DNA from: a bacterium
GTDB lineage: Bacteria > Patescibacteriota > Saccharimonadia > UBA4664
Assembly: GCA_016699105.1 (NCBI GenBank)
Contig: CP064960.1
Span: 968,729 to 1,032,728 of the forward strand
DNA: 64,000 nt
Direction of reading: 5' to 3'
The notes under the pieces: model-generated
What the model saw: only the letters and a program-made list of their open reading frames with translations
Told to the model about the DNA's origin: nothing
Database searches by the model: none
Shown here: positions 1 through 64,000 of the stretch, in pieces
How the letters are laid out: every line of letters begins with the position of its first letter
How positions within the stretch are numbered: the stretch's first letter is position 1
Position numbers and translations under genes: made by a program

Positions 1-68
1 AATCCTAATATGACGATGTTGATAATGGCAAGTAACAGCAGGAGATATAACATAAACGTCCTTTCTCT

Positions 69-1445
69 TTAATCGTGGCGTTGGGAGCGTCTGGCTGGAG
101 CTGTGGCACCGATACTGTCGATGGCGTCAATGACCGAGCTAACACCAGATATACCCTTGGGAGCATGATAGGCGGGTCCGATGACGTGTCGGTACCCCAG
201 CCTGACGGCTTCAGCTTGTCGTCGGGCAGCCTGGGCGACGGCCCGGACTTCACCACTGAGGCCCACTTCGCCAAAGATGGCGGTGTTCTCAGGTACCGGC
301 GTATCAGCTAAAGCTGAGGCGATGGCACATATAATTGCAAGATCGGCGGCTGGCTCGGCCACCCGTAGGCCACCCACGACGTTAACATAAATGTCATGTG
401 AACTCAAGTTTAGGCCACCGCGTCGCCCCAGTACGGCGACCAGTAAGTTGAGCCGGTTGAGGTCAAAGCCGGCAGCTGTGCGCTTCGGGTACCCAAATGG
501 CGTTGGTGCCACCAATGCTTGGACTTCTACCAGGATAGGACGGGTGCCTTCAAGCGTTGCCAAAACGACCGAACCGCTGGCAGGCGTGCGTTCAGCAAGT
601 AGCGCCGCCGACGGATTCGATACTCCGAGCAGTCCTTGTTCCCCCATTTCGAAGATGCCGGTTTCACTGGTAGAGCCAAAACGGTTTTTAATGCCGCGCA
701 AGGCTTTAAACGTGCCGTAACGCTCACCTTCTAGATACAAGACAACATCTACCAAGTGTTCCAGAATTTTGGGTCCGGCGATGGTGCCTTCTTTGGTGAC
801 ATGCCCGATTACCAACGTGGCAATACCGAACTTTTTAGCAGCCGTCTGGATGGTATGAGTGGCAGCTGTGATTTGGCCGACGGTACCGGAGGCACCCGTC
901 AAGACGGTAGTCGCCATGGTTTGAATTGAGTCAATGATGACAAGGTCATATTGACCGGCCGCCATCGTGGCTACCACAATATCAACGTCAGTTTCAGCTA
1001 AGAGTTCAAGGGGAGCTTGTCCAAACCCGAGCCGGTCAGCCCGTAGTTTGATTTGAGCGGCCGATTCTTCTCCTGATACATACAACACCGCCCGGTCAGC
1101 TAGTGCTAAGTGAGCTGCAATTTGTAATACGAGTGTGCTTTTGCCAATACCGGGGTCGCCCGATAGCAACATAATAGAACCAGTGACGATGCCACCACCT
1201 AGTACCTGATCCACCTCTGTGAGCCCGGTACTCAAGCGCGGCTGTTTCGACACATCGATGGTTGATAATGATTGGGGTCTAGCGGCGGCAGCTGAGCGCG
1301 ACCGACTGCCAGCAGTCGTCGTGGGCGCCGAGACCGCTTGTTCGACAAGGCTATTCCATTCGCCACACTGCTCACACTTACCCATCCAACGGCTGTAGCT
1401 GGCTCCACATTGAGCACAGGTGTACGCAGTCGTGGGTTTAGCCAT
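69..1445 (-). CDS. radA: DNA repair protein RadA (Sms)
   Basis: 458-aa intact ORF. N-terminal C4 zinc ribbon (CAQCG...CEQCG), Walker A GDPGIGKST, KNRFG motif and a Lon-like C-terminal domain. Confidence 0.95.
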   Translation of the reverse strand: MAKPTTAYTCAQCGASYSRWMGKCEQCGEWNSLVEQAVSAPTTTAGSRSRSAAAARPQSLSTIDVSKQPRLSTGLTEVDQVLGGGIVTGSIMLLSGDPGIGKSTLVLQIAAHLALADRAVLYVSGEESAAQIKLRADRLGFGQAPLELLAETDVDIVVATMAAGQYDLVIIDSIQTMATTVLTGASGTVGQITAATHTIQTAAKKFGIATLVIGHVTKEGTIAGPKILEHLVDVVLYLEGERYGTFKALRGIKNRFGSTSETGIFEMGEQGLLGVSNPSAALLAERTPASGSVVLATLEGTRPILVEVQALVAPTPFGYPKRTAAGFDLNRLNLLVAVLGRRGGLNLSSHDIYVNVVGGLRVAEPAADLAIICAIASALADTPVPENTAIFGEVGLSGEVRAVAQAARRQAEAVRLGYRHVIGPAYHAPKGISGVSSVIDAIDSIGATAPARRSQRHD

Positions 1446-1448
1446 AGC

Positions 1449-4007
1449 TTAGCGGCTGTTGGCCGTTGAATTGGTGGCGTTGGATGGCGATTGATTGGTG
1501 CGTTTGGCTGGTCGATTGTATGGCCGAAGTACCAATTCATCCTGGCGACGACTAACCGAGATAGTATCACCTTCCCGGAACGTCCCGTCGAGCAAACCAG
1601 CAGCTAGAGGGTCTTCGACTAATCGTTGGATGGTGCGCCGTAACGGCCGAGCACCTTGTTTGGCATCGTAGCCCTTTTCAATCAAGAGGGCGCGAGCGGC
1701 GGGTAAGAACCGTAAACTCAAATGCTGTTTGGCTAAACGGCGGCCGAGTTCAGCCAATTGCAGACTCAATATTTCACGAAGAGAGATTGGCGATAGGGCG
1801 TGAAAGACAACGGTCGAATCGACCCGGTTCAAAAATTCGGGTTTGAAATGTTGGCGAAGGGCTTCGAGTACATTGGTTTTGACCCGCTCGTGCTCGACTT
1901 CGAGGGCCCGTTCACCGGCTGCGGTCGTCGTCCGGAAGCCGAGGGCGGCTTCGTGGAACATATCGGCGGCACCAACATTGGAAGTCATAATGATGACAGT
2001 ATTACGAAAATCGATTTTGCGACCTTTGGCATCACTAACGTAACCGTCTTCGAGAATTTGCAATAACATATTGAAAACATCGGGGTGGGCTTTTTCGATC
2101 TCATCAAACAAGATCAAGCTGTATGGACGGCGACGTACCATTTCGGTCAACTGGCCACCATCTTCATAGCCAACATAGCCAGCCGGAGCTCCAACTAACC
2201 GCGACACGTTGTGTTTTTCCATGAACTCACTCATATCGACCTTGATAAGGGCGTCGCGGTCATGGAACATTTCTTCACTCAAGACCCGGGCTAGTTCAGT
2301 TTTGCCGACACCAGTTGGTCCCAAGAACATGAAGGAACCGATTGGCCGGCGACTATCACCAACTCCGGACCGTGACCGGCGGATTGCGGCAGCCACAGCT
2401 GCGACGGCTTCATCTTGGCCAATTATGCGTCGGCGCAAATTGGCGTCGAGATTCGACAGGTTTTGGGCTTCAGCTTGAGCTAAGCGGGTGGCTGGTATTC
2501 CAGTCATAAGGGCAACCACTTGTGCGATGTCCTCGATTTCGAGTTGTAATTTCGGTAAGTCACCTTCGCGACGGTCAAGCGTTGATAGTCTACCTTGAAT
2601 AACCGATTCGCGCGTTTTGAGGCGGGCGGCCAATTCGAAGTCTTGGTCAAAAACGGCGTTTTCGATGTCATCGCGAATTTCAATTAAGGTTTGGTTGAGC
2701 GTGCGGCGCGACTTACTGGTGCCACCCCGTTGAATACGAACCAAACTGGCTGCTTCATCGACTAAATCGATGGCTTTGTCGGGCATAAATCGGTCAGCCA
2801 CATAGCGCTTAGCCATTTCGGCAGCGGCCGTCAGGGCTGCATCGGTGAGCTTGAGTTTGTGATGAGCTTCGTAGTGAGGCCGCAAGCCCCGTAATACGGC
2901 GATGGTTTCGTCGACTGTAGCTTCGGGCACGATAATGGGCTGGAAACGGCGTTCGAGCGCCGAATCTTTTTCGATGTGTTTGCGGTATTCGTCGAGTGTG
3001 GTGGCGCCAATGACTTGGATTTGGCCCCGGCTCAAAGCTGGCTTGAGAATATTTGCCGCATCAATAGCACCTTCGGCAGCTCCGGCTCCGACCACGGTAT
3101 GGAGCTCGTCGATAAACAAGATAATGTTGGGAGTAGCAGTGGCTTCGTCGAGCAGTTTCTTGAGTCGCTCTTCAAATTCGCCCCGATATTTAGTGCCGGC
3201 AACCACGGCCGCAAGGTCTAACGCCACCAGGCGTTTACCGAGCAAATGCTCTGGCACATCGCCGGTGGAGATTGATTGAGCCAGACCTTCGGCAATAGCC
3301 GTTTTACCCACACCTGGTTCGCCAATGAGGACAGGATTGTTTTTGGTTCGACGACCCAAGACTGACACTACCCGGCTCATCTGGGGTTGCCGGCCTACCA
3401 TGGGATCGAGTTCACTTTTGGCGGCTTTGGCGGTCAAATCATGACCAAAATGATCGAGGGCTGGTGTACTAGACTTGCCATTATGTTTGGGTGCCCGGGC
3501 TGACATGGCTTGAGAATCTTCGGGAAAAGCTGGCTGTTGATTACCTAGATAGTTCTCAACTTGTGTGCGGATATTAGCCGGGTCCACTTGTAGATCATTG
3601 CGCAACAAGCTAATTGCCCGCGCACTTTTTTCGCTCAGAATTGCATAGAGGATATGTTCAGTACCACAGTACGGTTGGCCAAATTCTTTGGCGATCCGCA
3701 GACTATAGGTGAGTGTTCGTTTAGCAGTCTCGGAGGCACCTTTGTAGCCGGTACCAACCATTTGCTGACTAAAACTCAAAACGAGTTGAGCTTTCTCGAA
3801 GGTTACTCCGGCAGAACCCAAGATTTTGGCACCAATTGAGGTGTCTTGTTGGAGGACTCCCAACAAAATATGCTCGGTGCCAACGTAGCTACTGCCCATC
3901 TGGGTGGCTATGGTTTCGGCATTGTGTAAACTGCGTTTGGCGTTGTCGGTAAAACGGTCAAAGTGGGCGCTCATGTCGGCCATGGCGGGCTCCTTTCGAA
4001 CAAACAA
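1449..4007 (-). CDS. clpC: Clp-family AAA+ chaperone, ClpC-like
   Basis: 852-aa ORF. Two Clp_N repeats, two AAA+ modules (GEPGVGKTAIAEGLA and GPTGVGKTELARVL) and a UVR-like linker (DQDFELAARLKTRE). Its stop lies 4 nt before the radA start. Confidence 0.9.
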   Translation of the reverse strand: MFVRKEPAMADMSAHFDRFTDNAKRSLHNAETIATQMGSSYVGTEHILLGVLQQDTSIGAKILGSAGVTFEKAQLVLSFSQQMVGTGYKGASETAKRTLTYSLRIAKEFGQPYCGTEHILYAILSEKSARAISLLRNDLQVDPANIRTQVENYLGNQQPAFPEDSQAMSARAPKHNGKSSTPALDHFGHDLTAKAAKSELDPMVGRQPQMSRVVSVLGRRTKNNPVLIGEPGVGKTAIAEGLAQSISTGDVPEHLLGKRLVALDLAAVVAGTKYRGEFEERLKKLLDEATATPNIILFIDELHTVVGAGAAEGAIDAANILKPALSRGQIQVIGATTLDEYRKHIEKDSALERRFQPIIVPEATVDETIAVLRGLRPHYEAHHKLKLTDAALTAAAEMAKRYVADRFMPDKAIDLVDEAASLVRIQRGGTSKSRRTLNQTLIEIRDDIENAVFDQDFELAARLKTRESVIQGRLSTLDRREGDLPKLQLEIEDIAQVVALMTGIPATRLAQAEAQNLSNLDANLRRRIIGQDEAVAAVAAAIRRSRSGVGDSRRPIGSFMFLGPTGVGKTELARVLSEEMFHDRDALIKVDMSEFMEKHNVSRLVGAPAGYVGYEDGGQLTEMVRRRPYSLILFDEIEKAHPDVFNMLLQILEDGYVSDAKGRKIDFRNTVIIMTSNVGAADMFHEAALGFRTTTAAGERALEVEHERVKTNVLEALRQHFKPEFLNRVDSTVVFHALSPISLREILSLQLAELGRRLAKQHLSLRFLPAARALLIEKGYDAKQGARPLRRTIQRLVEDPLAAGLLDGTFREGDTISVSRRQDELVLRPYNRPAKRTNQSPSNATNSTANSR

Positions 4008-4035
4008 TATGGACGTATTTTTAGTATATCATCAC

Positions 4036-4062
4036 TAGCACTCAATGCAAGTGAGTGCTAGT
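4036..4062 (-). terminator. Hairpin downstream of nusA, ahead of the clpC promoter region
   Basis: 9-bp perfect inverted repeat tagcactca...tgagtgcta in the nusA-clpC gap. A 12-nt palindrome ctgactagtcag lies nearby. Confidence 0.35.
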
Positions 4063-4106
4063 TCATGACTGTGAAGTTTTTATATTAGCGGCTTCTGAAC
4101 GTCTGA

Positions 4107-5301
4107 CTAGTCAGTCTGAGTACCTGAATTGATGGCGTCAAGGAGTGAGTTTTCCAGATCGCGGGGGCTAGCAGGTTTGGCTCGAGGTTGGTCGTCGGTA
4201 ATGCTAGCGGCAGCATCGGCGGTAGCTTCGACTCGTGACTCGTCAGCTGAAATGATATCGATATTCCAGCCGGTTAGTTTGGCGGCCAGCCGGACGTTTT
4301 GACCCTGCTTACCGATGGCCAATGATAGCTGGTCTTCGGGCACACGGACGACGGCTTTCTTCTCCGTTTCATTGAGCGTAACACTCGCAACTTTGGTCGG
4401 AGAGAGAGCGTTGGCGATAAATACCGACGGATCGTCAGAAAACGGAATGATGTCAATTTTTTCTTCACCGAGATCGCTCATGACCGCTTGGACGCGTGAT
4501 CCCCGACCACCCACAAAGGTACCGACTGCATCAACACCTTGTGCATGTGAGAGCACTGCAACCTTGGAACGGACGCCAGCCTCGCGGGCAATCGCGCGAA
4601 TTTCCACGTTGCCACCTTCTATCTCGGGTACTTCGAGTTCAAATAGATGACGGACCATGTTGGCATGCGCCCGGCTCAAGACGATCTGCGGTCCGCGCAA
4701 GGTTTGTTCAACCCGAACGACATAGACTTTCAACCGTTGACCGGTGTAGTAGCGTTCACCGGGGATTTGCTCGCCACCAAACATAACCCCTACCGCTTTA
4801 CCGAGGTCGACGAATACTTGATTGCCTTCGACGCGCTGGACACTGCCGTTGAGGACGATGCCTTCTTTGTCTTTATATTCGGTAAAGATGATTTCTCGTT
4901 CGGCTTCACGCAAGCGCTGGATAATCACTTGTTTGGCAGTTTGGGCGGCCACGCGGCCGAAATCTTCAGGATGGGCTTCAAGCGTAACGGTATAGGCTTC
5001 AATTTCCTGCTCGGGATCGGCAGCGCGCACAATGGCTTTTTGTCGATTTTCTTGGCAGCTGTGAGACCGATTTGCAAAAATTCGTTTTCGACAGCATCAT
5101 CTTCCACAACGGTCTTGGTTTCAAAATGTGAGCTTCACCAGTGGTCTCATCGAGTTTGACCTGAACGTCTTGGTCACGGTCGGTATAGTCTTTTTTGTAG
5201 GCGGCGGCTAAGGCGGCTTCGACAGTATCGATAATGATATCGCGAGGGAGATTCTTCTCTTCAGCAATAGTATTGATGGCGGTCATGAAATTGGCTTGCA
5301 T
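4107..5301 (-). CDS. nusA: Transcription termination/antitermination factor NusA (two apparent frameshifts)
   Basis: Canonical N-terminus MQANFMTAINTIAEEKNLPRD. An S1-domain region (EDFGRVAAQTAKQVI) and KH domains follow in two other frames. The frame changes are at about 5105 (T run) and about 5035 (A run). AGGA lies 8 nt upstream of the ATG at 5301. Confidence 0.85.
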
Positions 5302-5383
5302 ATTCAGTTGTCCTTGAAATATTAAAATGTGGCTTAATCGAAAAACGGCCGACCTGGTGGCCGGTGTTACGTCTAATATTATA

Positions 5384-5833
5384 TCACGACTTTTTGGCGG
5401 GAGATAGCTTAGTGACCCCAATACGGACGACTAACAGTGTCACGATAATGATAGCCAAACTGGCCGTATCAGCCAAACTGGGATGTTTAAACCAGAGACT
5501 TATGACTTCATTGAGCATAATGATGAGTATAGTATCGACGATATAGCGCACCTGCACATAGCCGTCTTTGAGATAACCGAGAATGGTGATTGACACTTCA
5601 GTTAGAGCCAGTATGAAAACTGCATCGAGCAATACTAGTTGCAAAATATACTCGAGTGGTTGGTGAATATTGCGGTACAGATCAAAGCCGGCTTTGCCGA
5701 TGCCAATAAAGAGGGCGGCGCAGGTAATCGCCAAGAGTAAATTAAGCCCCAATCGAATCAAGGTGGCATACCACAAACTGACGCGATCAAAATATTTTTC
5801 GTGCTCGGGTTCGAGCTCCATGGTTTGCTTCAT
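5384..5833 (-). CDS. PsiE-like membrane protein
   Basis: 149-aa ORF with 4 predicted TM helices and a PsiE-like pattern (LIRLGLNLLLAITCAALFIG ... YVQVRYIVDTILIIMLNEVI). Confidence 0.45.
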   Translation of the reverse strand: MKQTMELEPEHEKYFDRVSLWYATLIRLGLNLLLAITCAALFIGIGKAGFDLYRNIHQPLEYILQLVLLDAVFILALTEVSITILGYLKDGYVQVRYIVDTILIIMLNEVISLWFKHPSLADTASLAIIIVTLLVVRIGVTKLSPAKKS

Positions 5834-5863
5834 AACTTTGGGTAGTATACGCTAAATTTAACC

Positions 5864-8472
5864 ATGAAAGGAGGAGGTAGTTTGGCTGTTGTACATTTAC
5901 TCGACACTATTCGACCGGAACGCTACCAATTAACACTCAATGTAACTGCGGATTGGGATTCATTTTCGGCAACCGAAATATGTGAGTTTCGATTGGATAT
6001 GCCCGCAACGACGGTAACGTTACACGCCGTTGGGCTCGATATAACAGATGCTGAGATTGAAGGCAATCGGGCGCAGGCTATAACGTATAACGTCCAAGCA
6101 CAAACGGTCAGTTTTGAATTTGGGAAAGAATTGGCAGCCGGTCAACAGCGCTTAAAACTGGCTTTTACCGGTTCTATTCAAGATTCTTTGCATGGTTTTT
6201 ACCGAGCCGCTTATGACCATCAAGGTAGCCAAGCCTGGTTTTTGATGACGCAATTTGAAGCCATTCATGCTCGGGAAGCTATGGTCTGTGTGGATGAGCC
6301 AGCGGCCAAGGCGGTGTTTGAGATTAGTCTGGAGTTCCCGGATCAACCAGGATTGACTGCGTTGAGCAATACACCTGTCGCCAGTGATGAAGTAATTGAT
6401 GGGTTGCGCCGGGTAAATTTTGAACCAACACCCAAGATGAGTACCTACTTACTAGCTTGGGTAGTGAGCCAACTGGCCGAAACTCATACTACTACCAACC
6501 AAGGCGTGCTTGTCGGAATATATGCCACTCCCGGACATGCTGGTAGTTTAGACTATGCTCGCGATAGCGCCGTTCGGATTTTGGAACACTATGAAGCCTA
6601 CTTCGGTATACCGTATCCGCTGCCTAAACTCGATTTAGTAGCTTGTCCAAATTTTGCTGCGGCCGCTATGGAAAACTGGGGTTGGTCACGTATCGGGAAA
6701 CCGATTTACTGGTTGACGCAGTGCACACATCGCTGGCTAACAAGCAGCGAGTCATTGAAGTGATCGCCCATGAGTTGGCTCACCAATGGTTCGGTGATCT
6801 CGTGACCATGGTCTGGTGGGAAGACTTATGGCTCAATGAAAGTTTTGCGTCGTGGGCTGAAACTATGACGGTTAATATTTTGGAGCCGGAATGGCAATGG
6901 TGGACCGAATATACCGTGGGGCTGGGTAGCTATGCGCGAGAACTAGACAGTTTGATCAATACCCACCCTATTTTGGTAGAAGTACCCGATCCAAAGGGCC
7001 TCGATGAGATATTCGACGCAATTTCTTACTTCAAGGGTCAAGGCTTGATTCGAATGTTGGAAGCGTATCTAGGGCCGAAGACGTTTCAAAAAGGCTTACA
7101 AGGCTACATTCAAGCACATGCCTATAGCAATGCCACTACGGCCGATTTATGGGCTGCATTGAGTCAGGCAGCCGGTCTAGATGTGGTTGCCCTGATGGAA
7201 ACATGGACCACAGCTCCAGGTTTCCCTATGGTGAGCTATAGCAAAGACCAGATGACTGTCGAACGCTTTGTGGCCAGTCCCCGCGAAGCCCGAAAACTTG
7301 CCTCGTCATCTGTTCTACCGACTTGGCATATACCGTGGTCTGCGGTATACGGCGATACCCATGGCCGACCCAAGACTTTGCCACCAGTGCTCGTTGACAA
7401 TATTAACGCCGATTTGCCAGTAGAAATTGCCCAAGCTGATTGGTTTAAACCCAATCCAGGCGAGCAGGGTTTCTGGCGTTCACGCTACAACGAGCAGCAA
7501 TTAAGCAGTTTACGCATTCCATTACAGGAGCGCCTGCTGTCGGTGGCTGATCGCTACGGCGTTATCGCCGATGTCTGGGCGAGCGTCAGTGCCGGACATA
7601 TGAGCACTGGTTCAGCCTTGGAGTTGGTAGCAGCGTTACGTGATGAACCGGATTACTACGCGCTGGTGGCTTTGCTCAACGGTTTTGGTGATGTCTTGGC
7701 CATTGTCGAAGATCAAGCGGTTCGTGATCAGCTCAAGAGTTTTGGCAAATGGTTGGTCAGCGCCCACTATGAACGACTCGGTTGGCAGCCCCATGATACA
7801 GACACTCACTTCGATACCCTGCTGCGTCCGGTCGTGTTGGCGGCCGGTGTACGATTTGATGTGCCTGGAGCAGGAGACCGCGCGCTCGAGCTATTTGGTC
7901 AGTATGTGAGTGGTCAAGATCTGGATGCCAACATCCGCTCAGCCGTTCTGTATGGCGCAGCTCGAAGTGGTGGAGAACCCGAATACGAGCAGATGTTGGC
8001 ACTGTATAAAAACGAAACGGCACCGCAAGCGCGACAGGCTCAACTTGTAAATTTGGGTAGGTTCCGCGATGCTGGTTTAGCGCAGCGGTCCCTCGATATG
8101 GCGATGAGCAATAAGGTCAAGTCGCAAGACCTGGTCTATGGATTAGCTGGAGTGTGGCGCACGCGCGAGCATCGCGAACTCGCCTGGAACCACTTACAGG
8201 TAAATTGGCCAGAGCTCGTGAAACGTTATGGCGAGGGCGGCCATATGCTTGATCGGTTCCCCGATTTTGCAGGCGACGCTTTTGCTACTTCTACTCAAGC
8301 CGATATGGTGGCGGCATTTTTTGCCAAACATCCGCACGTTTTGATTGACCGGCCAGTGGCCCAAGCAGTCGAGACGATCCGACTCAAAGCTGATTGGTAC
8401 GATCGTGATCGCCAAGCTATTGCCAACTTCATTACCAGTTGGATTCAAGAAAACAAGGCATTGGGCACATAG
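5864..8472 (+). CDS. pepN: Aminopeptidase N (M1 family), one apparent frameshift
   Basis: GAMEN-like AAMENWG, HELAHQWFG zinc motif and WLNESFASW. The two ORF-track pieces (5864-6763 and 6643-8472) join at about 6680 inside a GGGG/TT run (expected ...MENWGLVTYRE...). RBS aaaggaggagg precedes the start. Confidence 0.9.
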
Positions 8473-8816
8473 GTAATTTCCGTCTGACCGACTGGTCCGT
8501 CGACGGCGACAATATCGATTTGCCAGGCGCCGGAATACCGCTTCGCCTGACACCAAGCTGCTGCGGCGCGTTGTAAACGGGCAATTTTAGCTGGCACTAC
8601 ATATTCGACGGCCGTTCCCCACTGACGGCTCTCTCGATATTTGACCTCAACAATATGAACGACGCCCTGATGTATCGTCACGATATCAAGTTCACAAAAG
8701 CGGGTGCGCCAATTTTGATCAAGCAATTGGTGACCGAGTCCAACGAGATAGCGGGCGGCCTCAGCTTCAGCTTGCCGGCCGATGGTAGTTGGAGAGAGCT
8801 TCTTAGGAGTAGGCAT
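8445..8816 (-). CDS. yraN: YraN (UPF0102) family endonuclease
   Basis: 123-aa ORF with a UPF0102 pattern (ELDIVTIHQGVVHIVEVKYRESRQWG). Confidence 0.7.
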   Translation of the reverse strand: MPTPKKLSPTTIGRQAEAEAARYLVGLGHQLLDQNWRTRFCELDIVTIHQGVVHIVEVKYRESRQWGTAVEYVVPAKIARLQRAAAAWCQAKRYSGAWQIDIVAVDGPVGQTEITYVPNALFS

Positions 8817-8817
8817 G

Positions 8818-9399
8818 TTATAGCGCCCTCAAGACTGGAGCTACACTTCGGCGGTGAACAACCGTAGGCCCACAGGCGGCCAGGACTTGTTGGTGTATAG
8901 CTGTGCCGTAGCCTTTGTGACGGGCGAAGCCGTAATTTTGATATGTATGGTCAAGTTTTATCATCAGATTGTCACGAGCGACTTTGGCTACAATAGATGC
9001 TGCTGAAACTGCCGGGATGGTGGCGTCGGCTTTGACCGTCGCCTGTGCTAGTAAACCGAGGCTTTGGAGATAATTATAATTACCATCAAGGGCAATAATT
9101 CCCGGCCAATCTAGTTCCAATTGTAAGGCTTGATATGCCCGAAATCCTGATTGCTGGATGGCCCACGATAGTCCATGACTATCAACTTCAGCTGGAGCTA
9201 CCCAGCCGATACCAATACCAAGGGCAAGTTGGCGGATCAGACGGTTCGCCTGTACTCTTCTAATTGATGATAAGGACTTGGAATCGCGAACGAGAGGTAG
9301 TTGCAATGCATCCGGCCAAATGACGGCGGCGGCTACCACCGGACCAGCCCAAGCTCCCCGGCCGACTTCATCGATGCCGAGGGTGGCTGGTTCGTACAT
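8818..9399 (-). CDS. rnhB: Ribonuclease HII
   Basis: 193-aa ORF with GIDEVGRGAWAGPVVAAAV and DSKSLS motifs. Confidence 0.9.
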   Translation of the reverse strand: MYEPATLGIDEVGRGAWAGPVVAAAVIWPDALQLPLVRDSKSLSSIRRVQANRLIRQLALGIGIGWVAPAEVDSHGLSWAIQQSGFRAYQALQLELDWPGIIALDGNYNYLQSLGLLAQATVKADATIPAVSAASIVAKVARDNLMIKLDHTYQNYGFARHKGYGTAIHQQVLAACGPTVVHRRSVAPVLRAL

Positions 9400-9441
9400 A
9401 CGTATTGTTACTGACTTAGCTGGTTTTGCTGTCGGCTTTGG

Positions 9442-9992
9442 CTACGCCTTTGGTAGCTTCTTCGGCCATGGCAGTGGCTTCGCTGCCGGCGGCCTCATCA
9501 GTTGAGGGGCTTCGTCATCGGCGGCAACCGCCTTGTTTTCGGCTTTGACAACGTCGTCGAGAGATACTGCTTCATCAAGGACATCAGGATCGGCACTTAC
9601 TTCAGGCATTACTTCTGGGACAGAAACGTCGTTGGCGGCGGCTCGGTCGAAGCTTACTTCCTGCAAACGGGCAGATTTACCACGGCGATCACGTAAGAAC
9701 GACAAGAAATTGCGACGAACTTTGGCGCGACGGAGAATATCAACTTTGGCAACATTGGGCGAGTGCATGAGGAAGGTTTTTTCGACACCTACTCCTGAGG
9801 CAATGCGTCGGACGGTGATAGTAGCACCAAGCTCGTTCATGCGGTGGCGTCGGATGACGACACCCTCAAAACCTGAATACGTTGCTTGCTGCCTTCTTTG
9901 ATGAGCTGATGTACTTTGACCGTGTCACCAGTCTGAACCTGCGGTAATGCTGGTTTGCGGTACGTGCGCTCGAGTTGGGTGATGAGTTCCAT
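9442..9992 (-). CDS. rplS: 50S ribosomal protein L19 (one apparent frameshift; unusual C-terminal tail of about 65 aa)
   Basis: The N-terminus MELITQLERTYRKPALPQVQTGDTVKV is in one frame and TITVRRIASGVGVEKTFLMHSPNVAKVDILRRAKVRR...RDRRGKSARLQE in the next. The shift is at about 9868 in a TTTT run. An acidic, Pro-rich C-terminal extension follows the conserved core. Confidence 0.8.
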
Positions 9993-10144
9993 AACCTGGT
10001 TAGATTAGCATATCTTGAAAGCTTAGGCAATAGCGTTGGTATACTTATTGTTCATTCGTCGAAACAAGCCCGCCAATTGCTGTCAATATATCACTTAAAT
10101 TCTGGTGACAAGTCCACCAGTGGCAATATTTTCGAGTGCTTTAC

Positions 10145-13100
10145 TCAAATCATCACTGGCATCCACTCGAAATGGTAAACGCAGTTTTTGCCCGCAGGTC
10201 CGCCAACCTGCAAATACATATCAACATCTCCAGGATGAGCGCCAATGATTTCTTTGAGGGCATGCAGCATGTCGTTTGAAGTCTGCTCAATGGCAAAGAT
10301 CACCTGGTGTGACTGTCTAACTGGCTTCGGTGCCAGGGCAGTAGCTTTGAGCGGAACGTGCTTTGAGGCTAAGTCATAATTGATAATCTTGGCGTTTTCG
10401 ACCATGATTTTGGGTTCGCCATTGAGGCTGCCGTCACGATCACGCGCAGAAATTTTACCGCTGACCATAATGATATTATCCGGTTCGTAGACTTCGGGTG
10501 ATGCGGCATAGGCTTTCGGGAAGACAACCAGCTCAGTTGATCCAGTTTTATCTTCGATGGCCACAAAAGCCATGGCATCGCCTTTTTGGTAAATATTTTG
10601 CGTACACCGGTGATGAGGCCACCGATACGAGCTAGTTTACCGTCAGCTTCGGGCGTGAGCCGGCCAATAGGTTGTGTAGTATCGGCGAGATAGGCGGCGT
10701 AATCATCGAGCGGATGGTGTGATAAGTACAAGCCCATGAGTTCTTTTTCCCAAGCCAATTGTTCACGCGTCGTTACGGGTGTGGGAGCTGGCTCGAGACG
10801 CAGGTCGGGAGCTGAGTGGCCATCACCGAGTGAACCAAAGATATCAATTTGACCAGACAGGGCATTTTTTTTGCGATTTGGCGGCATAGCTAGTTATGAG
10901 CTCGAGGTTATGTAGTAATGTCGCACGGTCAACGCCGCCAATTGAGTCGAAAGCACCGCATTTAGCCAATGACTCCCAGACTTTACGGTTCACTTCCCGC
11001 GCACTGACTCGGGTAGCGAAATCTTGAATATCTTTGAATGGTCCACCTTCAGCCCGGGCTCGCAAAATGGCTTCAATGGGCGCTGTACCAATGTTTTGAT
11101 GGCCGACAGACCAAACCGGATGTCGCCGGTGTCGGGCACCACTGCAAATTCCAAAAACGACTGATTGACGTCGGGTGGCAAGACGGTTATACCCATATGC
11201 TGGCACTCTGCCACTTCAATGGCGATGCGATCAATGTTGCCAAAATCGCTCGTGAGGAGTGCAGCCATATAAGCGCTGGGATAGTTAGCCTTCAGGTACG
11301 CAGTTTGATAAGCAATTAACCCGTAACAGGCCGAATGCGATTTGTTGAAACAATAATCAGCGAAGGCCTCGAGCTGGTGCCAAAAATTTTCGGCAAAAGC
11401 CTGTTTGACCCCGATTGGGACACCATACCCTCGATGAATAAGCCTTGCATCTTGGCCATGGTTTCACGCTGTTTTTACCGATGGCTTTGCGCAAGGTGTC
11501 GGCTTGGCCGCCCGTAAAGCCGCACATATCTTTACTGATCTGCATGAATTGCTCTTGGTAGACCAAGATACCATACGTGTTTCCTAGGGCAGCTTCCATA
11601 CCCGAGTGTTCATAGGTAACTTCTTTGCGGCCATGTTTGCGATCAATGAAGTCATCGATAAATTGCATTGGACCAGGCCGGTATAGTGCAACCATGGCTA
11701 TGATGTCATCAAACTGACTGGGTTTGAGTTCACGTAAATACCGCTTCATGCCAGCTGACTCCAGCTGGAAGACACCAGTCGTATCGCCAGCGGCCAGTAA
11801 ATTATAGGTTTTGGTGTCGTCGAGCGGCAGCGTGCCAATATCAATCGATTGTTTATAGACTTTTTTAATGATGCGCAGGGCATTGTTAATAATCGTGAGA
11901 TTTGATAGACCCAGGAAATCCATCTTGAGCAAACCGAGTTCTTCGACGGCCCCCATAGCGTATTGGGTACAGGGAATGCCTTTTTGAGCGCGTTGTAATG
12001 GCAGATAATTTACGATTGGCGCCGGGGCGATGACGACACCAGCAGCGTGCACCCCGTTATTGCGAATCGTGCCTTCAAGTTGGATTGCCAGGTTAATAAG
12101 GGTTTTGGCACGAGAGTTGGTTTGATATTCTTTGGATAAATCGGGGTCGGCTGGCACTTTTCCTTCTTTGATGCCAACCGATACCGCCAGTGGTGTATGG
12201 CGACCTTGAATGGGTTGTGGGATAAGTTTAGCTATCCGGTCGACCTCATCGTAGGAATAACCTAAGACACGACCAGTGTCACGTACCGCGTTGCGGGCGG
12301 CCATCGTACCAAAGGTAATGATCTGAGCGACTCGGTCTTGACCATATTTCTCGGTCACATAATCAATCACTTCACCCCGGCGGGTGTCTTGAATATCAAT
12401 GTCAATATCAGGCATGCTGATGCGGTCGGGATTGAGAAATCGTTCAAAGAGTAAGTCGTATTTGATGGGATCCAAATCGGTGATATTGAGCACAAAAGCC
12501 ACGATTGAACCGGCCGCACTCCCCCGTCCGGGACCGAAGATGATACCTTGATTTTTACCCCAGTTAATGAAGTCGGCCACGATGAGGAAATAGCCGTCAT
12601 ATCCCATATTGGCAATGACGCCGAGTTCGTATTCGAGCCGCTGAGCAATCGTCGTTTCAACTAATTTACGGGCACGATCTTGGGAGATTGTGCCGACATC
12701 TTCTTTGGGAATACCGCCGTAGCGATAAGCTAAACCCTGCCAACATAGTTTGTGCAAGTAATCTCGTTCACTCAAATCTTTGTCAGGCACTGGAAATGTC
12801 GGTATCAATATCTTGCCAAGATCTAGCTCAACTTGACAGCGCTCGGCAATATTGACCGTGTTTGCCAAAGCCTCAGGAATATGATTAAACCTATCGGCAA
12901 TTTCATCTGGGCTGGCAATGTATAAGTGCATACTCATCGACATACGGCTTTTGTCTTCGAGCATTTTTCCGGTTTGGACACAAAGTAAGGTTTCGTGGGC
13001 GTCACGGTTTTCAGGTCGCGAATAGTGAGAATCGGCCGTTATGACAGTGGGTATACCGGTCTGGCGTGACAGTTGGATGAGACCGTCGTTAATTGTTTTT

Positions 13101-13654
13101 TGAGTTGCCCGTTCATGCTCGTGCGCTTGGAGTTCTAAATAATAGTTGCCGCGCCCAAATGTGGTGTCGTACCAGGTAGCGATGCGTTCGGCTTCAGGCA
13201 AATTGCCATCAACTATGTGGGTAGCCACTTCGCCGCCAGCACAGGCTGACAAGGCAATAAGCCCCTCGTGATATTGCTCGAGGAGTTGATGGTCAATCCG
13301 CGGTTTGCCGTAAAATCCTTCCAGCTGACTGATACTGATGAGTTTGACTAAATTGTGATAGCCCGCAGTCGTTTCGGCGAGTAATACGAGGTGAAATGGG
13401 TTGAGATCTTGGCGGCCTGCTTTATCTAAATGACTTCGGGGAGCGACATAGGTTTCTACGCCAATAATTGGTTTGACGCCCATTTTGTGAGCGGTTTTAT
13501 AAAATTCGACGACGCCTGAAAGTGTTCCATGGTCAGTAAGGGCCACTGCACCCATACCCAATTCTTGGACACGTTCCAGCATGCCGGGTACTTTTTGCAA
13601 GCCGTCGAGCAACGAATAATGACTATGGTTATGTAAATGGACAAAACCACTCAT
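10145..13654 (-). CDS. dnaE: DNA polymerase III alpha subunit DnaE (at least five apparent frameshifts)
   Basis: PHP domain start MSGFVHLHNHSHYSLLDGL and polymerase core (11357-13654). The rest of the C-terminal half (fingers subdomain) is spread over pieces at 10990-11268, 10844-11206, 10369-10887 and 10145-10573. Junctions are at about 11474 (A run), 11429 (G run), 11095 (A run), 10868 (8-nt A run) and 10586 (A run). Confidence 0.9.
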
Positions 13655-13882
13655 GGGCGCACCTCAACTTCCCCCTTGTTACCACTCAAGCTTACCAAAT
13701 GACATCGTTTGGCGGCAGTCTGGTTTTTGCGGTTAACTGTGGTGTGGTGTGAATAGCCGAGTGACAGTTTAAAACAAATATGGTCGCAAATTGAGACACA
13801 TGTTGTTGTATTGCAAGGATGCTTTCATTTGTGGCTTTAATAAGCCTTGTACAATCCTTTTGCTTGCATAGTTCTAACACAG

Positions 13883-13897
13883 GTCGCATAGTGCGAC
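13883..13897. promoter_or_regulatory. Palindromic candidate operator upstream of the PadR-like gene
   Basis: gtcgca-tag-tgcgac perfect 6+6 palindrome, about 25 nt upstream of the 13920 start. PadR-type regulators bind inverted repeats. Confidence 0.3.
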
Positions 13898-13919
13898 GCA
13901 TATTAAATCAGAGATAGTC

Positions 13920-14237
13920 GTGTCGAAAATGCCACGCCCCATGGAAATGAAGCGTTTTTATACTCTGCTTGCATTGGCAATCGGTCCGCAGCACGCCTAT
14001 GGTATACGACAACAAATAATCGCGGACAGTCAACAAAACTTCGTGCCGGATCTCACAACGCAAAAACGCATCATTGATCATTTCATCAAGTTGGGATTTG
14101 CCGAAATTGAAGGCGTGATTGAAGCTGGTAGTTCTGATGTAATGTTGTATTCAATAACCGAAAAAGGTCGCCAACGGTTGCGCCAGCAATCCATGCTATT
14201 CCGCGATATCCTCAAAATTGCGATATCTCGAATCTAG
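13920..14237 (+). CDS. PadR-like winged-helix transcriptional regulator
   Basis: 105-aa ORF with a PadR-like core (LALAIGPQHAYGIRQQI...). Confidence 0.45.
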   Translation: MSKMPRPMEMKRFYTLLALAIGPQHAYGIRQQIIADSQQNFVPDLTTQKRIIDHFIKLGFAEIEGVIEAGSSDVMLYSITEKGRQRLRQQSMLFRDILKIAISRI

Positions 14238-14246
14238 CGGACTTTT

Positions 14247-14540
14247 CTAATGTGTACCTTGAATAATCCGTCCGAGACCTTCGATAAACCGGCCGATAAC
14301 GGGTGCATCTACAAACAATTGTAAGATGGCGACAAACATGGCAGCGCCAACCGTTGCTCCTAGTACGCCACCAAAACCAGCAAAAACACCGCGGACAAAG
14401 GCGCTCCAGACTTGGCGTCGTGTGCTGTGCAGAACGTAAATGTAGTCTAAGATGAGGGCGTCTTCGACCGCCTTACCGAGTTTTTCGTAGTTAACTTTGG
14501 CGTCTTTGTGGACGGCCGGCCGGTGGTTATCAAAAACCAT
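14247..14540 (-). CDS. Hypothetical small membrane protein
   Basis: 97-aa ORF with a Gly-rich TM segment (GVFAGFGGVLGATVGAAMFVAILQLF). Confidence 0.4.
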   Translation of the reverse strand: MVFDNHRPAVHKDAKVNYEKLGKAVEDALILDYIYVLHSTRRQVWSAFVRGVFAGFGGVLGATVGAAMFVAILQLFVDAPVIGRFIEGLGRIIQGTH

Positions 14541-14545
14541 GTCAG

Positions 14546-15004
14546 TTATTTCTCAGAGCTAAAGCTATCGCGCGCGCGGTCCTTCGCTGAAGCCGCCAGT
14601 TTCTTGGTAAGTCGTTCTAATTCACTCATAACATCGGCACCTTCGCCGAGGAGCGTTTTGACTTGTTTGACGGCGCCATCCTTGGTGTCATTACCCGATT
14701 TGGCGAGACTGCTTGCAGAAGCACGTAAGTCTTGTTTGAGTACTTCGGCTCGCCGGATGAGCTCCTGGCTTTCTTCTTTGGCTTCACCCTTGAGGTCTTT
14801 GGCTACTTCTTTGAGTGAGTTCACTTTGCCGCTTACTTCATCGCTCATGACTTCAAGCTTGGCTACGAATTCTTGATAGGTACCCTTAACTTTCTTCTTG
14901 ATGTCTTTGCGCGTATCTTTGCCGCTTTGAGGGGCAAAAAGTAATCCAGCTAAGGCGCCTAGCATTACTCCGATAAATGTACCTTTCCAAAACTTGTTTG
15001 ACAT
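14546..15004 (-). CDS. YtxH-like general stress protein
   Basis: 152-aa ORF. N-terminal TM (GVMLGALAGLLFAPQSGKDTRKD) followed by a Lys/Glu-rich coiled coil typical of the YtxH family. Confidence 0.6.
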   Translation of the reverse strand: MSNKFWKGTFIGVMLGALAGLLFAPQSGKDTRKDIKKKVKGTYQEFVAKLEVMSDEVSGKVNSLKEVAKDLKGEAKEESQELIRRAEVLKQDLRASASSLAKSGNDTKDGAVKQVKTLLGEGADVMSELERLTKKLAASAKDRARDSFSSEK

Positions 15005-15026
15005 ATATATTCTCCTCCGATAACGA

Positions 15027-15275
15027 TTATTTACGTGACTTCATTTTTTTAGCAACTAGTCCAAGTAGCGTTGAGATAGCCACTGGTGCCAATTTGGTGC
15101 CGACCATAGCGGCCGCGCTCGAGATATTTTCAGTGGCAGTTTCGGCTTTGACAGACAGTCGGTTGATTCGACGAACGATCACCACAACTAAGCTGGCGAT
15201 TACAATGCTCAATACGAGCAAAATGAAAAATCCAACGCCGAGCATGATGACAAGAATTGTTTCGATCGTGGTCAC
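15027..15275 (-). CDS. DUF948-like small membrane protein
   Basis: 82-aa ORF with an N-terminal TM then a short helical tail. It is paired with the YtxH-like gene, as is common for DUF948. Confidence 0.45.
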   Translation of the reverse strand: MTTIETILVIMLGVGFFILLVLSIVIASLVVVIVRRINRLSVKAETATENISSAAAMVGTKLAPVAISTLLGLVAKKMKSRK

Positions 15276-15321
15276 AATAATTAAACCTGCTTCCTAAGGT
15301 TACGCATATACCGTAGCGCTT

Positions 15322-15942
15322 TCAGACTTTTGATGCAACTGGTTTGGAAATCTTAGCAGATAATTTAGCGGCTTTTGATCGTGCATCGGCTGATACCTGT
15401 GACCGGCGGCGTAATACTGTCCAGGCCTTGCGTTCTACAACTGAATTGGGAAGCACATGCAAGATGCCTTTTGAGTCGCGAATGCGTACTCGGCGGGCGT
15501 CGAGTCGCTCTATGATTCCTTGGATGGCCGGTTCTTCGCCGGCTTTAATTTCATCACCGACGTTAAAGTCACCATCACGAGCCAAGAATATCCCAGCGAC
15601 GATGTCAGATATAAGTGTTGAACCGCCCGCTGCCATCGCCAAGCCAATGGCCGCAATTGAACCCGAGAAAAAGTAAATTATACCGCTAAACCCAAGTGTT
15701 TGCAGGAGATTGATAATGAGGAGCAACCATAGAAATGTTTCGACAATGGAGCCTATGACACCACGCAAGGCTGCTGGTACCCGAATCAATTTGAAAAATT
15801 TACGCACTATCCAAACTGTAATACGGATCGCTATCCAGCCGATAATGGCGTTGAATGCCGTTTGTGGCAAATTGTTGGCCACCGTTTTGACCCCATCAAA
15901 AGTGTGGGCAAATGGTGAATTGGCAAAACTAAAATCTATCAT
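15322..15942 (-). CDS. MscS-family mechanosensitive channel (short form)
   Basis: Gly/Ala-rich pore helix GSIAAIGLAMAAGGSTLISDIVAGIFL, followed by a beta-domain motif GDFNVGDEI...RVRIRDSKGILHVLPNS. Confidence 0.7.
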   Translation of the reverse strand: MIDFSFANSPFAHTFDGVKTVANNLPQTAFNAIIGWIAIRITVWIVRKFFKLIRVPAALRGVIGSIVETFLWLLLIINLLQTLGFSGIIYFFSGSIAAIGLAMAAGGSTLISDIVAGIFLARDGDFNVGDEIKAGEEPAIQGIIERLDARRVRIRDSKGILHVLPNSVVERKAWTVLRRRSQVSADARSKAAKLSAKISKPVASKV

Positions 15943-15950
15943 GCTTACGG

Positions 15951-16610
15951 TTATTGTATCACGACCGAGCTATCCTCGAGTATGCGGCTCAGCTGGGCAA
16001 CTGAACTGCGGTGATCAGTCGAATCATAATGAAACACCTGCCAACCTAATGTTTGCGGTGCGATGAGATTGTCTGCCATATTGTCGACAAAGAGAATTTC
16101 CGATGGTGAGTATGAAACAGTGGCGGCAGCATATTCAAATATATCAATATTGGGTTTCTGCAGTCCTAATTCGCTGGAGTCTAGAATATTGAACCACTTG
16201 GCGATGGCTGGCGGTAATAACGTTTGCTCTTGAATCAAATTCCGCATGCGCGGATACATGTTACTGATGATGCCGCACCTGTGTGGTTGAAGACCATCAA
16301 CTAGGGGCCAAATGCTATGATTGGGCCGAAAGCGTTTAACAAGTCCGTGGTCGAGCAATGAATACGTGGGGTGGGGTGGATTAAAACCAGTGGCCGTAAG
16401 TATCGGTAACAAATCATCAACATCAGCGTTTAAGCAGGCCCAGGGTTCCCAAACCGACCATATATTTTCGAACTTATGCCGGGTGGAAGGTGTTGCTCCC
16501 AATTCTTCCAGTAATTCATCGTGTCCACCATTGCCTGAAAAATCATTAATCAACACTCCACCAATATCGAAGAAGACATATTTAATTTGGAGTGGCCTAG
16601 ACGGCGTCAC
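15951..16610 (-). CDS. HAD-superfamily hydrolase
   Basis: 219-aa ORF with HAD motif I FFDIGGVL and a C-terminal FVDNMADN motif. Confidence 0.6.
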   Translation of the reverse strand: MTPSRPLQIKYVFFDIGGVLINDFSGNGGHDELLEELGATPSTRHKFENIWSVWEPWACLNADVDDLLPILTATGFNPPHPTYSLLDHGLVKRFRPNHSIWPLVDGLQPHRCGIISNMYPRMRNLIQEQTLLPPAIAKWFNILDSSELGLQKPNIDIFEYAAATVSYSPSEILFVDNMADNLIAPQTLGWQVFHYDSTDHRSSVAQLSRILEDSSVVIQ

Positions 16611-18084
16611 GGTCCAATTGGGTTTTGAGCAATTTACTAATTAAAGCAGGATTGCCTTTGCCTTGCGTGGCTTTCATGGCGGCACCGACGAGTGCACCAA
16701 ATGCGCGCTGGTTGCCTGCACGGTAGTCTGCGGAAGCCTGACTATTGGCAGCAATGACTTGGGCTACTACCGACGCTAATTCGCCTTCATCTGATTCTTG
16801 TAATAATCCTCGTTTTTTAGCAGCAGCAGCCGGTGTTTCGCGCTGATCAGGTTGGTAGAAATATTCGAGTAATGCTTTGGCGTTAGTGGAGCTCAGCTGT
16901 CCGTCTGACACCATCTGGCCGACTTGCGTCAGGACGGTTGGAGTTACTGATGTATTTAAAAGATCAAGGCCGATACTTTGGGTTAACCTAACTCTATCCC
17001 CCACCAGCCAGGCGAGGGCAAAACGCGCTTGAGCTGGATCTTGAGTCACCACTTCGTGCCACAGTAAGGCGGCGTCCGGATCGGACACCAGAACTTCGGC
17101 TTCATTGAAAGGTAATTTGGCAGCGGCCATTTCGGTGCGCAAATCCGTGGGAAGCAATCCGAGTTCGGCTTTGGCTTGTGCCACCATCTCCGAGGTAATT
17201 ACTAATGGCGGTAAATCAGGCTCGGGAAAGTAGCGGTACTCGTCGGCGTCTTCTTTGCTGCGCATGGAATAGGTCTGACCCTTGGCCTCGTTCCAGCCGC
17301 GGGTTTCTTGCTTGATTTTGTCGCCGTGCTCCACGAGGACGATCTGACGGCGGATCTCATACTCGGCGGACTTTTCGACAGCTTTGAAGCTATTGAGGTT
17401 TTTGGTTTCGGTGCGGGTACCAAACTCGGCTTGCCCGATGGGACGCACACTGACATTGACGTCAAACCGCATATTGCCATAGTACAAATTGGCATCACTG
17501 GCGCCACTATAGCGGGCAAGATTGTGTAATTCCTGAGCGTAGGCCTTAGCTTCGGCGGGACTGCGCATATCAGGCTCGGATACGATCTCAAGTAGCGGAG
17601 TTTCGGCACGATTAAGGTCGACAAGCGAGTAATCCTTGCCGTCGGGATGGGTTAGCTTGCCAGCATCACCTTCGAGATGCGCTCGCGTAATGCCGACTCG
17701 CTTGATACCACCTTCAAACGGAAACTCGACTGCTCCGCCAGGTACAATTGGCTCATCAAATTGGGTAATCTGATAGCCTTTGGGTAAATCGGGATAAAAG
17801 TAATTTTTGCGATCAAATTTGGTGTGGAGTCCACCGGTTTTGGCATACTTGTTATAATCGACGCCCAAGGCTAAGCCAAGTTGTAGCGCTAGTTCAACGG
17901 CACGTTTATTGAGCACCGGGAGCGTACCGGGGTGACCCAGACACACTGGACACACATTCGTATTAGGCTCGGCTGTGCGCGAATCGTTGTCGCACGAGCA
18001 AAACAATTTGCTCTTGGTAGCCAGCTGCACATGGCACTCGATGCCAATAACGGCTTCATATTTGGCTCGTAAGTCGGGGTTCAT
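16597..18084 (-). CDS. gatB: Asp/Glu-tRNA(Asn/Gln) amidotransferase subunit B
   Basis: 495-aa ORF. Starts YEAVIGIECHVQLATKSKLFCSC; GatB/YqeY C-terminal domain present. Confidence 0.95.
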   Translation of the reverse strand: MNPDLRAKYEAVIGIECHVQLATKSKLFCSCDNDSRTAEPNTNVCPVCLGHPGTLPVLNKRAVELALQLGLALGVDYNKYAKTGGLHTKFDRKNYFYPDLPKGYQITQFDEPIVPGGAVEFPFEGGIKRVGITRAHLEGDAGKLTHPDGKDYSLVDLNRAETPLLEIVSEPDMRSPAEAKAYAQELHNLARYSGASDANLYYGNMRFDVNVSVRPIGQAEFGTRTETKNLNSFKAVEKSAEYEIRRQIVLVEHGDKIKQETRGWNEAKGQTYSMRSKEDADEYRYFPEPDLPPLVITSEMVAQAKAELGLLPTDLRTEMAAAKLPFNEAEVLVSDPDAALLWHEVVTQDPAQARFALAWLVGDRVRLTQSIGLDLLNTSVTPTVLTQVGQMVSDGQLSSTNAKALLEYFYQPDQRETPAAAAKKRGLLQESDEGELASVVAQVIAANSQASADYRAGNQRAFGALVGAAMKATQGKGNPALISKLLKTQLDRDAV

Positions 18085-18303
18085 ATTGCGACAATTATAT
18101 CTGATGATCGGATTTTATTAAAGTATAATGGACTCGATTTTGCATAAATTCTTGTGACGAGTTCTTGCTTATATAACTCATTGTTACTGTAAATATCATT
18201 TCATGTTTTGGTTTAAACTATATGATTTACAGATTTCAATATTAGTGTTATAAACTTTTATGCACATTCCAGAAGTTCTCACTACTGAGGAGGAATTTCG
18301 CAA

Positions 18304-18516
18304 ATGGGCAGATCAAGTTCGAAGGGCCCGACAGACGGTCAAGGCAGAGCCGCAAAACTGGCTCGAAAAGGCCTCACCAATGACCAGATTGGCGAGGAGA
18401 TGGGCATGGAGGGTCGCCGTCGAGGTCGAACCGTAGAACGCCTTCTCGAAGCTGCGCGAAGGAGCGGAGTATCGACGGATCCCACAGATGGATCCGATCG
18501 CCGCCGGAGAAGGTAA
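18304..18516 (+). CDS. Small basic ORF with HTH-like segment, locally GC-rich
   Basis: 70-aa ORF. RBS gaggagg lies 7 nt upstream. The segment LARKGLTNDQIGEEMGM resembles a sigma-70 region 4 or LuxR-type HTH. A strong terminator follows the gene. Confidence 0.4.
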   Translation: MGRSSSKGPTDGQGRAAKLARKGLTNDQIGEEMGMEGRRRGRTVERLLEAARRSGVSTDPTDGSDRRRRR

Positions 18517-18536
18517 TTTCTTGGCTGCATAACAAT

Positions 18537-18580
18537 GGGGCCGGAGGCAACTACGCTTCCGGCCCCATCAAATTTTATTC
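18537..18580 (+). terminator. Rho-independent terminator
   Basis: GC-rich stem ggggccgga(g)g...c(t)tccggcccc (9 bp with one mismatch), followed by atcaaattttatt. Confidence 0.6.
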
Positions 18581-18741
18581 CTACTACAATATGTTTCATT
18601 CCGTATAACAGACCAACAGAATGGTCGACTAATTCTCGTAATATTTTGGTTTGGGCAGGGTGGATTTGGGCTTCGTGACTCATACGATGATCGTGAGGGC
18701 ACCATGAAGTAAGCGTCTCGGGAAATGGACTTCCGTACTTG

Positions 18742-19100
18742 TTATTTCAACAATTGCATCAGAATCGGTTGGAGATCTGCAATCACATCGATTGTGTCTA
18801 ATTGCTCTTTAGTAAACCACCGGATGTCGTGCGCCGCGCCAGCTTCGAGCGTGACTTTCATCTCGGGTAGATAGACAACGTAATTTTGATCGAGATGATA
18901 ATGCTCTGGCTGGTCGTCATAGGCAGGGATAACTTGTTGGTGGATATACGTCGGCAGGGGTACTTCGGTGACGATGTCGTCGAGACGCTGGGGTTTCGGC
19001 AAATATTCGGATAGCGAAATGCCGGTTTCCTCAAATACTTCGCGTAGCGCTGCCTCATAGCTGTTTCGTGTTTGTCGCCTAGTTGAACTTTATTATTCAT
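18742..19100 (-). CDS. NUDIX hydrolase (one apparent frameshift)
   Basis: The Nudix box GDKHETAM(E)AALREVFEETGI is split between two frames at about 19052 (a C is missing from a CC pair). Confidence 0.65.
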
Positions 19101-19103
19101 AGA

Positions 19104-19562
19104 TCACATGCCTCCCAAATCTTGAATGGCTTTTTTGAAATCTGCGAGGGCGTCTTTGGCTTGACTCGGTACGAGATCGAAGCCCATTTCATGCACGAGG
19201 GCGTTGCGCAGTTTGTGAGCTCGCCAGGTGGCGTCGTAAACTTCATAATCGGTGAAGCGCGATTTGGCATGTTTGAGTCGCTCGCCCATGGTGTCTCCGC
19301 CAAATCCTTGGGTGCGCAAGACGTTATCCAGCAATTTATCGGCGTCGGTGATGGCTTGACGCAACCCATTGCCTCCACCGGCACTCATAGCTTCAATGAT
19401 GGCCCATTTTTCGGCTGTTTCGGTGCGCGATAGATGGATACCGCCGTTCGAGCGACGAGTTGGTTTGGATTTAGATTTATTCTTTGGGGCGCTGATAAAT
19501 GCCAGCATCATGATACCGCCCACGAGTGCCAAGATTAAGAATATAAGTACGCTATTTGTCAT
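19104..19562 (-). CDS. Hypothetical membrane-anchored protein
   Basis: 152-aa ORF with N-terminal [21 protein letters not shown]. Its ATG overlaps the gatA stop in an ATGA motif. Confidence 0.5.
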
Positions 19563-20996
19563 CGTTGGAGTTGTTCAAAGCTTTGGGCAATCTCTAGGGT
19601 ACGGACTTCACCGCCCTGGGGACCAATTATCTGCAGGCCAACCGGCAGTCCATCGACGTCGCCCGCTGGTACACTTATGCCACAAGAACCAGATAGATTG
19701 ACAGCCACGGTACAGATGTCGGCTAGGTACATCTGGATTGGATCGTCATTTTTTCACCGATTTTGAAGGCAGGCATGGGGCGACAGGCCCAAGCAAGGCG
19801 TCGTATTCTTGAAAAGCTTTTTTGAATTCGTTGATGATGAGGGTGCGAACTTTTTGCGCTCGTTTGTAATAGGCGTCGTAATATCCACTCGAAAGCACAT
19901 AGGTACCAATCATGATGCGGCGTTTGGCTTCGGCACCAAAGCCGTGCTGACGGCTCAATAGATAGGTTTCTTCGAGATTGGTGGCATCGGGCGAACTATA
20001 ACCATATCGGATGCCGTCGTGCCGCGCTAGATTGCTGGAGACTTCGGCAGGTACCAAGATGTAGTAGGCACCTAACGCTTTTTGGAGGAGCGGAATACTG
20101 ATTTCACTGATGCGGGCACCGGCACTTTTGAGCTCGTCAATGGAGTGTTCAATGACTGATTTCACACCAGAATCGATACCATCGGCCATATACTCTTTGA
20201 TAACTGCCATTTTGGTGCCTTTGAGCGGTTGTGGCTGGCTGGGCAACAGATAGGAAGGGGTCCGATCGACGGTGGTAGCATCAAGCGGATCTTTGCCGGC
20301 AATGATGTCGAGGATAAGGCCCATATCTGTTACGTGATTGACTAAAGCGCCGATGGTATCGAAAGAGCTACCCATGGCCACCACACCACTGCGACTGACC
20401 AACCCATATGAGGGCATCATACCGACAACACCACAGAAACTTGCCGGTAACCGGACGGAACTGCCAGTGTCTGAGCCGGTAGCGAAGCACGCTTGACCGA
20501 GAGCCACCGCAGCCGCCGAACCTCCCGAGCTACCACCAGGTACCCGAGTGGGATCAACCGGGTTTTTGGTCGGACCGAAATCGGAATTTTCGGTGCTCGA
20601 ACCATGGGCAAAGGCATCTAAATTGGCTTTGGCAACCAACACGGCTCCGGCCGCCTTGAGCCGCTGGATAACTGCACCCTCATAGATGGCTTCATAGGGT
20701 CTGAGGATGTTGCTAGCGGCCGTGGTGTGGGTGTCGAAGGTGAGAAAGTTATCTTTGGCAATAAAGGGTATGCCTGCCAGTGGCAGTTTTTCGCCGGCAG
20801 CAATTCGCTGGTCGACTGCCTGGGCGAGCTCGAGAGCGCGAGGATTGACTTCAAGCACGGCGTTGTAATCGGAGGTGGCAGCGATCCGGTCAAGGCTAGC
20901 TTGGGCTAATTGCACAGCTGTGACCCGCCCCGCCATGACGTCGGCGACAATATCGGCGATTGGTTGGCGCAAATCTATAACTGAAGTTTTTTTCAT
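19559..20996 (-). CDS. gatA: Glutamyl-tRNA(Gln) amidotransferase subunit A (two apparent frameshifts near the 3' end)
   Basis: Amidase signature with [12 protein letters not shown]. The ORF-track copy stops at 19746, but the conserved C-terminus ([28 protein letters not shown]...LPVGLQIIG) continues in other frames down to a TGA at 19559. Shifts are at about 19778 and 19744. Confidence 0.9.
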
Positions 20997-21289
20997 TGCA
21001 TCACCCGTTTGACTTTGATGTATCCGTCCTGAGTAGCGGGTGCGTTTTTCAGAAGTGCGTCACGATCTCCAAATGCTTTGACCGTGTCTTCGCGCCAGAC
21101 ATCGACCAAGCCGGTAACTTGGTCAGTGGGTGGTATACCGTCAACGTCGATACTGGACAATTGCTCCACGAATTCGACGATAGCGCCGAGTTCTACGGAC
21201 ATTTGAGCAACTTCGTCGTCGGTTAAATTGATGCGGGCAAGTTTGGCAATCCGCCGGACTTGCGTGGTTCCGATTTTTGACATGACCAT
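20993..21289 (-). CDS. gatC: Asp/Glu-tRNA amidotransferase subunit C
   Basis: 98-aa ORF with a GatC pattern (LARINLTDDEVAQMSVELGAIVEFVEQL). ATGA overlap with gatA. Confidence 0.85.
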   Translation of the reverse strand: MVMSKIGTTQVRRIAKLARINLTDDEVAQMSVELGAIVEFVEQLSSIDVDGIPPTDQVTGLVDVWREDTVKAFGDRDALLKNAPATQDGYIKVKRVMQ

Positions 21290-21316
21290 ATTATATGATA
21301 CGTCGATCGGGTATGG

Positions 21317-21709
21317 CTAGGTTTGACTACTTAACAGTGTCAGGTCGAGATGGCGAATGCGGGGTCCAGACAGCTCAACAAGGACGAATCGTTGCCATTG
21401 CCCCAATACTAATTTGCCGGCCACTACCGGTAAGGTGACGCTGGGACCAATGATTGAAGCTAGAAAATGATCTGGCGCGTGCTCAGGGTCATGCGGATGG
21501 CGCCAAGGTCGGTTGGGAGTTATGAGGTCAAGGAAATCGAGAAAATCTAGATCGGTGCCCGGATCAAGATCAGCCGTCGTAAGGGCGACAGTCGTATGTA
21601 AAACCGTTAGAAGGGCAGCACCATTACTTCTATCAGGCAACAGGCTATTAACATGGTCAGTCAGGTCAATGATTTGACGGGGTTTTTGAGTGCGTACAGA
21701 TAACTTCAT
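21317..21709 (-). CDS. YjbQ/UPF0047 family protein
   Basis: 130-aa ORF with a UPF0047 pattern (LTVLHTTVALTTADLDPG...HFLASIIGPSVTLPVVAGKLVLGQWQ). Confidence 0.6.
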   Translation of the reverse strand: MKLSVRTQKPRQIIDLTDHVNSLLPDRSNGAALLTVLHTTVALTTADLDPGTDLDFLDFLDLITPNRPWRHPHDPEHAPDHFLASIIGPSVTLPVVAGKLVLGQWQRFVLVELSGPRIRHLDLTLLSSQT

Positions 21710-21753
21710 GCACCACTCATTTTAGCATATTTCATAACCGTATTATTGACATA

Positions 21754-22913
21754 ATGCTAATGTTGTGCTATTATGTAGCTCTTATGTTGAGGTTACCTGT
21801 GTTTCCCCTAAAACGTATCAATTTTCGCATGATTATGCCGGTTGCGTTTGCCGCGGTCTTTGCGCTGTATATTGGTGCCCAGTCGGGCATGTTGAGTTGG
21901 AGTCAAGCAGGTTCAGATGCATCACAAACTGCTACTGCAGGCTCGAGTGCCAATGGATATGGAATTGCCGCTAGTTTCGATATGCTCTCCCCGGCTGAAC
22001 TCGAAACCCGTATGGGTGAAATCTCCGCGACTGGTGCCACCTGGGTGCGCTACGATTTAAGCTGGAACCGAGCCGTCGAACAAGGATTCGGCGGTGCTTA
22101 TGATTGGACTGCCCCCGATCGCGTGACGGCCTCAGCCAAGCGACACGGACTCCAGATATTGATGGTGCCCGGTTTGACCCCGCCGCCTATCGCATGCCAG
22201 GATGTTCCAGCGGCGAGCGCTGTGCTCCGACCGATGTTGCTGCCTATGTAAAATTCGTGAAAGCTGCCGCCGAACGATATGGCACCGACATTCAAGCCTG
22301 GGAAATCTGGAACGAGCCCAACATTAGTTATCGATTCGGCCCGTCGGTCGATGTGACCAAATATGTGAATATGCTCAAAGGTGCTTATAAAGAAATAAAG
22401 CTGGCCAACCCCGAAGCTATTGTTTTGGGTGGCAGTATTGCACCGACTGCGACGACTTACCGCGATTTGCGGCCGTTGGATTTTGTGAATGCTATGTACG
22501 AAAAAGGCGCGGCCGGGTACTTTGATGCCCTGGCTATGCATCCGTATACTTACCCGATTATGCCCAATGATAGTACGCCGGCTGACGCCTGGGGCCAAAT
22601 GAAATTGGCTCACGAAGTTATGGCCGAGCATGGAGATGGTGATAAAAAATCTGGATAACCGAGTTTAGTGCGCCCACCAATGGACCTGATCTGCCAGGTG
22701 AATATGTCGACGAGGACACTCAGGCCGATATTTTGGCTCAAGCCGCCACCATTTACCGCGGTTTTGATTGGAGCGGACCATTTATGTGGTATGAGCTCAA
22801 AGATTCCGGTACATCGACAGTATCGAGTGAGTATTTCTACGGTTTTAAAACGGGCTGATGGCACGACAAAACCGGCATATAACGTCTGGCTACGTCTGAC
22901 AAGTATGGATTAA
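21754..22913 (+). CDS. Secreted GH5-like (clan GH-A) glycoside hydrolase (three apparent frameshifts)
   Basis: N-terminal signal/TM segment. Acid/base motif EIWNEPN and nucleophile motif WITEF, as in GH5 enzymes. Frame junctions at about 22170, about 22646 (A run in gataaaaaatctgg) and about 22846 (ggttttaaaacggg). Confidence 0.7.
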
Positions 22914-23001
22914 AGATTGAAAACGAGCAGATAATTGAACGAGGGCCACTTATATGTTGCTGTACAAGTGGCCCCCGAAGGTTTCATACGAGCATGGCGA
23001 T

Positions 23002-23511
23002 CTAGATTTTGAACGTTGTGTCTCGTATCATTACTTCACTTCTGTCTTCGATTGATTGTGCAATTACCAGATGGACTTTGAGCGGAAGATCACGCCATGC
23101 AGCCGGTTGTAGTGCCAGCATCGTCACATACTTTTTCGAATCACCTGTGAGCGTCACCGCGGCTAAACCCTGCGCATTAACTGATACAGTGGCTGTGGTT
23201 TCACCTCGTCCCAGCTGACGTCGAATAGTAAATACTTCGAATTTTACTTGGGTTACGAGTTGCTTACCTCGCATGATCGTGCGTACATGGTAAGAAGTCC
23301 GAACATCCCCGATGAAAAATGGTTGAAGCCGACTGGGTCTCACGTTTCCAGCCTTGCAGCCCAATATTGGACATAAGCTGACAATCGTACTATCTGAAGT
23401 CTCGCCATATGACATTGCTTGAGCAGGAATGGATAATCCACTGCTCATTACCAACAACAAAACTGTCATGAATAGCGTCGATAAACAGCGACGAAAGTTG
23501 CCACGACACAT
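23002..23511 (-). CDS. Secreted hypothetical protein
   Basis: 169-aa ORF with a signal peptide (LSTLFMTVLLLVMSSGLSIPAQA). Confidence 0.45.
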   Translation of the reverse strand: MCRGNFRRCLSTLFMTVLLLVMSSGLSIPAQAMSYGETSDSTIVSLCPILGCKAGNVRPSRLQPFFIGDVRTSYHVRTIMRGKQLVTQVKFEVFTIRRQLGRGETTATVSVNAQGLAAVTLTGDSKKYVTMLALQPAAWRDLPLKVHLVIAQSIEDRSEVMIRDTTFKI

Positions 23512-23539
23512 AACCGATGTGCTCCTTTTGGATATCGAA

Positions 23540-23569
23540 GGGCACCACTAATGTCTATTAGTGGTGCCC
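23540..23569 (-). terminator. Hairpin downstream of the DUF4332 gene
   Basis: 13-bp perfect inverted repeat gggcaccactaat-gtct-attagtggtgccc. No clear U tract. Confidence 0.35.
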
Positions 23570-23605
23570 ACGAGTATAGCTCTTGAATTTGTACTAAATC
23601 AAGAC

Positions 23606-24010
23606 CTAATGAGTGACAACTCGACCAAGTGTTTTGGCCTCGGTCACAAACTTTTCAACTTGAGATTCGCTTGGAACTTGGCGGACCAGCTGCTTGGCTT
23701 CATTTACTTCTACCAACTTGGCATGGAGGTTGGCTGGCACACGGGTGGCCAGCTCGGGCACACTGTCGACACCGGCGGCTTCGAGTAAGTCGGAAATTTC
23801 TTCACCGACACCATGGATGCGGAAGAGATCGGCTCGGTTTACCCACTCCAGAATTTTGGCTTCAGAGACACCAGTGGTTTCGGCTAGTTTGACGCGACCG
23901 GCTTTGGAACCGGCTACTTCAAGCAACTTTTCGGTCGTTTTGACACCAGCTTCGGCTAGTTTGGCGGCAGCGGCTGGTCCGACGCCTTCGATATCGATAA
24001 TATTGGTCAT
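23606..24010 (-). CDS. DUF4332-like tandem helix-hairpin-helix protein
   Basis: 134-aa ORF with two HhH motifs (IEGVGPAAAAKL and IHGVGEEISDLL). Confidence 0.55.
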   Translation of the reverse strand: MTNIIDIEGVGPAAAAKLAEAGVKTTEKLLEVAGSKAGRVKLAETTGVSEAKILEWVNRADLFRIHGVGEEISDLLEAAGVDSVPELATRVPANLHAKLVEVNEAKQLVRQVPSESQVEKFVTEAKTLGRVVTH

Positions 24011-24062
24011 TTATATATTCCTTTGTTAGCTAACAGTATTATACGCGGACACTATACTACGA

Positions 24063-24677
24063 TTATTTCTCGCAAGCTACTCCGTCATTGTCGCCATCGA
24101 GGGCAGCCCGGTACGACAGGTCGGTTTTGGGGATGTTTTTAACACCGGCTTTGAAAGCTTCATCACAGTTGTCGAAGACCCGGCCACCAGTGGGTTCACC
24201 CTGGATATTGGTGCCTGTAGCTTCATTGACGGCATCCTTGACGGGATTGTCGGGCATAGCTGGCTGGACGGCGACGAGACCAAACAAGGCCAGCTGGGCG
24301 GCAATAATGGCACCCAATATTTTGCTAGCGTTACCCTTCTTGAAGCCTTCGGGGTTGCGGACATACATGACGATACCAACGACAGTCGGGATGACTGGCA
24401 AGATAATGATGTACATCAACAGACCGACGACGATGCGACGGGTCTTGGTCCAATTTTGATAGCGGGTGTTAAACCATGGCAAACGGGCTAATAACCAGAC
24501 GGCGGCATTTTCAAAGAATCCGTAGCGTTTGGCGGGAGTTGTTGATTTGGTGGAAGCGGGTTGGTTGGGAACGGGACGAGGATTGACTGGCGGAGCGGCT
24601 TTTGACGCCATAATATTTATAGTCCTTATGCTTATATATCTGTTCGTATTATAAGACTTTTGGGTCTGCGTTGACAA
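24063..24677 (-). CDS. Membrane protein with C-terminal Excalibur calcium-binding domain
   Basis: TM segments plus a DGDNDGVACE motif (Excalibur DxDxDGxxCE). The true start may be the internal Met (MASKAAPP). Confidence 0.55.
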   Translation of the reverse strand: MSTQTQKSYNTNRYISIRTINIMASKAAPPVNPRPVPNQPASTKSTTPAKRYGFFENAAVWLLARLPWFNTRYQNWTKTRRIVVGLLMYIIILPVIPTVVGIVMYVRNPEGFKKGNASKILGAIIAAQLALFGLVAVQPAMPDNPVKDAVNEATGTNIQGEPTGGRVFDNCDEAFKAGVKNIPKTDLSYRAALDGDNDGVACEK

Positions 24678-24729
24678 GATGTGTCCGTGATGCTAGAAAT
24701 GGTTAATTATTGTTAACTAGCCCTACTGA

Positions 24730-25824
24730 TTAATCAAGTGCGTAATCGAGCCACCATACCCCGGCAGGTGGGCCACCGTTACACGTGCCGTCGGATTCAC
24801 CGGGGCGCTTCACCCACAAATAGGCGTCGACTAAACTCGATCCCGGTGACACCCTCGGGGTAGGCCCAAGTCCGCGTCAGGTGGGTTACACCACTGATTG
24901 GCACCTGCATCACCTTGCCCACTACGGCTGGTATCGATGATGAAGTGTTGTCCGCCGATGGCAGCTGACACTTTTTGACCATAGGCAGTATTTTTGGGCG
25001 GCGGTAGAAAAATGCGATACGCCGAGGCTGAATCCGGTGCCAGCTGCAACTCCAGCCGCCTTCAGTCGTTCGGCCGCCGTGTTGATGCTGAGCCAATTGG
25101 AGTGACCGGCGTCGAGGTAGACGGCAATATTGGGTTTAGCGGCCAGCTTTTGGACGGCATAGCTTAAGTCAGCTAAGCGTTCGGTTTGACGAGTTGCTGA
25201 TAGACAATCAAGTCGGGCTAAGGCGTCGGGCTCGATTATGATAGCCGCCGCTTTGGTGCCTAGGGCAGCGCTTATACTGTTAATCCATTGGCGATAAGCC
25301 GCCGAAGTCGGTGCACCCTGCTGATTGGTAGCGCCACAATCACGCACCGGTATGTAATAGGCTACGAGCACTGGGTATTTATTGCCAGTGGCGTTGAGGT
25401 AGGAAATCAAATTGGCGCCGGTATCGGTGGGACCGTTGAGCCATTTGGCTTGGGGTTGTCTAGCAATTTTATTGATTTGGAGCGCTTGAGCAGGATTGGT
25501 GGAACGCAAAGTAGCCTCGGCTAAAGCAGCTTGAGACCGGGGGTCAACATATAATTGGCGATTAGCCATGGGATTCGGCCGTGGGACTGGTGTCGATGTG
25601 GCTGCCGCCGCATTTTCGGCCGTACTGCTATTTGACGGTGCGGCGGGCGTGACAGTCGGGCTGATCTCGGCGTTCAATACACTCGGCGTGGTCGTGACGT
25701 GCGGTACTACTTGATCCTGGGTGGCTACTTTGCGCAATTGTACAGAGCTGGCTGTCAGCAGCCCGGCAGTTACAGCTATAAATACGCCGGCAACCATACC
25801 TGGCACCAGTTTGGTACGGGTCAT
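24730..25824 (-). CDS. Secreted GH6-family cellulase (two compensating apparent frameshifts)
   Basis: N-terminal TM/signal and a Thr/Pro-rich linker. GH6 catalytic motifs YYIPVRDCGA and AIIIEPDALARL. The C-terminal part (YGQKVSAAIGGQHFIIDTSRSGQG...NQWCNPP...LVDAYLWVKRPGESDGTC) runs through a second frame between about 24993 (A run) and about 24858, then returns to frame. Confidence 0.8.
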
Positions 25825-27072
25825 ACTGCATCCTCCGCCAGACCATCAGACAACAGTTCGAGTCCTTTGATGCGGGGCATGGCGGCGCCACCGATATACC
25901 CCTGCATGCTGCCGATAATATTGGCTGTACCGGTTAACAGCGCCGACGCTTGTTTTTCACGTTGGGACCACAGTTTCTCGTATGCTACCCGCTCTTTGAG
26001 TACTTGCTCGTTCATTTGGCGATAGGTTTCGACCATGAGCTCGATTTGCTGACTAAATTCGTGACTGGTGACGTACGAGTACAGACTCTCGGCATGGGTA
26101 CTACGCCGTTCGGCGAGGGCATTGGTACGGGCGACATCGAGTAATCCTTGGCGCAAAAGTTGGCCCAGAGCTAAAGCTAAAGCCGGTTTACACAGCCAGA
26201 CGCCTTCGTGAAGTGTGAGGTCACTTTGGATGTCTTTGGGCATAGCTTCGGTAACGATAACGGCCAGGTTAGCCCGTGCTGAGCGCATATCAGCTTTCAG
26301 TTTGGGAACCCAGTCATTTGACCAGTTTTTAGTCCGCTTGAGCTCCCAAATTATCAATCCACAGACATGGCCTTGGGGGGTATGAACCGTGTGGGCTACA
26401 TCGCCACCCCGGGTACCTTTGGCGACTGGCTCGATAGCGTCTCCCGGAAAAGCATTAGCTAAGCCTTGCTCGAAATCAAGTTCCAAGACCTCGCCTTGCA
26501 ATTGTTGCGAGCCTTGGGCGGCTTTGCGTTGCGCGGAGTCGAGGGCTTTTGCAAGTCTTCGATGGTTTTATTTTTGGCTGACAATTCGAGGCGTTGGCGT
26601 TCGTCGGCTGCGCGGGTGGCTTCTTCGCGAATGCGGCTTTCATCTTGCGCTAATTGTTTTTGGGCCGCCAGCTTGGCATCGTCACGGGCGAGATTAGCTT
26701 CACGTAATTGGGTCATAAGCTCAGACAATTGAGTTCTCATTTTGGCAGCATCAGCTTTGGCGGCAGCCGCGTCGTCGGTGAGCGACTTAAAAGCCAATTC
26801 CTGATCTTGAGCTAAGCGCTTGGCGGTATTCTCGGCCTCAGCAGCCAGGCGGCGGCGTTCAATTTCAGATCGGTTGCCGATTGTTGGCGGATGATTTCGC
26901 GCTCGGCTGACAGTTGCCGCTCCAGCGTTGAGGTCGCCTCAGCCCGGACCTTGGCGAGCTCGGCGGCATGATTTTGCCGGGCAGCCGTCAAGACCTGCTC
27001 TTGGATCTGTCCTTCCAAGGCTTTGGTAATCTCAATGGCTGCTTGGCAGCTGGGACAGGCGATAGTGGTCAT
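25821..27072 (-). CDS. DUF2130-like protein (zinc ribbon, coiled coil, PD-(D/E)xK-like C-domain; two apparent frameshifts)
   Basis: Begins MTTIACPSCQAAIEITKALEGQ. A long coiled coil follows, then GGDVAHTVHTPQGHVCGLIIWELKRTKNW. The three ORF-track pieces join at about 26868 and about 26548 (A/T run). Confidence 0.55.
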
Positions 27073-27136
27073 ACAGATAAGTATACCGCATGAGGCGAAA
27101 GCGAACAAATACCGTATTATTGCTACTAATTAGAAT

Positions 27137-27322
27137 TTAAGAAAGTCGAGCAAATGATACACCATAAAAGGCAGGCCACAGTATGGCTTTGAAGAAGCCG
27201 GTTACGCCCATCCAAAACGAGTCGGCATTTTGCAAAAAGTACACCAGCGCACCGATGAACCCGAGTCCGTAGACAGCGCCGCCTGATCCGTGATGAGCAG
27301 CGTGATGTTTGGCATCAGACAT
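27137..27322 (-). CDS. Small hydrophobic protein
   Basis: 61-aa ORF with two predicted TM segments. Confidence 0.35.
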   Translation of the reverse strand: MSDAKHHAAHHGSGGAVYGLGFIGALVYFLQNADSFWMGVTGFFKAILWPAFYGVSFARLS

Positions 27323-27420
27323 AATTGTATGTCCTTATTTATAAGACAATTGTACACCTTGCCAGCGCGTCGAGTATATTGATAAGCATAAGCGGGAACA
27401 TAAACATCGTGTGCAGGAAT

Positions 27421-28319
27421 GATAATGCTCGATCAAGCCAGTCTGGGTTTGCACTACTGCCAATTATTGGGTTGGTAGCCGTCGTAGCAGTTGTTGGACT
27501 GGCAGTCTGGCAAGCGCGCCAACATTCAACGAGTAGCTTGGTGTCTTCCAAAACTACACCTACCAGTACTCCCCTGCCGACCGTGACACCTTCGCCAACG
27601 CCACGCCCAGCCGATTCGGCCGATACTCTTTCAGCCCGACGAAAATCACCAGTGCTGATGGCAAAACGTACTTCATATATGGTGCGCCAGCTGGTCAAAA
27701 TAACGCCTCACCTAAGAAGGTAATTGTGTCATTACCCGGTCACGGTACGACGGCTGATGATGGTTATTCGGCCTGGAAAACCCATTTGAGTGGCACCGGC
27801 TATGCGTTGATTGAATTTAATTGGTGGAAGGGTACCGGCGAGAATAAAACGGATTATTATTCGCCGGGTGAAGTCGTGCGGGAAGTGCGGGCCTTTTGAA
27901 CCAACAGGGGTATACATCATCTGACCGGGTAGTATTACATGGTTTTTCGCGCGGTAGCGCCAACACCTATGCCGTCATCGCCCAGGATCGATCCTCAGCC
28001 GGGACAGTTTTGATGCAGTGATTTCCAATGCCGGTAAGTACCAAAGTGATTTCCCGCTCGGCATTGCCGATTCGTCGAACGCTAATATCACAAGGCTCTA
28101 CCAAAATATTCCCTGGGTGTTGGCCTGCGGAGGCCTTGACCCCAATCAACTCGAGACGGTTGCATCGGTATGGCTGAAACCTCGACGTGGCTCAAAGCCC
28201 ACGGCGCCAATGTCTTAGCGACATTAACCGACAGCACCATGGGTCACGGCGCCTTTCATATGTCGAGCAAAGGCTTGCCCAAACAAGCGTTAACTCTTAT
28301 CGACACTACCCTGAAATAA
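27421..28319 (+). pseudogene. Secreted alpha/beta-hydrolase esterase (PHB-depolymerase/LpqC-like), disrupted by at least four frame changes
   Basis: N-terminal TM and Thr/Pro linker. Fragments in three frames: YFIYGAPAGQNNASPKKVIVSLPGHGTTADDGYSAWKTHL, then LHGFSRGSANTYAV (GxSxG nucleophile elbow), then ETSTWLKAHGANVLATLTDSTMGHGAF. Confidence 0.55.
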
Positions 28320-28372
28320 CGATGGCAGTGGATCGCCAAATTTGACTTCGGGCAAGACACTGATTTGTTGAT

Positions 28373-28907
28373 TCAAATCGAGATGAGGGTACTGGTCACG
28401 ATAAGCCACCATAATATCGCCAAACGCAGCGTCAGCCCAGGCCAGACCAAATGCTCGGCCACAGATTGAACTTGAGCCGGTTCATCGGCTTCGATCTCGA
28501 TATATGGTACGAGCCATGGCCATTCATCAATCATGATGTCGACGTCGCCAAGCCGCCAATTTTCGCGTCGCGATTCCTGATAGGCAGTGCCGGTGATTCC
28601 AATAGCTGCCAATAAATCAACGGTTGTCTGAAAATCGCTAACTACTACTTCAAGCTCTTTGGCACCATCAAGCGCCAGGGCGTCAAATTGCTTTGTAGGT
28701 AAGCGTGACACGATGACCTTCGTCACGCACTCTGATATAGGCATTTTTGGCATTGAGCTGCGGCGATTCATAGACGATGCGCCGGAGCAGACGCAACGGT
28801 TGCTCCAGCGTTGCGTCGGCCGCACGAAGCCGCGACCGGATAGCATCAATGTCGATCTGGAGAAATTTGGCTTCATATTCGGTTTTCATAATGAGGTCAT
28901 TATACAA
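28373..28907 (-). CDS. CYTH-domain protein (class IV adenylate cyclase/triphosphatase-like; one apparent frameshift)
   Basis: MKTEYEAKFLQIDIDAIRSRL...RVRDEGHRVTLTYK, then (shift at about 28690) ...ELEVVVSDFQTTVDLLAAIGI...RRENWRLGDVDIMIDEWPWLVPYIEIEA. The 3' end is uncertain; an alternative frame would end at about 28290. Confidence 0.6.
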
Positions 28908-28960
28908 GAGATGCCCAGGTTAACTCTCGAATGAACGAGAATCAACCTGGGCGCTTACAG

Positions 28961-29560
28961 TCACTTAGATGCCATTGAGACGGTACCGAAATGCCAATGA
29001 GCGACAACCATCGGATTGACGCCGCGCAGTGTCAAAACCAAGAATGGGTCGATTTGCGCGCACACGACTGAAACTGCATCTGGGCCAAATTCGTTCGACA
29101 GCTGGTTAGCAAGTGCAATTACAGTCAACGGACATGGCCGACGATACTGTTGCCAGGGAACCTGGCGCCATCGTATTCGTTGTTGATTGTTCAGTAAGCC
29201 GAGCATTAACAAAATTGCCAATGCGACAATAATTACACCGCTGATAGCTAAAATAGCGCCGATCATAAGCGGGACTTGAGGGTGAAACACTAAGCACCAA
29301 AACATAAATCCCACAAATGCAGCTACCGATGCAATTATGGATCCAAAGTATACTGTTCGCCACTGACGGCCAGCTCGGGCTGCAAATACATCGACGTTTT
29401 GACGAGATAATGGAACAATATGCTGACCATTTGCCAGCACAATATTCGGATGAGAATCATGCATCGTCAACTGAGCCAAAATGTCTGACTCTGTTGATTG
29501 GCGGCAGCTTTGTGTACGCACAACCGGCAGAAGACTCGACATCATGTACTCCTTGATCAA
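28961..29560 (-). CDS. Hypothetical membrane protein
   Basis: 199-aa ORF with two central TM helices. Confidence 0.4.
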   Translation of the reverse strand: MIKEYMMSSLLPVVRTQSCRQSTESDILAQLTMHDSHPNIVLANGQHIVPLSRQNVDVFAARAGRQWRTVYFGSIIASVAAFVGFMFWCLVFHPQVPLMIGAILAISGVIIVALAILLMLGLLNNQQRIRWRQVPWQQYRRPCPLTVIALANQLSNEFGPDAVSVVCAQIDPFLVLTLRGVNPMVVAHWHFGTVSMASK

Positions 29561-29664
29561 TCGATGGATGATGTTGTCACCACAAAGGCTCTAAGGCATA
29601 TATTGGCAAAGGTCGGTAGCGCAACTATTGCACTAAATGTGTAATTAGTCAATTTGACGTAATG

Positions 29665-30594
29665 GTTCAATAGCTTTGCATCAAAGTAACGCTACAATGA
29701 ACCATGGCCTACACATCTAACGAAAAGCTCCTAAACTCCGCATGGAAGCGGTCAAACTTGTAAGAAAAGGGTGGACTACTCGTGCAGTCGCCCTTCATTT
29801 TCGGGTACAACCAGTCCACCATTGTGCGCTGGGTCGCTAAAGCTCCGGCCGACGGCCGGATGAATATTCCAACCGAGTCCTCGCGGCCTCAGTCTCATCG
29901 AAAGCGCTCTCCAAGGCAATCGTCAAGCCATCATCGCCGAGCGTCTCAAGCACAACAGATGCGCTGAGGTTGTCCACGCAGAGCTGCTCGAACATGGTGT
30001 CCATGTGAGCCTCTCAAGCGTAAAACGGACTCCTAGACCGTCATGAGCTGCTCAGAAGAAATCAAGTGGGCCCGGATTCGGGAATCACTGCCGAGACCCG
30101 AAAATCACCGGTCCAGGTTCACTTGTCCAGATGGACACGGTCCATTTGTGGATTGGAGCATTGGTGAACGCTTTTATATCTACACGATTATTGACCTGCA
30201 TTCTCGTTGGGCGTATGCCGAAGTCCATGACAAACTCAGCCAAGCTATATCGCTCAAAGTAGCTCTACGGGCCCAGGTAAAAGCTGGCTTCTCATTCGTC
30301 ATGATGCAGACCGACAACGGTCCCGAGTTCCAGAAATACTTCCATGACATGCTAGCGGCCAGACACATTACTCTGCGACACTCTCGGGTTCGGCACAGCA
30401 ACGACAATGCTCATGTGGAGCGATTCAACCGCACCTTACAAGACGAATGTGAGTTCGTACCCGCTCAGGCGGAACGTGACGCAAGCAAGGCTAGAAGAGT
30501 ACTTGGATTATTACAATAACGGCCGGCGGCACATGGGAATAGCCATGCGCAGGCCCCGAGAATTAACACATGCATGATGCAAAGGTATTGAATC
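29665..30594 (+). mobile_element. IS481-family insertion sequence (degraded)
   Basis: 18-bp terminal inverted repeats ttcaatagctttgcatca (29667-29684) and tgatgcaaaggtattgaa (30575-30592) match at 17 of 18 positions. They enclose an IS481-type transposase gene. Confidence 0.65.
29700..30577 (+). pseudogene. IS481-family transposase (HTH plus rve/DDE integrase core; at least five frame changes)
   Basis: HTH pieces (WTTRAVA and FGYNQSTIVRWVAKAPADGR) sit in different frames. The DDE core YIYTIIDLHSRWAYAEVHD...MMQTDNGPEF...NDNAHVERFNRTLQDE follows, then the C-terminus ...LEEYLDYYNNGRRHMGI. Confidence 0.7.
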
Positions 30595-30670
30595 CTAAAC
30601 GTTTGACCTTCTTGATCGAGCATAACCAGTACTATGATATAATTGGGGGCAAGCTAATGGGCGACATCTC

Positions 30671-32002
30671 GTGAATACTTGGTACCGACTTACAAAATAT
30701 GCAGGCTGGCCGCTTTTATTGGTCATTTGCACGTTGCCCGTGATGCGGTGGTTTATGCTCGAACCGATGGTTGACCGGTTCGGTAGTCCGGTGTCCACAT
30801 TACTCAGTCTTGGTCAAATCAGTGGTATTGTAGGCTTAACTCTCTTCGCCTTTAATTTACTTCTGACAACACGCATTAAGCTCTTCGAAGATTTGTTTGG
30901 CGGCTTAAATCGGGTGTTTATTGCTCACCATATCATCGGCACATTTGCCTTTGTGGCGTTGCTCATGCATCCGCTGATGTTGGCTCTGCGGCTGGCACCA
31001 TCATCATTACATGATGCTGGTTTACTGTTCGTACCCCGGACCGACAATTTGCCGGTTGCGCTAGGCATTGTGGCCTTGGCGGGGCTCACTGGCCTGATGG
31101 TGTCGACTTTTTTTGTCAAGCTCACCTACCGGACCTGGCTGTTAAGCCACAAATTCTTAGGCGGCGTCTTTTTTTTGGCCGGGCTGCATGCCCTCTTGAC
31201 GCCCAATGATCTGTCGGCTGACCCCTGGCTGCGGTTTTATTTGGTCGGATTTTCAGCCTTGGGGCTGGTGTCATATGTGTATCGCACGATGTTCCCGGGC
31301 ATCTTTGTAAAGCGCTATGCCTACACCGTATCGATCGCCAAACAGCTCAACGACAGTACGGTTGAAGTATCACTGATACCGAAACAACGAGCCATTCGCT
31401 ATGATGCGGGTCAATTTGTATTTGTGAGCTTCCGAGCGGAGGGTTTATCCAAAGAATGGCATCCGTTTACCGTGTCGTCGGCGCCGAGTGAAACAGGGCT
31501 GGCCGTAACGGTGAAATCGCTGGGCTCATACACCAATATGTTGTCTCGTTTTTTGCCTTCAATGAAAGGCATTGAAGTGCTGGTCGAAGGCGCATACGGG
31601 CGATTTACCTTCAATCGGATGAATCGACAAACACAAGTCTGGATTGCCGGTGGTATTGGCATTACCCCATTTTTGGCCATGGCAAAAAATCTGTCAGCTA
31701 TGCCGGAGTATGACGTTGATTTGTATTATGCTGTCGCCAAAGAGTCTGAACTCGTTGATGTCGATGCACTCAAGCTGGTGGAATCTCGGGTACCCGGTAA
31801 ATCATTCCGGTTAATCCCCTACGTTGCCGATAAACAGGGCTTATTGACGGCCCAAAAGATTGCTGAGACCAGTGGCAATTTGGATCAAAAAGACATTTTG
31901 TTGTGTGGACCACCGCCGATGATGACTGCCATCAAGAAGCAGCTCAGTCAATTGGGCGTGCACCCGCGAAATATTCATTCAGAGGAGTTTCGGATGTCAT
32001 GA
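30671..32002 (+). CDS. NOX/ferric-reductase family transmembrane flavocytochrome
   Basis: 443-aa intact ORF. Ferric-reductase-like TM domain with His-containing helices, FAD-binding motif HPFTVSS and NAD(P)-binding motif GGIGITPF. Confidence 0.8.
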   Translation: MNTWYRLTKYAGWPLLLVICTLPVMRWFMLEPMVDRFGSPVSTLLSLGQISGIVGLTLFAFNLLLTTRIKLFEDLFGGLNRVFIAHHIIGTFAFVALLMHPLMLALRLAPSSLHDAGLLFVPRTDNLPVALGIVALAGLTGLMVSTFFVKLTYRTWLLSHKFLGGVFFLAGLHALLTPNDLSADPWLRFYLVGFSALGLVSYVYRTMFPGIFVKRYAYTVSIAKQLNDSTVEVSLIPKQRAIRYDAGQFVFVSFRAEGLSKEWHPFTVSSAPSETGLAVTVKSLGSYTNMLSRFLPSMKGIEVLVEGAYGRFTFNRMNRQTQVWIAGGIGITPFLAMAKNLSAMPEYDVDLYYAVAKESELVDVDALKLVESRVPGKSFRLIPYVADKQGLLTAQKIAETSGNLDQKDILLCGPPPMMTAIKKQLSQLGVHPRNIHSEEFRMS

Positions 32003-32646
32003 AATACCAAGGGTTAGTGCGCGCGTCTTTACTCGTTTTTACCAGTAGTGTCAGTACGATAATGTTTGTCGGTTTAGTATTGCAGCCTTCACCAGTACAG
32101 CTGGGATTGGGACTGGCTCCCGAAACGTTGGTTGAAGCCGGGTCGACTGGCATCACGCCGGCAAACTCGGAAACTGTACCGGCGGGGCAGACACCGATTA
32201 CTGCTACACCCACGCCAGTCGTTACATTGAAGCCAGGCCAAACAGCTACACCAGTCAGTAAATCAACAGCTACTACTGCCACCGCTACCCCTAAGCCAGC
32301 TGGCGGGACGACTACCACAACACCGAAGCCGGCTACACCGACACCAACGCCGGTTCCGGCCGGTCCAGCGTGCGGTAGTGCCAACGGTACCTGTACTGCA
32401 GCGCAGGTAGCTGCCCACAATAGCCGGACGAACTGTTGGATGATTTATAACGGTTACTACTACATTGTGACATCGTATGTGAACAGCCATCCGGGTGGAA
32501 CCTCGGTCTTCAACAGTAGTACCTGCGGCATCAATGCCACCGGCTATCTCAATGGCTCAACTTCGACAGGTGGCAAAAAGCACAACCATGGTGGCTCGAC
32601 GTACACCATTCTCAATTCGTACAAAGTCGGTCCTGTTCAGGGATGA
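31999..32646 (+). CDS. Membrane-anchored cytochrome b5-like heme-binding domain protein
   Basis: ATGA overlap with the upstream gene. N-terminal TM, Thr/Pro-rich linker, then a cyt b5 domain (VAAHNSRTNCWMIYNGYYYIVTSYVNSHPGG with the HPGG signature). Confidence 0.7.
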   Translation: MKYQGLVRASLLVFTSSVSTIMFVGLVLQPSPVQLGLGLAPETLVEAGSTGITPANSETVPAGQTPITATPTPVVTLKPGQTATPVSKSTATTATATPKPAGGTTTTTPKPATPTPTPVPAGPACGSANGTCTAAQVAAHNSRTNCWMIYNGYYYIVTSYVNSHPGGTSVFNSSTCGINATGYLNGSTSTGGKKHNHGGSTYTILNSYKVGPVQG

Positions 32647-33131
32647 AGCTCATTAAACGCAGGCAGGTAACTGCAATATTGGTATTGGTAGCATTGTTGG
32701 GTACGGCGACCGGTTGGCTGATCTATAGTCAGTGGTTGTATCGCCCCATTGTTACCCCCCAAACAACAGTTTCACCGCAGCCAAAATATGTGGCTAAAAT
32801 AATTTCGAGTCGCATCGACAATACTGGCACTGAAGTTTTTCGGCCCGGAGCCGGTTATCACTACGTCATTGTCGATGTTGAGATTACCAATTCTGATACG
32901 GCGGATTTAGCGCTGGCACCCGTCATTCAAACACATATTCAGTCGGCTACGGGCGAGCGTTTTGAGATGGCACCCGCACCTTTGGACAACCCGTTTGATG
33001 CTGGCGTACTGGCGCTTGGCCAAAGCCGACGGGGCGAGCTCAGCTACATCGTACCCGATGGGGTGACAGACACGCAATGGGTGTTTGAGCTAGGCGCTGG
33101 ATATGCGACGACTCGCGTCAAGCTGCCATAA
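32643..33131 (+). CDS. DUF4352-like membrane-anchored protein
   Basis: ATGA overlap with the upstream gene. N-terminal TM followed by a beta-rich domain (YHYVIVDVEITNSDTADLALAP). Confidence 0.55.
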   Translation: MKLIKRRQVTAILVLVALLGTATGWLIYSQWLYRPIVTPQTTVSPQPKYVAKIISSRIDNTGTEVFRPGAGYHYVIVDVEITNSDTADLALAPVIQTHIQSATGERFEMAPAPLDNPFDAGVLALGQSRRGELSYIVPDGVTDTQWVFELGAGYATTRVKLP

Positions 33132-33513
33132 TTACTCCTGAATAATCGACAATATATTACCGGCGGGGTCAGTAAACCAGGCTATTTTCATACCACTGTC
33201 GAGATCGGAGCTAATGCCCCGCTCATCGGTGCGAAATAGCTCGTTGTCGTAGTGCTCAAATGCCACGCCATGCTCAGTGAGATTATCGACGGCTTTGTCG
33301 ATGTCTTTGACCCGGAAATTTTGAAGTGTGAAAACTGCCGGGGTATGGTCGAGCTTAGGATAAATGACAAAACCGGTGCCTTCGCCGGCTGTCACTTGAG
33401 TAGACCCATGTGATTTGTGCTCGTTTTGAGACCAAGCGTCTGGCCATAAAATTGCTCGGCCGCGTCCAGATCGTCGACGGCAAGGTACTAAATACGGGAG
33501 TATCTTTAAACAT
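33132..33513 (-). CDS. VOC/glyoxalase-family protein (two apparent frameshifts)
   Basis: The N-terminus MFKDTPVFS(Y)LAVDDLDAAEQFYGQTLGLK and the body TAGEGTGFVIYPKLDH...KIAWFTDPAGNILSIIQE lie in different frames. Junctions at about 33455 and about 33395. Confidence 0.6.
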
Positions 33514-33592
33514 AATAAATGCCCTCATTTAATGATTATTAGTTTACACTAGTTTACTGCTGCTCGTATGAAATATTAATTATGCATTTTCT

Positions 33593-33620
33593 TTGACAAT
33601 ATACAATTTTTACTTAAAAT
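33593..33620 (+). promoter_or_regulatory. Near-consensus sigma-70-type promoter
   Basis: TTGACA, 16-nt spacer, TAAAAT. The gene start at 33661 follows, with RBS tggag. Confidence 0.5.
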
Positions 33621-33660
33621 ATTGTTGTTCGATCGAACCTTCAACCCTTGGAGTCACACC

Positions 33661-34434
33661 ATGAGTACTGATTCTTCGGCCATCGATGGTCGTTTCGCGG
33701 TCGTACCGTCACCCGACGGAGTGTTGTTTACGGTGTCAATCGATCCCGAGATCGTCGATCGAGCGACGCTCAAGACCGATCTCGAGAGTCGGCCGTGGGT
33801 GACCTCGGCCAGTAATGTGAAGGGCGAGAAGATCAAGGTTGTCGTCAATCCTGCGAGCCACGGTTCACCGGAGTCCTGGCTCAAGCAGGTCTTGGCCGGA
33901 TACGTCGTGCGCCACTATGCAGCCCAGCTGGACCAGGCTCCCGAAGCACCGTCCGAAGATGTGACAATCGAAGAAGCCACACAGGACACAGCGCCCGATC
34001 ACGAAGGTGAACGCTTCTTTGTGTCAAAGTCATTTGGGCGGGGGTATCGGTACATTTACCTGTCGGTGCCGCTGACCGTTGCAGCTTGGGAGAGCATCGA
34101 ACAAGCCATGTTGAAGTCCAAGTATGTGTCAATTTTCCGCTACGAGTACATGGTATCCAGCGATGATGATATTCTGCGTTACACCGAAATCATGCTCAAG
34201 TGCACTGCCCCGGCGCAGGACATCATGGATGAAGTTCTGGCGCTAATGTGCCAGGCATTCGGTCGCGAGAATTATTACTTTGGCGGTTACGTGCAGTCTC
34301 GTAGCGATGCACCGATGACCGAACGCACCGCTCGTGATCTGCATCTGCTGGCCGGAGTCGCTGAACATTTCAGCGGCGCTAAGCATGTCGAGTTCGTCAT
34401 GCCTGATGGCACACGGATCGAGATTTCGCAGTAA
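33661..34434 (+). CDS. Hypothetical protein (GC-rich, no recognisable family)
   Basis: 257-aa ORF from MSTDSSAIDGRF. Strong promoter upstream and terminator downstream. GC is clearly above the window average. Confidence 0.55.
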   Translation: MSTDSSAIDGRFAVVPSPDGVLFTVSIDPEIVDRATLKTDLESRPWVTSASNVKGEKIKVVVNPASHGSPESWLKQVLAGYVVRHYAAQLDQAPEAPSEDVTIEEATQDTAPDHEGERFFVSKSFGRGYRYIYLSVPLTVAAWESIEQAMLKSKYVSIFRYEYMVSSDDDILRYTEIMLKCTAPAQDIMDEVLALMCQAFGRENYYFGGYVQSRSDAPMTERTARDLHLLAGVAEHFSGAKHVEFVMPDGTRIEISQ

Positions 34435-34453
34435 GATTGCAGCCTGCGGTCAA

Positions 34454-34486
34454 AATGGCCCATCTCTTTTACAGAGATGGGCCATT
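34454..34486. terminator. Bidirectional rho-independent terminator
   Basis: 13-bp perfect stem aatggcccatctc-ttttaca-gagatgggccatt, followed by a T-rich tract. It serves the convergent genes at 33661-34434 (+) and 34509-34610 (-). Confidence 0.65.
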
Positions 34487-34508
34487 ATCATTTGTATTCG
34501 TATTTTTG

Positions 34509-34610
34509 CTAGAACTTGGCTTCGCGGGCGGCTTTTTTAGCCTTCTTTTCTTTGGTAGTCAATTTGACTGCCTTGGGTTCTTTCTTCTTTTCTTTGCCTT
34601 TAGCCATAGT
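34509..34610 (-). CDS. Small lysine-rich protein (33 aa)
   Basis: MAKGKEKKKEPKAVKLTTKEKKAKKAAREAKF. RBS aagagg lies 8 nt upstream and a terminator lies immediately downstream. It is below the ORF-track length cutoff. Confidence 0.4.
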   Translation of the reverse strand, partial: TMAKGKEKKKEPKAVKLTTKEKKAKKAAREAKF

Positions 34611-34779
34611 GTACCTCTTGCGATTGCATTATATGGGTATCATACCTTGTTTTTAGGACATTTCGCGAATATCTCATCGATGAATAATGGTATGAACGAA
34701 CTACCGCCCAGTACCGTGATGTACTGGGCGGCTGGAGTGAGGAGGACTGGTGCCTCCCCGACTCGATCGTCTTGGTGAC

Positions 34780-35182
34780 TTAGTTGCTGGATTGCAGGCC
34801 GTTATATAGCACCTTGTCACCCTGCCAGCAGGCGAAGTAGTGGTTTCGACCACTCTCTTCCACATATAGAAACGACATGTAGATTGAGTGCAGGATTTTG
34901 ATCTGTCGGTCCGTGTAGTTCGACAGGAGAATGCTTGTGAGTGTAACCACATCAGCCGGAACCGGACATGATCGCAACCACGGCATGCAGGAATGACAAA
35001 TCTGCGCGGTGGCTGTCGTAAGGACGGAAAATCCATGCCAGCCCCAGCGACGCTTCCAAAAACCAAAGTCCGATGGTAATCAACTTTAATCCGCTGGTCG
35101 AATCACGTAGAGCTTTTCCACGTAGGACATTCTCGTTTTCGGTATCGAGTTCCTTAACCAAGTACTGGCCGATTTCAAGCAT
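34780..35182 (-). CDS. DoxX-like small membrane protein (one apparent frameshift)
   Basis: Two ORF-track pieces (34952-35182 and 34780-34986) give about 138 aa with three hydrophobic segments. Family assignment is weak. Confidence 0.3.
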
Positions 35183-35249
35183 GACGACTCCTCGTCACGA
35201 GAAGTTTGGACTTGGTTATTATATAAGATTATTTGCTGTTATGCAATAG

Positions 35250-36668
35250 TTATATTTCTGCCGGGTAAATACTTTCAGCCCATAATTGCAAATCAGTTAG
35301 CAGCGATTTGCCAGCGTCATCGGCATCGTCGTAAGCAGCAGCTAAAGCGGTAGACCAGGGCTCGATGTCGGCCATAATGCGGGACGCGCGATAGGTTTCC
35401 CATTGTGAGCGATCTTCGTCTGATAGGCTTTGTGGAAAATTGCGGCCTTTGTAACGCAAGAATAATTCTGGTAAGCGTTCATCGGTGAATGGTGGCGCCA
35501 ACGTAGCAATTGTTTGACTGGTGGCCGTCCTGACTTGGTTACAAGCAGCATCGTCATTAAGGAATCCATTATAGAGTGCGCCATCGACATCGTCAGTGGC
35601 CGGAAATGGCGTTTGGAGCTGAAAGGCGGCGGCAATATTGGCCGGCAATTGGCTCCCTCGGAGGGTCTGCCAATGAGTTTGAATGGTTTGTTTATCCAGC
35701 TCCAACCGTGAGGCAGCCTCGTCCGTCAGCGTAGCTAGTGGTGCCACCGCCGGACACCGGTTGGTACTGAGGGTTTTGACTGGTACCCGCGACACGCCGG
35801 TGGCCGCTAATTCCTGGCTTTTACTGAACAAGCGCACCTGCAAATCCTCGGGCGATAAATCCATAAATGGCTTTGGATCGACGCGTAAATCATAGATGAA
35901 GTACGTACCAGGTCGATCCTGCCCGATAATAACGGCGGCCGTAGTGGAGTCATGCTCATGCCCGTACATGCCATTGGTATAGATGAAGGGTTCCGGTGAT
36001 AGGGGTTTGATCATGTCTTCAACGGTGGCTTTGTGGCGCAACTTGAGGGCATACTGCCAAAATTTGGGTTGTGCTTGCTGAATGAGACGCGCTAAGCCAA
36101 TGAGAGCCTGGACATCGCTGAGGGCGTCGTGGGCTTTGAGATGGTCGAGACCATTGGCTTGGGCCAGGTTCTCGAGTCTGTTGGTTGGTTTGCCGGTATC
36201 ATCAGTTGGCCAGGTGAGCCCTTGGGGGCGCAATGCTCGCATCATCCGCACGACATCGAGGAGATCCCAGCGGCTACGGCCATCTTTGTAGGCCCAGGCA
36301 TAGGCATCAGCGAAATTGCGATAGAGCGTAAAGCGGATAAATTCATCGTCAAAGCGAATATTGTTGTATCCCGTGACAATAGTGTCGGGCGTAAGAACCT
36401 GCTCCTGCAAGCGCTTGACCAGCTCGGCTTCGGTGATGCCGTCTTGGGTCGACTGGGGGGTAATGCCAGTAATGAGGGTAGCTTCTATCTCGGGTAAGAC
36501 GTCGTCAGCTAGGCGCACCAGCCAATTGACGGGCTCCCCAATTGGTTCGAGATCAAGGGTCGTGCGCTGACCGGCAAATTGCATGATGCGCTGCCGCCGG
36601 CAATCGGTGCCTGAGGTTTCCAGATCATAAAAGAAGAATGATGGTTGGTGGGGCATAGTTGTTAGCAT
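35250..36668 (-). CDS. sbcB: Exodeoxyribonuclease I
   Basis: 472-aa intact ORF with DEDDh exonuclease motifs (FFFYDLETSG, GYNNIRFDDEF, HDALSDV) and an SbcB C-terminal domain. Confidence 0.85.
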   Translation of the reverse strand: MLTTMPHQPSFFFYDLETSGTDCRRQRIMQFAGQRTTLDLEPIGEPVNWLVRLADDVLPEIEATLITGITPQSTQDGITEAELVKRLQEQVLTPDTIVTGYNNIRFDDEFIRFTLYRNFADAYAWAYKDGRSRWDLLDVVRMMRALRPQGLTWPTDDTGKPTNRLENLAQANGLDHLKAHDALSDVQALIGLARLIQQAQPKFWQYALKLRHKATVEDMIKPLSPEPFIYTNGMYGHEHDSTTAAVIIGQDRPGTYFIYDLRVDPKPFMDLSPEDLQVRLFSKSQELAATGVSRVPVKTLSTNRCPAVAPLATLTDEAASRLELDKQTIQTHWQTLRGSQLPANIAAAFQLQTPFPATDDVDGALYNGFLNDDAACNQVRTATSQTIATLAPPFTDERLPELFLRYKGRNFPQSLSDEDRSQWETYRASRIMADIEPWSTALAAAYDDADDAGKSLLTDLQLWAESIYPAEI

Positions 36669-36794
36669 AGCAGATGTGAGTGGTAATGAATATTGACTAT
36701 TTTATATTTTTGTAGTATTATATATCGGACCTTGGTGCAACCTTCAGATATGCAGCCATGTAGTCACCCTACAACTTGGGACAGGAGTATCCCC

Positions 36795-37418
36795 GTGACT
36801 CGTCGGATATTCAGAACGATCGCCATGGCGATCGGAGCAGTAGTACTGGCCGTTACGTTGGCTGGTTGCCCGTTCGTTGACAGCAAGGTCGCCAACCTCA
36901 AAGGCTTGATGCAGGGCCGGTCAGCCACCGTCACCACGTACAACGTGTTCGGACAAAAGCTCGACCGGATCCACGGTGTTTCGGTGGACATCCAGCGTGA
37001 AAAGGCCTTCGACTCGAAGAACGAAGACGGATCCACCAACAAGGATTCGTCGGTTGTGTCAGTCAGTGTGGGTGCGAACGTGATGACGCACGTCGGCTCG
37101 ACGCTACTCATGGCCGAGGACGGACTTGTCGACGTCAGCGCAGCACTGCCCAAAACCGTCGACCTGAACAACTTTGACCATGGAACTCCCTTCCTCAACT
37201 ACCTGCGCCAGACATACTCGAATTACTGGCAGGGCAAGGCGAGGACAATCGTGGTGCGGTCGCAGAACGGCTCTCCCATTGCCATCTACGCGGGCAACAA
37301 GGTGGAGTACTTTGCCACCAACGTGCCCAAGAGCACGCTCTTGTTGATCGACGATAAGTACCTGCTGATCTATCGCAGCGAGTACACCATCTACGATAAC
37401 GCGCTCTTGCGATCGTAG
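36795..37418 (+). CDS. Hypothetical lipoprotein
   Basis: GTG start with RBS ggacaggag. The n-region RRIFR, an h-region and lipobox LAGC point to a lipoprotein. Mature part about 185 aa. GC-rich. Confidence 0.5.
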   Translation: MTRRIFRTIAMAIGAVVLAVTLAGCPFVDSKVANLKGLMQGRSATVTTYNVFGQKLDRIHGVSVDIQREKAFDSKNEDGSTNKDSSVVSVSVGANVMTHVGSTLLMAEDGLVDVSAALPKTVDLNNFDHGTPFLNYLRQTYSNYWQGKARTIVVRSQNGSPIAIYAGNKVEYFATNVPKSTLLLIDDKYLLIYRSEYTIYDNALLRS

Positions 37419-37431
37419 ACCGCAATTTCAC

Positions 37432-37524
37432 CACCCGGTGAACACCCGGTCTCGGCTTCATTGTCGAGACCGGACCCGGCCCGGACGTTCAACTATGTTG
37501 TTGAGCTGCCAGGTCGGGTTTTTA
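37432..37524 (+). repeat. 90-bp structured repeat, copy 1
   Basis: cacccggtgaacacccggtctcgg...cgagaccggacccggcccggacgttcaac...gttgagctgccaggtcgggttttt. It lies 13 nt after a stop codon. Contains a 9-bp GC-rich hairpin and ends in a G-rich segment plus T tract. Confidence 0.8.
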
Positions 37525-37621
37525 GATAGTAATAGATTGACTAATTACATTTATTGTAGTATACTTATACCGTTCACCCTAGACTCCGAGCAAATTGCTC
37601 ACCGACCGAAGGGCTATCGTG

Positions 37622-38089
37622 ATGACCACTGACACCCCCGACCAGACCCCGCAGACCGCTCGTCCGCGGCGATCCGCTCTCTACCGCCTCGTACGGTTCA
37701 TGCTGATCGCAGCGGTCCTTGAGATGGCGATCTACCTGCAGGCCAAGCATGGCGCTGACCAGCAGGCCATCATCGATCGTGGCCTCAAGGGGCTGCAGCA
37801 GTACTCCGAGGAGGCAGTCCAGGCCAAGCGGAACCAGAACCTCTGGTCCAGCTTCGTCTTCACGTCCTTCTTCATCTGGTTCGCCGTGGGCATGGTGCGC
37901 ATCGCCTGGGCGACCATCTCGAGCATCAGCTCGTCTCGCAAGTCGGCGGCTCAGCCCGGTGCCCCAGTCGCAGCGGCGCCGAACACCACGAGCGAGCCGT
38001 TCGCTTCGAGCATTCCGCCCCTCTTCGGTACCCGGCCGTCGGATGGCGGCACCGGCGCATTGTACCGGAGCGGTATGGAAGACATCTAG
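37622..38089 (+). CDS. Hypothetical membrane protein (about 65% GC), bracketed by the 90-bp repeat pair
   Basis: 155 aa from MTTDTPDQ, with two TM helices and a Pro/Ala/Ser-rich tail. Confidence 0.5.
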   Translation: MTTDTPDQTPQTARPRRSALYRLVRFMLIAAVLEMAIYLQAKHGADQQAIIDRGLKGLQQYSEEAVQAKRNQNLWSSFVFTSFFIWFAVGMVRIAWATISSISSSRKSAAQPGAPVAAAPNTTSEPFASSIPPLFGTRPSDGGTGALYRSGMEDI

Positions 38090-38092
38090 TTC

Positions 38093-38183
38093 TACCCGGT
38101 GAACACCCGGTCTCGGCATCTTTGTCGAGACCGGACCCGGCCCGGACGTTCAACTTAATTGTTGAGCTGCCAGGTCGGGTTTT
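38093..38183 (+). repeat. 90-bp structured repeat, copy 2
   Basis: About 90% identical to copy 1. All differences fall in the two loop regions (gcttcattgt versus gcatctttgt; ctatgtt versus cttaatt); the stems are conserved. It lies 3 nt after a stop codon. Confidence 0.8.
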
Positions 38184-38266
38184 GGTATAAACAGAAAACC
38201 CGCCGACCATGAGGCCGGGGCCTTCTGGTAGACGGGTGATGCACGTGCAGTGCTTGGTTTGTGCGC

Positions 38267-38611
38267 TTAGTGAAGCAGCGCGTAGAGCTGGACGGATCCG
38301 ATCACGACCACGAGTGGCGTCATCATTACGAGCCAGATGGCGCCGAAAGTTACAGTGCCTTCGTGGGGCGGGTAGCGCTTTACCACAATCATGTTACAGA
38401 CGATCGTGATCAAATATCCGATTCCGATGAACTTAATCAGGCGCCCGAAAGCGTCAGCAAGCTCCTGATATGGCGAGTCGCTTGACATGCCGAGATACAA
38501 CAAACTGAACAGCTTCAACCCACTGGGGTGAACCTGCAATACAGTGCCAATAGCGGCAAACTGATCAGCGTCACGATGTAGATCGTGTAACGCACGTGCA
38601 ACCAGCTCCAA
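38267..38611 (-). CDS. Hypothetical small membrane protein
   Basis: ORF of 114 aa, but the internal Met giving about 72 aa is more likely. Two TM helices. Confidence 0.3.
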   Translation of the reverse strand: MELVARALHDLHRDADQFAAIGTVLQVHPSGLKLFSLLYLGMSSDSPYQELADAFGRLIKFIGIGYLITIVCNMIVVKRYPPHEGTVTFGAIWLVMMTPLVVVIGSVQLYALLH

Positions 38612-38931
38612 CGACGCTGAGTGCGGGTTGGCCTTGCTGTGGGCGGGACGGTGAAGTCGGGCACGGAGCCTCCGGGACGTGGGATTGGGTTTATGCAGGT
38701 GCGATGGAGATCAATGAGATCAAGCTACATTATATCATAATTATAATGCTTTGTCCATCTAAATTACGTGGCAGCGAGAAATGATTATCGACGTTATCGT
38801 TCGCAACCTGAATACTCAAATTACTTTAAGTGCTCGGGTGGAGATCTAGTTCTTGGCATGGAACTAGCAAGCATGGCGGGAGCCTTTGGGTCCCGGCGGA
38901 GGAGTGGGCACTCTCGGTGCCTAATAGACAG

Positions 38932-39594
38932 TTACTGCGAGACCACAGCCGACTTCATCGCCGCGGCGAAGGCCCGGTTGGCAGCCAGCAGGTTGGGTGC
39001 ATCCACGGTGAGGCGGGTGAACGGACTCTCATCAACGAAGATGTGATCGGTGGCAATGACAGCATCATCCGTTACCCGTACTTCGGCGGGAAAGCCATGG
39101 CCAGGGATATCGTGGAAGATGCGCACCCGATCGACGAGGCCGGCGAGTGCAGTAGGCTCCGTATTCAGACAGCCGTCCACAGGCTCGGTGGTAATGCCGA
39201 TCCCCGAAGCGTGTAAGCGGAAGCCTCCACGACTAATCTGCGGACGAGCACCAGGCGGGCCGATGAAACCCTTAAATCCATCCCCGATAGATACAGCCAT
39301 CGGATTCTCTTTATTGTCGATATTGAGAACCAGCACAGTGTACATAGGGTGTACCGTCCTTTCAGGACGAGAGGAGTTTTCGGATCATTACTGGTAGAAA
39401 ATGGTGAAATTTTCGACCGCATAAACCGGGATTTGGTAACTTCCCCCGCCCGTAATCGAAACGAGGTAGTACAGTTTGAATCGCTGAATCGAGAGAATGG
39501 GCACTTTGTAGAGGTAGTCGGGTTTACCGACCTCATACCGACGACCATAGCGGCTATCGGTGATGCTGACATAATGCGGCACGCCGATCATCAT
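38932..39594 (-). CDS. Hypothetical protein (one apparent frameshift)
   Basis: Two overlapping ORF-track pieces (39388-39594 and 38932-39345) point to one gene of about 220 aa. No family recognised. Confidence 0.3.
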
Positions 39595-39746
39595 GCCTCC
39601 AGAGGCGTATGGTGCTGAGTGTGTGGGGTGCTCCAGGCATCAAAAAGATTATGGATAATATTATTATACTATGTAATTGTGTAATTTGCAATTATCATGT
39701 AGTAATGAATGACAACAGCCGGCTTGCATCGCTGCAAACCGGCTGT

Positions 39747-40520
39747 TTACGAGGCCGTGGATTGGCCCGCAAGGGTTGATTCTCGCTCGAGTAGCAGATA
39801 TACCCAACGCGGGTAGTGCTCGCGAATGTTGCCACTGTCATCGAGCCTGGGCCGGGCAACCAGCTGAATAGTAGAGCGACTGACGCGCGGAAGTATCCAA
39901 TCATACGACCGTCCAATGAGATTGGCGATCGTCGTACCGGTAAGCATCTCACCGCCGGGCGGGATATACCGAGGGCGGACACCTAGTTTCTGCACGGCCT
40001 CCTCTCGAAGGTAATGATTGATGACATGGCCGTTGGCAATAGCGCGGAACTCGTGCGGCTGGATTCGGGCTTTACGTAGCCGCGACACGATAGTGCTACA
40101 GGCCCAACCCGTTTCACGCCGCAGATCCAATACAGTGACATATTCCGGTGGTGCCAGCGGCGGCATGAGCTGCTTGAGCTTGGTCACCGTTGTCCGCGGT
40201 ACCCCTATTACTTGCCGGTTTTGGGGCTGCGATAGGTTGTCACGCCGACCAAGTGATAGTGGTCGATGAGGATAATCAGATACTGCCGAGTACAGTTGAG
40301 CGCCGCCGCAGCTTGCGGAAGCGTGAAATTGCGTCCGAGCACTGGCAGGCGCATAAAAGCCTTTTTCAGCCCGTAGATGGGCGAGGGCTTCTGGCGAATA
40401 GATACCGTCGTCATCTGGAGCATACGCAACCAGACGGGCAGCTGCCCACTCGCGGCCACAACTAACTTCTCGAGCGAGCCCTTCTAGCGAAAAAGGTCGA
40501 GGTGCTACCACAATGATACC
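39747..40520 (-). CDS. Protein with three tandem excisionase/MerR-like HTH_17 repeats (one apparent frameshift)
   Basis: Repeats LPQAAAALNCTRQYLIILIDHYHLV, YVTVLDLRRETGWACSTIVSRLRKARIQP and LTGTTIANLIGRSYDWILPRVSRSTIQLV. The N-terminal piece is in another frame (40208-40459). Confidence 0.4.
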   Translation of the reverse strand, partial: GIIVVAPRPFSLEGLAREVSCGREWAAARLVAYAPDDDGIYSPEALAHLRAEKGFYAPASARTQFHASASCGGAQLYSAVSDYPHRPLSLGRRDNLSQPQNRQVIGVPRTTVTKLKQLMPPLAPPEYVTVLDLRRETGWACSTIVSRLRKARIQPHEFRAIANGHVINHYLREEAVQKLGVRPRYIPPGGEMLTGTTIANLIGRSYDWILPRVSRSTIQLVARPRLDDSGNIREHYPRWVYLLLERESTLAGQSTAS

Positions 40521-40575
40521 TCCAGGTCGAGTAGAGAGTGGATGAGCCGGTTATAGCATGTCTGATAGAAATAAG

Positions 40576-41022
40576 CTACTCGCCTGGCTCATTGAGTTTG
40601 TGCCGATACTCAGCGCGCGTGGCCCAGGCTACTAATTCCTCAATCTCTTGGGGCGACTCCGGATAGAACAATGGCAAGCCCTTAGCCAATGCCCAGGCCC
40701 GCTCGCGCTTGGCGCCGCTGGAGGTATGCCAGCGGGGCGTGAAGAGCACGGCGTCGGCTGCGTTGAGAAAATGAAAATCTAGGGCGTGATAAAAAGTCTC
40801 GTCGGCTTGGGCTTTGGTGCCAAAGTGGTGGGTGTGCAGATGCGGGCAAAAGAAGCCGATGCCGGCGTTGGCAAGGGCTATGGCGTAAGCCTCGGCGTCG
40901 CGGATGTTGGCCTCGATGGTCTCGATTTTGCCATCGCCAATGTAGGGCCCGGCGATGAAGACGATTTTCATCGGGCGAGAGCCGAGGGGTGCCCAGGGGG
41001 TGGTATCTGGAGGGGTGGTCAT
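40576..41022 (-). CDS. DUF4406-family protein (nucleoside 2-deoxyribosyltransferase-like fold)
   Basis: 149 aa from MTTPPDTT. MKIVFIAGPYIGDG is the DUF4406 N-terminal signature. Confidence 0.6.
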   Translation of the reverse strand: MTTPPDTTPWAPLGSRPMKIVFIAGPYIGDGKIETIEANIRDAEAYAIALANAGIGFFCPHLHTHHFGTKAQADETFYHALDFHFLNAADAVLFTPRWHTSSGAKRERAWALAKGLPLFYPESPQEIEELVAWATRAEYRHKLNEPGE

Positions 41023-41040
41023 GGGCAGATTGTAGCAGAT
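40905..41040. repeat. 137-bp direct repeat, copy A (DUF4406 5' end and upstream)
   Basis: Identical to 42130-42268 apart from G-run length differences. Confidence 0.8.
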
Positions 41041-41056
41041 AGCGCCATATTCAGAA

Positions 41057-42087
41057 CTACCCCCGCGGCTTTTTGGACTTGCTTTGTTGGCTAATTGCCT
41101 GCTCAAAGTCACCAACATACTCCAGGTCTTGCTGCGTGCGGAACTCGCTGTATTCCTGAATGGCCTTAGCGTCTGCCTGGGCCTTCGAGATTTTGCCGGC
41201 ATGTTTGAGCTTGGGATAATCATTCAACTCCAGGTAGCCGTCCATGATGCTGAGCCATTGAGCCATGGTTATGGGTAACCGACGGCTAGCACGGAGTTCA
41301 GCAGTATCCAGAAATGCCGACACCGCCAGCCGCAGGTGGTGGAGTTCAGCCTCGGTGAGGTAGTTTTTAGCGACGGTTACATCGGTACGCAGTACTTTGC
41401 CATCCGGTGCGAACTTCCAATTGGTTAGGCCCATGTGCGGTTTGGCGCTGCTGGACCGGTCATGTACGATTTCGGCTGCCGTGCCGCCGGCGACGGCGTA
41501 GTGAAGCTTGTTTTGGATGAAGGCAAAAAACTCTTTGGTCAGCTCGTTGGTTTTGTCATAGTCACTTGCAAGGGCAAAAATATCAGCGAGTTTGAGATAG
41601 ATACGGCGTTCACTGAGCCGGATCTCACGGACGCGCTCCAGGAGCTCGTCAAAGTAGTCTTTGCCAAAATGGGTGCCGTTTTTCAGGCGCTCATCGTCCA
41701 TAGCGAAGCCCTTAATGAGAAAATCGCGCAGAGTGACGGTGGCCCATTTACGGAACTGGGTACCTTCGAGAGATTTTACCCGATAGCCAACGGATATTAT
41801 TACGTCCAAATTGTAATAATTGGTGTCATACTGCTTGCCGTCGGCGGCAGTTGTCCGGAAATTCGGATTACTGCCGACTTATCGAGCTCACCTTCATCAA
41901 AAAGATTTCCGATATGCTCGCTGATGGTTTTCTTAGAGCGATTAAACAGCGCAGCCATTTTGTCTTGCGTGAGCCAGACAGTTTCGTCAGCGAAGAAGAC
42001 CTCGAGCTGAAGCTTGCCATCCGGGGCGGTATAAAACAGAAATTCGCCTTCGTGCGGGGCTAGCTGATTGTTGGTAGGCTTTCGCAT
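41057..42087 (-). CDS. RhuM-family virulence/defence-island protein (one apparent frameshift)
   Basis: N-terminal part ...ETVWLTQDKMAALFNRSKKTISEHIGNLFDEGEL, then (shift at about 41860, A run) DVIISVGYRVKSLEGTQFRKWATVTLRDFLIKGFAMDDERL. Confidence 0.8.
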
Positions 42088-42129
42088 ATTTCAATTATGC
42101 CGAACGGTTACCGTACATGCAAGACAATC

Positions 42130-42268
42130 TGTTGGCCTCGATGGTCTCGATTTTGCCATCGCCAATGTAGGGCCCGGCGATGAAGACGATTTTCATCGGG
42201 CGAGAGCCGAGGGGTGCCCAGGGGGGTGGTATCTGGAGGAGGGTGGTCATGGGCAGATTGTAGCAGAT
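42130..42268. repeat. 137-bp direct repeat, copy B (includes a truncated second copy of the DUF4406 start)
   Basis: Encodes MTTLLQIPPPWAPLGSRPMKIVFIAGPYIGDGKIETIEAN, then diverges. Confidence 0.8.
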
Positions 42269-42287
42269 TGGCTTATCTGGGGCTAAG

Positions 42288-42989
42288 TTAGCCGTGCCGC
42301 AACTCAAGCCGATCTTTGATTTCACGCCAACCCGGCAACTTTTGGTCGAGCAATGCTTTAAACTCGGACCCGTGGTTCTTAATAGTGAGATGACACAGCT
42401 CATGCACCATAACGTACTCGATCGCAGACTTATCTGACTCAATTAGTCGCGGGTTGACCACCACGTTTCCGGCGTTTGTGAAGCTACCCCATCGTTTCTG
42501 CATCTCTTTTACGATCAAACGAGGAGGCTCCACGCCATCGAAGTATCTTAGTGCTTTTGCGTAAACTTCACGAAATACGAAGTTGCGGCGATTTCTGTAC
42601 CAGCCTTCGATCAGCATTTTCGTATACTCGGGCATTTGTGCGCCCATTGATGTCGATACCCTAATCTTTCCTTTGAGTAGGCCGACGGAGTCCGTTTTGC
42701 CAGCTTCAACAATCAGTTCGTATTGCCGCCCGAGATACATGAGGCTTTCGCCTGAAACATACGATCTCTCGTAGCGCTTTTTGTGATACCGATCAAACAT
42801 CCGAAGCTGTTTATCGAGCCACCGCCACTTACTCTCAAGAAATTTTGTAATGCGCTCCTCGCCAGCATCATGAGGAGCCCTTAGTGTGATGGCTTGATCT
42901 GGCTCCACCGTAAGCCGGAGACTCTTCCGCGGCTCGTAAATGAGCTCGTACGAATATTCATACTGCCCATAACGAAAGACCCGTTTCAT
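42288..42989 (-). CDS. YgjP/DUF45 (SprT-like) metal-dependent hydrolase
   Basis: 233-aa ORF with HExxH (MVHELCHL). It is coupled to the 3' end of hsdR by a 4-nt overlap, its usual genomic context. Confidence 0.75.
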   Translation of the reverse strand: MKRVFRYGQYEYSYELIYEPRKSLRLTVEPDQAITLRAPHDAGEERITKFLESKWRWLDKQLRMFDRYHKKRYERSYVSGESLMYLGRQYELIVEAGKTDSVGLLKGKIRVSTSMGAQMPEYTKMLIEGWYRNRRNFVFREVYAKALRYFDGVEPPRLIVKEMQKRWGSFTNAGNVVVNPRLIESDKSAIEYVMVHELCHLTIKNHGSEFKALLDQKLPGWREIKDRLELRHG

Positions 42990-45900
42990 AGTTGGATGAA
43001 CACGTCGTGGTTGTTCTCTGCAAGTATCATGACATCGGTAATGATTGTTTCAATTTGGTCGTAGCTCAGGTCAATGCCCATCTTGCCCTTTACCTCGTCG
43101 TACAGATAGTCATCGAGAAGGCTGCGCATTTGGCGTTTGGTTTCATGGCTGTGCCACCAGTCAACTGTCGCGCTTTGCTGAACCATTTCGTTCATGCCTA
43201 GCACGGCCTGCTGATAAATTGCAGGACTAGATGCCCAGACCCCGAGAGTTGTTTCCAGGTTGCGGTAGAGAATGTCGGCACCCGGTTTGGCGGTAACTTC
43301 TGCTGGCAGCGAGTCGTCGCGCTTGCTCAGTACCGTATCACTTATGAGTCGCAGCTGTTTGAGCGCCTCGATGTCGGCGAGCTTTTTCTGGCGCATCTCT
43401 TCAATAATCTTTGAGATCTTTTTCGAGAATCTAGCATAGAACTCAGGATCGGTAGATAGCCGCTCGGTAATTGTCTTTTGGGTTTGGGCCGCAATAGCTT
43501 CAGCTTTCGACTTGTCAGACCCAAGCTCTGCAATAGCCTTCTCGAAGAGTTCTTTGTCCGTAATATCGATTTGTTCAGTGAGGAGCTCGGCTTCATCGGC
43601 CTTGATATTGTCATCCATAATCTTGATGAGCGCCAATTTGTAAGGCCGGAGATCGGTTTGGTCGGCGTAACGCAGATTAGCCGATTTACGTAGCTCGAGA
43701 AACTTTTTGCATTCGTCACGATACATATGCAGATGCGGGAATTTGGTCGCAAAATCCTGGAGCGTCATCGACTCGCCAAATAGCCGGATGAACTCGTTGA
43801 GAGCAAAAACGAATTGCTTACGCGTTGGCTCATCAGCCAAGAATTGTAGGTATGCCTCGTCGTCGTGAGCCACACCGTTAAATAGGTCGTGGAGCGCGGC
43901 GTAGGCTGACTCGAGTTCAATAATCTTGTCGCCGACATCGACCAATGCACCCTTTACGTCATTTTCATCGTAATTGCCAAACAACTGCATGGCCGTATGA
44001 ATGTTTTGGGCGTTCTCTGAGTAGTCGATGATAAACCCTGCCGTCTTGGGCAAGGTAGGGTTGTCATAGAGGCGGTTCACGCGAGCGATGGCTTGAAGCA
44101 AGTTATGATCGGTTAGCTCACGAGCCAGATACAGCACCGTATTACGCGGAGCGTCAAAACCGGTGAGGAGCTTATCAACCACGATCAGGATTTCGATACC
44201 GTCATCGTTATACTTGAAGCTATCCACGACATCCTTCTCATACGAAAGCAGGCTCTGATATTTCTCTTTAACGTCCTTGAGATAGTCGTCGACTTCTTTC
44301 TTGTGGTCGTCGCCTTCGTTGATGATGCCATTTTCATCCGAGATGACGAGCGCCGTATTGATGAGGCCGCTATCAGTAAAGAACTTCTGCATCATGACGG
44401 CCGAGAACTTTGACGGTGCCACGATCTGAGCCTTGAGGCCGGAGCCCTGTAGCTTATCAATGTAATGGCGTTGGATATCAAAGGCGATCTCGACGATGCG
44501 CTTCGGGTTATCTTTGATGACCCCCTGAGCTACTTGCTTCTGAAGCTGCCTCTTCTTTTCTTCAGATAACCCGGCGGTTAGGCGGTCAACGAGCCGGTCA
44601 ATTTCTTCTTTATCCTGCTTCAAATCAACATACCTGCCCTCATAGATAAGCGGCAAGATGATCTTGTCTTCCAGGGCATCGTCGATAGTGTACTTATCGA
44701 TGAAGTCACCGAACTTGCCACGTGAGCGCTCATTTTTGAGGAGCGGCGTTCCGGTAAAGGCGATGTAGCAGGCATTCGGTATCACGAGGTTCATTTCGCT
44801 GTTGGCGTCGCCGCCCTGGGAACGGTGAGCCTCATCAATGAGTACAAAGATGTTCTCGTCTGGGTCCTTAAACCCGGCGCGCTTGCGAGCGGCGGTCTGA
44901 AATTTATGCACGAGCGTCGTAACTATGCGTTTGTCTTTGAATTGAATGAGATCGAGCAGGTGTTCACCGCTCGTTGCCTGAATCACATCTTTCTTGAGGC
45001 CGGCATTATTGAACGTGCCCTTGATCTGACGGTCGAGATCTTTCCGATCGGTCACGATGATGATGCGGGGGTTCGTGATAGTACTGTCTTCAATGAGTGC
45101 CCGCACAAACATCACCATGGTCAGTGATTTGCCCGAACCTTGAGTATGCCAGACAATACCGCCCTGGCGGCGCTCCCTATTTCCAGCTGCTCAGTTTGCT
45201 TGATGCGCCGCAGAATTTTATGGATCGCAAAGTACTGCTGGTAGCGCATCACTTTCTTGGTGCCAGCATCATAAAGGATGTAGTTCTTGGCGATATCGAG
45301 CAGGCGGGCCTTGTCGAACATCGCGACAACGCTGCGGTCCTGGGCGGTTACTTCCCGCTCAAGTTTTTGGGTATAACCGAGTACCGATCCGTTGAGATCG
45401 GCCAGGAGATCAGAGTATGTGCTGGCCGGGATTGGTTGCGACATAAGCGCCCGCACGCGTCCATCCAGAACGCTATTCGGTGTATCCTTCTCGCGCCAGG
45501 TGGCGTAGAACTTGGCCGGGGTTCCGGTGGTGCCGTAGCGCATGTCTTTCCCGTTGGTGGCGATGAGCAATTGCGTGTAGATAAATAACCGCGGGCAGCG
45601 GTCGACGCTTTGGTTCCGAACCTGCTGATTCATAGCTTCATCAACTTCGACACTGGATTTTTTGTTCTCGATGATCACAAATGGTATGCCGTTCACAAAG
45701 CACACGATGTCGGGCCGAATGTTGCCCTTGCCGCTGGCAGGGTACTCAACGGTGACATGGAATTCGTTATTTTCTGGCATGTCAAAATCGATGAACCGGA
45801 AACTTTTGGATTCATACTTGCCGTCGAGCAACATCTTAATGGTGCGTCCGCCGCGAGTTGGCATGACGGTGTGATAGACGGTTTTTGAAGTGTCGACCAG

Positions 45901-46164
45901 GCCTTCAAACTGAAGATTTTCCAGCTCGTCGATGGCGTCATTGATATCTTTGTCGCTAAACTGGTGGAGCGCATCGGCGTGTTCGTAGCGATTGATCTTC
46001 ATGAGCGCGCGGGCGGCGATGTCTTTGAGAATGAAGTTTGAGGTATCATCGCCACGCTGACGGAGGGCCTCGCCGACCGGGATGTAGTTATAACCGAGGT
46101 TGATGAGCAGCTCGACGAATGGCAGCTGGGATTGCTTGGCCTCGTCGAAATTGATGTCATGCAT
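42986..46164 (-). CDS. hsdR: Type I restriction enzyme R subunit (one apparent frameshift)
   Basis: N-terminal nuclease-like domain (45121-46164, true start MHDINFDEAKQ) and SF2 helicase body (42986-45118, TGTPLL, VLIDEAHRSQ). They are separated by a missing A at about 45180 (expected ...EQLENRERRQGGIVWHTQGSGKSLTMVMF). Confidence 0.9.
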
Positions 46165-47387
46165 GGGTGGGTTCCTTTGCGAGAGGCTTGAGGGTTTCGG
46201 GCACGCGGATTTTGCCAGTGACGAGGTTGTTGAGGAGGTATTTACGCTGAGTTTTGATGATGGCGAGCTTGCGCTCGAGGGTGGTAATTTCGTCATCAAC
46301 GGCAGTCAGAATTTGGGCGATTGCAATTTGCTCTTCGGGTTCGAGGGGAACATAAACATCTGCATCAAAGAAATCAACCGCACTTATATTCAGCAAGCCG
46401 TGGTTTCGCGCCCCTTCCTGTGTAACCGTGGATAAAACCTTGTTGAACAGACCCTGCTCAAAGTAGTGCTGAAGGTAGTCTGATTCAATTCGGGTCGGTG
46501 TAAACGCTAAATAGAGTGTTGATACCGCTCCTTTTTTGTACGCGTTTAGTCTTTTTATAGCACCCATCGGGTAGCCTTTTGAATAACTCTTATTGTAAGC
46601 GAACTCGCCATTGTGCAAGAGCAAATAGCCTGACAGGTCAATGGCGGCTATGCGTTTAGAAAAATATTCCCCTTGTGCAACCAATCCATCTTGTGCCGAT
46701 ATAGTGAGCGCATTCTGGTTTAACTCGCTGTTTTTTCTATTGATTCTCGTACAAACCTCACCCAGTTTCAGGCTCCCCCAGTTTGACCGAAACCCTGGTA
46801 GCCTTATTGCCCCCGTAAGCAGCCCTTCCGCTAGACCATCTTTTAACCGCCTTTTTACTCTGATCGTCACCTGCGACACATTAATTAACTTGTCGCAAGT
46901 CTCTAGCATTGCGACTATACGCTGTTGTACGGGTATAGGTGGAGTCAGAATTTGTAAATCCTTGATCGATTGCAAAAGAGATTTTTATTGTTGAACCAGT
47001 GAGTTCATCAAGCAATCTGGCCCTAGTCTGATCGCATAAAAGAAAATAGTATAAGTATTTTCTTTCTAGGTCGTCTGCACAGTTGATATATGCAGCGCTT
47101 TTCCCGAGTACAATTTGTTCGCCATTGTAAAGCGCAAGACTACCAATCGTGCCATTGATTGACATCAGAATGGTAGAGCCATCAAGGAGCTTCTTATGTT
47201 TTTCGTATTCATTGAGATCAACCTCCTTTGTGCTCCGGCTAATTCGTATCTCTCCGTCAACCAAATTATTGCCGTTGATGAAGAAAATGCCCGTACCGGT
47301 GCTATATTTTGGCGTGCCATGAATACCATCACTAATCTTAGTCGTGATGTCCTTAAGCTTCCACAACCGGTTGGTGTCATTTGCCAT
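46157..47387 (-). CDS. hsdS: Type I R-M specificity subunit (one apparent frameshift)
   Basis: TRD1 (46881-47387) and conserved repeat/TRD2 (46157-46975; ...LQILTPPIPVQQRIVAMLE..., C-terminal ...PLEPEEQIAIAQIL...). The junction is at about 46975 (T run). It overlaps the hsdR start by 8 nt. Confidence 0.85.
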
Positions 47388-47829
47388 CTTTGTCTCGTTT
47401 TTCTACGGCAGTTTTGGCATCATCGGGCAAAGCGTCATATAACGCCTCGATTTCTTTAGGCTCGGTAATTAGTTTTTGAGCGATAAAATTTATCAGGCTG
47501 AATAACGCTACTACCTTAGCTGGATCCTCATCTAAATTGATCTCGCCCGGGTGAACGGCGTTATTGCCCGTAATACGCAGCGCGTCCAATGCCTTCTGAA
47601 TAGTCGGGCTTAGTCCGGCATTCACAAGTTCTGCAATATCATCATTGATGTTCTTGCCTTTCTGTCCAAGTTGAACACAGAGCTTTTGGAGCCCTAGACG
47701 CAATAATGCGGCGGCTGCACGAGGCGAGTCGGCCAGTACCTGAGCGGCTTCATTGTAATCAGCCTGAATATCGGGGTTCAGGTCTCCATTCGGCTGGTCA
47801 ACCGTAATGCTTCGAGGCAAAACTAACAC
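47377..47829 (-). CDS. DUF4145 domain protein (RM-associated)
   Basis: 150-aa ORF with a DUF4145 pattern (RAAAALLRLGLQKLCVQLG). It overlaps the hsdS start. Confidence 0.65.
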   Translation of the reverse strand: MLVLPRSITVDQPNGDLNPDIQADYNEAAQVLADSPRAAAALLRLGLQKLCVQLGQKGKNINDDIAELVNAGLSPTIQKALDALRITGNNAVHPGEINLDEDPAKVVALFSLINFIAQKLITEPKEIEALYDALPDDAKTAVEKRDKDGK

Positions 47830-48075
47830 CTCATTTAGCCAAATACAGTAACCACTACAGTGCTCACACTTTGAAAACTACATATTGTTCAGGAAGTAAT
47901 TCGCTAAACTCGCTTGACCCATAAATATTTGATCGGGTGCCCCTGTGAGGTCTTGAGTAGCCATCAGATGAAGCCGTAAGGTGGGACCAAAATTGCTTTG
48001 CAAAGACCCCGCATACGCCACAGTGGAACGCAGCGACGCTAAAGCCGGGGGCTATATATTCATTTCTCGCCATGG

Positions 48076-48879
48076 CTACTCCCCCAACGATTCTTCTTGA
48101 TTTTGCTTCTTAATACGAGTCTTCGCCTTATTTATGCCATCGGCAACAGGCAAATTCTCGGGCATAGTGCCGCCCAGTTGGTCGATGGTTTGGCGAACTT
48201 TTTGGCCGACTTCGTAGTGGGCAAGGTTTGCCTCGGCTTCGCCCTGAATGCCCTCGCGCTTGAGCTTGGCGTCGGCCTGAGTGGCGCGAAAGAGGTTGGC
48301 AGCCAGTTCTTCGCTACCCATATGGTCGAGAATTCCTTGGGATTTTTTGAGCTGCTTCTTCTTATGGATTTGTTGGGCGGTCATCTTATATAGGCCTTTA
48401 TAACCAGCATTCTGGAAAGTGCCAAAGTTTGATACTCCAGCCTTTTTGGCAGAACTCGCAAGTGAGGCGTTGTGTACCGAAATTTCATCTCGAAGCACTA
48501 CTCGCTTGCCGTCTTCGACGAGAGTATCACTGTCTTCTTGACGCTTGGTTTGGATAGCGAAGTAGGTTTGACCGAGCGCTACCACCTCTTTAGTCGGGTC
48601 GGAGTTCTGTATTATCAAATAGCAGGCGTAGCGACTAAGTTTTACGTCATCGATCTCGCGCTGTGCGCCCGAGCCAAGGACTACCATTTCGAGAATATCC
48701 TCGAAATGGTCGTGGACAACTTGACCACTGTTTTTGGCGGACTCTTTGGCTTTCGTGATTACTGGCAAGAAGTGACGGTATTCGGAGTAGCCAAGAACCT
48801 TACATAAATCTCGCGCCATCCAGTATTCGGCTTGGCTATAATCGACCAGCTTAATTTCTTCAAATACCGTGATGTTCAC
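48076..48879 (-). CDS. dinD: DNA damage-inducible protein D-like
   Basis: 267-aa ORF with strong similarity to the DinD N-terminal region (FEEIK...YWMARDLCKVLGYSEYRHFLPVITKAKESAKNSGQVVHDHFEDILEMVVLGSGAQREIDDVKLSRYACYLIIQN). Confidence 0.75.
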   Translation of the reverse strand: MNITVFEEIKLVDYSQAEYWMARDLCKVLGYSEYRHFLPVITKAKESAKNSGQVVHDHFEDILEMVVLGSGAQREIDDVKLSRYACYLIIQNSDPTKEVVALGQTYFAIQTKRQEDSDTLVEDGKRVVLRDEISVHNASLASSAKKAGVSNFGTFQNAGYKGLYKMTAQQIHKKKQLKKSQGILDHMGSEELAANLFRATQADAKLKREGIQGEAEANLAHYEVGQKVRQTIDQLGGTMPENLPVADGINKAKTRIKKQNQEESLGE

Positions 48880-49073
48880 TGCCTACCCCCTAACTGTATG
48901 CTTAATGTACCGATTGTGGCTCTGTATAGCGCTGATACCATTTCGAGGAGATGCTCGAAATGGTTGTGGAAAACTATCTTAACCGCATCGAAATCGATGC
49001 GGTTACTAGATACTAATTTCATGAGTATAGCAACGTGCAATTCTTGCATGTTACTCGTCTCGTACGGATTCAT
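48876..49073 (-). CDS. Small ORF containing a diverged partial duplicate of a dinD internal segment
   Basis: 65 aa, overlapping hsdM and dinD by 4 nt each. HFEHLLEMV matches dinD HFEDILEMV, and the DNA segments are about 80% identical over about 45 nt. Confidence 0.35.
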   Translation of the reverse strand: MNPYETSNMQELHVAILMKLVSSNRIDFDAVKIVFHNHFEHLLEMVSALYRATIGTLSIQLGGRQ

Positions 49074-50584
49074 GATTTAATCCCCAACTGCTTCAAATAA
49101 TCGTCCATCTGGGCTTCCAGACGGGCTAGCTCGGGCTTGAGGGCTTCGAGCTCTTTGATGGTGGCCTGGATGTCGATTTCGGCTTCTTCCACAAAGGTGT
49201 CAACGTAGCGGGTGATGTTGAGGTTGAAGTCGTTTTCCTGGATTTCGTCGAAGGTGGCGACATGGGCGAATTTGTCGACGTCCTTGCGCTCTTTGAAGGT
49301 ATTGAAGATAGTGTCGATGTGCTCAGGCTCGAGGGTGTTGCGGGCTTTGCCGGGTTTGAAGAGCTTGGAGGCTTCAATGAATAGCACATCCTTTTTGTCG
49401 TGGTTGGCACCACCAACTTCGCGGGAGCGGTCGATTACCAAAATAGCGACAGGGATGCCAGTGGTCTGGAATAGGCCGGCCGGTAGCCCAATGACAGCAT
49501 CGATGATGTTTTCGCGCAAGAAGGCTTCACGGATTTTACCTTCCACGCCGCCCCGGAAGAGCACACCGTGTGGAACAATGACTGCAATGCGGCCGGTCTT
49601 GGGCTTGGCGGTTTCCACCATGTGCGTCACGAAAGCGTAGTCACCTTTGTCCTTGGGCGGGATGCCACGCCAGAAGCGCTTGTACCGGTCGTCTTCGGCA
49701 TTTTCGGCACCCCATTTCTTGAGCGAGAAGGGCGGATTGGCCACACAGATATCAAACTTCATGAGGCGATCATTTTCGACGAAGAGCGGATTGTTGAGAG
49801 TGTCGCCCCATTCCAGGTGTGCGGAGTCTTTGCCGTGGAGGAACATGTTCATGCGAGCCAGCTGGTAGGTGCTGCCGGTTGATTCCTGGCCATAGAGGGC
49901 ATAGTTATTGGAGCCCTGCTTTTCGACTTCGGCGCCAGCGAGCAGCAAGAGGCCGCCACTACCGACGGCCGGATCGCAAATGCGGTCGCCAGGTTTGGGC
50001 TGAGCCAACCGTGCCACCAATGACGCCACGCTTTTGATCGTGAAGAACTCACCAGCCTTCTTGCCGGCGTCGGCGCCGAACTTATCAATGAGGTACATGT
50101 ACGAGTTGCCAATGACGTCTTCATTGATGTGGGCGAGATCAATGGAGTTGAAGTCGTCGAGCAAATGGCGGAGCATCTTGTTTCGCTGCTCGAGCCTGCC
50201 GAGCGTGGACTCAGAGTTGAAGTCGACGCTGAAGACGCCTTCAAGCTTGGCTTTGTTAATATCCTCGATGCGGTGCAGGGCCTTGTTGATTTCTTCGCCG
50301 ATGTTGTCTTCATCTTTCTTGGCGTAGACGTAGTCAAAGGTGGCTTCTTCTGGCAAGTAAAACCGCTCGGTTTTCATCTTGTTGGCAATGCGCTCGGTGT
50401 CGCCGCCGAAGCGATCTTTGTAAACCTCATACTGCTTTTTTGACAGATCACTGAGGTATTTAAAGAACAACATCGTGAGCACGTAGTCTTTGTAGATACC
50501 GGCATCGAGGGAGGTGCGGGACGAGTCGGCCGCATTCCAGAGTATGTTATTGAGCTCTTCTTGGGTGTAGGTTCTGGCGGTCAT
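49070..50584 (-). CDS. hsdM: Type I R-M N6-adenine DNA methyltransferase subunit
   Basis: 504-aa intact ORF with an HsdM N-terminal domain, SAM motif and catalytic NPPF (ANPPFSLKKWG). Confidence 0.92.
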   Translation of the reverse strand: MTARTYTQEELNNILWNAADSSRTSLDAGIYKDYVLTMLFFKYLSDLSKKQYEVYKDRFGGDTERIANKMKTERFYLPEEATFDYVYAKKDEDNIGEEINKALHRIEDINKAKLEGVFSVDFNSESTLGRLEQRNKMLRHLLDDFNSIDLAHINEDVIGNSYMYLIDKFGADAGKKAGEFFTIKSVASLVARLAQPKPGDRICDPAVGSGGLLLLAGAEVEKQGSNNYALYGQESTGSTYQLARMNMFLHGKDSAHLEWGDTLNNPLFVENDRLMKFDICVANPPFSLKKWGAENAEDDRYKRFWRGIPPKDKGDYAFVTHMVETAKPKTGRIAVIVPHGVLFRGGVEGKIREAFLRENIIDAVIGLPAGLFQTTGIPVAILVIDRSREVGGANHDKKDVLFIEASKLFKPGKARNTLEPEHIDTIFNTFKERKDVDKFAHVATFDEIQENDFNLNITRYVDTFVEEAEIDIQATIKELEALKPELARLEAQMDDYLKQLGIKS

Positions 50585-51150
50585 TTGATGGCTCCTTCGA
50601 TTGCGGTGAGCGATTGGTTAAGTATTGATTGGCTGAGAGCGGTTTTTCGTTCAAGGATGGCTCGTTGGCGCATCAAGTTTTGGTGTAGCGCGACGTAGAG
50701 CGCTTGGCGGTCGAGCGGAATATCGGGAACCGGGAGCTGGCGGAGAGTATCAATGAGGAGGGTCTTGATGGATGAGCCGGTAGAGTTTTGGGCGAAGTAG
50801 GCTTGGGCGGCGGGACTATTAAGATGTATTGCCAAATACTCTGGTAAAAGACGGCTCTCATCGGGTTTCATTATGTAGAGCGATGAGCTGGCAATTATCG
50901 GCTCGTCGCAGTTTAACGCGGCGGCACGAAAGCTACCGCGAGCTGCGAGTAAGACAACCATGCCGGTTTCTGGTGCTGTGCGGTAGTCTGCGCCCGTTAC
51001 CCGCGGAAGGCTCTCTAGTTCGACGCCGACGGCCGTCACATCTTTTGATTGGGCTACGCGAACATCTCCAGCAGGGTCATGAAGCACCGGGCCACGGAAG
51101 GTGTAGCCGGATTGGAGCTTGAGTATGAGTTCGTGTAGCTGCGTGGTCAT
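50581..51150 (-). CDS. HsdS-like single-TRD half subunit
   Basis: 189-aa ORF: one target-recognition domain plus the conserved HsdS repeat (SSIKTLLIDTLRQLPVPDIPLDRQ). 4-nt overlap with the hsdM start. Confidence 0.6.
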   Translation of the reverse strand: MTTQLHELILKLQSGYTFRGPVLHDPAGDVRVAQSKDVTAVGVELESLPRVTGADYRTAPETGMVVLLAARGSFRAAALNCDEPIIASSSLYIMKPDESRLLPEYLAIHLNSPAAQAYFAQNSTGSSIKTLLIDTLRQLPVPDIPLDRQALYVALHQNLMRQRAILERKTALSQSILNQSLTAIEGAIK

Positions 51151-51224
51151 ACAAGGAATGTATCACACTATTTGTACATTTGCAACTGCGCACTGACTGC
51201 TACTGTAGCATATCTACTGGATAT

Positions 51225-51425
51225 CTATGACTTCCACTTACCAAACCGCTTCATCACCCATTGGATTGTCGGCAGGATGTAGTAAACGTCGTCTGAATTC
51301 CGAATGTCAAATCGACTTACCGGTGTATTGTAATGCTCGAAGCTATTAGGCATGTAGGTAATGCGGCCGTCGGGATCCATAATATCGACGTCCTCAGGGC
51401 GAATGCTCGGGATTTCAATTGTCAT
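51225..51425 (-). CDS. Small hypothetical protein (66 aa), translationally coupled to the upstream nuclease gene
   Basis: 4-nt overlap with the 51422-52179 gene. No family recognised. Confidence 0.4.
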   Translation of the reverse strand: MTIEIPSIRPEDVDIMDPDGRITYMPNSFEHYNTPVSRFDIRNSDDVYYILPTIQWVMKRFGKWKS

Positions 51426-52179
51426 TTTTGGTTATGCGGCTTGATATAGATGACCGTACTAGCGCCATTCTCGCCAAGAGCTAAACCGATGTGACCCGAG
51501 CGCGGGTTTTCCTTGATGCGCTCATCGATCATCATGAGGCGGTCGCACAGTTCTTCGTAGATTGGCAGCCATTCAGCTTTGGCGCCGGTGAAGTGATCGG
51601 CGACGGTGTACTTTTTGACCTCTTTACTAACCTCATTGATGGTCTGGCTTTTCTTGGAAATCGTGTTGATCGACTCGCTAGAATCCGGGGTTTTGAGGCG
51701 ATTAAACAGTACTGTGTCGTTGCTGTAATATTTGGCTTCCCAGAGCTCCATCGGCAGATCGCGGAAGTTGATGGCTTGCTGTTGGTAGGTGGTGAAGGAA
51801 TTAGCCACAAAGATTACCCGCGACTGCGACCAATCAACGTCGGTTTTGCCGAGGTGCTTGGACATGTGCTCGTTGTATTCAAGGATGAAATCGGCTTTAT
51901 GGTTGAGCATGAGCGAAAGGTAGGCGTAGCCCTGATCAACCACGCTAAAGCTGTGATCGCGCTTGTACTCAATGATTACAAAGGCTTTGGCCTCGGCATC
52001 GAAGGCCAGCGTGTCGACGCGTAGGCCGTTGAGCTGGAATTCGGTGGTCACAAATATAAGGCCAAAGACAGCTTCAAGATTGGCTTCGGCGAGGCGCTGG
52101 AGATCGCTTTCCTTGTACGATTTGGGATTGAGCTCGTTGATGGAGGTGAGCTTGTTCTGGTGGCGGAGAAGATTGGCAT
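51422..52179 (-). CDS. HsdR_N-like PD-(D/E)xK nuclease-domain protein (one apparent frameshift near the start)
   Basis: About 252 aa. ...SDLQRLAEANLEAVFGLIFVTTEFQLNGLRVDTLAFDAEAKAFVIIEYKRD matches the HSDR_N/Mrr-cat D...(D/E)xK pattern. The C-terminal domain is unrecognised. The start atgcca(a)atc lacks an A at about 52173. Confidence 0.55.
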
Positions 52180-52220
52180 GATACAGCGTATTTTACGCTC
52201 GACTTCAGGTCGAGGCTAGC

Positions 52221-52814
52221 TTATATTTTCTCGGCGAGCTTCCGAATTGGCTGCAGTTTGGCCTTACTCCCCTCATCAAGCATCGCAAACTCAATGTACC
52301 TGATCTTGTTCATTGTTGCTTCTTCACCCACTACACTATCAAGGATCAGGAAGCCTAGCCCAGCATATCGCTCCTTGGCCGCATCATCATAATCTGGAAT
52401 ATATATGACAATGTCTAAATGCTCATTGTCTCGCTCACTTGTGAAATACACATCCTCAACCAACATATTGTGGCCGTCATAGGTAAAAGAATCTGTTGAG
52501 ATGGGCGGCTTGAAGGCCGTGATTTTCCAGCCAGGAATGCTTGGAGCCGCCGCCACCATCTCGCGTACTCGGTCGGCATATGTCCGAACCCCGTCACACG
52601 ATACAAAGAACTCGCGCGCACCCTCTCCTAGCGGGCCGATAAGGAAGCACAGGTATTTGTCCGTTTTATCAAATTGCTTTGCGAGTAGCCCAATCAGCCG
52701 ATCCTGATCATTCTCTAGCTGGCTGTATTCATCCGCATGCTGCGCGAACCAAGTCCAAAATTCCGCATAAGTCATAGCGCGGCGTTTAAATATATTCATG
52801 AGAACATCATACAT
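52221..52814 (-). CDS. Hypothetical protein (possibly DUF695-like)
   Basis: 197-aa intact ORF immediately downstream of the Fic gene. Confidence 0.3.
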   Translation of the reverse strand: MYDVLMNIFKRRAMTYAEFWTWFAQHADEYSQLENDQDRLIGLLAKQFDKTDKYLCFLIGPLGEGAREFFVSCDGVRTYADRVREMVAAAPSIPGWKITAFKPPISTDSFTYDGHNMLVEDVYFTSERDNEHLDIVIYIPDYDDAAKERYAGLGFLILDSVVGEEATMNKIRYIEFAMLDEGSKAKLQPIRKLAEKI

Positions 52815-52961
52815 GAGACACTAGCCTCAACGGAGCCCCCACATACCAAACCCACCAACCACCAAATTACATCTCATCTCCGGCGACGGGTTGTGGGCAA
52901 AGAAGGCGCGGCAGGTGACGCCCGACGACACGCACATACAGGTGGACGCGCTCAGAATTCG

Positions 52962-53654
52962 CTAGCGCCCAATCTTCCAAACCCCCTTCTCCCGGAAGGC
53001 CGGGATGGTTTGGCGGCGGGCGGCGTTGAGCAGGGTGCTGGTTGACTGGTCAGTGGATTTTGCATAGTCGGCTAGGTCGATAATTTCGAGCCCTTTGAGA
53101 TATGCCAGGCGCTTGTGCAGAGACTCTATCAAGGCCAACGAGAGGGTGCGGTCAAGTAGTGTTGTTTTGCGGTCATCCTGGTAGGCCTGGAAGGCCGGGT
53201 AGTAGTGGTCGGCTTTGCCCTTATTGCGAATGATGAGCTGGGGATAGCCGAGCTTGGTGAGCTGGAGATTGATGAGCACGCGGCCAATCCGGCCGTTGCC
53301 ATCGCAGAAGGGGTGGATTCGCTCAAACTCAAGGTGAAAGATTGAAATGCGCTCAAGGAAGTATCGGGTATGCTCAGAGTCGTAGTCGGTGATGGCGCTT
53401 TCGATGAGCTGCTCGACGTGTTCGGGAGCCGGCGCGATGTGCGAACCTACCCGAACGTACTCGTGCTGTTTGCGGAAACGACCGGCAATTGCGTCGTCGA
53501 TGCCGCCAATCTGCATTTGGTGCAACAGGAGCATGTTCTCGGGGTTAAACTCGATGTCAGGTTTGCTGGCAAGGTATTCCGACACGCGAGCTAAGTTTTT
53601 AGCCTCGTATAGCTCCCGCGTAGACACGCTCCGCATAACTTGCTGCTCAAGCAA
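52962..53654 (-). CDS. Fic/Doc-family protein
   Basis: Fic motif HPFCDGNGRIGR. Confidence 0.85.
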   Translation of the reverse strand: MLEQQVMRSVSTRELYEAKNLARVSEYLASKPDIEFNPENMLLLHQMQIGGIDDAIAGRFRKQHEYVRVGSHIAPAPEHVEQLIESAITDYDSEHTRYFLERISIFHLEFERIHPFCDGNGRIGRVLINLQLTKLGYPQLIIRNKGKADHYYPAFQAYQDDRKTTLLDRTLSLALIESLHKRLAYLKGLEIIDLADYAKSTDQSTSTLLNAARRQTIPAFREKGVWKIGR

Positions 53655-53873
53655 AATGCGCTCGGTTTCCTTTTATATCAAGGATTATATGTCAATGTAC
53701 CCGTTAATATTGTGTGTTTTATGAACAAATTAACGGTCTTGAATCGAGTGGCCTATCTCGGTATATTGAGTGTACAAATGGGTTTCGACCTCGCCCCCGT
53801 ATCCAGCAATGGTGCGGGGGAGCAATTTTTATCGACCTTTCAGTTATCATATAACTCAACGGAGCCCATACAT

Positions 53874-54453
53874 GTCTAATAAACCCGATGACTTTCTAAC
53901 CCTTACCTTCGCCACCCCAGCAGTATGGGAGGCCTGGCTGGCCAAAAACCATGCCACGTCTACTGGGCTGTGGCTCAAGATTGCCAAGAAGGCCTCGGGT
54001 GTGGCGTCGGTGACCTATGATGAAGCGCTGGCTGTTGCGCTGTGTTATGGCTGGATTGACGGCCTCAAGCGCACGTATGATGCCACCTATTTTATCCAGC
54101 GGTTTACGCCGCGGCGGGCTCGGAGCATCTGGAGCAAACGCAATATCGGCAAAATTACTGAACTGACGGCGGCGGGGCGAATGCAACCGGCGGGACAGGC
54201 TGAGGTAGAACGGGCGCAGGCCGATGGCCGATGGGCGGCAGCCTATGATTCGCCGGCCAATATGGAAGTGCCAGCCGATTTTGTGGCGGCAGTCGAGCGC
54301 AGCCCGGTGGCAGCAGCCACCTTTGCGAAATTGAGCCGGTCTAATCTGTATGCCATTGCTTGGCGGTTGACTACGGTTAAGACGGCGGTGGGGCGGCAGA
54401 GGCGATTTGATGCATTATTAGCTATGCTCGAGCGGGGCGAGACGATTCATTAG
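53874..54453 (+). CDS. YdeI/OmpD-associated family protein
   Basis: 193 aa from MSNKPDDF. YdeI-like pattern (LWLKIAKKASGVASVTYDEALAVALCYGWIDG). GC-rich. Confidence 0.55.
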
Positions 54454-54509
54454 GTATAAAGGGGTGTACCGGCCGCCGAACCTCTGGTGAGGAACGACGG
54501 CCGGGTGGG

Positions 54510-54998
54510 TCAGGCGAGATCGCTCTGCTCGATGTAGCCGTTCACCGTGTCGACGATGTCGCTGACGAGAGACGGATGAGCGCCGTTGTAACCGGGGAGA
54601 TCAACTGTAAGTGTGTCAGGTAGACAGAGATCGTAAATCTCGTTATCTTTGCCGTGTCCAGTATGGCGACAGTTGAAACTGCCATCGAACTGGTACGAGA
54701 ACTGAAATGCACTCCAGGACACCAAGATTCCGGCACCGATTGAGTCATCCCAGCCTTCGTAGAGGAAGAAATACGCACCGGCGTCAGTGATCTGGCTGAC
54801 CCGGGCTACCAAGCGGAACCGATCCTGACACCCTACCCTGATGAACTCGAGTGTGAATTCGAGCTCGACGTCGCGGTTTGAAGCAATCCGCAATTCGGCA
54901 TGTCCGAGATGCGTGGCAACAGATCGCATCGTGCGATCGGCCAAATCGGTGTAGTCGGAGCTAGTGAGACGGGCGGGAGTCTGTCTGGTCGTGTTCAC
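54510..54998 (-). CDS. Hypothetical protein
   Basis: 162-aa ORF. No family recognised. Confidence 0.35.
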   Translation of the reverse strand: MNTTRQTPARLTSSDYTDLADRTMRSVATHLGHAELRIASNRDVELEFTLEFIRVGCQDRFRLVARVSQITDAGAYFFLYEGWDDSIGAGILVSWSAFQFSYQFDGSFNCRHTGHGKDNEIYDLCLPDTLTVDLPGYNGAHPSLVSDIVDTVNGYIEQSDLA

Positions 54999-55137
54999 GG
55001 GTTGTCGACCTCATCTCTGATTGTGGGGCCGGTATAACCGGCGGGAACGCTTTGTAAGCAGAATGAATCCTGCTGTAAAGTGATAAATATTTTATCATAT
55101 TTTGTGCTTTATGTCTATAGGCCATAGCTGATAATCA

Positions 55138-55166
55138 TTGACTTTGGTACTTAATCCTTGTATTAT
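55138..55166 (+). promoter_or_regulatory. Near-consensus sigma-70-type promoter
   Basis: TTGACT, 17-nt spacer, TATTAT, about 65 nt upstream of the 55232 start. Confidence 0.45.
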
Positions 55167-55231
55167 AGCGACGGGCTTTTCGGATAATACCCCTAGTTCG
55201 TTCCTACCCAACTTCGACAGATTGGACGGCC

Positions 55232-56221
55232 ATGTCCGACCAACAATCTTGGTTCGCGATAGCAGGTTTCGTCATCGTGGCAGTTCTCGTGATCGTATTG
55301 AAAATCCGGTCAGATCGATCTGAACAGTGGCTGATGCGGCGCGCAAACATTGAGTCAACGCTCAATACTGCCTGTAATAAAGATGCATTTGGCAGTAGTC
55401 AGACAGAAATCGAAACAGCCGCTCGTACCATCAAGGACATCATGTATAGCGGTAACGATACTGACCAGAATATTTTGGCGTCCCTCTACCGTCACAATGA
55501 TATCAATAGAGCGGTCGAGGTAGCATTTAATGCTGCCAATAGGGCAGCTATGAAAGCGGAAATCGCGGCTTGCTTGATCGAACTGAATGCTTTGACGGAT
55601 GATCTCAACACGCGCGATGTTGAAGCCTATGCCAGAGCCCGCACGCGCCAGGTGGATTTGTGTGAGCGAATTCTCGATGGCACGCGCAACCTCGACCGCA
55701 TTAGTCAAAATGTAGTGTTGAAAGAGTGGCCGCTGTTTCAGCGGTTTGACGATGGCGAAACGTGGGTCAAGACGGCGCACCGCGATCTCATCTGGACCCT
55801 GTTTGAGGCCGCCGATACGGCCCATTCACTCGAGAATGTGGCTGATTATCTGCGCGTTATCGTTGAGCTGACGATGCGTCGTGAGGGATTGATGACCGAG
55901 TCGTACTTTGAGCATTATCACCGTCTGCGTGGTCTCTTGGCCGACACCTCCGTCGATGATCTGTACGGCTACGGCCTGCCAGGTGATTACGCCATACAGA
56001 TGATCGTTCATGCTGGTGTGGACGAGCTCGATGCAGAGAATGCAAAGCCCGATCTGGGCAAGATCTACATGGCAATTCTGTATTTGAAGGCTAATCCGTT
56101 GCTGTTTGCGTCATTTGAAACCACAGATTGGCTGAGCCGGCTGGAAGAAGCCAGGCTCCGCTTGATTGCCGACTGGATGGCTAGCCACCGGTCTACTACC
56201 CCCACTGCCCCAGAAGAATAG
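55232..56221 (+). CDS. Hypothetical membrane-anchored protein
   Basis: 329-aa ORF with an N-terminal TM (WFAIAGFVIVAVLVIVL) then a helical soluble domain. Confidence 0.45.
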   Translation: MSDQQSWFAIAGFVIVAVLVIVLKIRSDRSEQWLMRRANIESTLNTACNKDAFGSSQTEIETAARTIKDIMYSGNDTDQNILASLYRHNDINRAVEVAFNAANRAAMKAEIAACLIELNALTDDLNTRDVEAYARARTRQVDLCERILDGTRNLDRISQNVVLKEWPLFQRFDDGETWVKTAHRDLIWTLFEAADTAHSLENVADYLRVIVELTMRREGLMTESYFEHYHRLRGLLADTSVDDLYGYGLPGDYAIQMIVHAGVDELDAENAKPDLGKIYMAILYLKANPLLFASFETTDWLSRLEEARLRLIADWMASHRSTTPTAPEE

Positions 56222-56264
56222 GAAGATTAGGCCCTGTTATTCTGGGGCCTTTGCTGTGGTGAAC

Positions 56265-57028
56265 TAATTCGGGCGCAGGGTGCCGGCAAACACCTGCCAA
56301 GCCAGCAATGATTTAGCTACTAAACTCAGGATAATGTAGGCACGCTCACCGTAGAGATAGTTTTCCAAGGGCCGATTTTACGGTATTGCAGCACCATATT
56401 GACGGCAAACGCATTGAAGAACACAAAGATGGAAACGTAGATCCAGTAAACGAAAGTCGGGGGTTTGGAGCCATAGGCGGCGGCCGCCAGAAAGTAGGCG
56501 CCGATGACGAGCCAGGGCACAATACCGAGCAAGCACCCAATCCAATAGCTGAGCCAATTGGTACGCTTAGTAGTTTGGTTATGGACTTCCATGACCAATC
56601 CCATGAGATTCATACCCGCGGTGAGGGCAAATATCATCGCTAATGACGAGGCGTCATACACACCCACCAGTAAAGCGATGGCTACCATCATAGTGCTAGC
56701 AGACAAAGAGTACTCGATCCAACGTGCGCGGTTGATGCCGTCCTTGAGATCAGCTTCGTAGCGGCGGCGGTAGACAGTCACAATGGTGAAATGAGCCAGT
56801 GCCGATAGCGCAAAAAGCCCGCGACTAAGGGCGCTAGGGGCATTCGCCCAGCTGGCGGGTGGCGGTATCGAGGCTTTGGGTGGCGGGATTAAAGACCAGA
56901 TATGGCATGTTGACTGGCAAGCGGAAGTCTTTTGCCAGGGCCAGTACGGCGGCGGCTTGGAATAAATGCAGGACATAGGCGAACCAGTTAAGGCGATTCA
57001 AACTCATGAGCGAAATTGATGATGTCAT
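56265..57028 (-). CDS. Heliorhodopsin (two apparent frameshifts)
   Basis: Seven-TM protein with the heliorhodopsin signature throughout. N-terminus NRLNWFAYVLHLFQAAAVLALAKDFRLP. Middle: SALSRGLFALSALAHFTIV...ARWIEYSLSASTMMVAIALL...WIGCLLGIVPWLVIGAYF. C-terminus YGERAYIILSLVAKSLLAWQVFAGTLRPN, where K in LVAKS is the retinal Schiff-base lysine position. Frame junctions at about 56848 (extra G) and about 56362 (A run). Confidence 0.8.
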
Positions 57029-57153
57029 ATGTAAAGTTTAGCATAAGCGGTATACGTTTTCGGAAATTATATTTACAAATAAGCCTTTATATATCATAAT
57101 TTCTCAATCTGTAACACGAGTTACAGATATTCCCGGCTGAAGGGACAACTCAA

Positions 57154-58356
57154 GTGAGATCTCTCCGTTGGTTGGTAACCTCGGTAATTGCAGCGATTGT
57201 GCTCTTGTTCGGCAGCAGCTCGGCCTATGCCGCACCGCATGCCAGCATCGACAGTGCAACTATCGAGAAGAGCGTCGTCTCTCTGACGATCAATTGGTCC
57301 GGCAAGGTTCGTTATCCCACTAATAACAATGGTGAAGACGTCACTGACGCCATCGACCTCAAGGGTCATTGTACAGGCTTCTTTGTCTCCAAAGACGGCG
57401 ATATTGTAACTGCTGGCCACTGTGTCGATCCTGAAGAGGTCAAGATCAGCTTCATCAATGCGGCTATCAAGCATCTACAGGAAGACGGACGACTGACCGG
57501 CACGATCGACAAGGACTATATTTACCAGAACTGGACACCGGAAGGTGCTAGCAAGGGTTCTCAGCCCCTCGTGCAGGTCCGAGTCAGCCAGGCTGATGAC
57601 GTAAATGCGCCTGTATCGATGAATGACCGGCCGGCTCAGATCATTGCGGTCGACCCGTCAAACCAGGGTGATGTCGCGCTACTCAAGCTGTCAGGCGTCA
57701 CCGGGACTGTTCCCCTGGCTGTGGCAGCCCAGGCCCCCGCCATCGGTACACCCGTGACATCGGTGGGTTTTCCGGCGATTCTCAACACGGAGCAGGATGT
57801 ACCGAATCAGCGGGCCAGCTTCAAGTCTGGTGAGGTGAGCTCTGTCCAGACGACGGATGACGGTATTCCGCGTATCGAGGTCAGTTCCGAACTGAGCCAT
57901 GGGATGTCTGGCGGGCCGACCGTAGATTTGGCCGGCAACGTTGTGGGTGTCAACTCGCGCGGGTTCACATCTACGGGACAAGGTGCATTCAACTTCATCA
58001 CCGATCCGGGACGACTCACTTCCTACCTGACGGCGCATGGCGTGACGGCGAACGCGCCGCGAGCGACTGTGGCACCATCAGCATCGGGCCAGGCGTCACC
58101 CGGTCCCGTAGTGTCAGTTGCACCTGTCTCGTCCGATAGCTCTCCGAGCGGGGCAATGATTGCACTCGGTGTCGTCGTCGTGCTCGCTGCAATTGGCGGC
58201 GGGTTGTTCTTTCGGAATCGACAGGCTCGACCGGCACCGGCAGCTGTTGTATCGACGCCAGTCGCCAGCGGTACCGCTCTGTGCTCCTATGGTCACTTCA
58301 ACCTAGTAGGCGCTCAATTCTGCAGCACCTGCGGCACGGCACTGAAGACAACGTAG
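57154..58356 (+). CDS. Secreted, membrane-anchored S1 (trypsin-like) serine protease with cytoplasmic zinc-ribbon tail
   Basis: Signal peptide. Catalytic His (TAGHCV) and Ser (GMSGGP). Ser/Pro linker, C-terminal TM (IALGVVVVLAAIGGGLFF), then a CxxGH...CxxCG motif (CSYGHFNLVGAQFCSTCG). Confidence 0.7.
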   Translation: MRSLRWLVTSVIAAIVLLFGSSSAYAAPHASIDSATIEKSVVSLTINWSGKVRYPTNNNGEDVTDAIDLKGHCTGFFVSKDGDIVTAGHCVDPEEVKISFINAAIKHLQEDGRLTGTIDKDYIYQNWTPEGASKGSQPLVQVRVSQADDVNAPVSMNDRPAQIIAVDPSNQGDVALLKLSGVTGTVPLAVAAQAPAIGTPVTSVGFPAILNTEQDVPNQRASFKSGEVSSVQTTDDGIPRIEVSSELSHGMSGGPTVDLAGNVVGVNSRGFTSTGQGAFNFITDPGRLTSYLTAHGVTANAPRATVAPSASGQASPGPVVSVAPVSSDSSPSGAMIALGVVVVLAAIGGGLFFRNRQARPAPAAVVSTPVASGTALCSYGHFNLVGAQFCSTCGTALKTT

Positions 58357-58366
58357 GGTTCCACCG

Positions 58367-58405
58367 TCGCTGGTGTCTCGCACGAGACACCAGCGACTTT
58401 TCATT
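58367..58405 (+). terminator. Rho-independent terminator of the protease gene
   Basis: 13-bp perfect stem tcgctggtgtctc-gcac-gagacaccagcga, followed by cttttcattt. Confidence 0.7.
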
Positions 58406-58696
58406 TGATCATCGTAAAATTATTATTCGCAGGCGTAACCATCTTTATCGCGGTCAAGCTGATACCTGTCACTACCGGTGGCGGTGTCAGACAATACGTC
58501 ACGGAACTAATTCCCGAATCTTTTAATGGACTTCAATTTGGCTTTGGCGGCTTCGGTGGCACGGTCACGGGCGTGGCGTGTTGTAACCCGACAGTTTGCG
58601 CACGTATTGTAGAGCTGCTTCCCGCACTTCGACATCGGTGGCAGGCGGATCGAAGTTGAATAAAATTTTAATATTTCTACACATAATTCAATTTGC

Positions 58697-59329
58697 CTAT
58701 TCTTCAAGTAACTTAATAAGCTGTGGCTTCACTAATCCGGCTACAAACTGGTGCCCATTATCATTTAAATGAATGCCGTCCTTGGCGAATAGATCTCCTT
58801 CAGTATTTGATTGCATGGCTGAATGGACATCCACGAGCTGAATACTCTCCTCTTCCGCAACTTTCGCTAACACCTGATTATATTCAGTAATATGTTGTTG
58901 ACTGATAATTGTGCTTTTAAAGGCGGTATCCGCGTCGCGTACCGTTGCTAGTCCGACAATGAGAATGCGCGAAGTGTAGGTGCGGGCAATTTCAATTAGA
59001 GCTTTTATATTTGTGCGATATTCGTCGATTGGTACGATTGGATCACTGCCTGATGAATGCCGGGTGTCATTCGATCCGGTAGCAATGACTATTACAGGTG
59101 GCCAATCGGGTCGATGCCGAAAATCTAATTCTGTCTTGAACCGACCGAGCAATCCCCGTGAATGTTCGCCGCCAATGCCCAGATTAAACATCTGATATTT
59201 GACGCCTGCGGATTCATCCAAAGTCAGTTGGTGCATTTCGAGTTTGATTCGATCGCACCACCCACCTTGACTGTCCCAAGCGCCATACGTCTGACTATCG
59301 CCAAAAACATAGATACGGGCGAGTTTCAT
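58697..59329 (-). CDS. SGNH/GDSL-family hydrolase
   Basis: About 210 aa from MKLARIYVFGDSQTYGAW (GDS(L) block I). Blocks GGEHSRG, ATGSNDT and DGIHLN are also present. Confidence 0.75.
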   Translation of the reverse strand: MKLARIYVFGDSQTYGAWDSQGGWCDRIKLEMHQLTLDESAGVKYQMFNLGIGGEHSRGLLGRFKTELDFRHRPDWPPVIVIATGSNDTRHSSGSDPIVPIDEYRTNIKALIEIARTYTSRILIVGLATVRDADTAFKSTIISQQHITEYNQVLAKVAEEESIQLVDVHSAMQSNTEGDLFAKDGIHLNDNGHQFVAGLVKPQLIKLLEE

Positions 59330-59672
59330 GATTGTGTACCGGTTACTGAATTGATAATTATAAATTGCCCTTCGGGTAGGTGCGTTATTTTGTCTTCGCC
59401 GAAATATTGCCGAAACCAATCGCCCTATATTCGGCCTTATTCCCCAGGTCGACTCGGGCCAAGCAAGAAAACTACTCAAAATCTTGGGATGTGCGATGCG
59501 CTTGGTTATTTCGGCCGCTAAATGTGGATCATAATCGGGGATGTTGCGGTCGTTGCCGCCGGCCAGTACATGGTTGTACTCATGGAGTCATTATAAATGA
59601 TAACCGCCCCTGAGCAGACCCGACACCGAAGTGTAGGTCCGCCCGAGGCGGTAGTGCTTTTCGTTGCTCGTA

Positions 59673-60248
59673 CTACTGGCTGATCAGACGCAGGAACTGC
59701 GCCAGACGCCGCGGCCAGCCCGGCTTCGGCTCACGCCAGATGGTGGGTCGGATCCGGCACTGGGTAATGCCGTCGTAGTACAGGCCGCAGGTGGCGACGG
59801 GGCCGAATACGGTGATCGACTGGAGGGATCCGGTCTTCTCACTTACCCAGCTGTCAACGGTACCCCTGCAGCCAACGAATCGATTGCCGCCGACGTATAC
59901 ACCACGGTAGGCACTCTTGCGGTCGACGGTCGCCGCCCCCTTGACGATCTCCACTTCGACGATGGTGATGTCGGTTCGCGACGCTATCAGTGTGACGAGA
60001 TCCGGCGTCGGCTCGGTCACGATGCCGTACACCTCGAAATACCAACGCTGCCGCGACTTACTCCACTTGAGGATGAAGTTGTCGACGGTCGGCATCGGGT
60101 TGACCGGTTCGCCTGCCTCATCCGTCCGAGAAAGTTCCGCTGCGAACTCGGATCTACCGTCGATTTCGATGAAAAACTTGGTGCCCATGACGTTTCCTCT
60201 GTCCTGCTGCTTGTAGTAGAAGTAGGAGGTGCTCGCCCGAAGCAGCAA
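59673..60248 (-). CDS. Hypothetical protein
   Basis: 191-aa ORF (or 171 aa from MGTKFF). No family recognised. Confidence 0.35.
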   Translation of the reverse strand: MLLRASTSYFYYKQQDRGNVMGTKFFIEIDGRSEFAAELSRTDEAGEPVNPMPTVDNFILKWSKSRQRWYFEVYGIVTEPTPDLVTLIASRTDITIVEVEIVKGAATVDRKSAYRGVYVGGNRFVGCRGTVDSWVSEKTGSLQSITVFGPVATCGLYYDGITQCRIRPTIWREPKPGWPRRLAQFLRLISQ

Positions 60249-60299
60249 CGGAGAGCTAACCGGGCACGACTCCGGTCATGCGCAATTAGCTCTCCGTTG
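60246..60299 (-). promoter_or_regulatory. Long hairpin in the 5' region of the 59673-60248 gene
   Basis: 14-bp perfect inverted repeat caacggagagctaa...ttagctctccgttg around a 26-nt loop that itself contains ccgg...ccgg. Confidence 0.3.
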
Positions 60300-60442
60300 G
60301 GTTGGAAGGTACTAGAATAGTAACATTATACTAATTAATGCTTTATTTGTCAATATTCTCGGGTACTGTCTTGATACAAATTGCTTTTATATGATTATAT
60401 GTTATAAATTATTATCCCATTCGCACATTGAGGTAGGTTCAC

Positions 60443-60730
60443 ATGGCAACGATCGTCCAGCGCGACCACCCGGCAACTCGGCCACCCCATGGTGGGTGTC
60501 CATTCGAGGTAATCACCGCAGAACTGATTCGACAGGTGGGTCACGCCTGGCTCGAACTCACGGGGCTCGATGGAGTCCGGACTTGCGTGATTGGTGTTTT
60601 CACCGTGATCTGTACCCTCCGGAATACGGATGGCACCGTACTGAGCTTCTACTGCCAAGACAGGGATGGTAACCACTACTTCGGATACGTGCACCGGGAA
60701 AGCTTTACTGTCATCAAATCACGGCGCTAG
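60443..60730 (+). CDS. Small hypothetical protein
   Basis: 95-aa ORF. RBS gaggtagg lies 6 nt upstream. Confidence 0.45.
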   Translation: MATIVQRDHPATRPPHGGCPFEVITAELIRQVGHAWLELTGLDGVRTCVIGVFTVICTLRNTDGTVLSFYCQDRDGNHYFGYVHRESFTVIKSRR

Positions 60731-60823
60731 TCTCCACCACGGGCCAGACTCGGTTCTGGCCCCGGGCCCATCTCGAATTCTCGAGGTGGGCTTTCTTTAT
60801 GTTGCGGCAGATACATGCAAAAA

Positions 60824-60849
60824 GCGCCTAGAGATATTACTCTAGGCGC
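60824..60849. terminator. Hairpin between convergent genes
   Basis: 10-bp perfect stem gcgcctagag-atatta-ctctaggcgc. Confidence 0.45.
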
Positions 60850-60914
60850 ACGGGCGTCGGGAACCGTTCGTCCCTCTTTGCCCTTTCTCCAGTACTGGAT
60901 CAGCGACACGATGG

Positions 60915-61325
60915 TCAGCCATGGAGACGGATGAGCCAGGCGTCGCCGTAGACGGCAGCGATTGGTACTACCGCCCAGAGCCAGATCCAGATGGCTCCCA
61001 ACGGCGGGTGCCGCTTGTAGTGGCCGAACACCCACAGCATCATGGCACCGAAGAGCATGTACCCGCCCATCACGATGATGAGCGCTCGCCCGTAGGCGGT
61101 ATCGGTCTCGGTGTAGCCACCAGTCAACGGCACGTTGAGCAGGAAGCGAAACATCAGCTCGAGTCCACCGCTGGTGAAGCGCAGGTACAACCCAACCACG
61201 CAGAGCGCGGTGAGTGTAACGCCGTAGAAGCCGGCTCGCAGCATCTGCCACGAGGTCTTGCGGGGCTGGAATTCAGAATCCGAAGTCGTTCCTATCGCTC
61301 GGCGGTACCGGAGAAGTGATGTCAA
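60915..61325 (-). CDS. Hypothetical membrane protein
   Basis: 136-aa ORF with three TM helices. I prefer it over the overlapping 60727-61251 ORF, which looks like low-complexity noise. Confidence 0.4.
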   Translation of the reverse strand: MTSLLRYRRAIGTTSDSEFQPRKTSWQMLRAGFYGVTLTALCVVGLYLRFTSGGLELMFRFLLNVPLTGGYTETDTAYGRALIIVMGGYMLFGAMMLWVFGHYKRHPPLGAIWIWLWAVVPIAAVYGDAWLIRLHG

Positions 61326-61394
61326 TCGAACTGAGTTATATTAACATAAGTAGTGGCAATTATATACTTGACGTTACCAAGGCCAAAAGAGGGC

Positions 61395-61566
61395 TTATTT
61401 GTCAGCTTTTTCTGGCGGCGGCGTTTGCCCCATCTTCTTTACTGCATCCTTGAAATTCAGATCAACTTTGACCCGCTTTTCGGCAGGGTTTGCCGTATCT
61501 TGATCATTCCTGATCTGAGTGGCTAGCTCGTCAAGTTGTTGTTTCGTAGGTTTAGCGTCTGGCATT
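61395..61566 (-). CDS. Small hydrophilic protein (57 aa)
   Basis: MPDAKPTKQQLDELATQIRNDQDTANPAEKRVKVDLNFKDAVKKMGQTPPPEKADK. RBS aggag lies 7 nt upstream. Below the ORF-track length cutoff. Confidence 0.3.
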
Positions 61567-62624
61567 ATCATCTCCTAAATTCAGTCGATAAATATCCTTA
61601 AGTCGACGAAATACTTCATTCCGGTTCAATACATCGACATTATCGGTGATCTGATCTACCCCACCCACCCCTAGCGGTAGCATTCGCAAGGCCCTGTCGG
61701 ATATCAGGGCTTGGATTGCTTCAGGAGATGGACCCTCTACGATCGTGTACGGTCGGTCATAGAAATGCTTCACCTCCAATGAAGCAGTCGCAACAAGCTT
61801 TAATTCGTTAAACGCCTCGACGAGAAGTTTATATGCCTCGTTGATATGGGACTCGCGGTCCTGCCAGGTGTTGGCGAGCATAGCGTGACGAAGATGAGGC
61901 TCAATTGCTGCACCCCATTTAGTTTTTTGAATCCTGTCCCTAGCCATTTTGCTGTATGGCGCGTATTGCTTTTCAATCAAGAACAAAAGATGAATAATGC
62001 GCTGGCACTGGCGTGCAGTAATGGTCTGCGACCCCACTTCGTCTCCAACATCCCCGCACCGACCAATAAATGGCATCTCCTGGGATAAAATGCGCCAGCC
62101 GCAGGCAAGCAGATAAAGCCATACGTCATGCGGATAGTGTTTTAGTTGCTGTCGGGTACTAGATAGGGTTCCTAGCCCATCATAGAACACTTTACCGCTT
62201 GTCAGACAAAGTAACATCTCTTCTGGAAACGTCAACCAATCGGTGGCCTCAATGCCTGCTACTGATGAAACGCCTAGATACTCATTGAGATATGCGCCTA
62301 CAGTATAAATATCTATGTGGTGTTCGACGGAGAACCACCCTTGCTAAAACGAACCGGATACCCAAGAAACTCATTCGGAAGTTGTTTATCGAGAACACTC
62401 CGAATCTCGCTCTTTCGCGGCTCACCCTCGTTGATAAACAGCTGCAATCGCAGTCCCCAATCGTGATCACGCGAAAGCTCAGTGTCGAAACCCAATACGC
62501 CCGAACCGTCGCCAATCAATGCAGCAGCGTATGAAAGGTCCGGGAAGCGCGTTTTGGTTATTGGCTCAACAAGCTCTTGATAAAACTTCTCGGATAGCTG
62601 TAGCTCTGGAATAAATTCGCTCAT
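61552..62624 (-). CDS. DUF4037-like protein (one apparent frameshift)
   Basis: N-terminal piece with SRDHDWGLRLQLF (62313-62624) joins the 61552-62235 ORF through a third frame (...FSVEHHIDIYTVGAYLNEYLGVSSVAGIEATDWLTFPEE) at about 62325. Confidence 0.45.
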
Positions 62625-62755
62625 ATGTAAAAGTGTAACATTTTGCGCTAACGAAACCTGTTTTCTGAAAGAAAACAGGCACTTCCGTTTGAGTACAAAC
62701 GAAAGTTACTGTATATTGCCCCGCCAACAGAACTTGGTTTGGTCGTGGTGCTAGT

Positions 62756-63665
62756 CTATATATGAGTTCTGTCATCTGAACGCGGGTCGCTTACCAGCGT
62801 CCCACTATGGAGAACTCCAGATATTACGTTGCCCCTCCATGCGACAGTTGAATCATAAAACTCATCGTCGGTATCGATGGTCGAAATTAGCACACCCTGT
62901 TCGTTGCGCGCAACCTGGCCCGTAAATATGCCATCAGGCTGTACAAAGAAGCTTCCCAGAGGCTTTCCTTGGCCGAAGAGTTTGGGCAACTAATGTACAT
63001 GTAGTTATTCGAGGACGAAGCGTGCATAGCAGCAATTTGAGTAATACCGGCAACGGTTGGATTTCCGTTAAGTTCAACGTCACCAATCTCAGTCCTTGAT
63101 GCTTCGAGTCGTTCCGCTGGCCAATGTGCTGCGTGGTATGAGTGGAACATGAGCTGAACGCCTAGGCGTTTGTATTCCCGGTACAGTTCCGGGTAACGAT
63201 AGTCGTGACAAATGAGCGTCCCGCACTGTACGCCCTTAATTCTAAATACACAAAATGATCACCCGATGTATAGTGAGCTAAATCACCTGTTTTTGAGTCT
63301 TTGTCACCGGCACAAAACCTCTTATCGTATCTATCTACGATTTGGCCGCTATCATCGATGATATACAGGCTATTGTGCGGCTTATTGGTCCCCGATAAAC
63401 GATGTGTTGAGCCAAGAATCACCCAAATCTCCAGCTCCTTGGCTAATTGCATGACCTGTACGGTGCTCTTTTCGAGTTGCCCCCAATCGAAGCCCTCGTA
63501 AGATTCCATATCCGCACCAGCATACCCAGACAGTCCACACTCAGGAAAATGAGCCACATCGGCGTTTTGCTGCTTGGCTTTCCGCAGTAAATCTGCAATA
63601 CACCGCTCGTTATTCGTGATATCCGAGCTAGTCGGGAATTGGCATGTGGCTATGGTGAGTTTCAT
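62756..63665 (-). CDS. Carbon-nitrogen hydrolase (nitrilase superfamily; two apparent frameshifts)
   Basis: Catalytic E (HFPECGLSGY), K (RYDKRF) and C (TLICHD). C-terminal motif FVQPDGIFTGQVARNEQGVLISTIDTD. Junctions at about 63235 and about 62950. Confidence 0.75.
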
Positions 63666-63672
63666 TGTGTAA

Positions 63673-63993
63673 TTATATCACCTGAGGGCTCATATGAACT
63701 GCGTCAACCCTCATCTTCGTCCTCCGGCGCCTGCACTTCCTCCCAAATCTTTCCGTCATCCCCTGTGCCTTGAACTTCTCAGCCGTCGTGAACCACATCG
63801 TGATGTCTTCGCCCCACTTTTCCTCAAGCAGCCGCTTAGTAGCTCGCTTGCAGTAGGTTAGATCAGTGAGTATAGGGCACACAACCATGACGATTGGGTT
63901 TGGTTCGTCCTCACTGGTTTCATCCTGCCAATACCCGTCTTCCAGATACTCAATGTAGTTCTTGAGGCGCTTCCGCACCCTGTGGCGGGGCAT
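63673..63993 (-). CDS. Hypothetical protein
   Basis: 106-aa ORF. Its stop lies 8 nt upstream of the CN-hydrolase start. Confidence 0.35.
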   Translation of the reverse strand: MPRHRVRKRLKNYIEYLEDGYWQDETSEDEPNPIVMVVCPILTDLTYCKRATKRLLEEKWGEDITMWFTTAEKFKAQGMTERFGRKCRRRRTKMRVDAVHMSPQVI

Positions 63994-64000
63994 GGTAGCT

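Follow-up and report, generated by a model that had tools for sequence, protein, structure and literature searches.

Saccharibacteria have reduced genomes, and pseudogene-rich, decaying genomes are known from Mycobacterium leprae and from recent endosymbionts. Replication slippage in real genomes climbs with the length of the mononucleotide run. In insect endosymbionts, transcriptional slippage at long poly(A) tracts reportedly rescues shifted genes, a case said to have been described by Tamas and colleagues in 2008. Without polishing, assemblies of Nanopore R9.4.1 reads retain homopolymer indels, and hence frameshifts (Sereika et al. 2022, PMC9262707). The 64,000-nt stretch of contig CP064960 analysed here (the window) is crowded with frameshifts, which an earlier note had ascribed to uncorrected long-read consensus errors. 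We reach the same conclusion, with a probability of roughly 95%: the frameshifts are base-calling or consensus errors in an unpolished nanopore hybrid assembly and not mutations. Five lines of evidence carry it, namely the absence of the indels from same-species short-read assemblies of independent origin, an error rate that is run-length dependent and deletion-biased, the lack of nonsense changes together with equal synonymous to non-synonymous proportions in broken and intact genes, the recovery of every broken gene on correction, and a provenance from R9.4.1 reads with 7x Illumina coverage assembled by Unicycler with --no_pilon.

The window was compared with 30 colinear contigs of the same species (L001-L030, 96-100% nucleotide identity to the window), which, judged by their names, are SPAdes (NODE_), MEGAHIT (k141_) and Logan assemblies and come from different samples. 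The yardstick at each site is other strains, 0-3% diverged, rather than reads of the sequenced population. These contigs cover 51.7 kb (1144-29658, 30602-36104, 39706-41040 and 42130-58486). For the other 12.3 kb (1-1143, 36.1-39.7 kb, 41.0-42.1 kb, 58.5-64 kb and an insertion sequence), frameshift-aware protein alignment to homologues was used. Within the 51.7 kb there are 48 window-specific indel events, comprising 39 missing-base and 9 extra-base events, all of 1 nt apart from two 2-nt deletions, and nearly every one is backed by all relatives spanning the site. Forty-one of them lie inside compared genes, and 18 of the 54 compared genes are broken. Protein-level alignment added approximately 13 further shifts in an IS481-like transposase, a RhuM-family gene and a CN-hydrolase gene, which brings the overall total to 60 or more, a density of about 1 per kb. 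The more than 40 frameshifts claimed previously are thus present, at a higher density than the approximately 1 per 1.5 kb proposed.

The error rate per run rises from 0.01% for single bases to 0.1%, 0.3% and 0.75% for 2-, 3- and 4-mers, and then to 10.9%, 27.6% and 57% for 5-, 6- and 7-mers. Runs with a true length of at least 5 make up 1.7% of bases and hold 24 of the 39 deletions (binomial p = 9e-33). A second, sequence-specific class, in which TCCA is read as TCA, accounts for 6 of the 7 deletions in 2-nt runs (p = 6e-8), and 5 of the 48 events (4082, 22179, 42238, 42240 and 46977) fall outside any run of the base concerned. The strict homopolymer context described in the earlier note is therefore an overstatement. 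Genes contain 85% of events and 89% of the compared sequence, hence indels hit coding and non-coding DNA proportionally. The indels are clustered (variance/mean of 2.1 in 2-kb bins, p = 0.002), and the longest gap between them is significant (p = 0.01):

11473..19748, strand not applicable: indel-free 8.3-kb stretch holding 28 homopolymers of at least 5 nt

That so many homopolymers were read without error indicates that the errors are patchy.

Essential and housekeeping genes are among those affected.

4107..5301, minus strand: nusA, split in two; missing bases at 5037 (T5, true T6) and 5123 (A4, true A5)
5864..8472, plus strand: pepN, M1 aminopeptidase, split; one G missing at 6678 (G4, true G5)
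9416..9992, minus strand: rplS, ribosomal protein L19; missing bases at 9506 (G4, true G5) and 9868 (A4, true A5)
10095..13654, minus strand: dnaE, 6 indels, at least 4 pieces, with Pfam domains over 4 ORFs
19559..20996, minus strand: gatA; 2 deletions, at 19749 (T6, true T7) and 19777 (G4, true G5)

The NusA_N domain (Pfam) is divided between two ORFs of the window, while the relatives have an intact 398-aa nusA that differs by 72 synonymous, 1 non-synonymous and 0 stop changes. Peptidase_M1 profile positions 1-44 and 41-218 of pepN fall on separate ORFs, and correction regains the 869 aa found in relatives. The surviving rplS ORF holds only L19 profile positions 52-110; all nine covering relatives concur on both indels, and the corrected ORF has 192 aa. 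In dnaE, bases are missing at 10185, 10583, 11094, 11409 and 11472 and a T is added at 10865 (T8, true T7). Nine of nine relatives concur at each of these sites, and correction brings back a 1187-aa ORF, the size of the intact DnaE that it matches (P0001, 99% identical). The relatives' gatA encodes an intact 479-aa amidase, from which the window copy differs in L015 by 0 substitutions and 2 indels, and its full ORF is likewise regained.

Accessory genes between 21 and 34 kb show the same pattern.

21799..22913, plus strand: GH5/GH39-like glycoside hydrolase; 3 indels
24713..25824, minus strand: GH6 glycoside hydrolase (Pfam Glyco_hydro_6); 3 indels
25821..27072, minus strand: DUF2130 gene; T absent at 26547 (T4, true T5), TCCA-to-TCA deletion at 26866
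27130..27322, minus strand: small hypothetical gene of 63 aa; A added at 27166 (A4, true A3)
27409..28319, plus strand: alpha/beta-hydrolase 'esterase', 304 aa; 4 deletions
28290..28889, minus strand: CYTH-domain gene; C absent at 28447 (C2, true C3), T added at 28692 (T3, true T2)
33132..33513, minus strand: glyoxalase-family gene; G absent at 33398, A absent at 33482 (A2, true A3)

The GH5-like gene lacks a T at 22179 (adjoining CCC) and an A at 22644 (A6, true A7) and has an extra T at 22843 (T4, true T3); once restored, its protein has only weak matches to Glyco_hydro_39 and Glyco_hydro_cc. The GH6 gene carries TCCA-to-TCA deletions at 24735 and 24878 and an extra T at 24991, and correction returns it to the 370 aa of 9-10 relatives. 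The DUF2130 gene (417 aa in relatives) differs by 0 substitutions and 2 indels. The CYTH gene encodes 199 aa with PF01928 in relatives, and the window copy is restored once corrected. The glyoxalase-family gene (127 aa in relatives, with 5 of 5 concurring on the indels) is hit at 33398 in TGGA, which is TCCA on the opposite strand. An intergenic run at 33607 reads T5 (true T6). The earlier note allowed that the esterase may be decaying for real, which its comparison does not support: 4-5 relatives have the intact 304-aa ORF, the window copy shows a single synonymous and a single non-synonymous difference and 0 stops, and its deletions are all TCCA-to-TCA (27632 and 28147) or T5-to-T4 (27894 and 28008). 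The corrected protein has a weak Peptidase_S9 match.

Restriction genes, a heliorhodopsin gene and others are affected further along the window.

39747..40511, minus strand: hypothetical gene, 255 aa; 1-nt deletion at 40223 and 2-nt deletion at 40362
42986..46164, minus strand: hsdR, encoding a type I restriction subunit, in two parts; C absent at 45175 (C3, true C4)
46157..47387, minus strand: hsdS; G absent at 46977 (no homopolymer), T absent at 46982 (T5, true T6)
47377..48073, minus strand: DUF4145 gene; extra A at 47874 (A4, true A3)
51225..52179, minus strand: hypothetical gene, 318 aa; T absent at 51425 (T5, true T6), G absent at 52165 (G2, true G3)
56264..57028, minus strand: heliorhodopsin; 3 deletions, at 56361 (T4, true T5), 56812 (A5, true A6) and 56842 (A1, true A2)
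62765..63665, minus strand: CN-hydrolase gene; 2 missing bases, at about 63250 (T run) and about 62955 (GGG or AA run)

In the 255-aa gene, judged against its one covering relative (L026, 99.1% identity), the two deletions jointly keep the ORF open and scramble approximately 46 codons. The Pfam domains of hsdR fall on two ORFs, and correction restores the 1059 aa present in L025. The hsdS gene (410 aa in L010 and L025) differs by 0 substitutions and 2 indels, and the DUF4145 and 318-aa genes are both restored once corrected. Heliorhodopsin has 255 aa with PF18761 in L010, from which the window differs by 0 substitutions and 3 indels, and the corrected protein scores 320.8 bits against NCBIfam HeR (cut-off 100). 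The CN hydrolase lies beyond the same-species relatives, so its indel positions are accurate to a few bases; its N-terminal ORF covers profile positions 1-111 of 256 only, and a frameshift-aware alignment with four homologues (273-291 aa) revealed no in-frame stops. The cases named in the earlier note thus carry indels (nusA, pepN, rplS, dnaE, gatA, GH5, GH6, DUF2130, CYTH, RhuM, hsdR, hsdS, heliorhodopsin and CN hydrolase), with the exception of the supposed Nudix gene at about 18.7-19.1 kb, which has no indel relative to six relatives, no Nudix Pfam match and no Nudix box.

Such lesions might be real if an episymbiont with a reduced genome were in advanced decay through slippage in its homopolymers. 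The genome reduction of Saccharibacteria and the approximately 10 shifts per kb of the IS481-like transposase would suit such pseudogenisation, and because real slippage is also run-length dependent, the run-length trend alone does not discriminate. The substitutions, however, argue against it. Relative to the same-species contigs, the 54 genes have 367 synonymous and 78 non-synonymous substitutions (dN/dS of about 0.07) and no nonsense change in 15,223 codons; the raw table, with two genes counted twice, gives 382, 92 and 0 in 15,455 codons. Broken genes (197 synonymous, 41 non-synonymous) do not differ from intact ones (170 and 37; Fisher p = 0.90), and several broken genes have indels yet zero substitutions relative to the closest relatives. 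Orthologues are intact in same-species strains up to 99.8% identical. The window has 11 gap bases per 19 mismatches relative to L010 and 7 per 9 relative to L025, an indel to substitution ratio of about 1:2, versus 1:580 when short-read contigs are compared with each other (599 kb, with 4,058 mismatches and 7 gap bases). Essential single-locus genes would have to have been hit repeatedly, with six indels in dnaE and two in each of rplS, nusA and gatA, and TCCA-specific deletions have no mutational rationale. Correcting the indels returns all 18 broken genes to the relatives' full length. Genuine decay is accordingly very improbable, the more so as the assembly history predicts exactly such an artefact.

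A living cell might instead tolerate the shifts if programmed ribosomal frameshifting or transcriptional slippage rescued them, and many sites are indeed A/T runs in coding sequence. The runs are just 4-8 nt, however, and G and C runs and non-homopolymer sites are also involved. The shifts go in both directions (+1 and -1) and share no slippery motif, and dnaE would need six successive events within 1.3 kb. The shifts are not conserved, and every relative has the unshifted gene, which already contradicts recoding; we regard it as scarcely credible.

An insertion sequence and a RhuM-family gene fall outside the stretches covered by the same-species contigs.

29659..30601, plus strand: IS481-like insertion sequence of 943 bp; terminal inverted repeats imperfect
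41057..42087, minus strand: RhuM-family gene with one shift, near 41862, where CGAATTTCC is read and CGAAATTTCC is expected

The RhuM gene has its Virulence_RhuM domain (Pfam, E = 6e-102) in one frame and its N-terminus in another, and lies in a 1.2-kb segment between 136-bp direct repeats (40905-41040 and 42130-42268) that is missing from L026 and L029. The IS481-like transposase contains an rve domain, and its best NCBIfam match, IS481, scores 179 bits, below the cut-off of 224. Frameshift-aware alignment to intact homologues of 294-299 aa gives approximately 9-10 shifts and no in-frame stops in the reconstructed frame. A perfect target duplication of 6 bp, TTTGAC (29653-29658 and 30602-30607), borders the element, which is absent from L015-L018, strains approximately 99% identical that have the empty site.

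It is conceivable that most of the indels are errors and a minority are real lesions, including those of the transposase, those at 4082 and 42221-42240, and some at unreferenced sites. The insertion sequence is densest in shifts, and the search for an intact, nearly identical copy gave at best a homologue of about 75% DNA identity. The event at 4082 is in a divergent intergenic stretch covered by a single relative, and those at 42221-42240 are within a repeat whose two copies show a frame-preserving difference of 3 nt. Against such a mixture, the corrected transposase frame is stop-free, and two of its shifts resemble the errors elsewhere (29922 fits the TCCA class and 30146 is a T4-to-T3 deletion). 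The absence of stops, the perfect duplication and the absence from 99%-identical strains make a recent, intact insertion that was badly read more probable than the real decay suggested earlier. Repeats, moreover, are where hybrid assemblies depend on long-read consensus. We thus consider the mixture unlikely, although a few events (4082 and 42221-42240) may be real strain differences.

Consensus error is also what the history of the contig would lead one to expect. CP064960 is the circular Saccharimonadia (TM7) MAG Aved_18-Q3-R54-62_BAT3C.16_uni of Singleton et al. 2021 (PMC8012365), with 14.7x Nanopore R9.4.1 and 7.44x Illumina coverage (Supplementary Data 3 therein). That study used medaka model r941, and its 'uni' MAGs were assembled by Unicycler with --no_correct, --no_pilon and --mode bold (PMC8012365). 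We propose that the thin Illumina coverage fragmented the short-read graph and that its gaps were filled with raw long-read consensus without short-read polishing, giving a patchwork of bridges. Within the unpolished segments, R9.4.1 would under-call homopolymers of at least 5 nt and mis-call k-mers such as TCCA (as TCA), each miscall shifting a reading frame. Clustered indels are the expectation for accurate segments alternating with unpolished ones, and we infer that Unicycler bridges are the cause of the patchiness. The ORFs of the window are identical to NCBI proteins QQR52121-QQR52163. The broken genes matter as a hazard for annotation rather than as biology.

Like M. leprae and recent endosymbionts, the window has many interrupted genes, housekeeping genes included, but unlike them it lacks nonsense changes, relaxed dN/dS and large deletions, and its orthologues are intact. 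As in endosymbiont poly(A) slippage, the shifts are in mononucleotide runs and in essential genes of a reduced, host-dependent genome; here, however, the runs are short (4-8 nt), all four bases are involved, and there is no conservation in relatives. The closest resemblance is to R9.4.1 consensus errors (PMC9262707): the indels are of one base and deletion-biased, their rate is steep from 5 nt, gene calls are fragmented, and the breaks vanish relative to short-read data. Two features depart from typical R9.4.1 errors, in that approximately 40% of deletions are in runs of 4 nt or less, including TCCA-to-TCA, and that the errors are patchy along the contig. We attribute both to unpolished Unicycler --no_pilon bridges, as opposed to a uniformly unpolished assembly.

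The window is a segment of bacterial chromosome read mainly from the minus strand, and Pfam scans identify in it, among other genes, radA, clpC, nusA, pepN, rnhB, rplS, dnaE, gatCAB, a type I restriction-modification system and a heliorhodopsin. No RNA genes were found in the window by Rfam or tRNA scans. When the 765-aa N-terminal DnaE fragment was used to search for homologues, the matches were proteins of Saccharibacteria and Ca. Saccharimonadia, the best being an intact 1187-aa DnaE that is 99% identical. Neither this fragment nor the 158-aa ORF of the IS481-like element has an exact database record, and both are products truncated by errors. Thirty contigs of the same species (L001-L030, the relatives) served as the reference set, and were gathered by taking contigs with the top-match DnaE first and then contigs sharing exact window ORFs. 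Conventions in their names (SPAdes NODE_, MEGAHIT k141_, Logan) point to short-read assembly of many separate samples; the contigs stem from other samples and strains, and from a different library from that of the window. These contigs are colinear with the window at 96-100% identity over 51.7 kb, with coverage of 1144-29658, 30602-36104, 39706-41040 and 42130-58486.

After every gap was left-normalised and one alignment of 78% identity was dropped, comparison with the relatives yielded 48 window-specific indel events. The window is short of bases in 39 of these and has surplus bases in nine, and all are 1 nt in size except for two 2-nt deletions in long runs. Every event is missing from the short-read contigs covering the site (1-10 per site), nearly always unanimously. 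Eighteen of the 54 compared genes are hit, as follows.

Indel bases in the hit genes, window compared with covering relatives
dnaE: 6
esterase (27409..28319, plus strand; alpha/beta-hydrolase gene): 4
GH5-like, GH6, heliorhodopsin, 255-aa hypothetical gene: 3 each
nusA, rplS, gatA, DUF2130, CYTH, glyoxalase, hsdS, 318-aa hypothetical gene: 2 each
pepN, hsdR, DUF4145, 63-aa gene: 1 each

Once the 48 corrections are applied, all 18 genes regain a full-length ORF, which in 11 has exactly the length called in the relatives and in the other seven differs only by starting at a candidate start codon further upstream. The 255-aa hypothetical gene (39747-40511) contains two deletions, of 1 nt and 2 nt and separated by 139 nt, that cancel each other and scramble ∼46 codons; the ORF is still open (254 aa) and a check of ORF length is therefore blind to the error. 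The corrected heliorhodopsin (56264-57028) is full-length, matches the NCBIfam model HeR with 320.8 bits and adjoins a secreted trypsin-like protease.

For regions lacking same-species DNA, homologous proteins were aligned by a frameshift-aware dynamic programme, which gave the following.

Frame errors found by protein alignment
29659-30601, transposase of the IS481-like element: ∼9-10 frame shifts
41057..42087, minus strand, RhuM-family gene: a single frame shift
62765..63665, minus strand, CN hydrolase: 2 bases missing

With these cases added to the 48 found by nucleotide comparison, the window contains at least 60 shifts, or about one per kb, so that the figure of more than 40 put forward in the earlier note was too low. 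The stretches at 36.7-39.7, 59.6-61.3 and 18.1-19.1 kb gave no useful Pfam match in six-frame and ORF translations, and frameshifts in them fall outside this count. Within 38650-39730, which is missing from L026, a chain of overlapping plus-strand ORFs alternates between frames (38768-39618) with no Pfam match in any of the six; the arrangement suggests another frameshifted gene. At the end of the window, no same-species contig was found for 58487-64000, and L010 diverges at ∼58.49 kb. The homologue search with the CN hydrolase found no same-species relative (the best match is 62% identical, and named matches include Frankia, Streptomyces and Acidobacteria), and the region from 58.5 to 64 kb was therefore checked at the protein level only. 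Together these observations suggest that the region is specific to the strain and possibly of horizontal origin.

The frameshifts are not a biological feature but one of the known artefacts in hybrid assemblies of the R9.4.1 era. If the broken genes were real pseudogenes in a decaying genome, nonsense changes and a relaxed dN/dS would be expected. The window differs from the relatives by 367 synonymous, 78 non-synonymous and no nonsense changes in 15,223 codons of 54 genes (the raw table, in which two genes were counted twice, has 382 synonymous and 92 non-synonymous changes in 15,455 codons), giving a dN/dS of ∼0.07. Synonymous and non-synonymous changes number 197 and 41 in broken genes and 170 and 37 in intact genes, with no difference between the two groups (Fisher p=0.90), and the broken genes gatA, DUF2130, hsdS, the 318-aa gene and the heliorhodopsin have no substitutions at all. 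The indels are not depleted in coding DNA: genes make up 89% of the compared DNA and contain 85% of the events. Natural strain divergence is also far from what is seen: pairwise comparison of the short-read contigs with one another (126 alignments, 599 kb) gives only 7 gap bases per 4,058 mismatches, six of the seven coming from a single 3-nt cluster in L017 that enters two alignments, whereas the figures for the window are 11 gap bases to 19 mismatches against L010 and 7 to 9 against L025, its closest relatives, an indel to substitution ratio of ∼1:2. Finally, dnaE contains six frameshifts inside 1.4 kb, all of which a cell would need to survive, and a decaying genome would not yield such a combination of features. 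The substitution pattern, the parity of broken and intact genes, the coding share, the short-read control and the state of the essential genes thus bear out the earlier note, which had read the shifts as uncorrected long-read consensus errors and had argued that the single-copy essential genes cannot all be pseudogenes.

Programmed frameshifting or slippage recoding would be expected to involve a shift site conserved among orthologues, and a slippery motif or an A run of at least 9 nt; however, every orthologue is unshifted, and the runs affected are 4-8 nt long and of all four bases.

The sequence context of the indels was assessed with the homopolymer runs as counted in the relatives taken as the truth set for run length. 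Per run, single bases are in error at a rate of 0.01%, 2-mers at 0.1%, 3-mers at 0.3% and 4-mers at 0.75%, after which the rate leaps to 10.9% for 5-mers, 27.6% for 6-mers and 57% for 7-mers. Deletions outnumber insertions by 39 to 9, and 24 of the 39 lie in runs with a true length of at least 5, which account for 1.7% of bases (p=9e-33). The strict homopolymer context described in the earlier note does not hold: five events lie outside any run of the same base, and a distinct second class turns TCCA into TCA on either strand (24735, 24878, 26866, 27632, 28147 and 33398). Of the seven deletions in 2-nt runs, six belong to this class, although the TCCA context represents 4.5% of such runs (p=6e-8). 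One shift in the IS481-like element, at about 29922, also fits it, and within 24-29.7 kb errors occur at 5 of 35 TCCA sites. No extended motif common to the six sites was found, including a type-I-like bipartite motif. The class could result from k-mer confusion by the base-caller or from DNA modification. We consider it improbable that a DNA modification in this Saccharibacterium, perturbing the nanopore signal, is responsible. Separately, a few indels of the reference-free regions or the IS481-like transposase could be real. Were the TCCA class due to modification, the error pattern would read out a methylation motif indirectly.

Two individual genes had been singled out as possibly decaying for real, the esterase and the IS481 transposase. 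The esterase has four deletions, two T5-to-T4 and two TCCA-to-TCA, and apart from these, one synonymous and one non-synonymous change separate it from the intact 304-aa copies of four to five strains. It bears no sign of decay and is located in the most error-dense patch.

The IS481-like element is 943 bp long with inverted repeats of 18 nt (94% complementary) and a perfect 6-bp target duplication, TTTGAC (29653-30607 with the duplication). It thereby has the ∼1 kb size, the terminal inverted repeats and the short target-site duplication expected of the IS481 family. Strains that are 99% identical (L015-L018) cross the empty site, and the element is therefore a recent, strain-specific insertion. 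A search of GTDB representative genomes with an exact 36-nt piece of the element found no other copies. The frame-repaired transposase contains rve, rve_3 and HTH domains, and among NCBIfam models transpos_IS481 fits it best (E=1e-52 over positions 2-282 of the 284 in the profile), with a score of 179 bits that is under the curated cut-off of 224. The several shifts noted earlier in this transposase are confirmed, at about ten. No near-identical intact copy was found for comparison, and the shifts may include real damage; after repair, however, the frame has no stop codon, and poor consensus in a repeat more simply accounts for the state of a very recent, otherwise clean insertion. A 1.2-kb segment with the RhuM gene (within 40905-42268) disrupts a DUF1937-like gene and has a 136-bp direct repeat on either side (40905-41040 and 42130-42268). 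It is missing from L026 and L029, the repeat copies differ by 3 nt, and four short-read contigs end at 42241, inside the repeat.

The 'Nudix gene' listed as frameshifted in the earlier note, between gatB and gatA in the window, did not survive comparison, as this interval has no indel relative to six relatives, no Nudix match in Pfam and no Nudix box in any of the six frames by regular-expression search. The ∼1 kb at 18085-19100, between gatB and a 152-aa gene adjoining gatA, holds no convincing gene and is missing from the genus-level relative L111. An 80-aa ORF called there has 3 synonymous and 8 non-synonymous changes relative to L001, and an overlapping 86-aa ORF has a Nudix-like C-terminus. 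The stretch may be a real gene remnant common to the species.

Synonymous divergence from L001 (1449-5301 and 14247-15275) is highly uneven. There are 73 synonymous and 3 non-synonymous changes in clpC, 72 and 1 in nusA, and 34 and 0 in the 97 codons of DUF5665, while rnhB, mscS and gatB beside these strongly diverged genes hardly differ, a pattern that resembles a mosaic from recombination between strains. The sole inverted ratio is that of a 169-aa hypothetical gene (23002-23511), with 4 synonymous and 14 non-synonymous changes relative to L015; either fast evolution or a gene call in the wrong frame may explain it.

The importance of these results lies in quality control of the public CP064960 record and data derived from it only. 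A public circular 'high-quality' MAG contains, in the window, ∼1 frameshifting error per kb, and about a third of the genes are truncated, split or prone to being called pseudogenes. The errors pass to marker-gene completeness estimates, to derived protein database entries and, for Saccharibacteria, to inferences on pangenomes and gene loss. Re-polishing, or frame correction against the intact short-read versions, is needed before conclusions on gene decay are drawn for this lineage.

Exact look-ups match the window ORFs to NCBI proteins QQR52121-QQR52163, with locus tags IPG36_06200 to IPG36_06365. CP064960 is the circular 1,322,297-bp MAG Aved_18-Q3-R54-62_BAT3C.16_uni (c__Saccharimonadia; o__UBA4664; g__UBA5169), with a CheckM completeness of 65%, Illumina coverage of 7.44x and Nanopore coverage of 14.7x (Singleton et al. 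2021, Supplementary Data 3, PMC8012365). The 'uni' MAGs of that study are Unicycler reassemblies run with --no_correct --no_pilon --mode bold, the medaka models are of the R9.4.1 era, and later polishing is described for the Flye reassemblies only (PMC8012365). An Illumina coverage of 7x would leave many dead ends in the SPAdes graph, which Unicycler in bold mode would bridge with long-read consensus, and bridges made without Pilon would retain raw nanopore errors. Unpolished bridges of this kind are expected to produce a patchwork of errors, and a patchwork is seen. Binned by 2 kb, the events show over-dispersed counts (variance/mean 2.1, p=0.002), a clustering that appears only when all events are binned and is not significant in a runs test limited to homopolymers of at least 5 nt (p=0.23). 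Eight events lie in 9.5-11.5 kb and twelve in 24.7-28.7 kb, and none lies in the 8.3 kb from 11.5 to 19.7 kb, despite 28 runs of at least 5 nt. Errors are also dense at 19.7-22.9 and 29.66-30.6 kb. We infer that the Unicycler bridges are the source of the patchiness. CP064960 is a nanopore-based assembly with poor short-read polishing, and R9.4.1 consensus without such polishing is known to keep homopolymer indels that lead to frameshifts, especially below ∼40x coverage (Sereika et al. 2022, PMC9262707).

Follow-up and report, generated by a model that had tools for sequence, protein, structure and literature searches.

Two near-identical copies of a predicted compound terminator bracket an orphan gene on a Saccharibacteria chromosome

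A 90-nt structured element present in two copies on a Saccharibacteria chromosome is probably, though by no means certainly, a compound Rho-independent terminator (3′-end module) that was doubled within an expression unit copied from the regulatory DNA of a neighbouring gene. The layout, within the 64,000-nt stretch of DNA that was analysed (the window), would be P1–DUF5052–T–P2–ORFan–T, in which the DUF5052 terminator, copy A, served as the source of copy B, and the coding parts are unrelated. Both genes would be insulated in transcription, in the manner of morons, on the margin of a defence island that varies between strains. If true, this would be a clear natural case of an orphan gene made expressible by copies of its neighbour's promoter and terminator; it would be of use in 3′-end annotation and in the study of gene birth or capture in reduced CPR genomes, and would involve no new principle. 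The features concerned are as follows.

36682–36725, plus strand: predicted promoter P1 of the DUF5052 gene, TTGACT-17-TATTAT at 36693–36721 (promoter scan)
36795–37418, plus strand: DUF5052 lipoprotein gene; GTG start, lipobox LAGC, 56% GC, GC3 0.78
37433–37522, plus strand: repeat copy A, predicted compound terminator; U-tract fold −51 kcal/mol, 117 bits with covariance model R1; 13-nt 5′ tail ACCCGGTGAACAC, hairpin 1 at 37446–37473 (11 bp, without U-tract), hairpin 2 at 37474–37519 (17 bp, interrupted), then UUUUU
37528–37565, plus strand: predicted promoter P2 of the orphan gene, TTGACT-17-TATACT at 37537–37565 (promoter scan, 10/12 sigma-70)
37622–38089, plus strand: orphan gene, 155 aa, 64.7% GC, GC3 0.84; two predicted transmembrane segments and a Pro/Ala/Ser-rich tail
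38094–38183, plus strand: repeat copy B, the same predicted compound terminator; hairpin 1 at 38107–38134, hairpin 2 at 38135–38180, then UUUU; 118 bits with R1
38199–38237, minus strand: unrelated terminator hairpin of the convergent gene at 38267–38611, −37.3 kcal/mol, then UUUUCUGUUU on the minus strand

A repeat search of the window recovered the element as a direct repeat of 90 nt on the plus strand, with copy A at 37433–37522, copy B at 38094–38183, and starts 661 nt apart; an earlier note, made from the letters alone, had placed the pair at 37432–37524 and 38093–38183, and the limits given here lie one base inside. The copies are equal at 85 of 90 bases (94% identity). All five mismatches are apical—repeat positions 25 and 28 in the loop of hairpin 1, and 63–65 in the loop of hairpin 2—and the 28 base pairs are the same in both copies, which bears out the earlier claim that the differences are confined to two loops while the stems are identical. 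With loops masked and up to three mismatches allowed, each half of the repeat occurs exactly twice in 64 kb, against 0.00–0.02 occurrences expected from shuffles of the window; the match between the copies is far beyond chance. Both recur in independent ENA, NCBI, and Logan assemblies, and the two-copy state is therefore no assembly artefact. The proximity to stop codons that the note described was also found: the upstream stops end at 37418 and 38089, with copy A beginning 14 nt later and copy B 4 nt later.

Folded as RNA on the plus strand, each copy forms two hairpins. The shared stem ccggtctcg...cgagaccgg, seen beforehand, grows on folding to the 11–12 bp of hairpin 1 (CCGGUCUCGGC...GUCGAGACCGG), and the second stem-like segment is a 17-bp interrupted hairpin with the end GGUCGGGUUUU. 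Hairpin 2 directly adjoins hairpin 1, and its GC-rich 8-bp base, ACCCGGCC/GGUCGGGU, abuts UUUUU in copy A or UUUU in copy B. Folding energies are −58.1 kcal/mol (copy A) and −55.7 kcal/mol (copy B), with z scores of −7.8 and −7.2 against dinucleotide shuffles, and the minimum-energy structure accounts for about half of the ensemble. The single-stranded DNA form, which the note had likewise proposed to fold, takes the same two-hairpin topology with DNA parameters at about −22 kcal/mol. The minus strand folds 11–12 kcal/mol more weakly, and three G·U pairs of the plus strand would become A·C on the opposite strand; hence, the sense (plus) strand is favoured. A bidirectional terminator was ruled out, the minus strand giving a weaker fold with no U-tract behind it. 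A leader or riboswitch of a downstream gene was also rejected, with copy A lying upstream of P2 and copy B having no plus-strand gene downstream.

Every TTTT in the window was surveyed on both strands by folding the 88 nt upstream of it. The copies are the two most stable U-tract-ended folds of the 64 kb (−51.8 and −51.2 kcal/mol, the next being −40.6), and the other U-tract-ended candidates near gene ends are mostly single hairpins. In both copies, a stable GC-rich hairpin with a U-rich tract immediately after it lies on the transcribed strand, just past a stop codon and at the end of a transcription unit; NusA is encoded within the window. Because of this two-hairpin fold with its U-tract, the G·U strand bias, and the position after stops, the copies are read as compound intrinsic terminators, which supports the terminator or structured RNA element that the earlier note had offered as one explanation. 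The convergent gene's own terminator lies beyond copy B, and copy B thus closes its transcription unit between convergent genes. As for how the parts would act, hairpin 2 and the U-tract may release RNA polymerase, with hairpin 1 probably serving as a shield against 3′ exonucleases or as a back-up pause. The labour would then be divided, hairpin 2 terminating and hairpin 1 stabilising the 3′ end.

Like known intrinsic and tandem-hairpin terminators, the element has a GC-rich stem and, directly behind it, a U-tract; it lies on the sense strand within a few nucleotides of the preceding stop codon and closes a monocistronic unit. The same hairpin–hairpin–U-tract layout is seen in a non-homologous terminator of the window at 60732–60797. 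The element differs from such terminators in its length of 90 nt, its stability of about −55 kcal/mol, an upstream hairpin that lacks a U-tract, an invariant 13-nt tail, and its presence in two near-identical copies. As a predicted terminator, it has weak points: the U-tract is short (4–5 U), and hairpin 2, with 46 nt and two internal loops, is long in comparison with the canonical form.

The first of the two genes encodes a lipoprotein of the DUF5052 family (Pfam PF16475, E = 8.5e-61; phrog_2316, E = 4.8e-34), its start codon having been set through comparison with a related locus (L026). It is under purifying selection, with a pN/pS of 0.13 against strain L017; upstream of it lie P1 and, after that, some 70 nt of conserved leader. 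Relatives of the protein occur in phage contigs that carry Mu F, an endolysin, and many small ORFs; a literature search for DUF5052 gave no paper. Related contigs were reached via the strain variant P0002 of the orphan protein and the DUF5052 cluster P0003. Orthologues of about 65% identity lie on other contigs of about 48%–49% GC, which we take to be Saccharibacteria-like and of other genera. These orthologues keep P1 and the leader (alignment A3) but end in single-hairpin terminators of another kind. On these grounds, the 90-nt module is regarded as lineage-specific, and P2 as derived from the P1 of this lineage.

The gene between the repeats was described beforehand as a membrane-protein gene of 65% GC, and this description holds: its GC content is 64.7%, against 51.1% for the window, and hydropathy gives two hydrophobic segments, at residues 19–41 and 74–102. 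GC3 is 0.84 here and 0.78 in the DUF5052 gene, compared with 0.57 in the neighbouring sbcB. Apart from its own record (QQR52143.1, encoded by a MAG with a 1.32-Mb contig), the protein is matched only by a strain variant of 95% identity. A word-indexed search of 5.8 billion proteins and a full HMMER search of 1.84 billion representatives found no homologue, and the gene has no Pfam, PHROG, or PADLOC match; an exact protein look-up of the window's ORFan and sbcB returned nothing on record. Comparison with the strain variant in the plus frame shows 12 synonymous and 8 non-synonymous changes (pN/pS 0.22), whereas an open antisense frame over the gene, favoured by one gene caller, has a pN/pS of 1.1. 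The orphan gene is real, a true ORFan, and under purifying selection. A diverged duplicate of the DUF5052 coding region was considered as its source and ruled out, similarity by blastn and tblastn being nil. The raised GC3 of both genes, the ORFan without homologues, and the DUF5052 relatives on phage contigs speak for a foreign origin.

P2 starts 14 nt past copy A, and copy A and P2 together form a terminator–promoter composite. P1 (36682–36718) and P2 (37528–37562) align with 30 identities over 37 columns (approximately 81%), with indels. Their local alignment score of 34 compares with 14.8 ± 2.3 in 2000 shuffles, of which none reached 34, and every other promoter-like site of the window scores far lower. 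GTAAT and TTGTAGTAT are common to P2 and its own species' P1 and are absent from the orthologous promoters of other genera. Judged by this likeness, the predicted promoter P2 is a diverged copy of P1. From the P1/P2 likeness and the lineage-specific 90-nt module, it follows that the orphan gene is flanked by a promoter and a terminator copied from its neighbour, both copies being specific to this lineage.

In related strains, the block 36682–38203, with both copies of the repeat, recurs in independent ENA, NCBI, and Logan contigs at 95.4% identity. The shared block begins at 36682, the left edge of P1. Homology to the left in L017 and L018 stops at an element that directly abuts P1; read by eye, this element would carry the start of a transposase-like minus-strand ORF and would represent a putative IS. 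L019 keeps the sbcB flank, as in the window. To the right of copy B, unrelated DNA replaces the sequence up to a DUF7768 gene in the strains. Sister strains free of the cassette had been suggested as a check. The ORFan was instead found in every related assembly long enough to show it (five: L001, L002, L003, L004, and L017; L018–L020 stop at or just past copy A). Saccharibacteria with an sbcB of 59%–61% identity have no DUF5052 module beside it, and synteny there has decayed so far that an empty site cannot be defined. No single-copy, ORFan-free strain was found among the relatives, and insertion of a cassette into the site is therefore putative.

Five distinct copies of the repeat from three strains show seven variable columns, five in apical loops and two in stem 2. 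Of the two stem 2 changes, U82 to C turns a G·U into a G-C pair, so that pairing is kept, and C49 to U turns C-G into U·G, which is tolerated on the plus strand only. Between strains, the repeats differ at 7 of 180 positions (3.9%), against 22 of 213 in the other non-coding DNA of the block (Fisher p = 0.019), with values of 6.1% for the P1 region and leader, 15.2% for the P2 spacer, and a pS of 0.07–0.105. Structural constraint is suggested at about the p = 0.01–0.05 level, which is not strong. The selection on structure proposed by the note finds partial backing: five of the seven variable columns fall in loops and both stem changes keep their pairs, but no two-sided compensatory change occurs across the five distinct copies. 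No variant is shared between copies or strains—a star phylogeny—and copy B of L002 equals the consensus, which implies that copies A and B had not yet diverged at the time of the strain split. Given the star phylogeny, a fairly recent duplication explains much of their present identity, as the earlier note had allowed. Loop inversion by template switching was ruled out on inspection, the variant loops not being mutual reverse complements.

The fold and its strand bias, the position of the copies, the duplicated promoter and terminator, the ORFan status, and the purifying selection on the ORFan were observed; the route of origin is inferred. The DUF5052 unit may have been duplicated in tandem, with subsequent replacement of the second coding part. 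Alternatively, homologous recombination at the terminator or promoter, by a single crossover with a one-copy molecule, may have brought in GC-rich foreign DNA. The latter route is supported by a parallel in the same island, since rhuM is likewise bracketed by a repeat and has an empty counterpart in L017: the repeat there, of 136 nt and 100% identical, comprises the DUF7768 promoter and 5′ end, and L017 has one copy of it and no rhuM. The left neighbour of the two units is sbcB, whose relatives place the organism in Saccharibacteria (TM7); to the right lie small unknown genes and then the strain-variable defence island with RhuM/PDC-S05, YgjP, and a type I R-M system. No phage structural genes were seen around the units, and BLAST of 36000–39500 against phage and plasmid collections gave no relevant match. 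The 29 window ORFs scanned against Pfam include no tyrosine recombinase or Phage_integrase domain, and their sole DDE match is an rve fragment at 30043–30519. The suggestion of a cassette stands in part. An ORFan of foreign composition does lie between the repeats, with its own promoter copied from the neighbour, but an integron, MITE, or REP type is not supported; the evidence supports a duplicated expression unit or recombination-mediated insertion.

The PeSLs of T4-type phages are conserved stem-loop terminators combined with a sigma-70 promoter, which flank ORFans and shuffle them via homologous recombination and mini-circles (PMC2839356; PMC4122927). A less probable alternative is that the composite here is itself an active linker of this kind; recombination between copies would excise or insert the ORFan as mini-circles, and the repeats would be both vehicle and signal. 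Copy A and P2 (37537–37565) do form such a composite, with stem-loop terminator, AT-rich spacer, and sigma-70 promoter in the order implied by PeSL crossover sites (PMC2839356); its terminator part is repeated at 38094–38183 and its promoter part at 36682–36725. As with PeSLs (Arbiol et al. 2010, PMC2839356; PMC4122927), a terminator–promoter composite of the same order of length (approximately 100–130 nt) has copies that flank an ORFan in a variable region, yielding insulated cassettes, and the direct-repeat layout is what recombination between linkers should produce. A single crossover with a one-copy circle would leave direct repeats on both sides of one gene, the pair stands at the border of a strain-variable region, and the nearby rhuM insertion has the same signature with an empty site in a sister strain.

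However, PeSLs number dozens per phage genome, whereas only two terminator and two promoter copies occur in the 64-kb window, forming one pair, and no other copy was found in any search. Nor was insertion/deletion polymorphism of the ORFan seen among close relatives, all five strain assemblies carrying the gene. Mini-circles and circle junctions were not observed, the promoter copies have diverged to approximately 81% with indels, the terminator is a double hairpin, and the host is a bacterial chromosome instead of a T4-type phage with a hyper-recombination system. PeSLs are the closest functional analogue of the element; it is not filed as a member of their family because their multiplicity and gain/loss polymorphism were not found. 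Should the composite prove to be a linker used repeatedly across the genome, it would extend the PeSL mechanism to bacterial chromosomes and provide for recombinase-free cassette gain in small-genome episymbionts. Conceivably, although we would not expect it, Saccharibacteria chromosomes use PeSL-like terminator–promoter linkers to capture and express foreign ORFans near defence islands without a dedicated recombinase; insulated single-gene cassettes would enter through homologous recombination between copies of a regulatory module, here the 90-nt double hairpin with the TTGACT-17-TATACT promoter, and rhuM with its 136-nt repeat would be a second product.

The duplicated expression unit also invites comparison with phage morons, which are autonomous promoter–gene–terminator units of atypical composition that are not defined by shared flanking sequences. 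Both genes here are single-gene units, each with its own predicted promoter and predicted terminator, whose GC3 greatly exceeds that of the genome, and DUF5052 belongs to phage protein family phrog_2316, with relatives on phage contigs. In contrast to morons, which lie between (pro)phage genes, these units lie outside any recognisable prophage, and their promoters and terminators are copies of each other.

Less probable again is that the element is a structured RNA or protein-binding site with a function of its own, such as a 3′UTR-derived small RNA or the target of an RNA-binding protein or RNase, with termination secondary. Conservation extends over all 90 nt; the unpaired 13-nt 5′ tail and an ACCCGGY motif present three times are both invariant, of which a plain terminator gives no account, and no other terminator of the window approaches the element in elaboration or stability of its fold. 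The repeats also diverge less between strains than the adjacent non-coding DNA, by the values given above.

Yet covariation is absent, and conservation is only weakly measured because substitution events are few. Rfam returned no match at gathering scores over the window and, over 37380–38240 with E up to 10, two chance-level matches only (E = 4.3 and 6.5). No homologue of the element was found beyond this species, and DUF5052 orthologues of other genera have unrelated terminators, all of which tells against a functional RNA.

A search for further copies had been proposed; they were looked for in the window, in sister loci, and in three collections, with none found. Covariance model R1, run with filters off, detected no third copy in the window, its best extra match being 23 bits at 60725–60797, where the non-homologous terminator with the hairpin–hairpin–U-tract layout follows a small gene. 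Only the known copies were found by R1 in 16 related loci (approximately 126 kb). Exact hairpin-1 or hairpin-2 patterns had no real match outside the lineage in GTDB species genomes, JGI metagenomes, or IMG/VR, these scans requiring exact stems, so that diverged copies would be missed, and the source genome, roughly 95% of which lies beyond the window, not being in the scanned genome collection. On reading, all 12 pattern matches from outside the lineage proved to be GC-rich coding or hairpin sequences unrelated to the element.

REPs are about 35–40 nt long and occur in hundreds of copies. The element resembles REP/BIME sequences as a GC-rich imperfect palindrome in a 3′ untranslated region, at gene 3′ ends, that could stabilise upstream mRNA, but differs in that only two copies were found. 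To integron attC/VCR-type arrays it is similar in being a structured repeat (57–141 nt in such arrays) directly behind each ORF in tandem, and differs in that R/L-box architecture, extrahelical bases, promoterless cassettes, and an integrase are absent or were not found here. That the pair marks a classical mobile element or cassette, as a member of a dispersed REP/BIME-like or MITE family or an integron attC, is thus very improbable: the searches for a third copy (window, related loci, and exact patterns in the three collections) gave none, there are neither terminal inverted repeats (the ends ACCCGGTGAAC... and ...GGTCGGGTTTT not being mutual inverted repeats) nor a target-site duplication shared by the flanks of copies A and B, the 29 scanned ORFs include no integrase gene, and the cassette has its own 10/12 sigma-70 promoter.

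Two further features could be taken to favour a mobile element or an integron cassette. The heptamers GTTCAAC and GTTGAGC do fit RYYYAAC and GTTRRRY; they pair as the 7-bp stem at the tip of hairpin 2, with a 6-nt loop between them and no L box, whereas the attC architecture R''-L''...L'-R' has heptamers at the outer ends and extrahelical bases. One such 7-mer match has a chance expectation of approximately 15% in 90 nt over two strands. Several short-read contigs break at the repeat, as is expected with any two-copy repeat.

The rhuM/PDC-S05 gene, which lies in the strain-variable defence island, is bracketed by two identical copies of a direct repeat:

40905-41040 and 42130-42268, direct repeat of ~136 nt, copies 100% identical
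41057-41809, minus strand, rhuM/PDC-S05 gene

The repeat spans the promoter and 5′ UTR of the DUF7768 gene, together with its first ~22 codons. The sister-strain contig L017 carries a single copy and lacks rhuM; thus, rhuM is a recent gene insertion between duplicated regulatory DNA, and its empty site is known.

Homologues of the DUF5052 lipoprotein with 60%–65% identity are encoded on phage-like contigs (L021 and L027-L032) of 62%–64% GC, which also carry Phage_Mu_F, Amidase_2, and many small ORFs. The family additionally matches phrog_2316, and together these observations suggest that Saccharibacteria and phages of high-GC bacteria have exchanged the lipoprotein gene. The promoter and a ~70-nt leader of the DUF5052 genes are kept across genera, although the proteins are only ~65% identical:

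36722-36794, window, leader
3935-4000, contig L026, leader
2935-3000, contig L033, leader
contig L035, leader

The conserved core of the leader reads CATGYAGTCANCCTACRA...GGGAYWGGAG. The frame of the conserved ATG relative to the gene is inconsistent, and the leader therefore looks like a non-coding cis-regulatory element.

Directly upstream of the DUF5052 promoter, several related strains carry sequence that differs from that of the window, where the left neighbour is sbcB, as it also is in L019. Strain contigs end there:

L017 1-54 and L018 1-213, differing DNA left of window position 36682, with a minus-strand ORF start MRSLQPHHIVDIFCFVDS...DSEIITL

Read by eye, this ORF start looks transposase-like, and the DNA is interpreted as a putative IS; another part of L017 encodes a DDE_Tnp_1_3 transposase. 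The window itself holds a probable IS remnant:

30043-30519, 158-aa ORF whose rve integrase core (IS3-type DDE transposase) is reduced to its C-terminal part

Further structured elements occur in the window:

60820-60883 (L017 1925-1988), hairpin element gcgcctagag...ctctaggcgc, then gggcgtcgggaaccgttcgtccct
48682-48721 and 48936-48975, 40-nt palindromic repeat TACCATTTCGAG...CTCGAAATGGT, copies 88% identical
60732-60797, plus strand, terminator 3′ of the small gene 60443-60730

The L017 copy of the hairpin element is 83% identical, sits at a different location, and differs by a compensatory change on both sides of the stem (CT/AG to CC/GG). The element may therefore belong to a small, structured repeat type that is dispersed. 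One copy of the palindromic repeat lies within the BRO-N domain gene (48076-48879) and the other just upstream of it, with their differences concentrated in the loop. The terminator consists of an 8-bp hairpin followed directly by an 11-bp hairpin and then UUUCUUU, the same layout as in the 90-nt repeat, to which it is non-homologous. Small accessory genes in this genome may repeatedly end in double hairpins of this kind.

Follow-up and report, generated by a model that had tools for sequence, protein, structure and literature searches.

The DNA analyzed here, a window of 64,000 nt, comes from a bacterium of the Saccharimonadia (CPR) whose genome spans about 1.3 Mb. Gene calls and profile searches showed that the minus-strand gene chain across positions 40576–53654 of the window is uninterrupted (Table 1), and profile matches to HsdM, HsdS and HsdR identified a type I restriction–modification (R-M) core within it, both as a previous sequence-only reading had described. 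HsdM also matched Pfam N6_Mtase (5e-97) and HsdM_N (2e-21), and HsdR contained Pfam HSDR_N, SWI2_SNF2 and T1R_D3-like regions with GSGKS at residue 343 and DEAH at residue 444. An ORF at 45121–46299, previously taken for hsdS, was ruled out as such: it is the N-terminal HSDR_N part of hsdR (Pfam 5.2e-35), and the true hsdS is the gene listed in Table 1. Two S-type proteins are present, as had been claimed, i.e., a full two-TRD HsdS and a single-TRD S-like protein encoded immediately 5′ of hsdM (half-S).

Table 1. Genes and features of the locus, in window coordinates.
Feature	Position	Strand	Main evidence
Fic-domain gene, 224 aa	52962..53636	-	Pfam Fic 9.5e-21
Orphan ORF, 197 aa	52221..52814	-	
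318-aa gene, PDC-S18 family	51225..52179	-	PADLOC PDC-S18 2.9e-93
Half-S-like gene, 189 aa	50581..51150	-	PADLOC Specificity_I about 2e-10
hsdM, 504 aa	49070..50584	-	TIGR00497 257 bits vs cut-off 242.75
65-aa ORF, putative DinD-type relic	48876..49073	-	BLASTP to DinD residues 54–66, 9/13 identical
dinD, 267 aa, Bro-N N-terminus	48076..48879	-	PRK11525 349.8 bits vs 242
RAZR/PD-T7-4 homologue (DUF4145), 231 aa	47377..48073	-	PADLOC PD-T7-4 5.5e-81
hsdS, 410 aa, two TRDs and two conserved helices	46157..47387	-	PADLOC Specificity_I 5.3e-87
hsdR, 1059 aa	42986..46164	-	TIGR00348 465 bits vs 284.55
ygjP, 233 aa, SprT-like HExxH metallopeptidase	42288..42989	-	Pfam YgjP-like 3.6e-48
Upstream direct-repeat copy: DUF4406 gene 5′ end and leader	42130..42268	-	D1 and D3 repeats
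rhuM, 343 aa after AAA-run repair	41057..42087	-	Pfam Virulence_RhuM 1e-95
DUF4406/DUF7768/DUF1937-type gene, 131 aa from MKIVF	40576..40971	-	DUF7768 1e-06, DUF1937 2e-05, DUF4406 2e-04

The core consists of tightly co-oriented, overlapping genes. The assertion that most junctions of the island overlap held only from half-S to ygjP, where six of seven junctions overlap by 4–11 nt; gaps of 148, 41 and 74 nt separate Fic, the orphan ORF, the 318-aa gene and half-S, and rhuM and the DUF4406 gene also lie outside the overlapping block. A promoter and terminator scan of the locus returned nothing exceeding chance, and the operon structure is hence based solely on the gene overlaps.

Five genes, i.e., hsdR, hsdS, the DUF4145 gene, the 318-aa gene and rhuM, are split in the window sequence. 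As a reference for indels we used a 16-kb short-read contig (L001) that is 99.8% identical to the window; a second, independent short-read contig (L002) was 100% identical to L001. All 12 indel columns between window and L001 were homopolymer-length differences, and homopolymer indels were also found in adjacent non-island genes, e.g., the heliorhodopsin gene. The sites are 45178 in hsdR (1-nt homopolymer deletion), 46982 in hsdS (2 nt), 47877 in the DUF4145 gene (one extra T), and 51430 and 52167 in the 318-aa gene (both homopolymer). These four genes are unbroken in both contigs, including the whole 410-aa hsdS, and the 209-aa and 66-aa ORFs that had been read as an HsdR_N-like nuclease and a separate small gene form a single 318-aa ORF in L001. 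The window sequence as given, with its five broken genes, could alternatively depict a decaying locus, with genuine frameshifts and an island made up of pseudogenes. Against this stand the purely homopolymeric indels, shared with genes outside the island, and the whole genes in two mutually identical contigs, and we consider decay very improbable. Because the indels were homopolymer-only and the genes intact in two independent contigs, the frameshifts in the four genes are almost certainly long-read assembly errors. For rhuM, split into 95 and 250 aa, one A added to an AAA run restores a 343-aa RhuM; this repair is read from the window sequence, since the independent contigs do not cover rhuM. 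A motif search found the catalytic motifs of the locus genes intact. With the frameshifts taken as sequencing errors, the type I system is probably functional.

The comparison covered 80 related loci, mostly from CPR bacteria, with others from Proteobacteria and plasmids. Common to them is a fixed frame of half-S, hsdM, a cargo slot, hsdS, a second, smaller slot, hsdR and ygjP, and its order and strand are kept in CPR phyla, Gammaproteobacteria, Nitrosomonas, Omnitrophota and one archaeal MAG; annotated alphaproteobacterial plasmids have the identical arrangement. The hsdM–hsdS slot is almost always occupied, the gap being at least 1 kb in 60 of 61 loci, and 155 of the 158 cargo ORFs share the strand of the operon. 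Slot cargo is diverse and drawn from known defence families, i.e., AriA/GajA/PtuA-like ATPases, DinD, RhuM, Shedu and KilA-N, and further ThsB-TIR, NYN, SMODS, DUF4145 and DUF3800. Only half-S and YgjP are constant partners of the core in this comparison. The accessory families of the window were each confined to a minority of the loci (DinD in 12–16, RhuM in 10–12, DUF4145 in 4 and Fic in 1–5 of 80). The nearest relative (L003, HsdM 93% identical) shares with the window only the stretch from half-S to ygjP; its cargo differs, with a KilA-N gene in the slot, and its flanks are non-syntenic. This suggests that the operon is mobile as one block.

The main slot of the window holds dinD, a RAZR/PD-T7-4 homologue and the apparent relic of an earlier DinD gene. 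DinD matched PADLOC PDC-S13 (1.2e-108). The 65-aa ORF overlaps each neighbour by 4 nt and shares with dinD a 40-nt direct repeat (88% identical); a similar stretch follows hsdM in L003 too. On the protein match to DinD and this repeat, the ORF, previously described as a dinD fragment, appears to be a remnant of an earlier DinD-type cargo gene. In the DUF4145 protein (Pfam DUF4145 5.8e-17), the PD-T7-4 profile match covers positions 2–209 of 211, and with CxxC at residues 18 and 69 and R166-x7-H174 the protein is predicted to combine a zinc ribbon with a putative HEPN RNase. RAZR, the ring-activated zinc-finger RNase through which the PD-T7-4 mechanism was characterized, likewise has an N-terminal Cys4 zinc ribbon and a C-terminal DUF4145 HEPN domain, and the R-x7-H spacing equals that of R146/H154 in the E. 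coli protein (Nature 2026, PMC13017515). DUF4145 is a HEPN family known from R-M operons (PMC3710099); the homologue described here differs from RAZR in being embedded in a type I operon from the CPR. In two of the four related loci having DUF4145 (L016, L056), dinD immediately precedes the DUF4145 gene, and DinD and RAZR may form a pair.

Genes beside the operon would be unrelated defence-type passengers, i.e., Fic, the orphan ORF and the PDC-S18 gene upstream and rhuM downstream. The Fic protein (PADLOC PDC-S04 9e-22, SoFic 5e-20; HPFCDGNGR at residue 108) is encoded by a flanking passenger outside the overlapping operon. The orphan ORF had been labelled DUF695-like; Pfam gave no match at E<=10, PADLOC and NCBIfam gave none, its only homologue in the protein database was itself, and it was missing from all 80 related loci. 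The N-terminus of the 318-aa protein is weakly PD-(D/E)xK-like (HSDR_N_2 0.0095–0.014), and the gene was found in 2 of 80 loci, elsewhere in the locus and on the opposite strand. RhuM matched PADLOC PDC-S05 (3.2e-137), and rhuM is a passenger inserted 3′ of ygjP. It is bracketed by direct repeats, D1 of 96 nt and D3 of 28 nt, each 100% identical (downstream copy 40905–41040). The truncated DUF4406 copy that had been noted is confirmed. A recombination that duplicated about 136 bp would have placed rhuM in the 5′ part of the DUF4406 gene; the upstream copy is the probable left footprint of the insertion and the DUF4406 gene the intact downstream target copy. That gene had no PADLOC match and was missing from the 80 related loci. 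We interpret both the DinD relic and the direct repeat around rhuM as likely footprints of exchange.

The sequence-only reading correctly described defence-type genes stacked in and around the core. Apart from the orphan, ygjP, the 65-aa relic and the DUF4406 gene, every accessory gene matched a PADLOC family. It further proposed an expanded, multi-component restriction system whose partners could be new defence modules; the partners instead belong to families already in PADLOC (PDC-S04/SoFic, PDC-S05, PDC-S13, PDC-S18, PD-T7-4). The neighbourhood comparison that it had itself named as a possible refutation went largely against this proposal: free variation was seen for DinD, DUF4145, RhuM, Fic and the 318-aa gene, and constancy for half-S and YgjP only. 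If the 13 kb were nevertheless one system, DinD, DUF4145/RAZR, RhuM, Fic and the nuclease-like protein would be partners of the type I enzyme, maybe PrrC-like and firing upon phage inhibition of the enzyme. PrrC in EcoprrI is a precedent for an embedded gene whose function can hinge on the type I system hosting it (PMC12707154), work on TgvAB hints that a type I system and the genes embedded in it may complement each other (PMC11411939), the genes here share the strand of the core with tight overlaps inside it, and L016 has a similar stack of Fic, RhuM, DinD-like and DUF4145 genes round the same frame. However, close relatives such as L003 differ in cargo, the same families occur at other positions and strands in other loci, gaps of 41–148 nt set Fic, the orphan and the 318-aa gene apart from the operon, and PD-T7-4/RAZR, the only cargo whose independence has been shown experimentally, defends unaided from a plasmid in E. 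coli (PMC13017515). We therefore regard both the integrated system and its guard-like mode of action as unlikely.

Embedding of defence genes in type I operons has been published (10.1101/2024.01.29.577857; PMC11411939; PMC9881135). By 'guilt by embedding', Payne et al. 2024 derived PADLOC candidates from genes embedded within BREX, DISARM and type I systems (10.1101/2024.01.29.577857), and DinD, RhuM, Fic and PDC-S18 of the window are such candidates; among the genes that Milman et al. 2023 listed between type I core components are dinD, RhuM and Fic (PMC9881135). As in these systems, in TgvAB of Vibrio cholerae VPI-2 and in PrrC, unrelated same-strand defence genes lie between hsd genes. The locus differs in its CPR host, in that Fic, the orphan, PDC-S18 and rhuM are beside rather than inside the operon, and in its constant half-S first and YgjP last, neither of which is discussed in the cited embedding literature.

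Half-S is the least understood component of the locus. Its gene opens the conserved operon, shares a 4-nt overlap with hsdM and occurs in this position in 77 of 78 related loci. Its architecture is a single TRD-like head and a single long C-terminal helix; PDB profiles matched 1yf2 (4e-18) and Esub1 (about 9e-17), and Esub1 was also the best Foldseek match of the AF2 model (pLDDT 75.7; TM 0.70, E 2e-10, identity about 21–22% in the structural alignment). It may be an ordinary second specificity subunit, its homodimer assembling with HsdM and HsdR, a reading we hold only tentatively and at somewhat less than even chance; the same grade applies to its corollary, an additional palindromic bipartite target beside the asymmetric one that the full HsdS recognizes. 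The predicted HsdS TRD-plus-helix fold, the fixed position overlapping hsdM and the fast evolution (median pairwise identity about 34%, compared with 77% for HsdM) agree with this, and half-HsdS subunits with one TRD and one conserved helix, engineered or natural, can dimerize and replace a full S subunit, and engineered dimers yield methyltransferases and restriction enzymes that are active (Bower et al. 2018, PMC6158711); here, in contrast, the operon also encodes a full two-TRD S. The conservation pattern argues otherwise. In canonical S subunits conservation is highest in the helices, and in the full HsdS of the same loci median identity is 56–60% for helices and 17% for TRDs, whereas the half-S helix is its least conserved part (29%, head 37%), the inverse pattern. 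At HsdM identities of 90% or more, median identity is 73% for half-S but 34% for full S, which suggests that half-S is inherited together with hsdM and not swapped. The LLTGKIR-type helix motif of the S family is absent from half-S. Esub1 of Streptococcus pyogenes (PDB 8VSQ/8VSR), its nearest solved relative and likewise a half-size S-like protein with TRD-like head and dimerization helix, shows no detectable HsdM binding; it is encoded apart from any hsd genes, whereas half-S overlaps hsdM and is fixed in position across a large family (PMC11754733).

YgjP, the other constant partner, is encoded by the last operon gene, which follows hsdR in all 56 related loci where the contig continues, and has HELCH at residue 196. 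In the plasmid examples the counterpart is annotated as SprT-family metalloprotease. ArdC also has a SprT-like domain, which is able to modulate HsdRMS restriction (PMC7213743). YgjP resembles ArdC and SprT-like metalloproteases in its HExxH SprT-like metallopeptidase fold, and its gene is strictly tied to hsdR. Unlike ArdC, a plasmid-encoded anti-restriction protein acting in the recipient cell, it is encoded in the R-M operon itself; a role in HsdR control is something we propose only tentatively.

We conclude with good confidence that the locus is a normal, horizontally mobile type I R-M operon of a widespread family and carries swappable, catalogued defence genes. This agrees with the published pattern of type I systems that harbour embedded defence genes rather than with an expanded restriction machine. 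By analogy with the family, M2S would methylate a bipartite site, and R2M2S would translocate along and cut unmethylated DNA. The embedded genes would serve as independent back-up defences riding on operon transcription, as shown elsewhere for RAZR/PD-T7-4 and presumed for the others, and comparative evidence indicates that such cargo genes are exchanged as cassettes between lineages.

We assigned the genes of the island with Pfam, NCBIfam and PADLOC, using open reading frames (ORFs) taken from both strands. The ORF listing gave an unbroken minus-strand gene chain from 40576 to 53654, in which the half-S gene, encoding a short protein resembling one half of a type I specificity (S) subunit with a single target recognition domain (TRD), directly precedes hsdM. 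From its predicted genes, the core of the island is a type I restriction-modification operon of a widespread family. HsdM combines an N6-adenine methyltransferase with the HsdM N-terminal domain (TIGR00497 257 bits, cut-off 242.75; Pfam N6_Mtase 5e-97 and HsdM_N 2.2e-21). HsdR has a PD-(D/E)xK N-terminus and an SF2 motor (TIGR00348 465 bits, cut-off 284.55; Pfam HSDR_N 5e-35 and SWI2_SNF2 2.6e-56), with the Walker A motif GSGKS at 343 and DEAH at 444 of the intact 1059-aa protein. The 410-aa HsdS contains two variable TRDs and two conserved helices (Specificity_I 5.3e-87).

Genes and gene fragments of the island, in the order of the minus strand
Feature	Position	Strand	Assignment
Fic	52962-53636	-	PADLOC PDC-S04/SoFic-like 9e-22
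Orphan 197-aa ORF	52221-52814	-	no match
318-aa nuclease-like gene	51225-52179	-	PADLOC PDC-S18 2.9e-93
half-S, 189 aa	50581-51150	-	single-TRD S-like
hsdM	49070-50584	-	TIGR00497, Pfam N6_Mtase + HsdM_N
65-aa ORF	48876-49073	-	
dinD	48076-48879	-	PADLOC PDC-S13 1.2e-108
DUF4145 gene	47377-48073	-	PADLOC PD-T7-4 5.5e-81
hsdS	46157-47387	-	PADLOC Specificity_I 5.3e-87
hsdR	42986-46164	-	TIGR00348, Pfam HSDR_N + SWI2_SNF2
ygjP	42288-42989	-	Pfam YgjP-like
DUF4406 gene 5' fragment	about 42130-42268	-	
rhuM	41057-42087	-	PADLOC PDC-S05 3.2e-137
DUF4406/DUF7768 gene	40576-40971	-	

The sequence-only reading had named most of these genes correctly, and with three labels changed the locus it described is real. 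What it called 'hsdS' (45121-46299) encodes the HSDR_N part of HsdR (Pfam 5.2e-35), and its separate 'nuclease' and '66-aa ORF' are a single gene, intact with 318 aa in short-read contigs. The label 'DUF695-like' for the 197-aa orphan was dropped, as this ORF had no Pfam match at E<=10 and none in PADLOC or NCBIfam, and a protein-database search matched only the ORF itself. From half-S to ygjP the successive junctions measure -4, -4, -4, +2, -11, -8 and -4 nt (coordinates of the short-read contig L001); these mostly overlapping junctions support one tightly coupled transcription unit. The gaps between Fic, the orphan, the 318-aa gene and half-S are 148, 41 and 74 nt, respectively, and rhuM and the DUF4406 gene are positioned 3' of ygjP. 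A scan for sigma-70 promoters and intrinsic terminators gave counts at or below shuffle expectation and was uninformative on operon boundaries.

Five genes are split in the window: hsdR at 45178, hsdS at 46982, the DUF4145 gene at 47877, the 318-aa gene at 51430 and 52167, and rhuM at about 41860. By exact look-up of the HsdM protein we found two short-read contigs from other samples, L001 (16,971 bp) and L002 (4,709 bp). L001 is 99.8% identical to window positions 42241-58486, and 12 of 12 indel columns between them are homopolymer-length differences, which also occur outside the island in the genes adjoining it. L002 and L001 are 100% identical with zero gaps. These contigs encode the intact 318-aa nuclease-like protein, a 231-aa DUF4145 protein, the 410-aa HsdS and the 1059-aa HsdR. 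On this comparison, the frameshifts of the window are almost certainly assembly errors. For rhuM, which no second assembly covers, we infer the same from the window sequence: the frameshift lies at an AAA run, and one added A restores a 343-aa RhuM, assuming a 1-nt homopolymer error. Catalytic motifs are kept in the intact proteins, i.e., GSGKS and DEAH in HsdR, HELCH in YgjP, HPFCDGNGR in Fic, and two CxxC pairs together with R-x7-H in the DUF4145 protein. The same long-read artefact probably accounts for many short or split ORFs in the rest of the window, hence ORF-based findings from it need polishing first. The practical lesson is that homopolymer errors compromise any ORF-based reading of this window.

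An HsdM scan with one genome per species yielded 80 related loci. The nearest by HsdM, L003, comes from a Candidatus Saccharimonadia MAG (93% identity); the majority of the others belong to CPR/Patescibacteria, and the remainder include Gammaproteobacteria, Nitrosomonas, Nitrotoga, Omnitrophota and one archaeal MAG. We compared the neighbourhoods by tblastn with the intact island proteins. Order and strand of half-S, hsdM, a gap, hsdS, sometimes a second gap, hsdR and ygjP were the same in all 80 loci. Half-S was an intact ORF of ~190 aa abutting hsdM in 75 loci, and a profile search added two more, giving 77 of the 78 loci with upstream sequence; ygjP followed 3' of hsdR in all 56 loci whose contig continues. 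Even two annotated alphaproteobacterial plasmids, with HsdM just 58% identical, keep this frame: one has the order S (209 aa), M, RhuM, S, Shedu, HAD, R and SprT-family protease, the other S, a small ORF, M, S, DUF3800, R and SprT-family protease. Methylocystis rosea GW6 (plasmid pGW6_2) and Sulfitobacter dubius DSM 109990 (plasmid e) are among the cultured bacteria with this frame.

The accessory genes were found sporadically across the same 80 loci, with matches to DinD in 12-16, to RhuM in 10-12, to DUF4145 in four, to Fic in 1-5 and to the 318-aa gene in two, and with none to the orphan or the DUF4406 gene. The proposal of an expanded multi-component restriction system, made from the sequence alone, is not supported by this distribution. 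Both homologues of the 318-aa protein (L023:16770-17696 and L069:9632-10537; PDC-S18, 47-55% identical) lie directly 3' of ygjP on the opposite strand, and the PDC-S18 family associates with the type I operon at varying positions. L003 and the window have only the part from half-S to ygjP in common; their flanks are non-syntenic, and the slot of L003 holds a KilA-N gene (PADLOC PDC-S22). A very similar stack on the same frame was seen in a Patescibacteria MAG (L016:5342-19428, HsdM 77% identical), where the order is Fic, two unknown genes, RhuM, a 221-aa ORF, half-S, HsdM, DinD-like, DUF4145, HsdS, two ORFs, HsdR and YgjP. DinD stands directly 5' of DUF4145 in two of the four related DUF4145 loci (L016 and L056), too few to establish a real pairing.

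Of 61 loci, 60 have 1 kb or more between hsdM and hsdS, and 24 have more than 190 nt between hsdS and hsdR. These gaps contain 158 ORFs of 110 aa or longer, of which 155 share the strand of the operon. A domain scan of 150 gap ORFs returned ~15 AAA_21/AAA_15 ATPases resembling AriA, GajA and PtuA, as well as DinD/Bro-N (14-17), RhuM (8), Shedu and KilA-N (7 each), ThsB-TIR (6), NYN (5), and SMODS, DUF4145 and DUF3800 (4 each), besides DUF2130, YhcG and others. These counts point to the hsdM-hsdS junction as a near-obligatory cargo slot.

In the island, DinD matches full-length PRK11525 with 349.8 bits (cut-off 242) and has a Bro-N N-terminus (6e-11). RhuM was recognized by Pfam Virulence_RhuM from a 250-aa fragment (1e-95) and as PDC-S05 from the repaired 343-aa protein (3.2e-137). 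The Fic protein contains the motif HxFx(D/E)GNGRxxR as HPFCDGNGRIGR from residue 108 (Pfam Fic 9.5e-21); it scored 33 bits against a cut-off of 550 for the NCBIfam SoFic equivalog, and its best PADLOC match is PDC-S04, not SoFic. The DUF4145 protein carries a Cys4 zinc ribbon (CGVC at residue 18, CEHC at residue 69) and a HEPN domain (Pfam DUF4145 5.8e-17), and the PADLOC PD-T7-4 model is covered over positions 2-209 of 211. PD-T7-4 has been renamed RAZR, a zinc ribbon joined to a DUF4145 HEPN RNase that becomes active when it assembles around ring-shaped proteins of phages (PMC13017515). R166-x7-H174 of the protein described here has the same spacing as R146/H154 of RAZR (PMC13017515), and DUF4145 was listed as a HEPN family of restriction-modification operons already in 2013 (PMC3710099).

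All identifiable accessory defence genes are already in PADLOC. Payne et al. obtained its 'PDC' families from genes situated within BREX, DISARM and type I systems (10.1101/2024.01.29.577857). The list of Milman et al. has dinD, RhuM and Fic among the genes sitting between the core genes of type I systems (PMC9881135), and TgvAB (PMC11411939) and PrrC (PMC12707154) are experimental cases of embedded defence genes. Defence genes within type I operons are thus a published pattern, of which the island is a further case, in a CPR bacterium. Very probably, the type I operon is a carrier of known defence genes that can be exchanged as passengers, and further passengers lie beside it.

Possible footprints of such exchange were found at two places. 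A segment from within DinD matches the 65-aa ORF 3' of hsdM (9 of 13 residues, and 88% identity over 40 nt), and L003 has a similar stretch likewise 3' of hsdM; we read this ORF as a putative relic of an earlier DinD cargo. In the same ORF and close to the 3' end of hsdM, at 48980-49005 (-), a hairpin TAACCGCATCGA-TTTC-GATGCGGTTA with an 11-bp stem is followed by a T-rich tail, and a 31-nt inverted repeat connects 48680-48710 in dinD with 48937-48967 in the relic ORF; these elements could be an attenuator or a recombination site. At the other place, rhuM is bracketed by a direct repeat of ~136 bp (40905-41040 and 42130-42268, with blocks of 96 and 28 nt 100% identical), made up of the DUF4406 gene's leader and its first 22 codons. 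A rhuM cassette inserted by a single crossover (Campbell-type) would leave such a scar, and the end of L001 coincides exactly with the repeat.

The half-S gene is a constant part of the frame. An AF2 model of its product (pLDDT 75.7) showed a beta-rich head and a 43-residue C-terminal helix (residues 146-188), i.e., a TRD fold followed by a long helix. Foldseek gave Esub1 of S. pyogenes as the best structural match (TM 0.70), followed by the S subunits of BsaXI, PacII, EcoKI and M. jannaschii, and a sequence profile matched 1yf2 (4e-18) and Esub1 (9e-17) in the PDB. Esub1 is a half-S-like homodimer for which HsdM binding was undetected, and the phage protein paratox binds its DNA-binding face (PMC11754733).

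With this fold, half-S is possibly, although short of probably, a canonical second specificity subunit. Its conservation, however, is inverse to that of a canonical S subunit, where the helices are conserved and the TRDs hypervariable or swapped. Median pairwise identity of half-S was 37% in the head and 29% in the helix, whereas full HsdS from the same loci (63 family members) had 17% in the TRDs and 56-60% in the helices. Half-S identity also tracks HsdM identity (Spearman 0.62), and among pairs with HsdM at least 90% identical the median was 73% for half-S and 34% for full S. A profile search of 1.84 billion representatives found at least 339 clusters (50% identity) at E<=1e-30, and the best 150 matches were all 180-228 aa long; judged from these lengths, half-S proteins are a coherent half-size family. 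The identical half-S protein has also been recorded from a MAG, on a contig of 1.32 Mb. With slightly more doubt than for the specificity subunit, half-S may instead be a core protein in its own right, belonging to a type I family that is very widespread, and not a spare specificity subunit.

Two further explanations were examined and rejected. Half-S is not a copy of a TRD of its own hsdS, as the own-locus median was 27.5 bits and the cross-locus median 28.9 bits. A phase-variable system (hsdS shufflon) would have inverted repeats common to the hsdS copies and a recombinase, and both are absent: half-S and hsdS had no shared repeats, their similarity of ~28% over 90 aa is equalled or exceeded between loci, and no recombinase domain was found in the flanking ORFs scanned.

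As a distinct core component, half-S might form a homodimer like that of Esub1, in which the head is constrained and the dimerisation helix drifts freely, and it might act as a DNA-binding controller of the operon. A weak test for an autoregulator, on the 120 nt preceding each of 74 half-S genes, showed no enrichment of palindromes (best arm on average 5.66 nt, compared with 5.35 in shuffles and 5.48 in coding controls). Alternatively, its role could be that of a decoy for anti-restriction proteins of phages, or of a sensor for them, as the paratox-Esub1 pair would suggest.

The second constant gene, ygjP, shows strict linkage to hsdR across the family, and RefSeq annotates it as a SprT-family metalloprotease. 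Its product has a YgjP-like domain (Pfam 164.8 bits, cut-off 26) and an HExxH motif, HELCH, at residue 196. A PADLOC model for YgjP is absent, and the literature searched contained no functional work on YgjP/DUF45 in the context of type I operons. For ArdC, a SprT-like domain can modulate HsdRMS restriction (PMC7213743). YgjP may control HsdR, and half-S together with the equally constant YgjP protease might, speculatively, provide a control layer for type I restriction.

The surroundings of the island gave no integration landmark, i.e., no tRNA genes or Rfam families in the 64-kb window and no integrase or transposase among the flanking ORFs scanned, which include exonuclease I, DUF5052, OmdA and heliorhodopsin. 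Complete E. coli genomes and PLSDB plasmids contained nothing nearly identical to the 13.6-kb region, and exact look-up of the DUF4406 protein gave no record. The heliorhodopsin gene (56326-57100, Pfam 7e-62), split by assembly errors and carrying three of the 12 indel columns (56365, 56817 and 56843), and a trypsin-like serine protease gene (57154-58356) lie 3-4 kb from the island and are ordinary-looking chromosomal neighbours. A 329-aa ORF at 55232-56221 (+) had a weak match below cut-off to NNH5, a NACHT N-terminal helical domain (E 0.0027), and none in PADLOC; it might be a further defence-related gene, or nothing. Left of the island, the region 37500-40511 has a higher G+C content of 55-58%, and its ORFs, including a 254-aa ORF at 39747-40511, are without Pfam or PADLOC match.

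As a defence island the locus is ordinary, a further case of defence genes in a type I operon. It occupies ~1% of a roughly 1.3-Mb genome, documents the embedding pattern in a small-genome CPR bacterium and adds little else. The comparison sharpens the picture of the type I family, which has a strict frame with two constant extra genes, half-S and ygjP, and an hsdM-hsdS junction near-obligatory for cargo. Potential for real novelty would lie only in the constant half-S gene and, to a lesser degree, in YgjP. If half-S is a regulator, a decoy or a true second specificity subunit, thousands of "restriction endonuclease subunit S" annotations would have to be reread, and the assignment of methylome motifs to type I systems would change as well.

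Follow-up and report, generated by a model that had tools for sequence, protein, structure and literature searches.

RhuM between two direct copies of a DUF4406 gene start: a strain-polymorphic duplication at a type I restriction-modification island of a Saccharimonadia bacterium

Introduction

How does a single gene come to lie between two direct copies of the first 136 nucleotides of its neighbor? This question is raised by a type I restriction-modification (R-M) island in a bacterium of the GTDB lineage Bacteria; Patescibacteriota; Saccharimonadia; UBA4664 (GenBank assembly GCA_016699105.1), in which the candidate defense gene RhuM is enclosed by a truncated and a complete start of the adjacent DUF4406 gene. 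The stretch of DNA that was analyzed, referred to here as the window, comprises 64,000 nucleotides of contig CP064960.1 (positions 968,729 to 1,032,728 of the forward strand). A sequence-only reading of the window had attributed the structure to insertion of a RhuM cassette by homologous or site-specific recombination, or else to an assembly artifact at a repeat.

Organization of the locus

All genes of the locus are located on the minus strand and follow one another, along transcription, in the order hsdM, Bro-N, PD-T7-4 (DUF4145), hsdS, hsdR, YgjP, R2, RhuM, R1, and DUF4406, where R1 and R2 designate the two copies of the repeat, R (Table 1). The products of hsdM, hsdS, and hsdR together constitute a type I R-M system, and all three genes are intact in L001, a near-identical short-read contig. 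The protein records of the window, obtained by exact protein look-up, are QQR52100-QQR52165, and the nearest named homologs of both the DUF4406 and the RhuM proteins come from Patescibacteria and Saccharibacteria. A tRNA scan of the window detected none, and Rfam gave no match over 36.5-43 kb.

Table 1. Coordinates of the features of the RhuM locus, given as positions in the window.
Feature	Position	Strand	Description
DUF4406/DUF1937/DUF7768 gene, intact	40576..41022	-	148 aa, QQR52148.1
R1 (repeat copy 1)	40905..41040	-	136 nt; continuous with the intact DUF4406/DUF1937 gene
Extended -10-like box (TGnTAYAAT), TGCTACAAT	41029..41037	-	6 nt ahead of the DUF4406 ATG
Unique RhuM unit	41041..42129	-	1089 bp: 42 nt of upstream sequence, RhuM CDS, and 16-nt tail
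RhuM CDS	41057..42087	-	Pfam PF13310; PADLOC candidate PDC-S05
Weak promoter-like sequence of the RhuM unit	42094..42122	-	TTGCAT, 17 nt, CATAAT, 6 nt to ATG; read by eye
RhuM upstream region			GATTGTCTTGCATGTACGG
Truncated ORF from R2	42095..42250	-	39 DUF4406 codons and 11 new ones (50 codons)
R2 (repeat copy 2)	42130..42268	-	139 nt in the window, 136 nt in other assemblies
YgjP-like (M48/SprT-like) metallopeptidase gene	42288..42989	-	Last gene in the type I R-M operon
hsdR	42986..46299	-	Two ORFs in the window through an indel; intact (1059 aa) in L001
hsdS (broken), DUF4145/PD-T7-4, Bro-N/PDC-S13, hsdM	46157..50584	-	Rest of the type I R-M and defense operon
hsdM	49070-50584	-	First in order along transcription

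The RhuM fragment in the window matches PF13310 with E=1e-95 over profile positions 26-249 of 252, and the intact protein (P0001, 343 aa) matches PDC-S05 with E=5.6e-137. In the window, RhuM is divided into two ORFs (41800-42087 and 41057-41809) with one G missing at 41864; this G is present in contigs L007, L009, L010, and L023, in which the gene is intact and encodes 343 aa, and the frameshift is probably a sequencing error. The promoter-like sequence ahead of RhuM fell below the threshold of the consensus promoter scan and was not reported by it. Inspection by eye of its 17-nt spacer (window 42100-42116) also showed a 5-bp inverted repeat, ACGGT-A-ACCGT, as a possible operator.

The DUF4406 gene product scores above or at the cut-off of three related profiles, namely, DUF7768 (29.4 bits, cut-off 26), DUF1937 (25.4, cut-off 23), and DUF4406 (22.0, cut-off 22), and carries the NCBI name DUF1937 family protein. 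Its clan is nucleoside 2-deoxyribosyltransferase-like. The sole match of the protein to solved structures was Rcl, which was not significant (E=0.62), and an exact look-up of the N-terminally extended 178-aa ORF returned no record.

The repeat pair and the quality of the window sequence

The two direct copies are present exactly where the sequence-only reading had placed them. R1 extends from -18 to +118 relative to the DUF4406 ATG at 41022, and its sequence is that of the single R copy at an empty site found in contig L002. R2 begins 20 nt downstream of the stop codon of the YgjP-like gene and corresponds to a truncated DUF4406 start; the truncation is as had been claimed, and the fragment, previously placed downstream of RhuM, lies upstream of it in the sense of transcription, all genes being on the minus strand. 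The ORF remnant in R2 terminates with a TAA codon (42097-42095) 7 nt ahead of the RhuM ATG. A 27-mer of R, which is expected 0.00 times in the window, was seen twice (once exactly and once with one mismatch). Throughout the 64 kb, the long direct repeats consist of the R pair and a 90-nt pair at 37433/38094, with no others.

Comparison with L001, which covers window positions 42238-52984, revealed seven indels in 10.7 kb, six of which are one-base changes in homopolymer run length. The indels relative to L001 split hsdR, hsdS, and the DUF4145 gene in the window, each of which is intact in that contig. DnaE (11357-13654) measures 765 aa in the window versus 1187 aa in its cluster mates. The apparent pseudogenes in this genome (hsdR, hsdS, RhuM, and DnaE) are probably sequencing errors, and broken genes and repeat "differences" in it should be met with caution, as they probably reflect such errors rather than biology.

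The same applies to the repeat copies, which had been described as identical except for the lengths of G runs. Their near-identity holds, the sole differences in the window being a 1-nt indel (G5 versus G6) and a 2-nt indel. These indels, however, are probably sequencing errors, because the copy beside YgjP carries the copy-1 sequence in five independent short-read contigs (L002, L005, L007, L009, and, as far as the contig reaches, L001) and because the window is rich in homopolymer indels. Both R copies of L007 measure 136/136 nt. Given the probable errors in the window, the actual repeat is probably perfect and 136 nt long; the duplication thus stands, and the length first ascribed to it (137 bp) is replaced by the 136 nt of the independent short-read contigs.

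Filled and empty alleles in other samples

The polymorphic unit consists of the unique RhuM unit plus one R and spans 1225 bp. The RhuM unit is present in L007, L009, L010, and L023 and missing from L002. Samples in which the locus is found include SRR32548942, ERZ23795167, ERZ27275549, and DRR830129. Besides the window itself, at least three samples contain filled sites. One of these is represented by L007, a contig with a SPAdes-style name (NODE_..._cov) that is 99.0% identical to window 44323-40905 from end to end and contains YgjP, R, intact RhuM, and R on a single contig. From a third sample comes L009, which begins in hsdR, passes through YgjP, R2, and RhuM, and covers 53 nt of R1 before ending. 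L010 corresponds precisely to the RhuM unit framed by short stretches of R, which measure 30 nt on the upstream side and 29 nt on the downstream side. The Logan contigs L001, L003, L004, and L006 all end approximately 30 nt into R. Logan assemblies are built with what we take to be k=31, in which case contigs would be expected to break at this distance if R has two predecessors.

The empty allele is represented by L002, in which YgjP is followed by one 136-nt R and DUF4406; its first ~1680 nt match the window with 0 differences. Comparison with strains lacking RhuM, which had been put forward as a check, has thus yielded a precise empty site, with exactly one repeat between identical flanks, as is characteristic of repeat-mediated deletion. 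The name of this contig (k141_...) points to a k-mer exceeding the repeat in length, in which case single reads would carry the empty junction.

Given the filled sites in three or more additional samples and the precise empty site with identical flanks, the duplicated structure is real and strain-polymorphic and is neither an artifact nor a target-site duplication. To our knowledge, known bacterial target-site duplications are approximately 15 bp or shorter, and the earlier statement that the duplication is far too long for one is supported. An assembly artifact would require that one segment was wrongly doubled when two strain variants were merged, and the many indel errors in the window, together with the presence of both filled and empty alleles in metagenomes, would be compatible with such an event. 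Nevertheless, both novel junctions (R to the RhuM upstream sequence and the RhuM tail to R) are present in independent assemblies of other samples (L007, L009, and L010), and L007 and L009 join YgjP, R, RhuM, and R on single contigs, which leaves the artifact raised in the sequence-only reading extremely improbable.

The filled alleles reside on backgrounds that differ from the window by ~1% (L007) and ~5% (L009, a mosaic), and the flanks of L002 are identical to the window; this combination suggests that the filled state is the older one and that L002 represents a recent loss. The divergence is strongly mosaic in hsdR and YgjP (window 44000-44310 versus L007 and 42612-45012 versus L009), where tracts with 10-17 differences per 100 nt, mostly at multiples-of-three spacing reminiscent of third codon positions, alternate with near-identical tracts. 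Such mosaic divergence indicates that strains often exchange homologous DNA in the island.

An additional form was found in L023 (NCBI GCA_020050275.1, JAHZTE010880074.1, 1-1257), which carries, in order, the RhuM 3' end, R, and the RhuM 5' end; its last 105 nt have no match to the window. The junction in this contig is as expected of a circle or a tandem unit and could also be an assembly-graph cycle. No exact match to the 27-mer of R was found in JGI metagenomes, E. coli genomes gave no match, and viral contigs gave none to either R or the RhuM upstream region.

The DUF4406 module and its left boundary

Relatives of the DUF4406 gene adjoin differing restriction and defense genes, including another type I system that is flanked by LigA (L024, L025, and L026), an EcoR124-type hsdR (L030), an MmeI-type enzyme together with an OLD nuclease (L020), and an EcoRI-type methylase together with GmrSD (L021); L019 is too short to show its upstream neighbors. 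Nucleotide homology to the window in L019, L021, L024, and L030 begins at 41034-41039, only a few bases from the left end of R, and ends at 40572-40651, falling 75 nt short of the stop codon in L021 and reaching 4 nt beyond it in L030; the flanks of the module in these loci are unrelated on both sides. Among species-representative genomes, the sole DUF4406 relative is a 50% identical protein in a Jorgensenbacteria MAG, and a protein-level search of JGI metagenomes returned one distant relative.

The extended -10-like box ahead of the DUF4406 ATG has a second copy in R2 (~42257-42265). Extended -10 promoters need no -35 box. A TAnAAT core is found 6 nt before a conserved ATG in the window, L019, L021, L024, and L030, and is preceded by TG in the window, L024, and L030; L020 has TAAAAT and no ATG at that spacing. 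In addition, the N-terminal extension MTTPPDTTPW is conserved in relatives through synonymous changes. The consensus scan did not report the promoter-like box of the module. Leaderless starts were rejected as a general feature of the window, as a window-wide count gave only three long ORFs with TAnAAT-N5-8-ATG. These sequence features lead us to view the DUF4406 gene as a compact module with its own putative promoter and R as its first 136 nt.

A partial copy of the module is also present in L030, the only one of 12 related loci with such a duplication. It comprises 34 nt (874-907) and lies 60 nt after a different type I hsdR, and the full module starts at 3028-3061. Between the two lie ~2.1 kb with two small genes and a separate insertion sequence (IS) that carries an rve-type transposase and has inverted repeats at 1874-1902 and 2954-2982. 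The left boundary of this partial copy matches that of R (-18) within 1 nt, and its right end is located at +16 instead of +118. The recurrence of the -18 boundary in two independent events (window and L030) is the only unusual point of the locus.

Other features near the locus

The second long direct repeat of the window (37433-37522 and 38094-38183) consists of two 90-nt copies that are 94% identical and 661 nt apart. The copies begin 4-14 nt past the stop codons of plus-strand genes, namely, a DUF5052 gene (36693-37418) and a 164-aa ORF (37595-38089) for which no family was found, and a near-consensus TTGACT-17-TATACT promoter, followed by this 164-aa ORF, lies between them. The repeat is predicted to fold into three hairpins (-58 kcal/mol, z = -8) with a 3' end of GGGUUUU and has no Rfam match; by our own reading of both sequences, the substitutions that distinguish the copies are confined to hairpin loops. 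The pair may represent a structured 3' terminator element that occurs twice or, alternatively, another case of a gene enclosed by a long duplication.

Furthermore, an 892-bp segment at 38814-39705 is present in the window and missing from the otherwise collinear L002. Its junctions carry a 5-6-nt direct repeat, (T)ATTCA, resembling those of a small insertion with target duplication, and its ORFs have no family match. Beyond this segment, L002 is ~77% identical to the window (38813-38069).

Origin of the duplication

Several classes of mobile elements were considered and rejected as the source of the structure. A transposable element does not account for it, as the unit encodes RhuM alone, its ends carry no inverted repeats, and the duplication measures 136 nt here and 34 nt in L030. 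No recombinase or integrase was found among the ORFs scanned over ~39.7-51.2 kb or in the precomputed Pfam assignments of L001 genes to 53 kb, and no attC-like palindrome was found, on which grounds an integron cassette or other integrative element is likewise rejected. With respect to an att-type core, the left boundary is common to the two events within 1 nt and the right ends differ. RhuM does lie between duplicated DUF4406 starts and homologous recombination is involved, as the sequence-only reading suggested; the site-specific recombination that it offered as an alternative finds no support, given the lack of a recombinase gene among the scanned ORFs and the occurrence of R1 and R2 as different alleles in one strain.

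This strain is represented by L009, in which 3 of 53 nt of R1 are substituted relative to the window, matching the allele type of L019 and L030, whereas R2 and RhuM are near-identical to those of the window; these last 53 nt, which depend on a k=31 path, could combine sequence from different strains present together. As they stand, R1 and R2 of L009 are different alleles, which would be hard to obtain from in-place duplication.

RhuM could have been inserted in place with duplication of its target, the 136-bp copy being generated by a very long staggered break, by template switching during replication, or by a site-specific system acting at -18. The identity of R1 and R2 in the window and L007 would follow directly from such an event, as would the left boundary shared within 1 nt by the window and L030 if a fixed cleavage or recombination site were used. 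However, neither the unit nor the DNA beside it encodes a transposase or recombinase, the ends of the unit lack inverted repeats, and the lengths of the duplications differ (34 versus 136 nt). Simple in-place target duplication is further disfavored by the independent 34-nt copy with the same left end in L030 and by the different alleles in L009, so that this origin appears quite unlikely.

The reading that we favor, with somewhat better than even confidence, is that a single illegitimate junction brought two island haplotypes together and that RhuM is now lost or gained through homologous recombination between the resulting repeats. Haplotype 1 would have had the arrangement [type I R-M, YgjP | module] and haplotype 2 the arrangement [... 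RhuM | module], with only the module shared. The illegitimate junction would have fused the first module, at +118, to the sequence preceding RhuM, the other crossover being supplied by the homologous module, and the route may have been either one-sided homologous integration or break repair that copied from the donor. DUF4406 would stay intact in the outcome, with R1 and the rest of the gene making up a complete module and R2 left over as a truncated start. Under such a history, the common left boundary would represent an older limit of homology among haplotypes, near the minimal promoter; alternatively, it might reflect selection for a minimal promoter instead of shared history. The identity of R1 and R2 in the window and L007 counts against the two-haplotype origin, as in-place duplication would also produce it.

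As for the donor, protein identity to the nearest RhuM genes elsewhere is 78-80%, and these genes are embedded in type I operons of their own. Outside the coding region, no DNA is shared with the closest of these loci (L011-L018), and none of the collections searched contained a [... RhuM | module] haplotype lacking R2.

Once joined, the two 136-bp repeats could recombine homologously, which would delete the RhuM unit precisely and generate the empty allele, and re-insertion or amplification of the unit by the same recombination would be possible in principle. The promoter-like box and start codon of R2 might also direct transcription through the 50-codon remnant ORF into RhuM, adding to the weak putative promoter of RhuM itself.

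A Campbell-type cassette has also been considered, in which a 1225-bp circle (RhuM and one R) would form between the repeats, spread, for example, by DNA uptake, and enter an empty-site R by a single crossover. Both reciprocal products of such recombination have been seen, namely, the empty site in L002 and the RhuM-R-RhuM arrangement in L023, and the pattern of L009, with a window-type R2 and a hybrid R1, is consistent with crossing over close to the left end of R. This proposal accounts for the spread of RhuM but not for the first origin of an R-carrying circle, and it involves a 1.2-kb unit without replication or transfer functions. The contig L023, which ends in 105 nt of unrelated sequence, may be chimeric or an assembly-graph cycle, and a tandem duplication would yield the same junction. 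We regard a cassette of this type as unlikely.

Under the favored two-haplotype reading as well as in its subsequent behavior, the mechanism is ordinary recombination, and the locus exemplifies ordinary plasticity at the border of a defense island. A bolder proposal is that the -18 boundary of the module is a specific hotspot of recombination or cleavage and that the module is a mobile, self-promoted cassette with which small-genome bacteria, probably Patescibacteria, capture defense genes and stack them beside R-M systems without an encoded recombinase, each capture leaving a partial copy as its footprint; the 90-nt pair (37433-38183) could then be a second example. If true, it would provide a recombinase-free way to build defense islands, which the present evidence does not require, and we consider it decidedly unlikely.

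Comparison with known systems

The location of RhuM beside type I R-M genes is a known association (PMC9881135). The locus resembles type I loci that carry accessory defense genes (RhuM/PDC-S05, Bro-N/PDC-S13, DUF4145/PD-T7-4, and Fic), and the closest RhuM homologs are found inside type I operons as well. Unlike in those loci, RhuM here follows hsdR and YgjP rather than lying between hsdM and hsdS, is flanked by a 136-bp duplication of the start of a neighboring gene, and is present or absent among near-identical strains.

Integrative elements that insert at gene ends, such as those at tRNA genes with their attL and attR sites, similarly leave a partial gene copy at one end and the intact gene at the other, with one boundary fixed at the natural end of a gene unit and a carried copy of variable length (34 versus 136 nt in the present case). 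In contrast to these elements, the present case involves no integrase, an insert of just one gene (1.1 kb), and a 5' end including the promoter as the target.

Homology-facilitated illegitimate recombination, a one-sided integration of foreign DNA reportedly described by de Vries and Wackernagel in 2002 for naturally transformable bacteria, offers another parallel, in that the DUF4406 module is the only homology and the other junction has none. That process usually deletes or replaces recipient DNA, whereas here a junction inside the anchor would leave a duplication. On the features tested, the RhuM structure resembles both gene-end element duplications and homology-facilitated illegitimate recombination and is a member of neither.

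The behavior of the unit is also comparable to deletion, amplification, or "pop-out" between direct repeats, since the empty allele retains one repeat with identical flanks and a contig with the RhuM-R-RhuM junction exists; nothing about this is unusual, and such recombination is expected for 136-bp repeats that are 1.1 kb apart. With public data supplying the filled form, the empty form, and possibly a circular or tandem one, the locus provides a clean natural example of the gain and loss of a single candidate defense gene at the R-M island of an uncultured small-genome bacterium.
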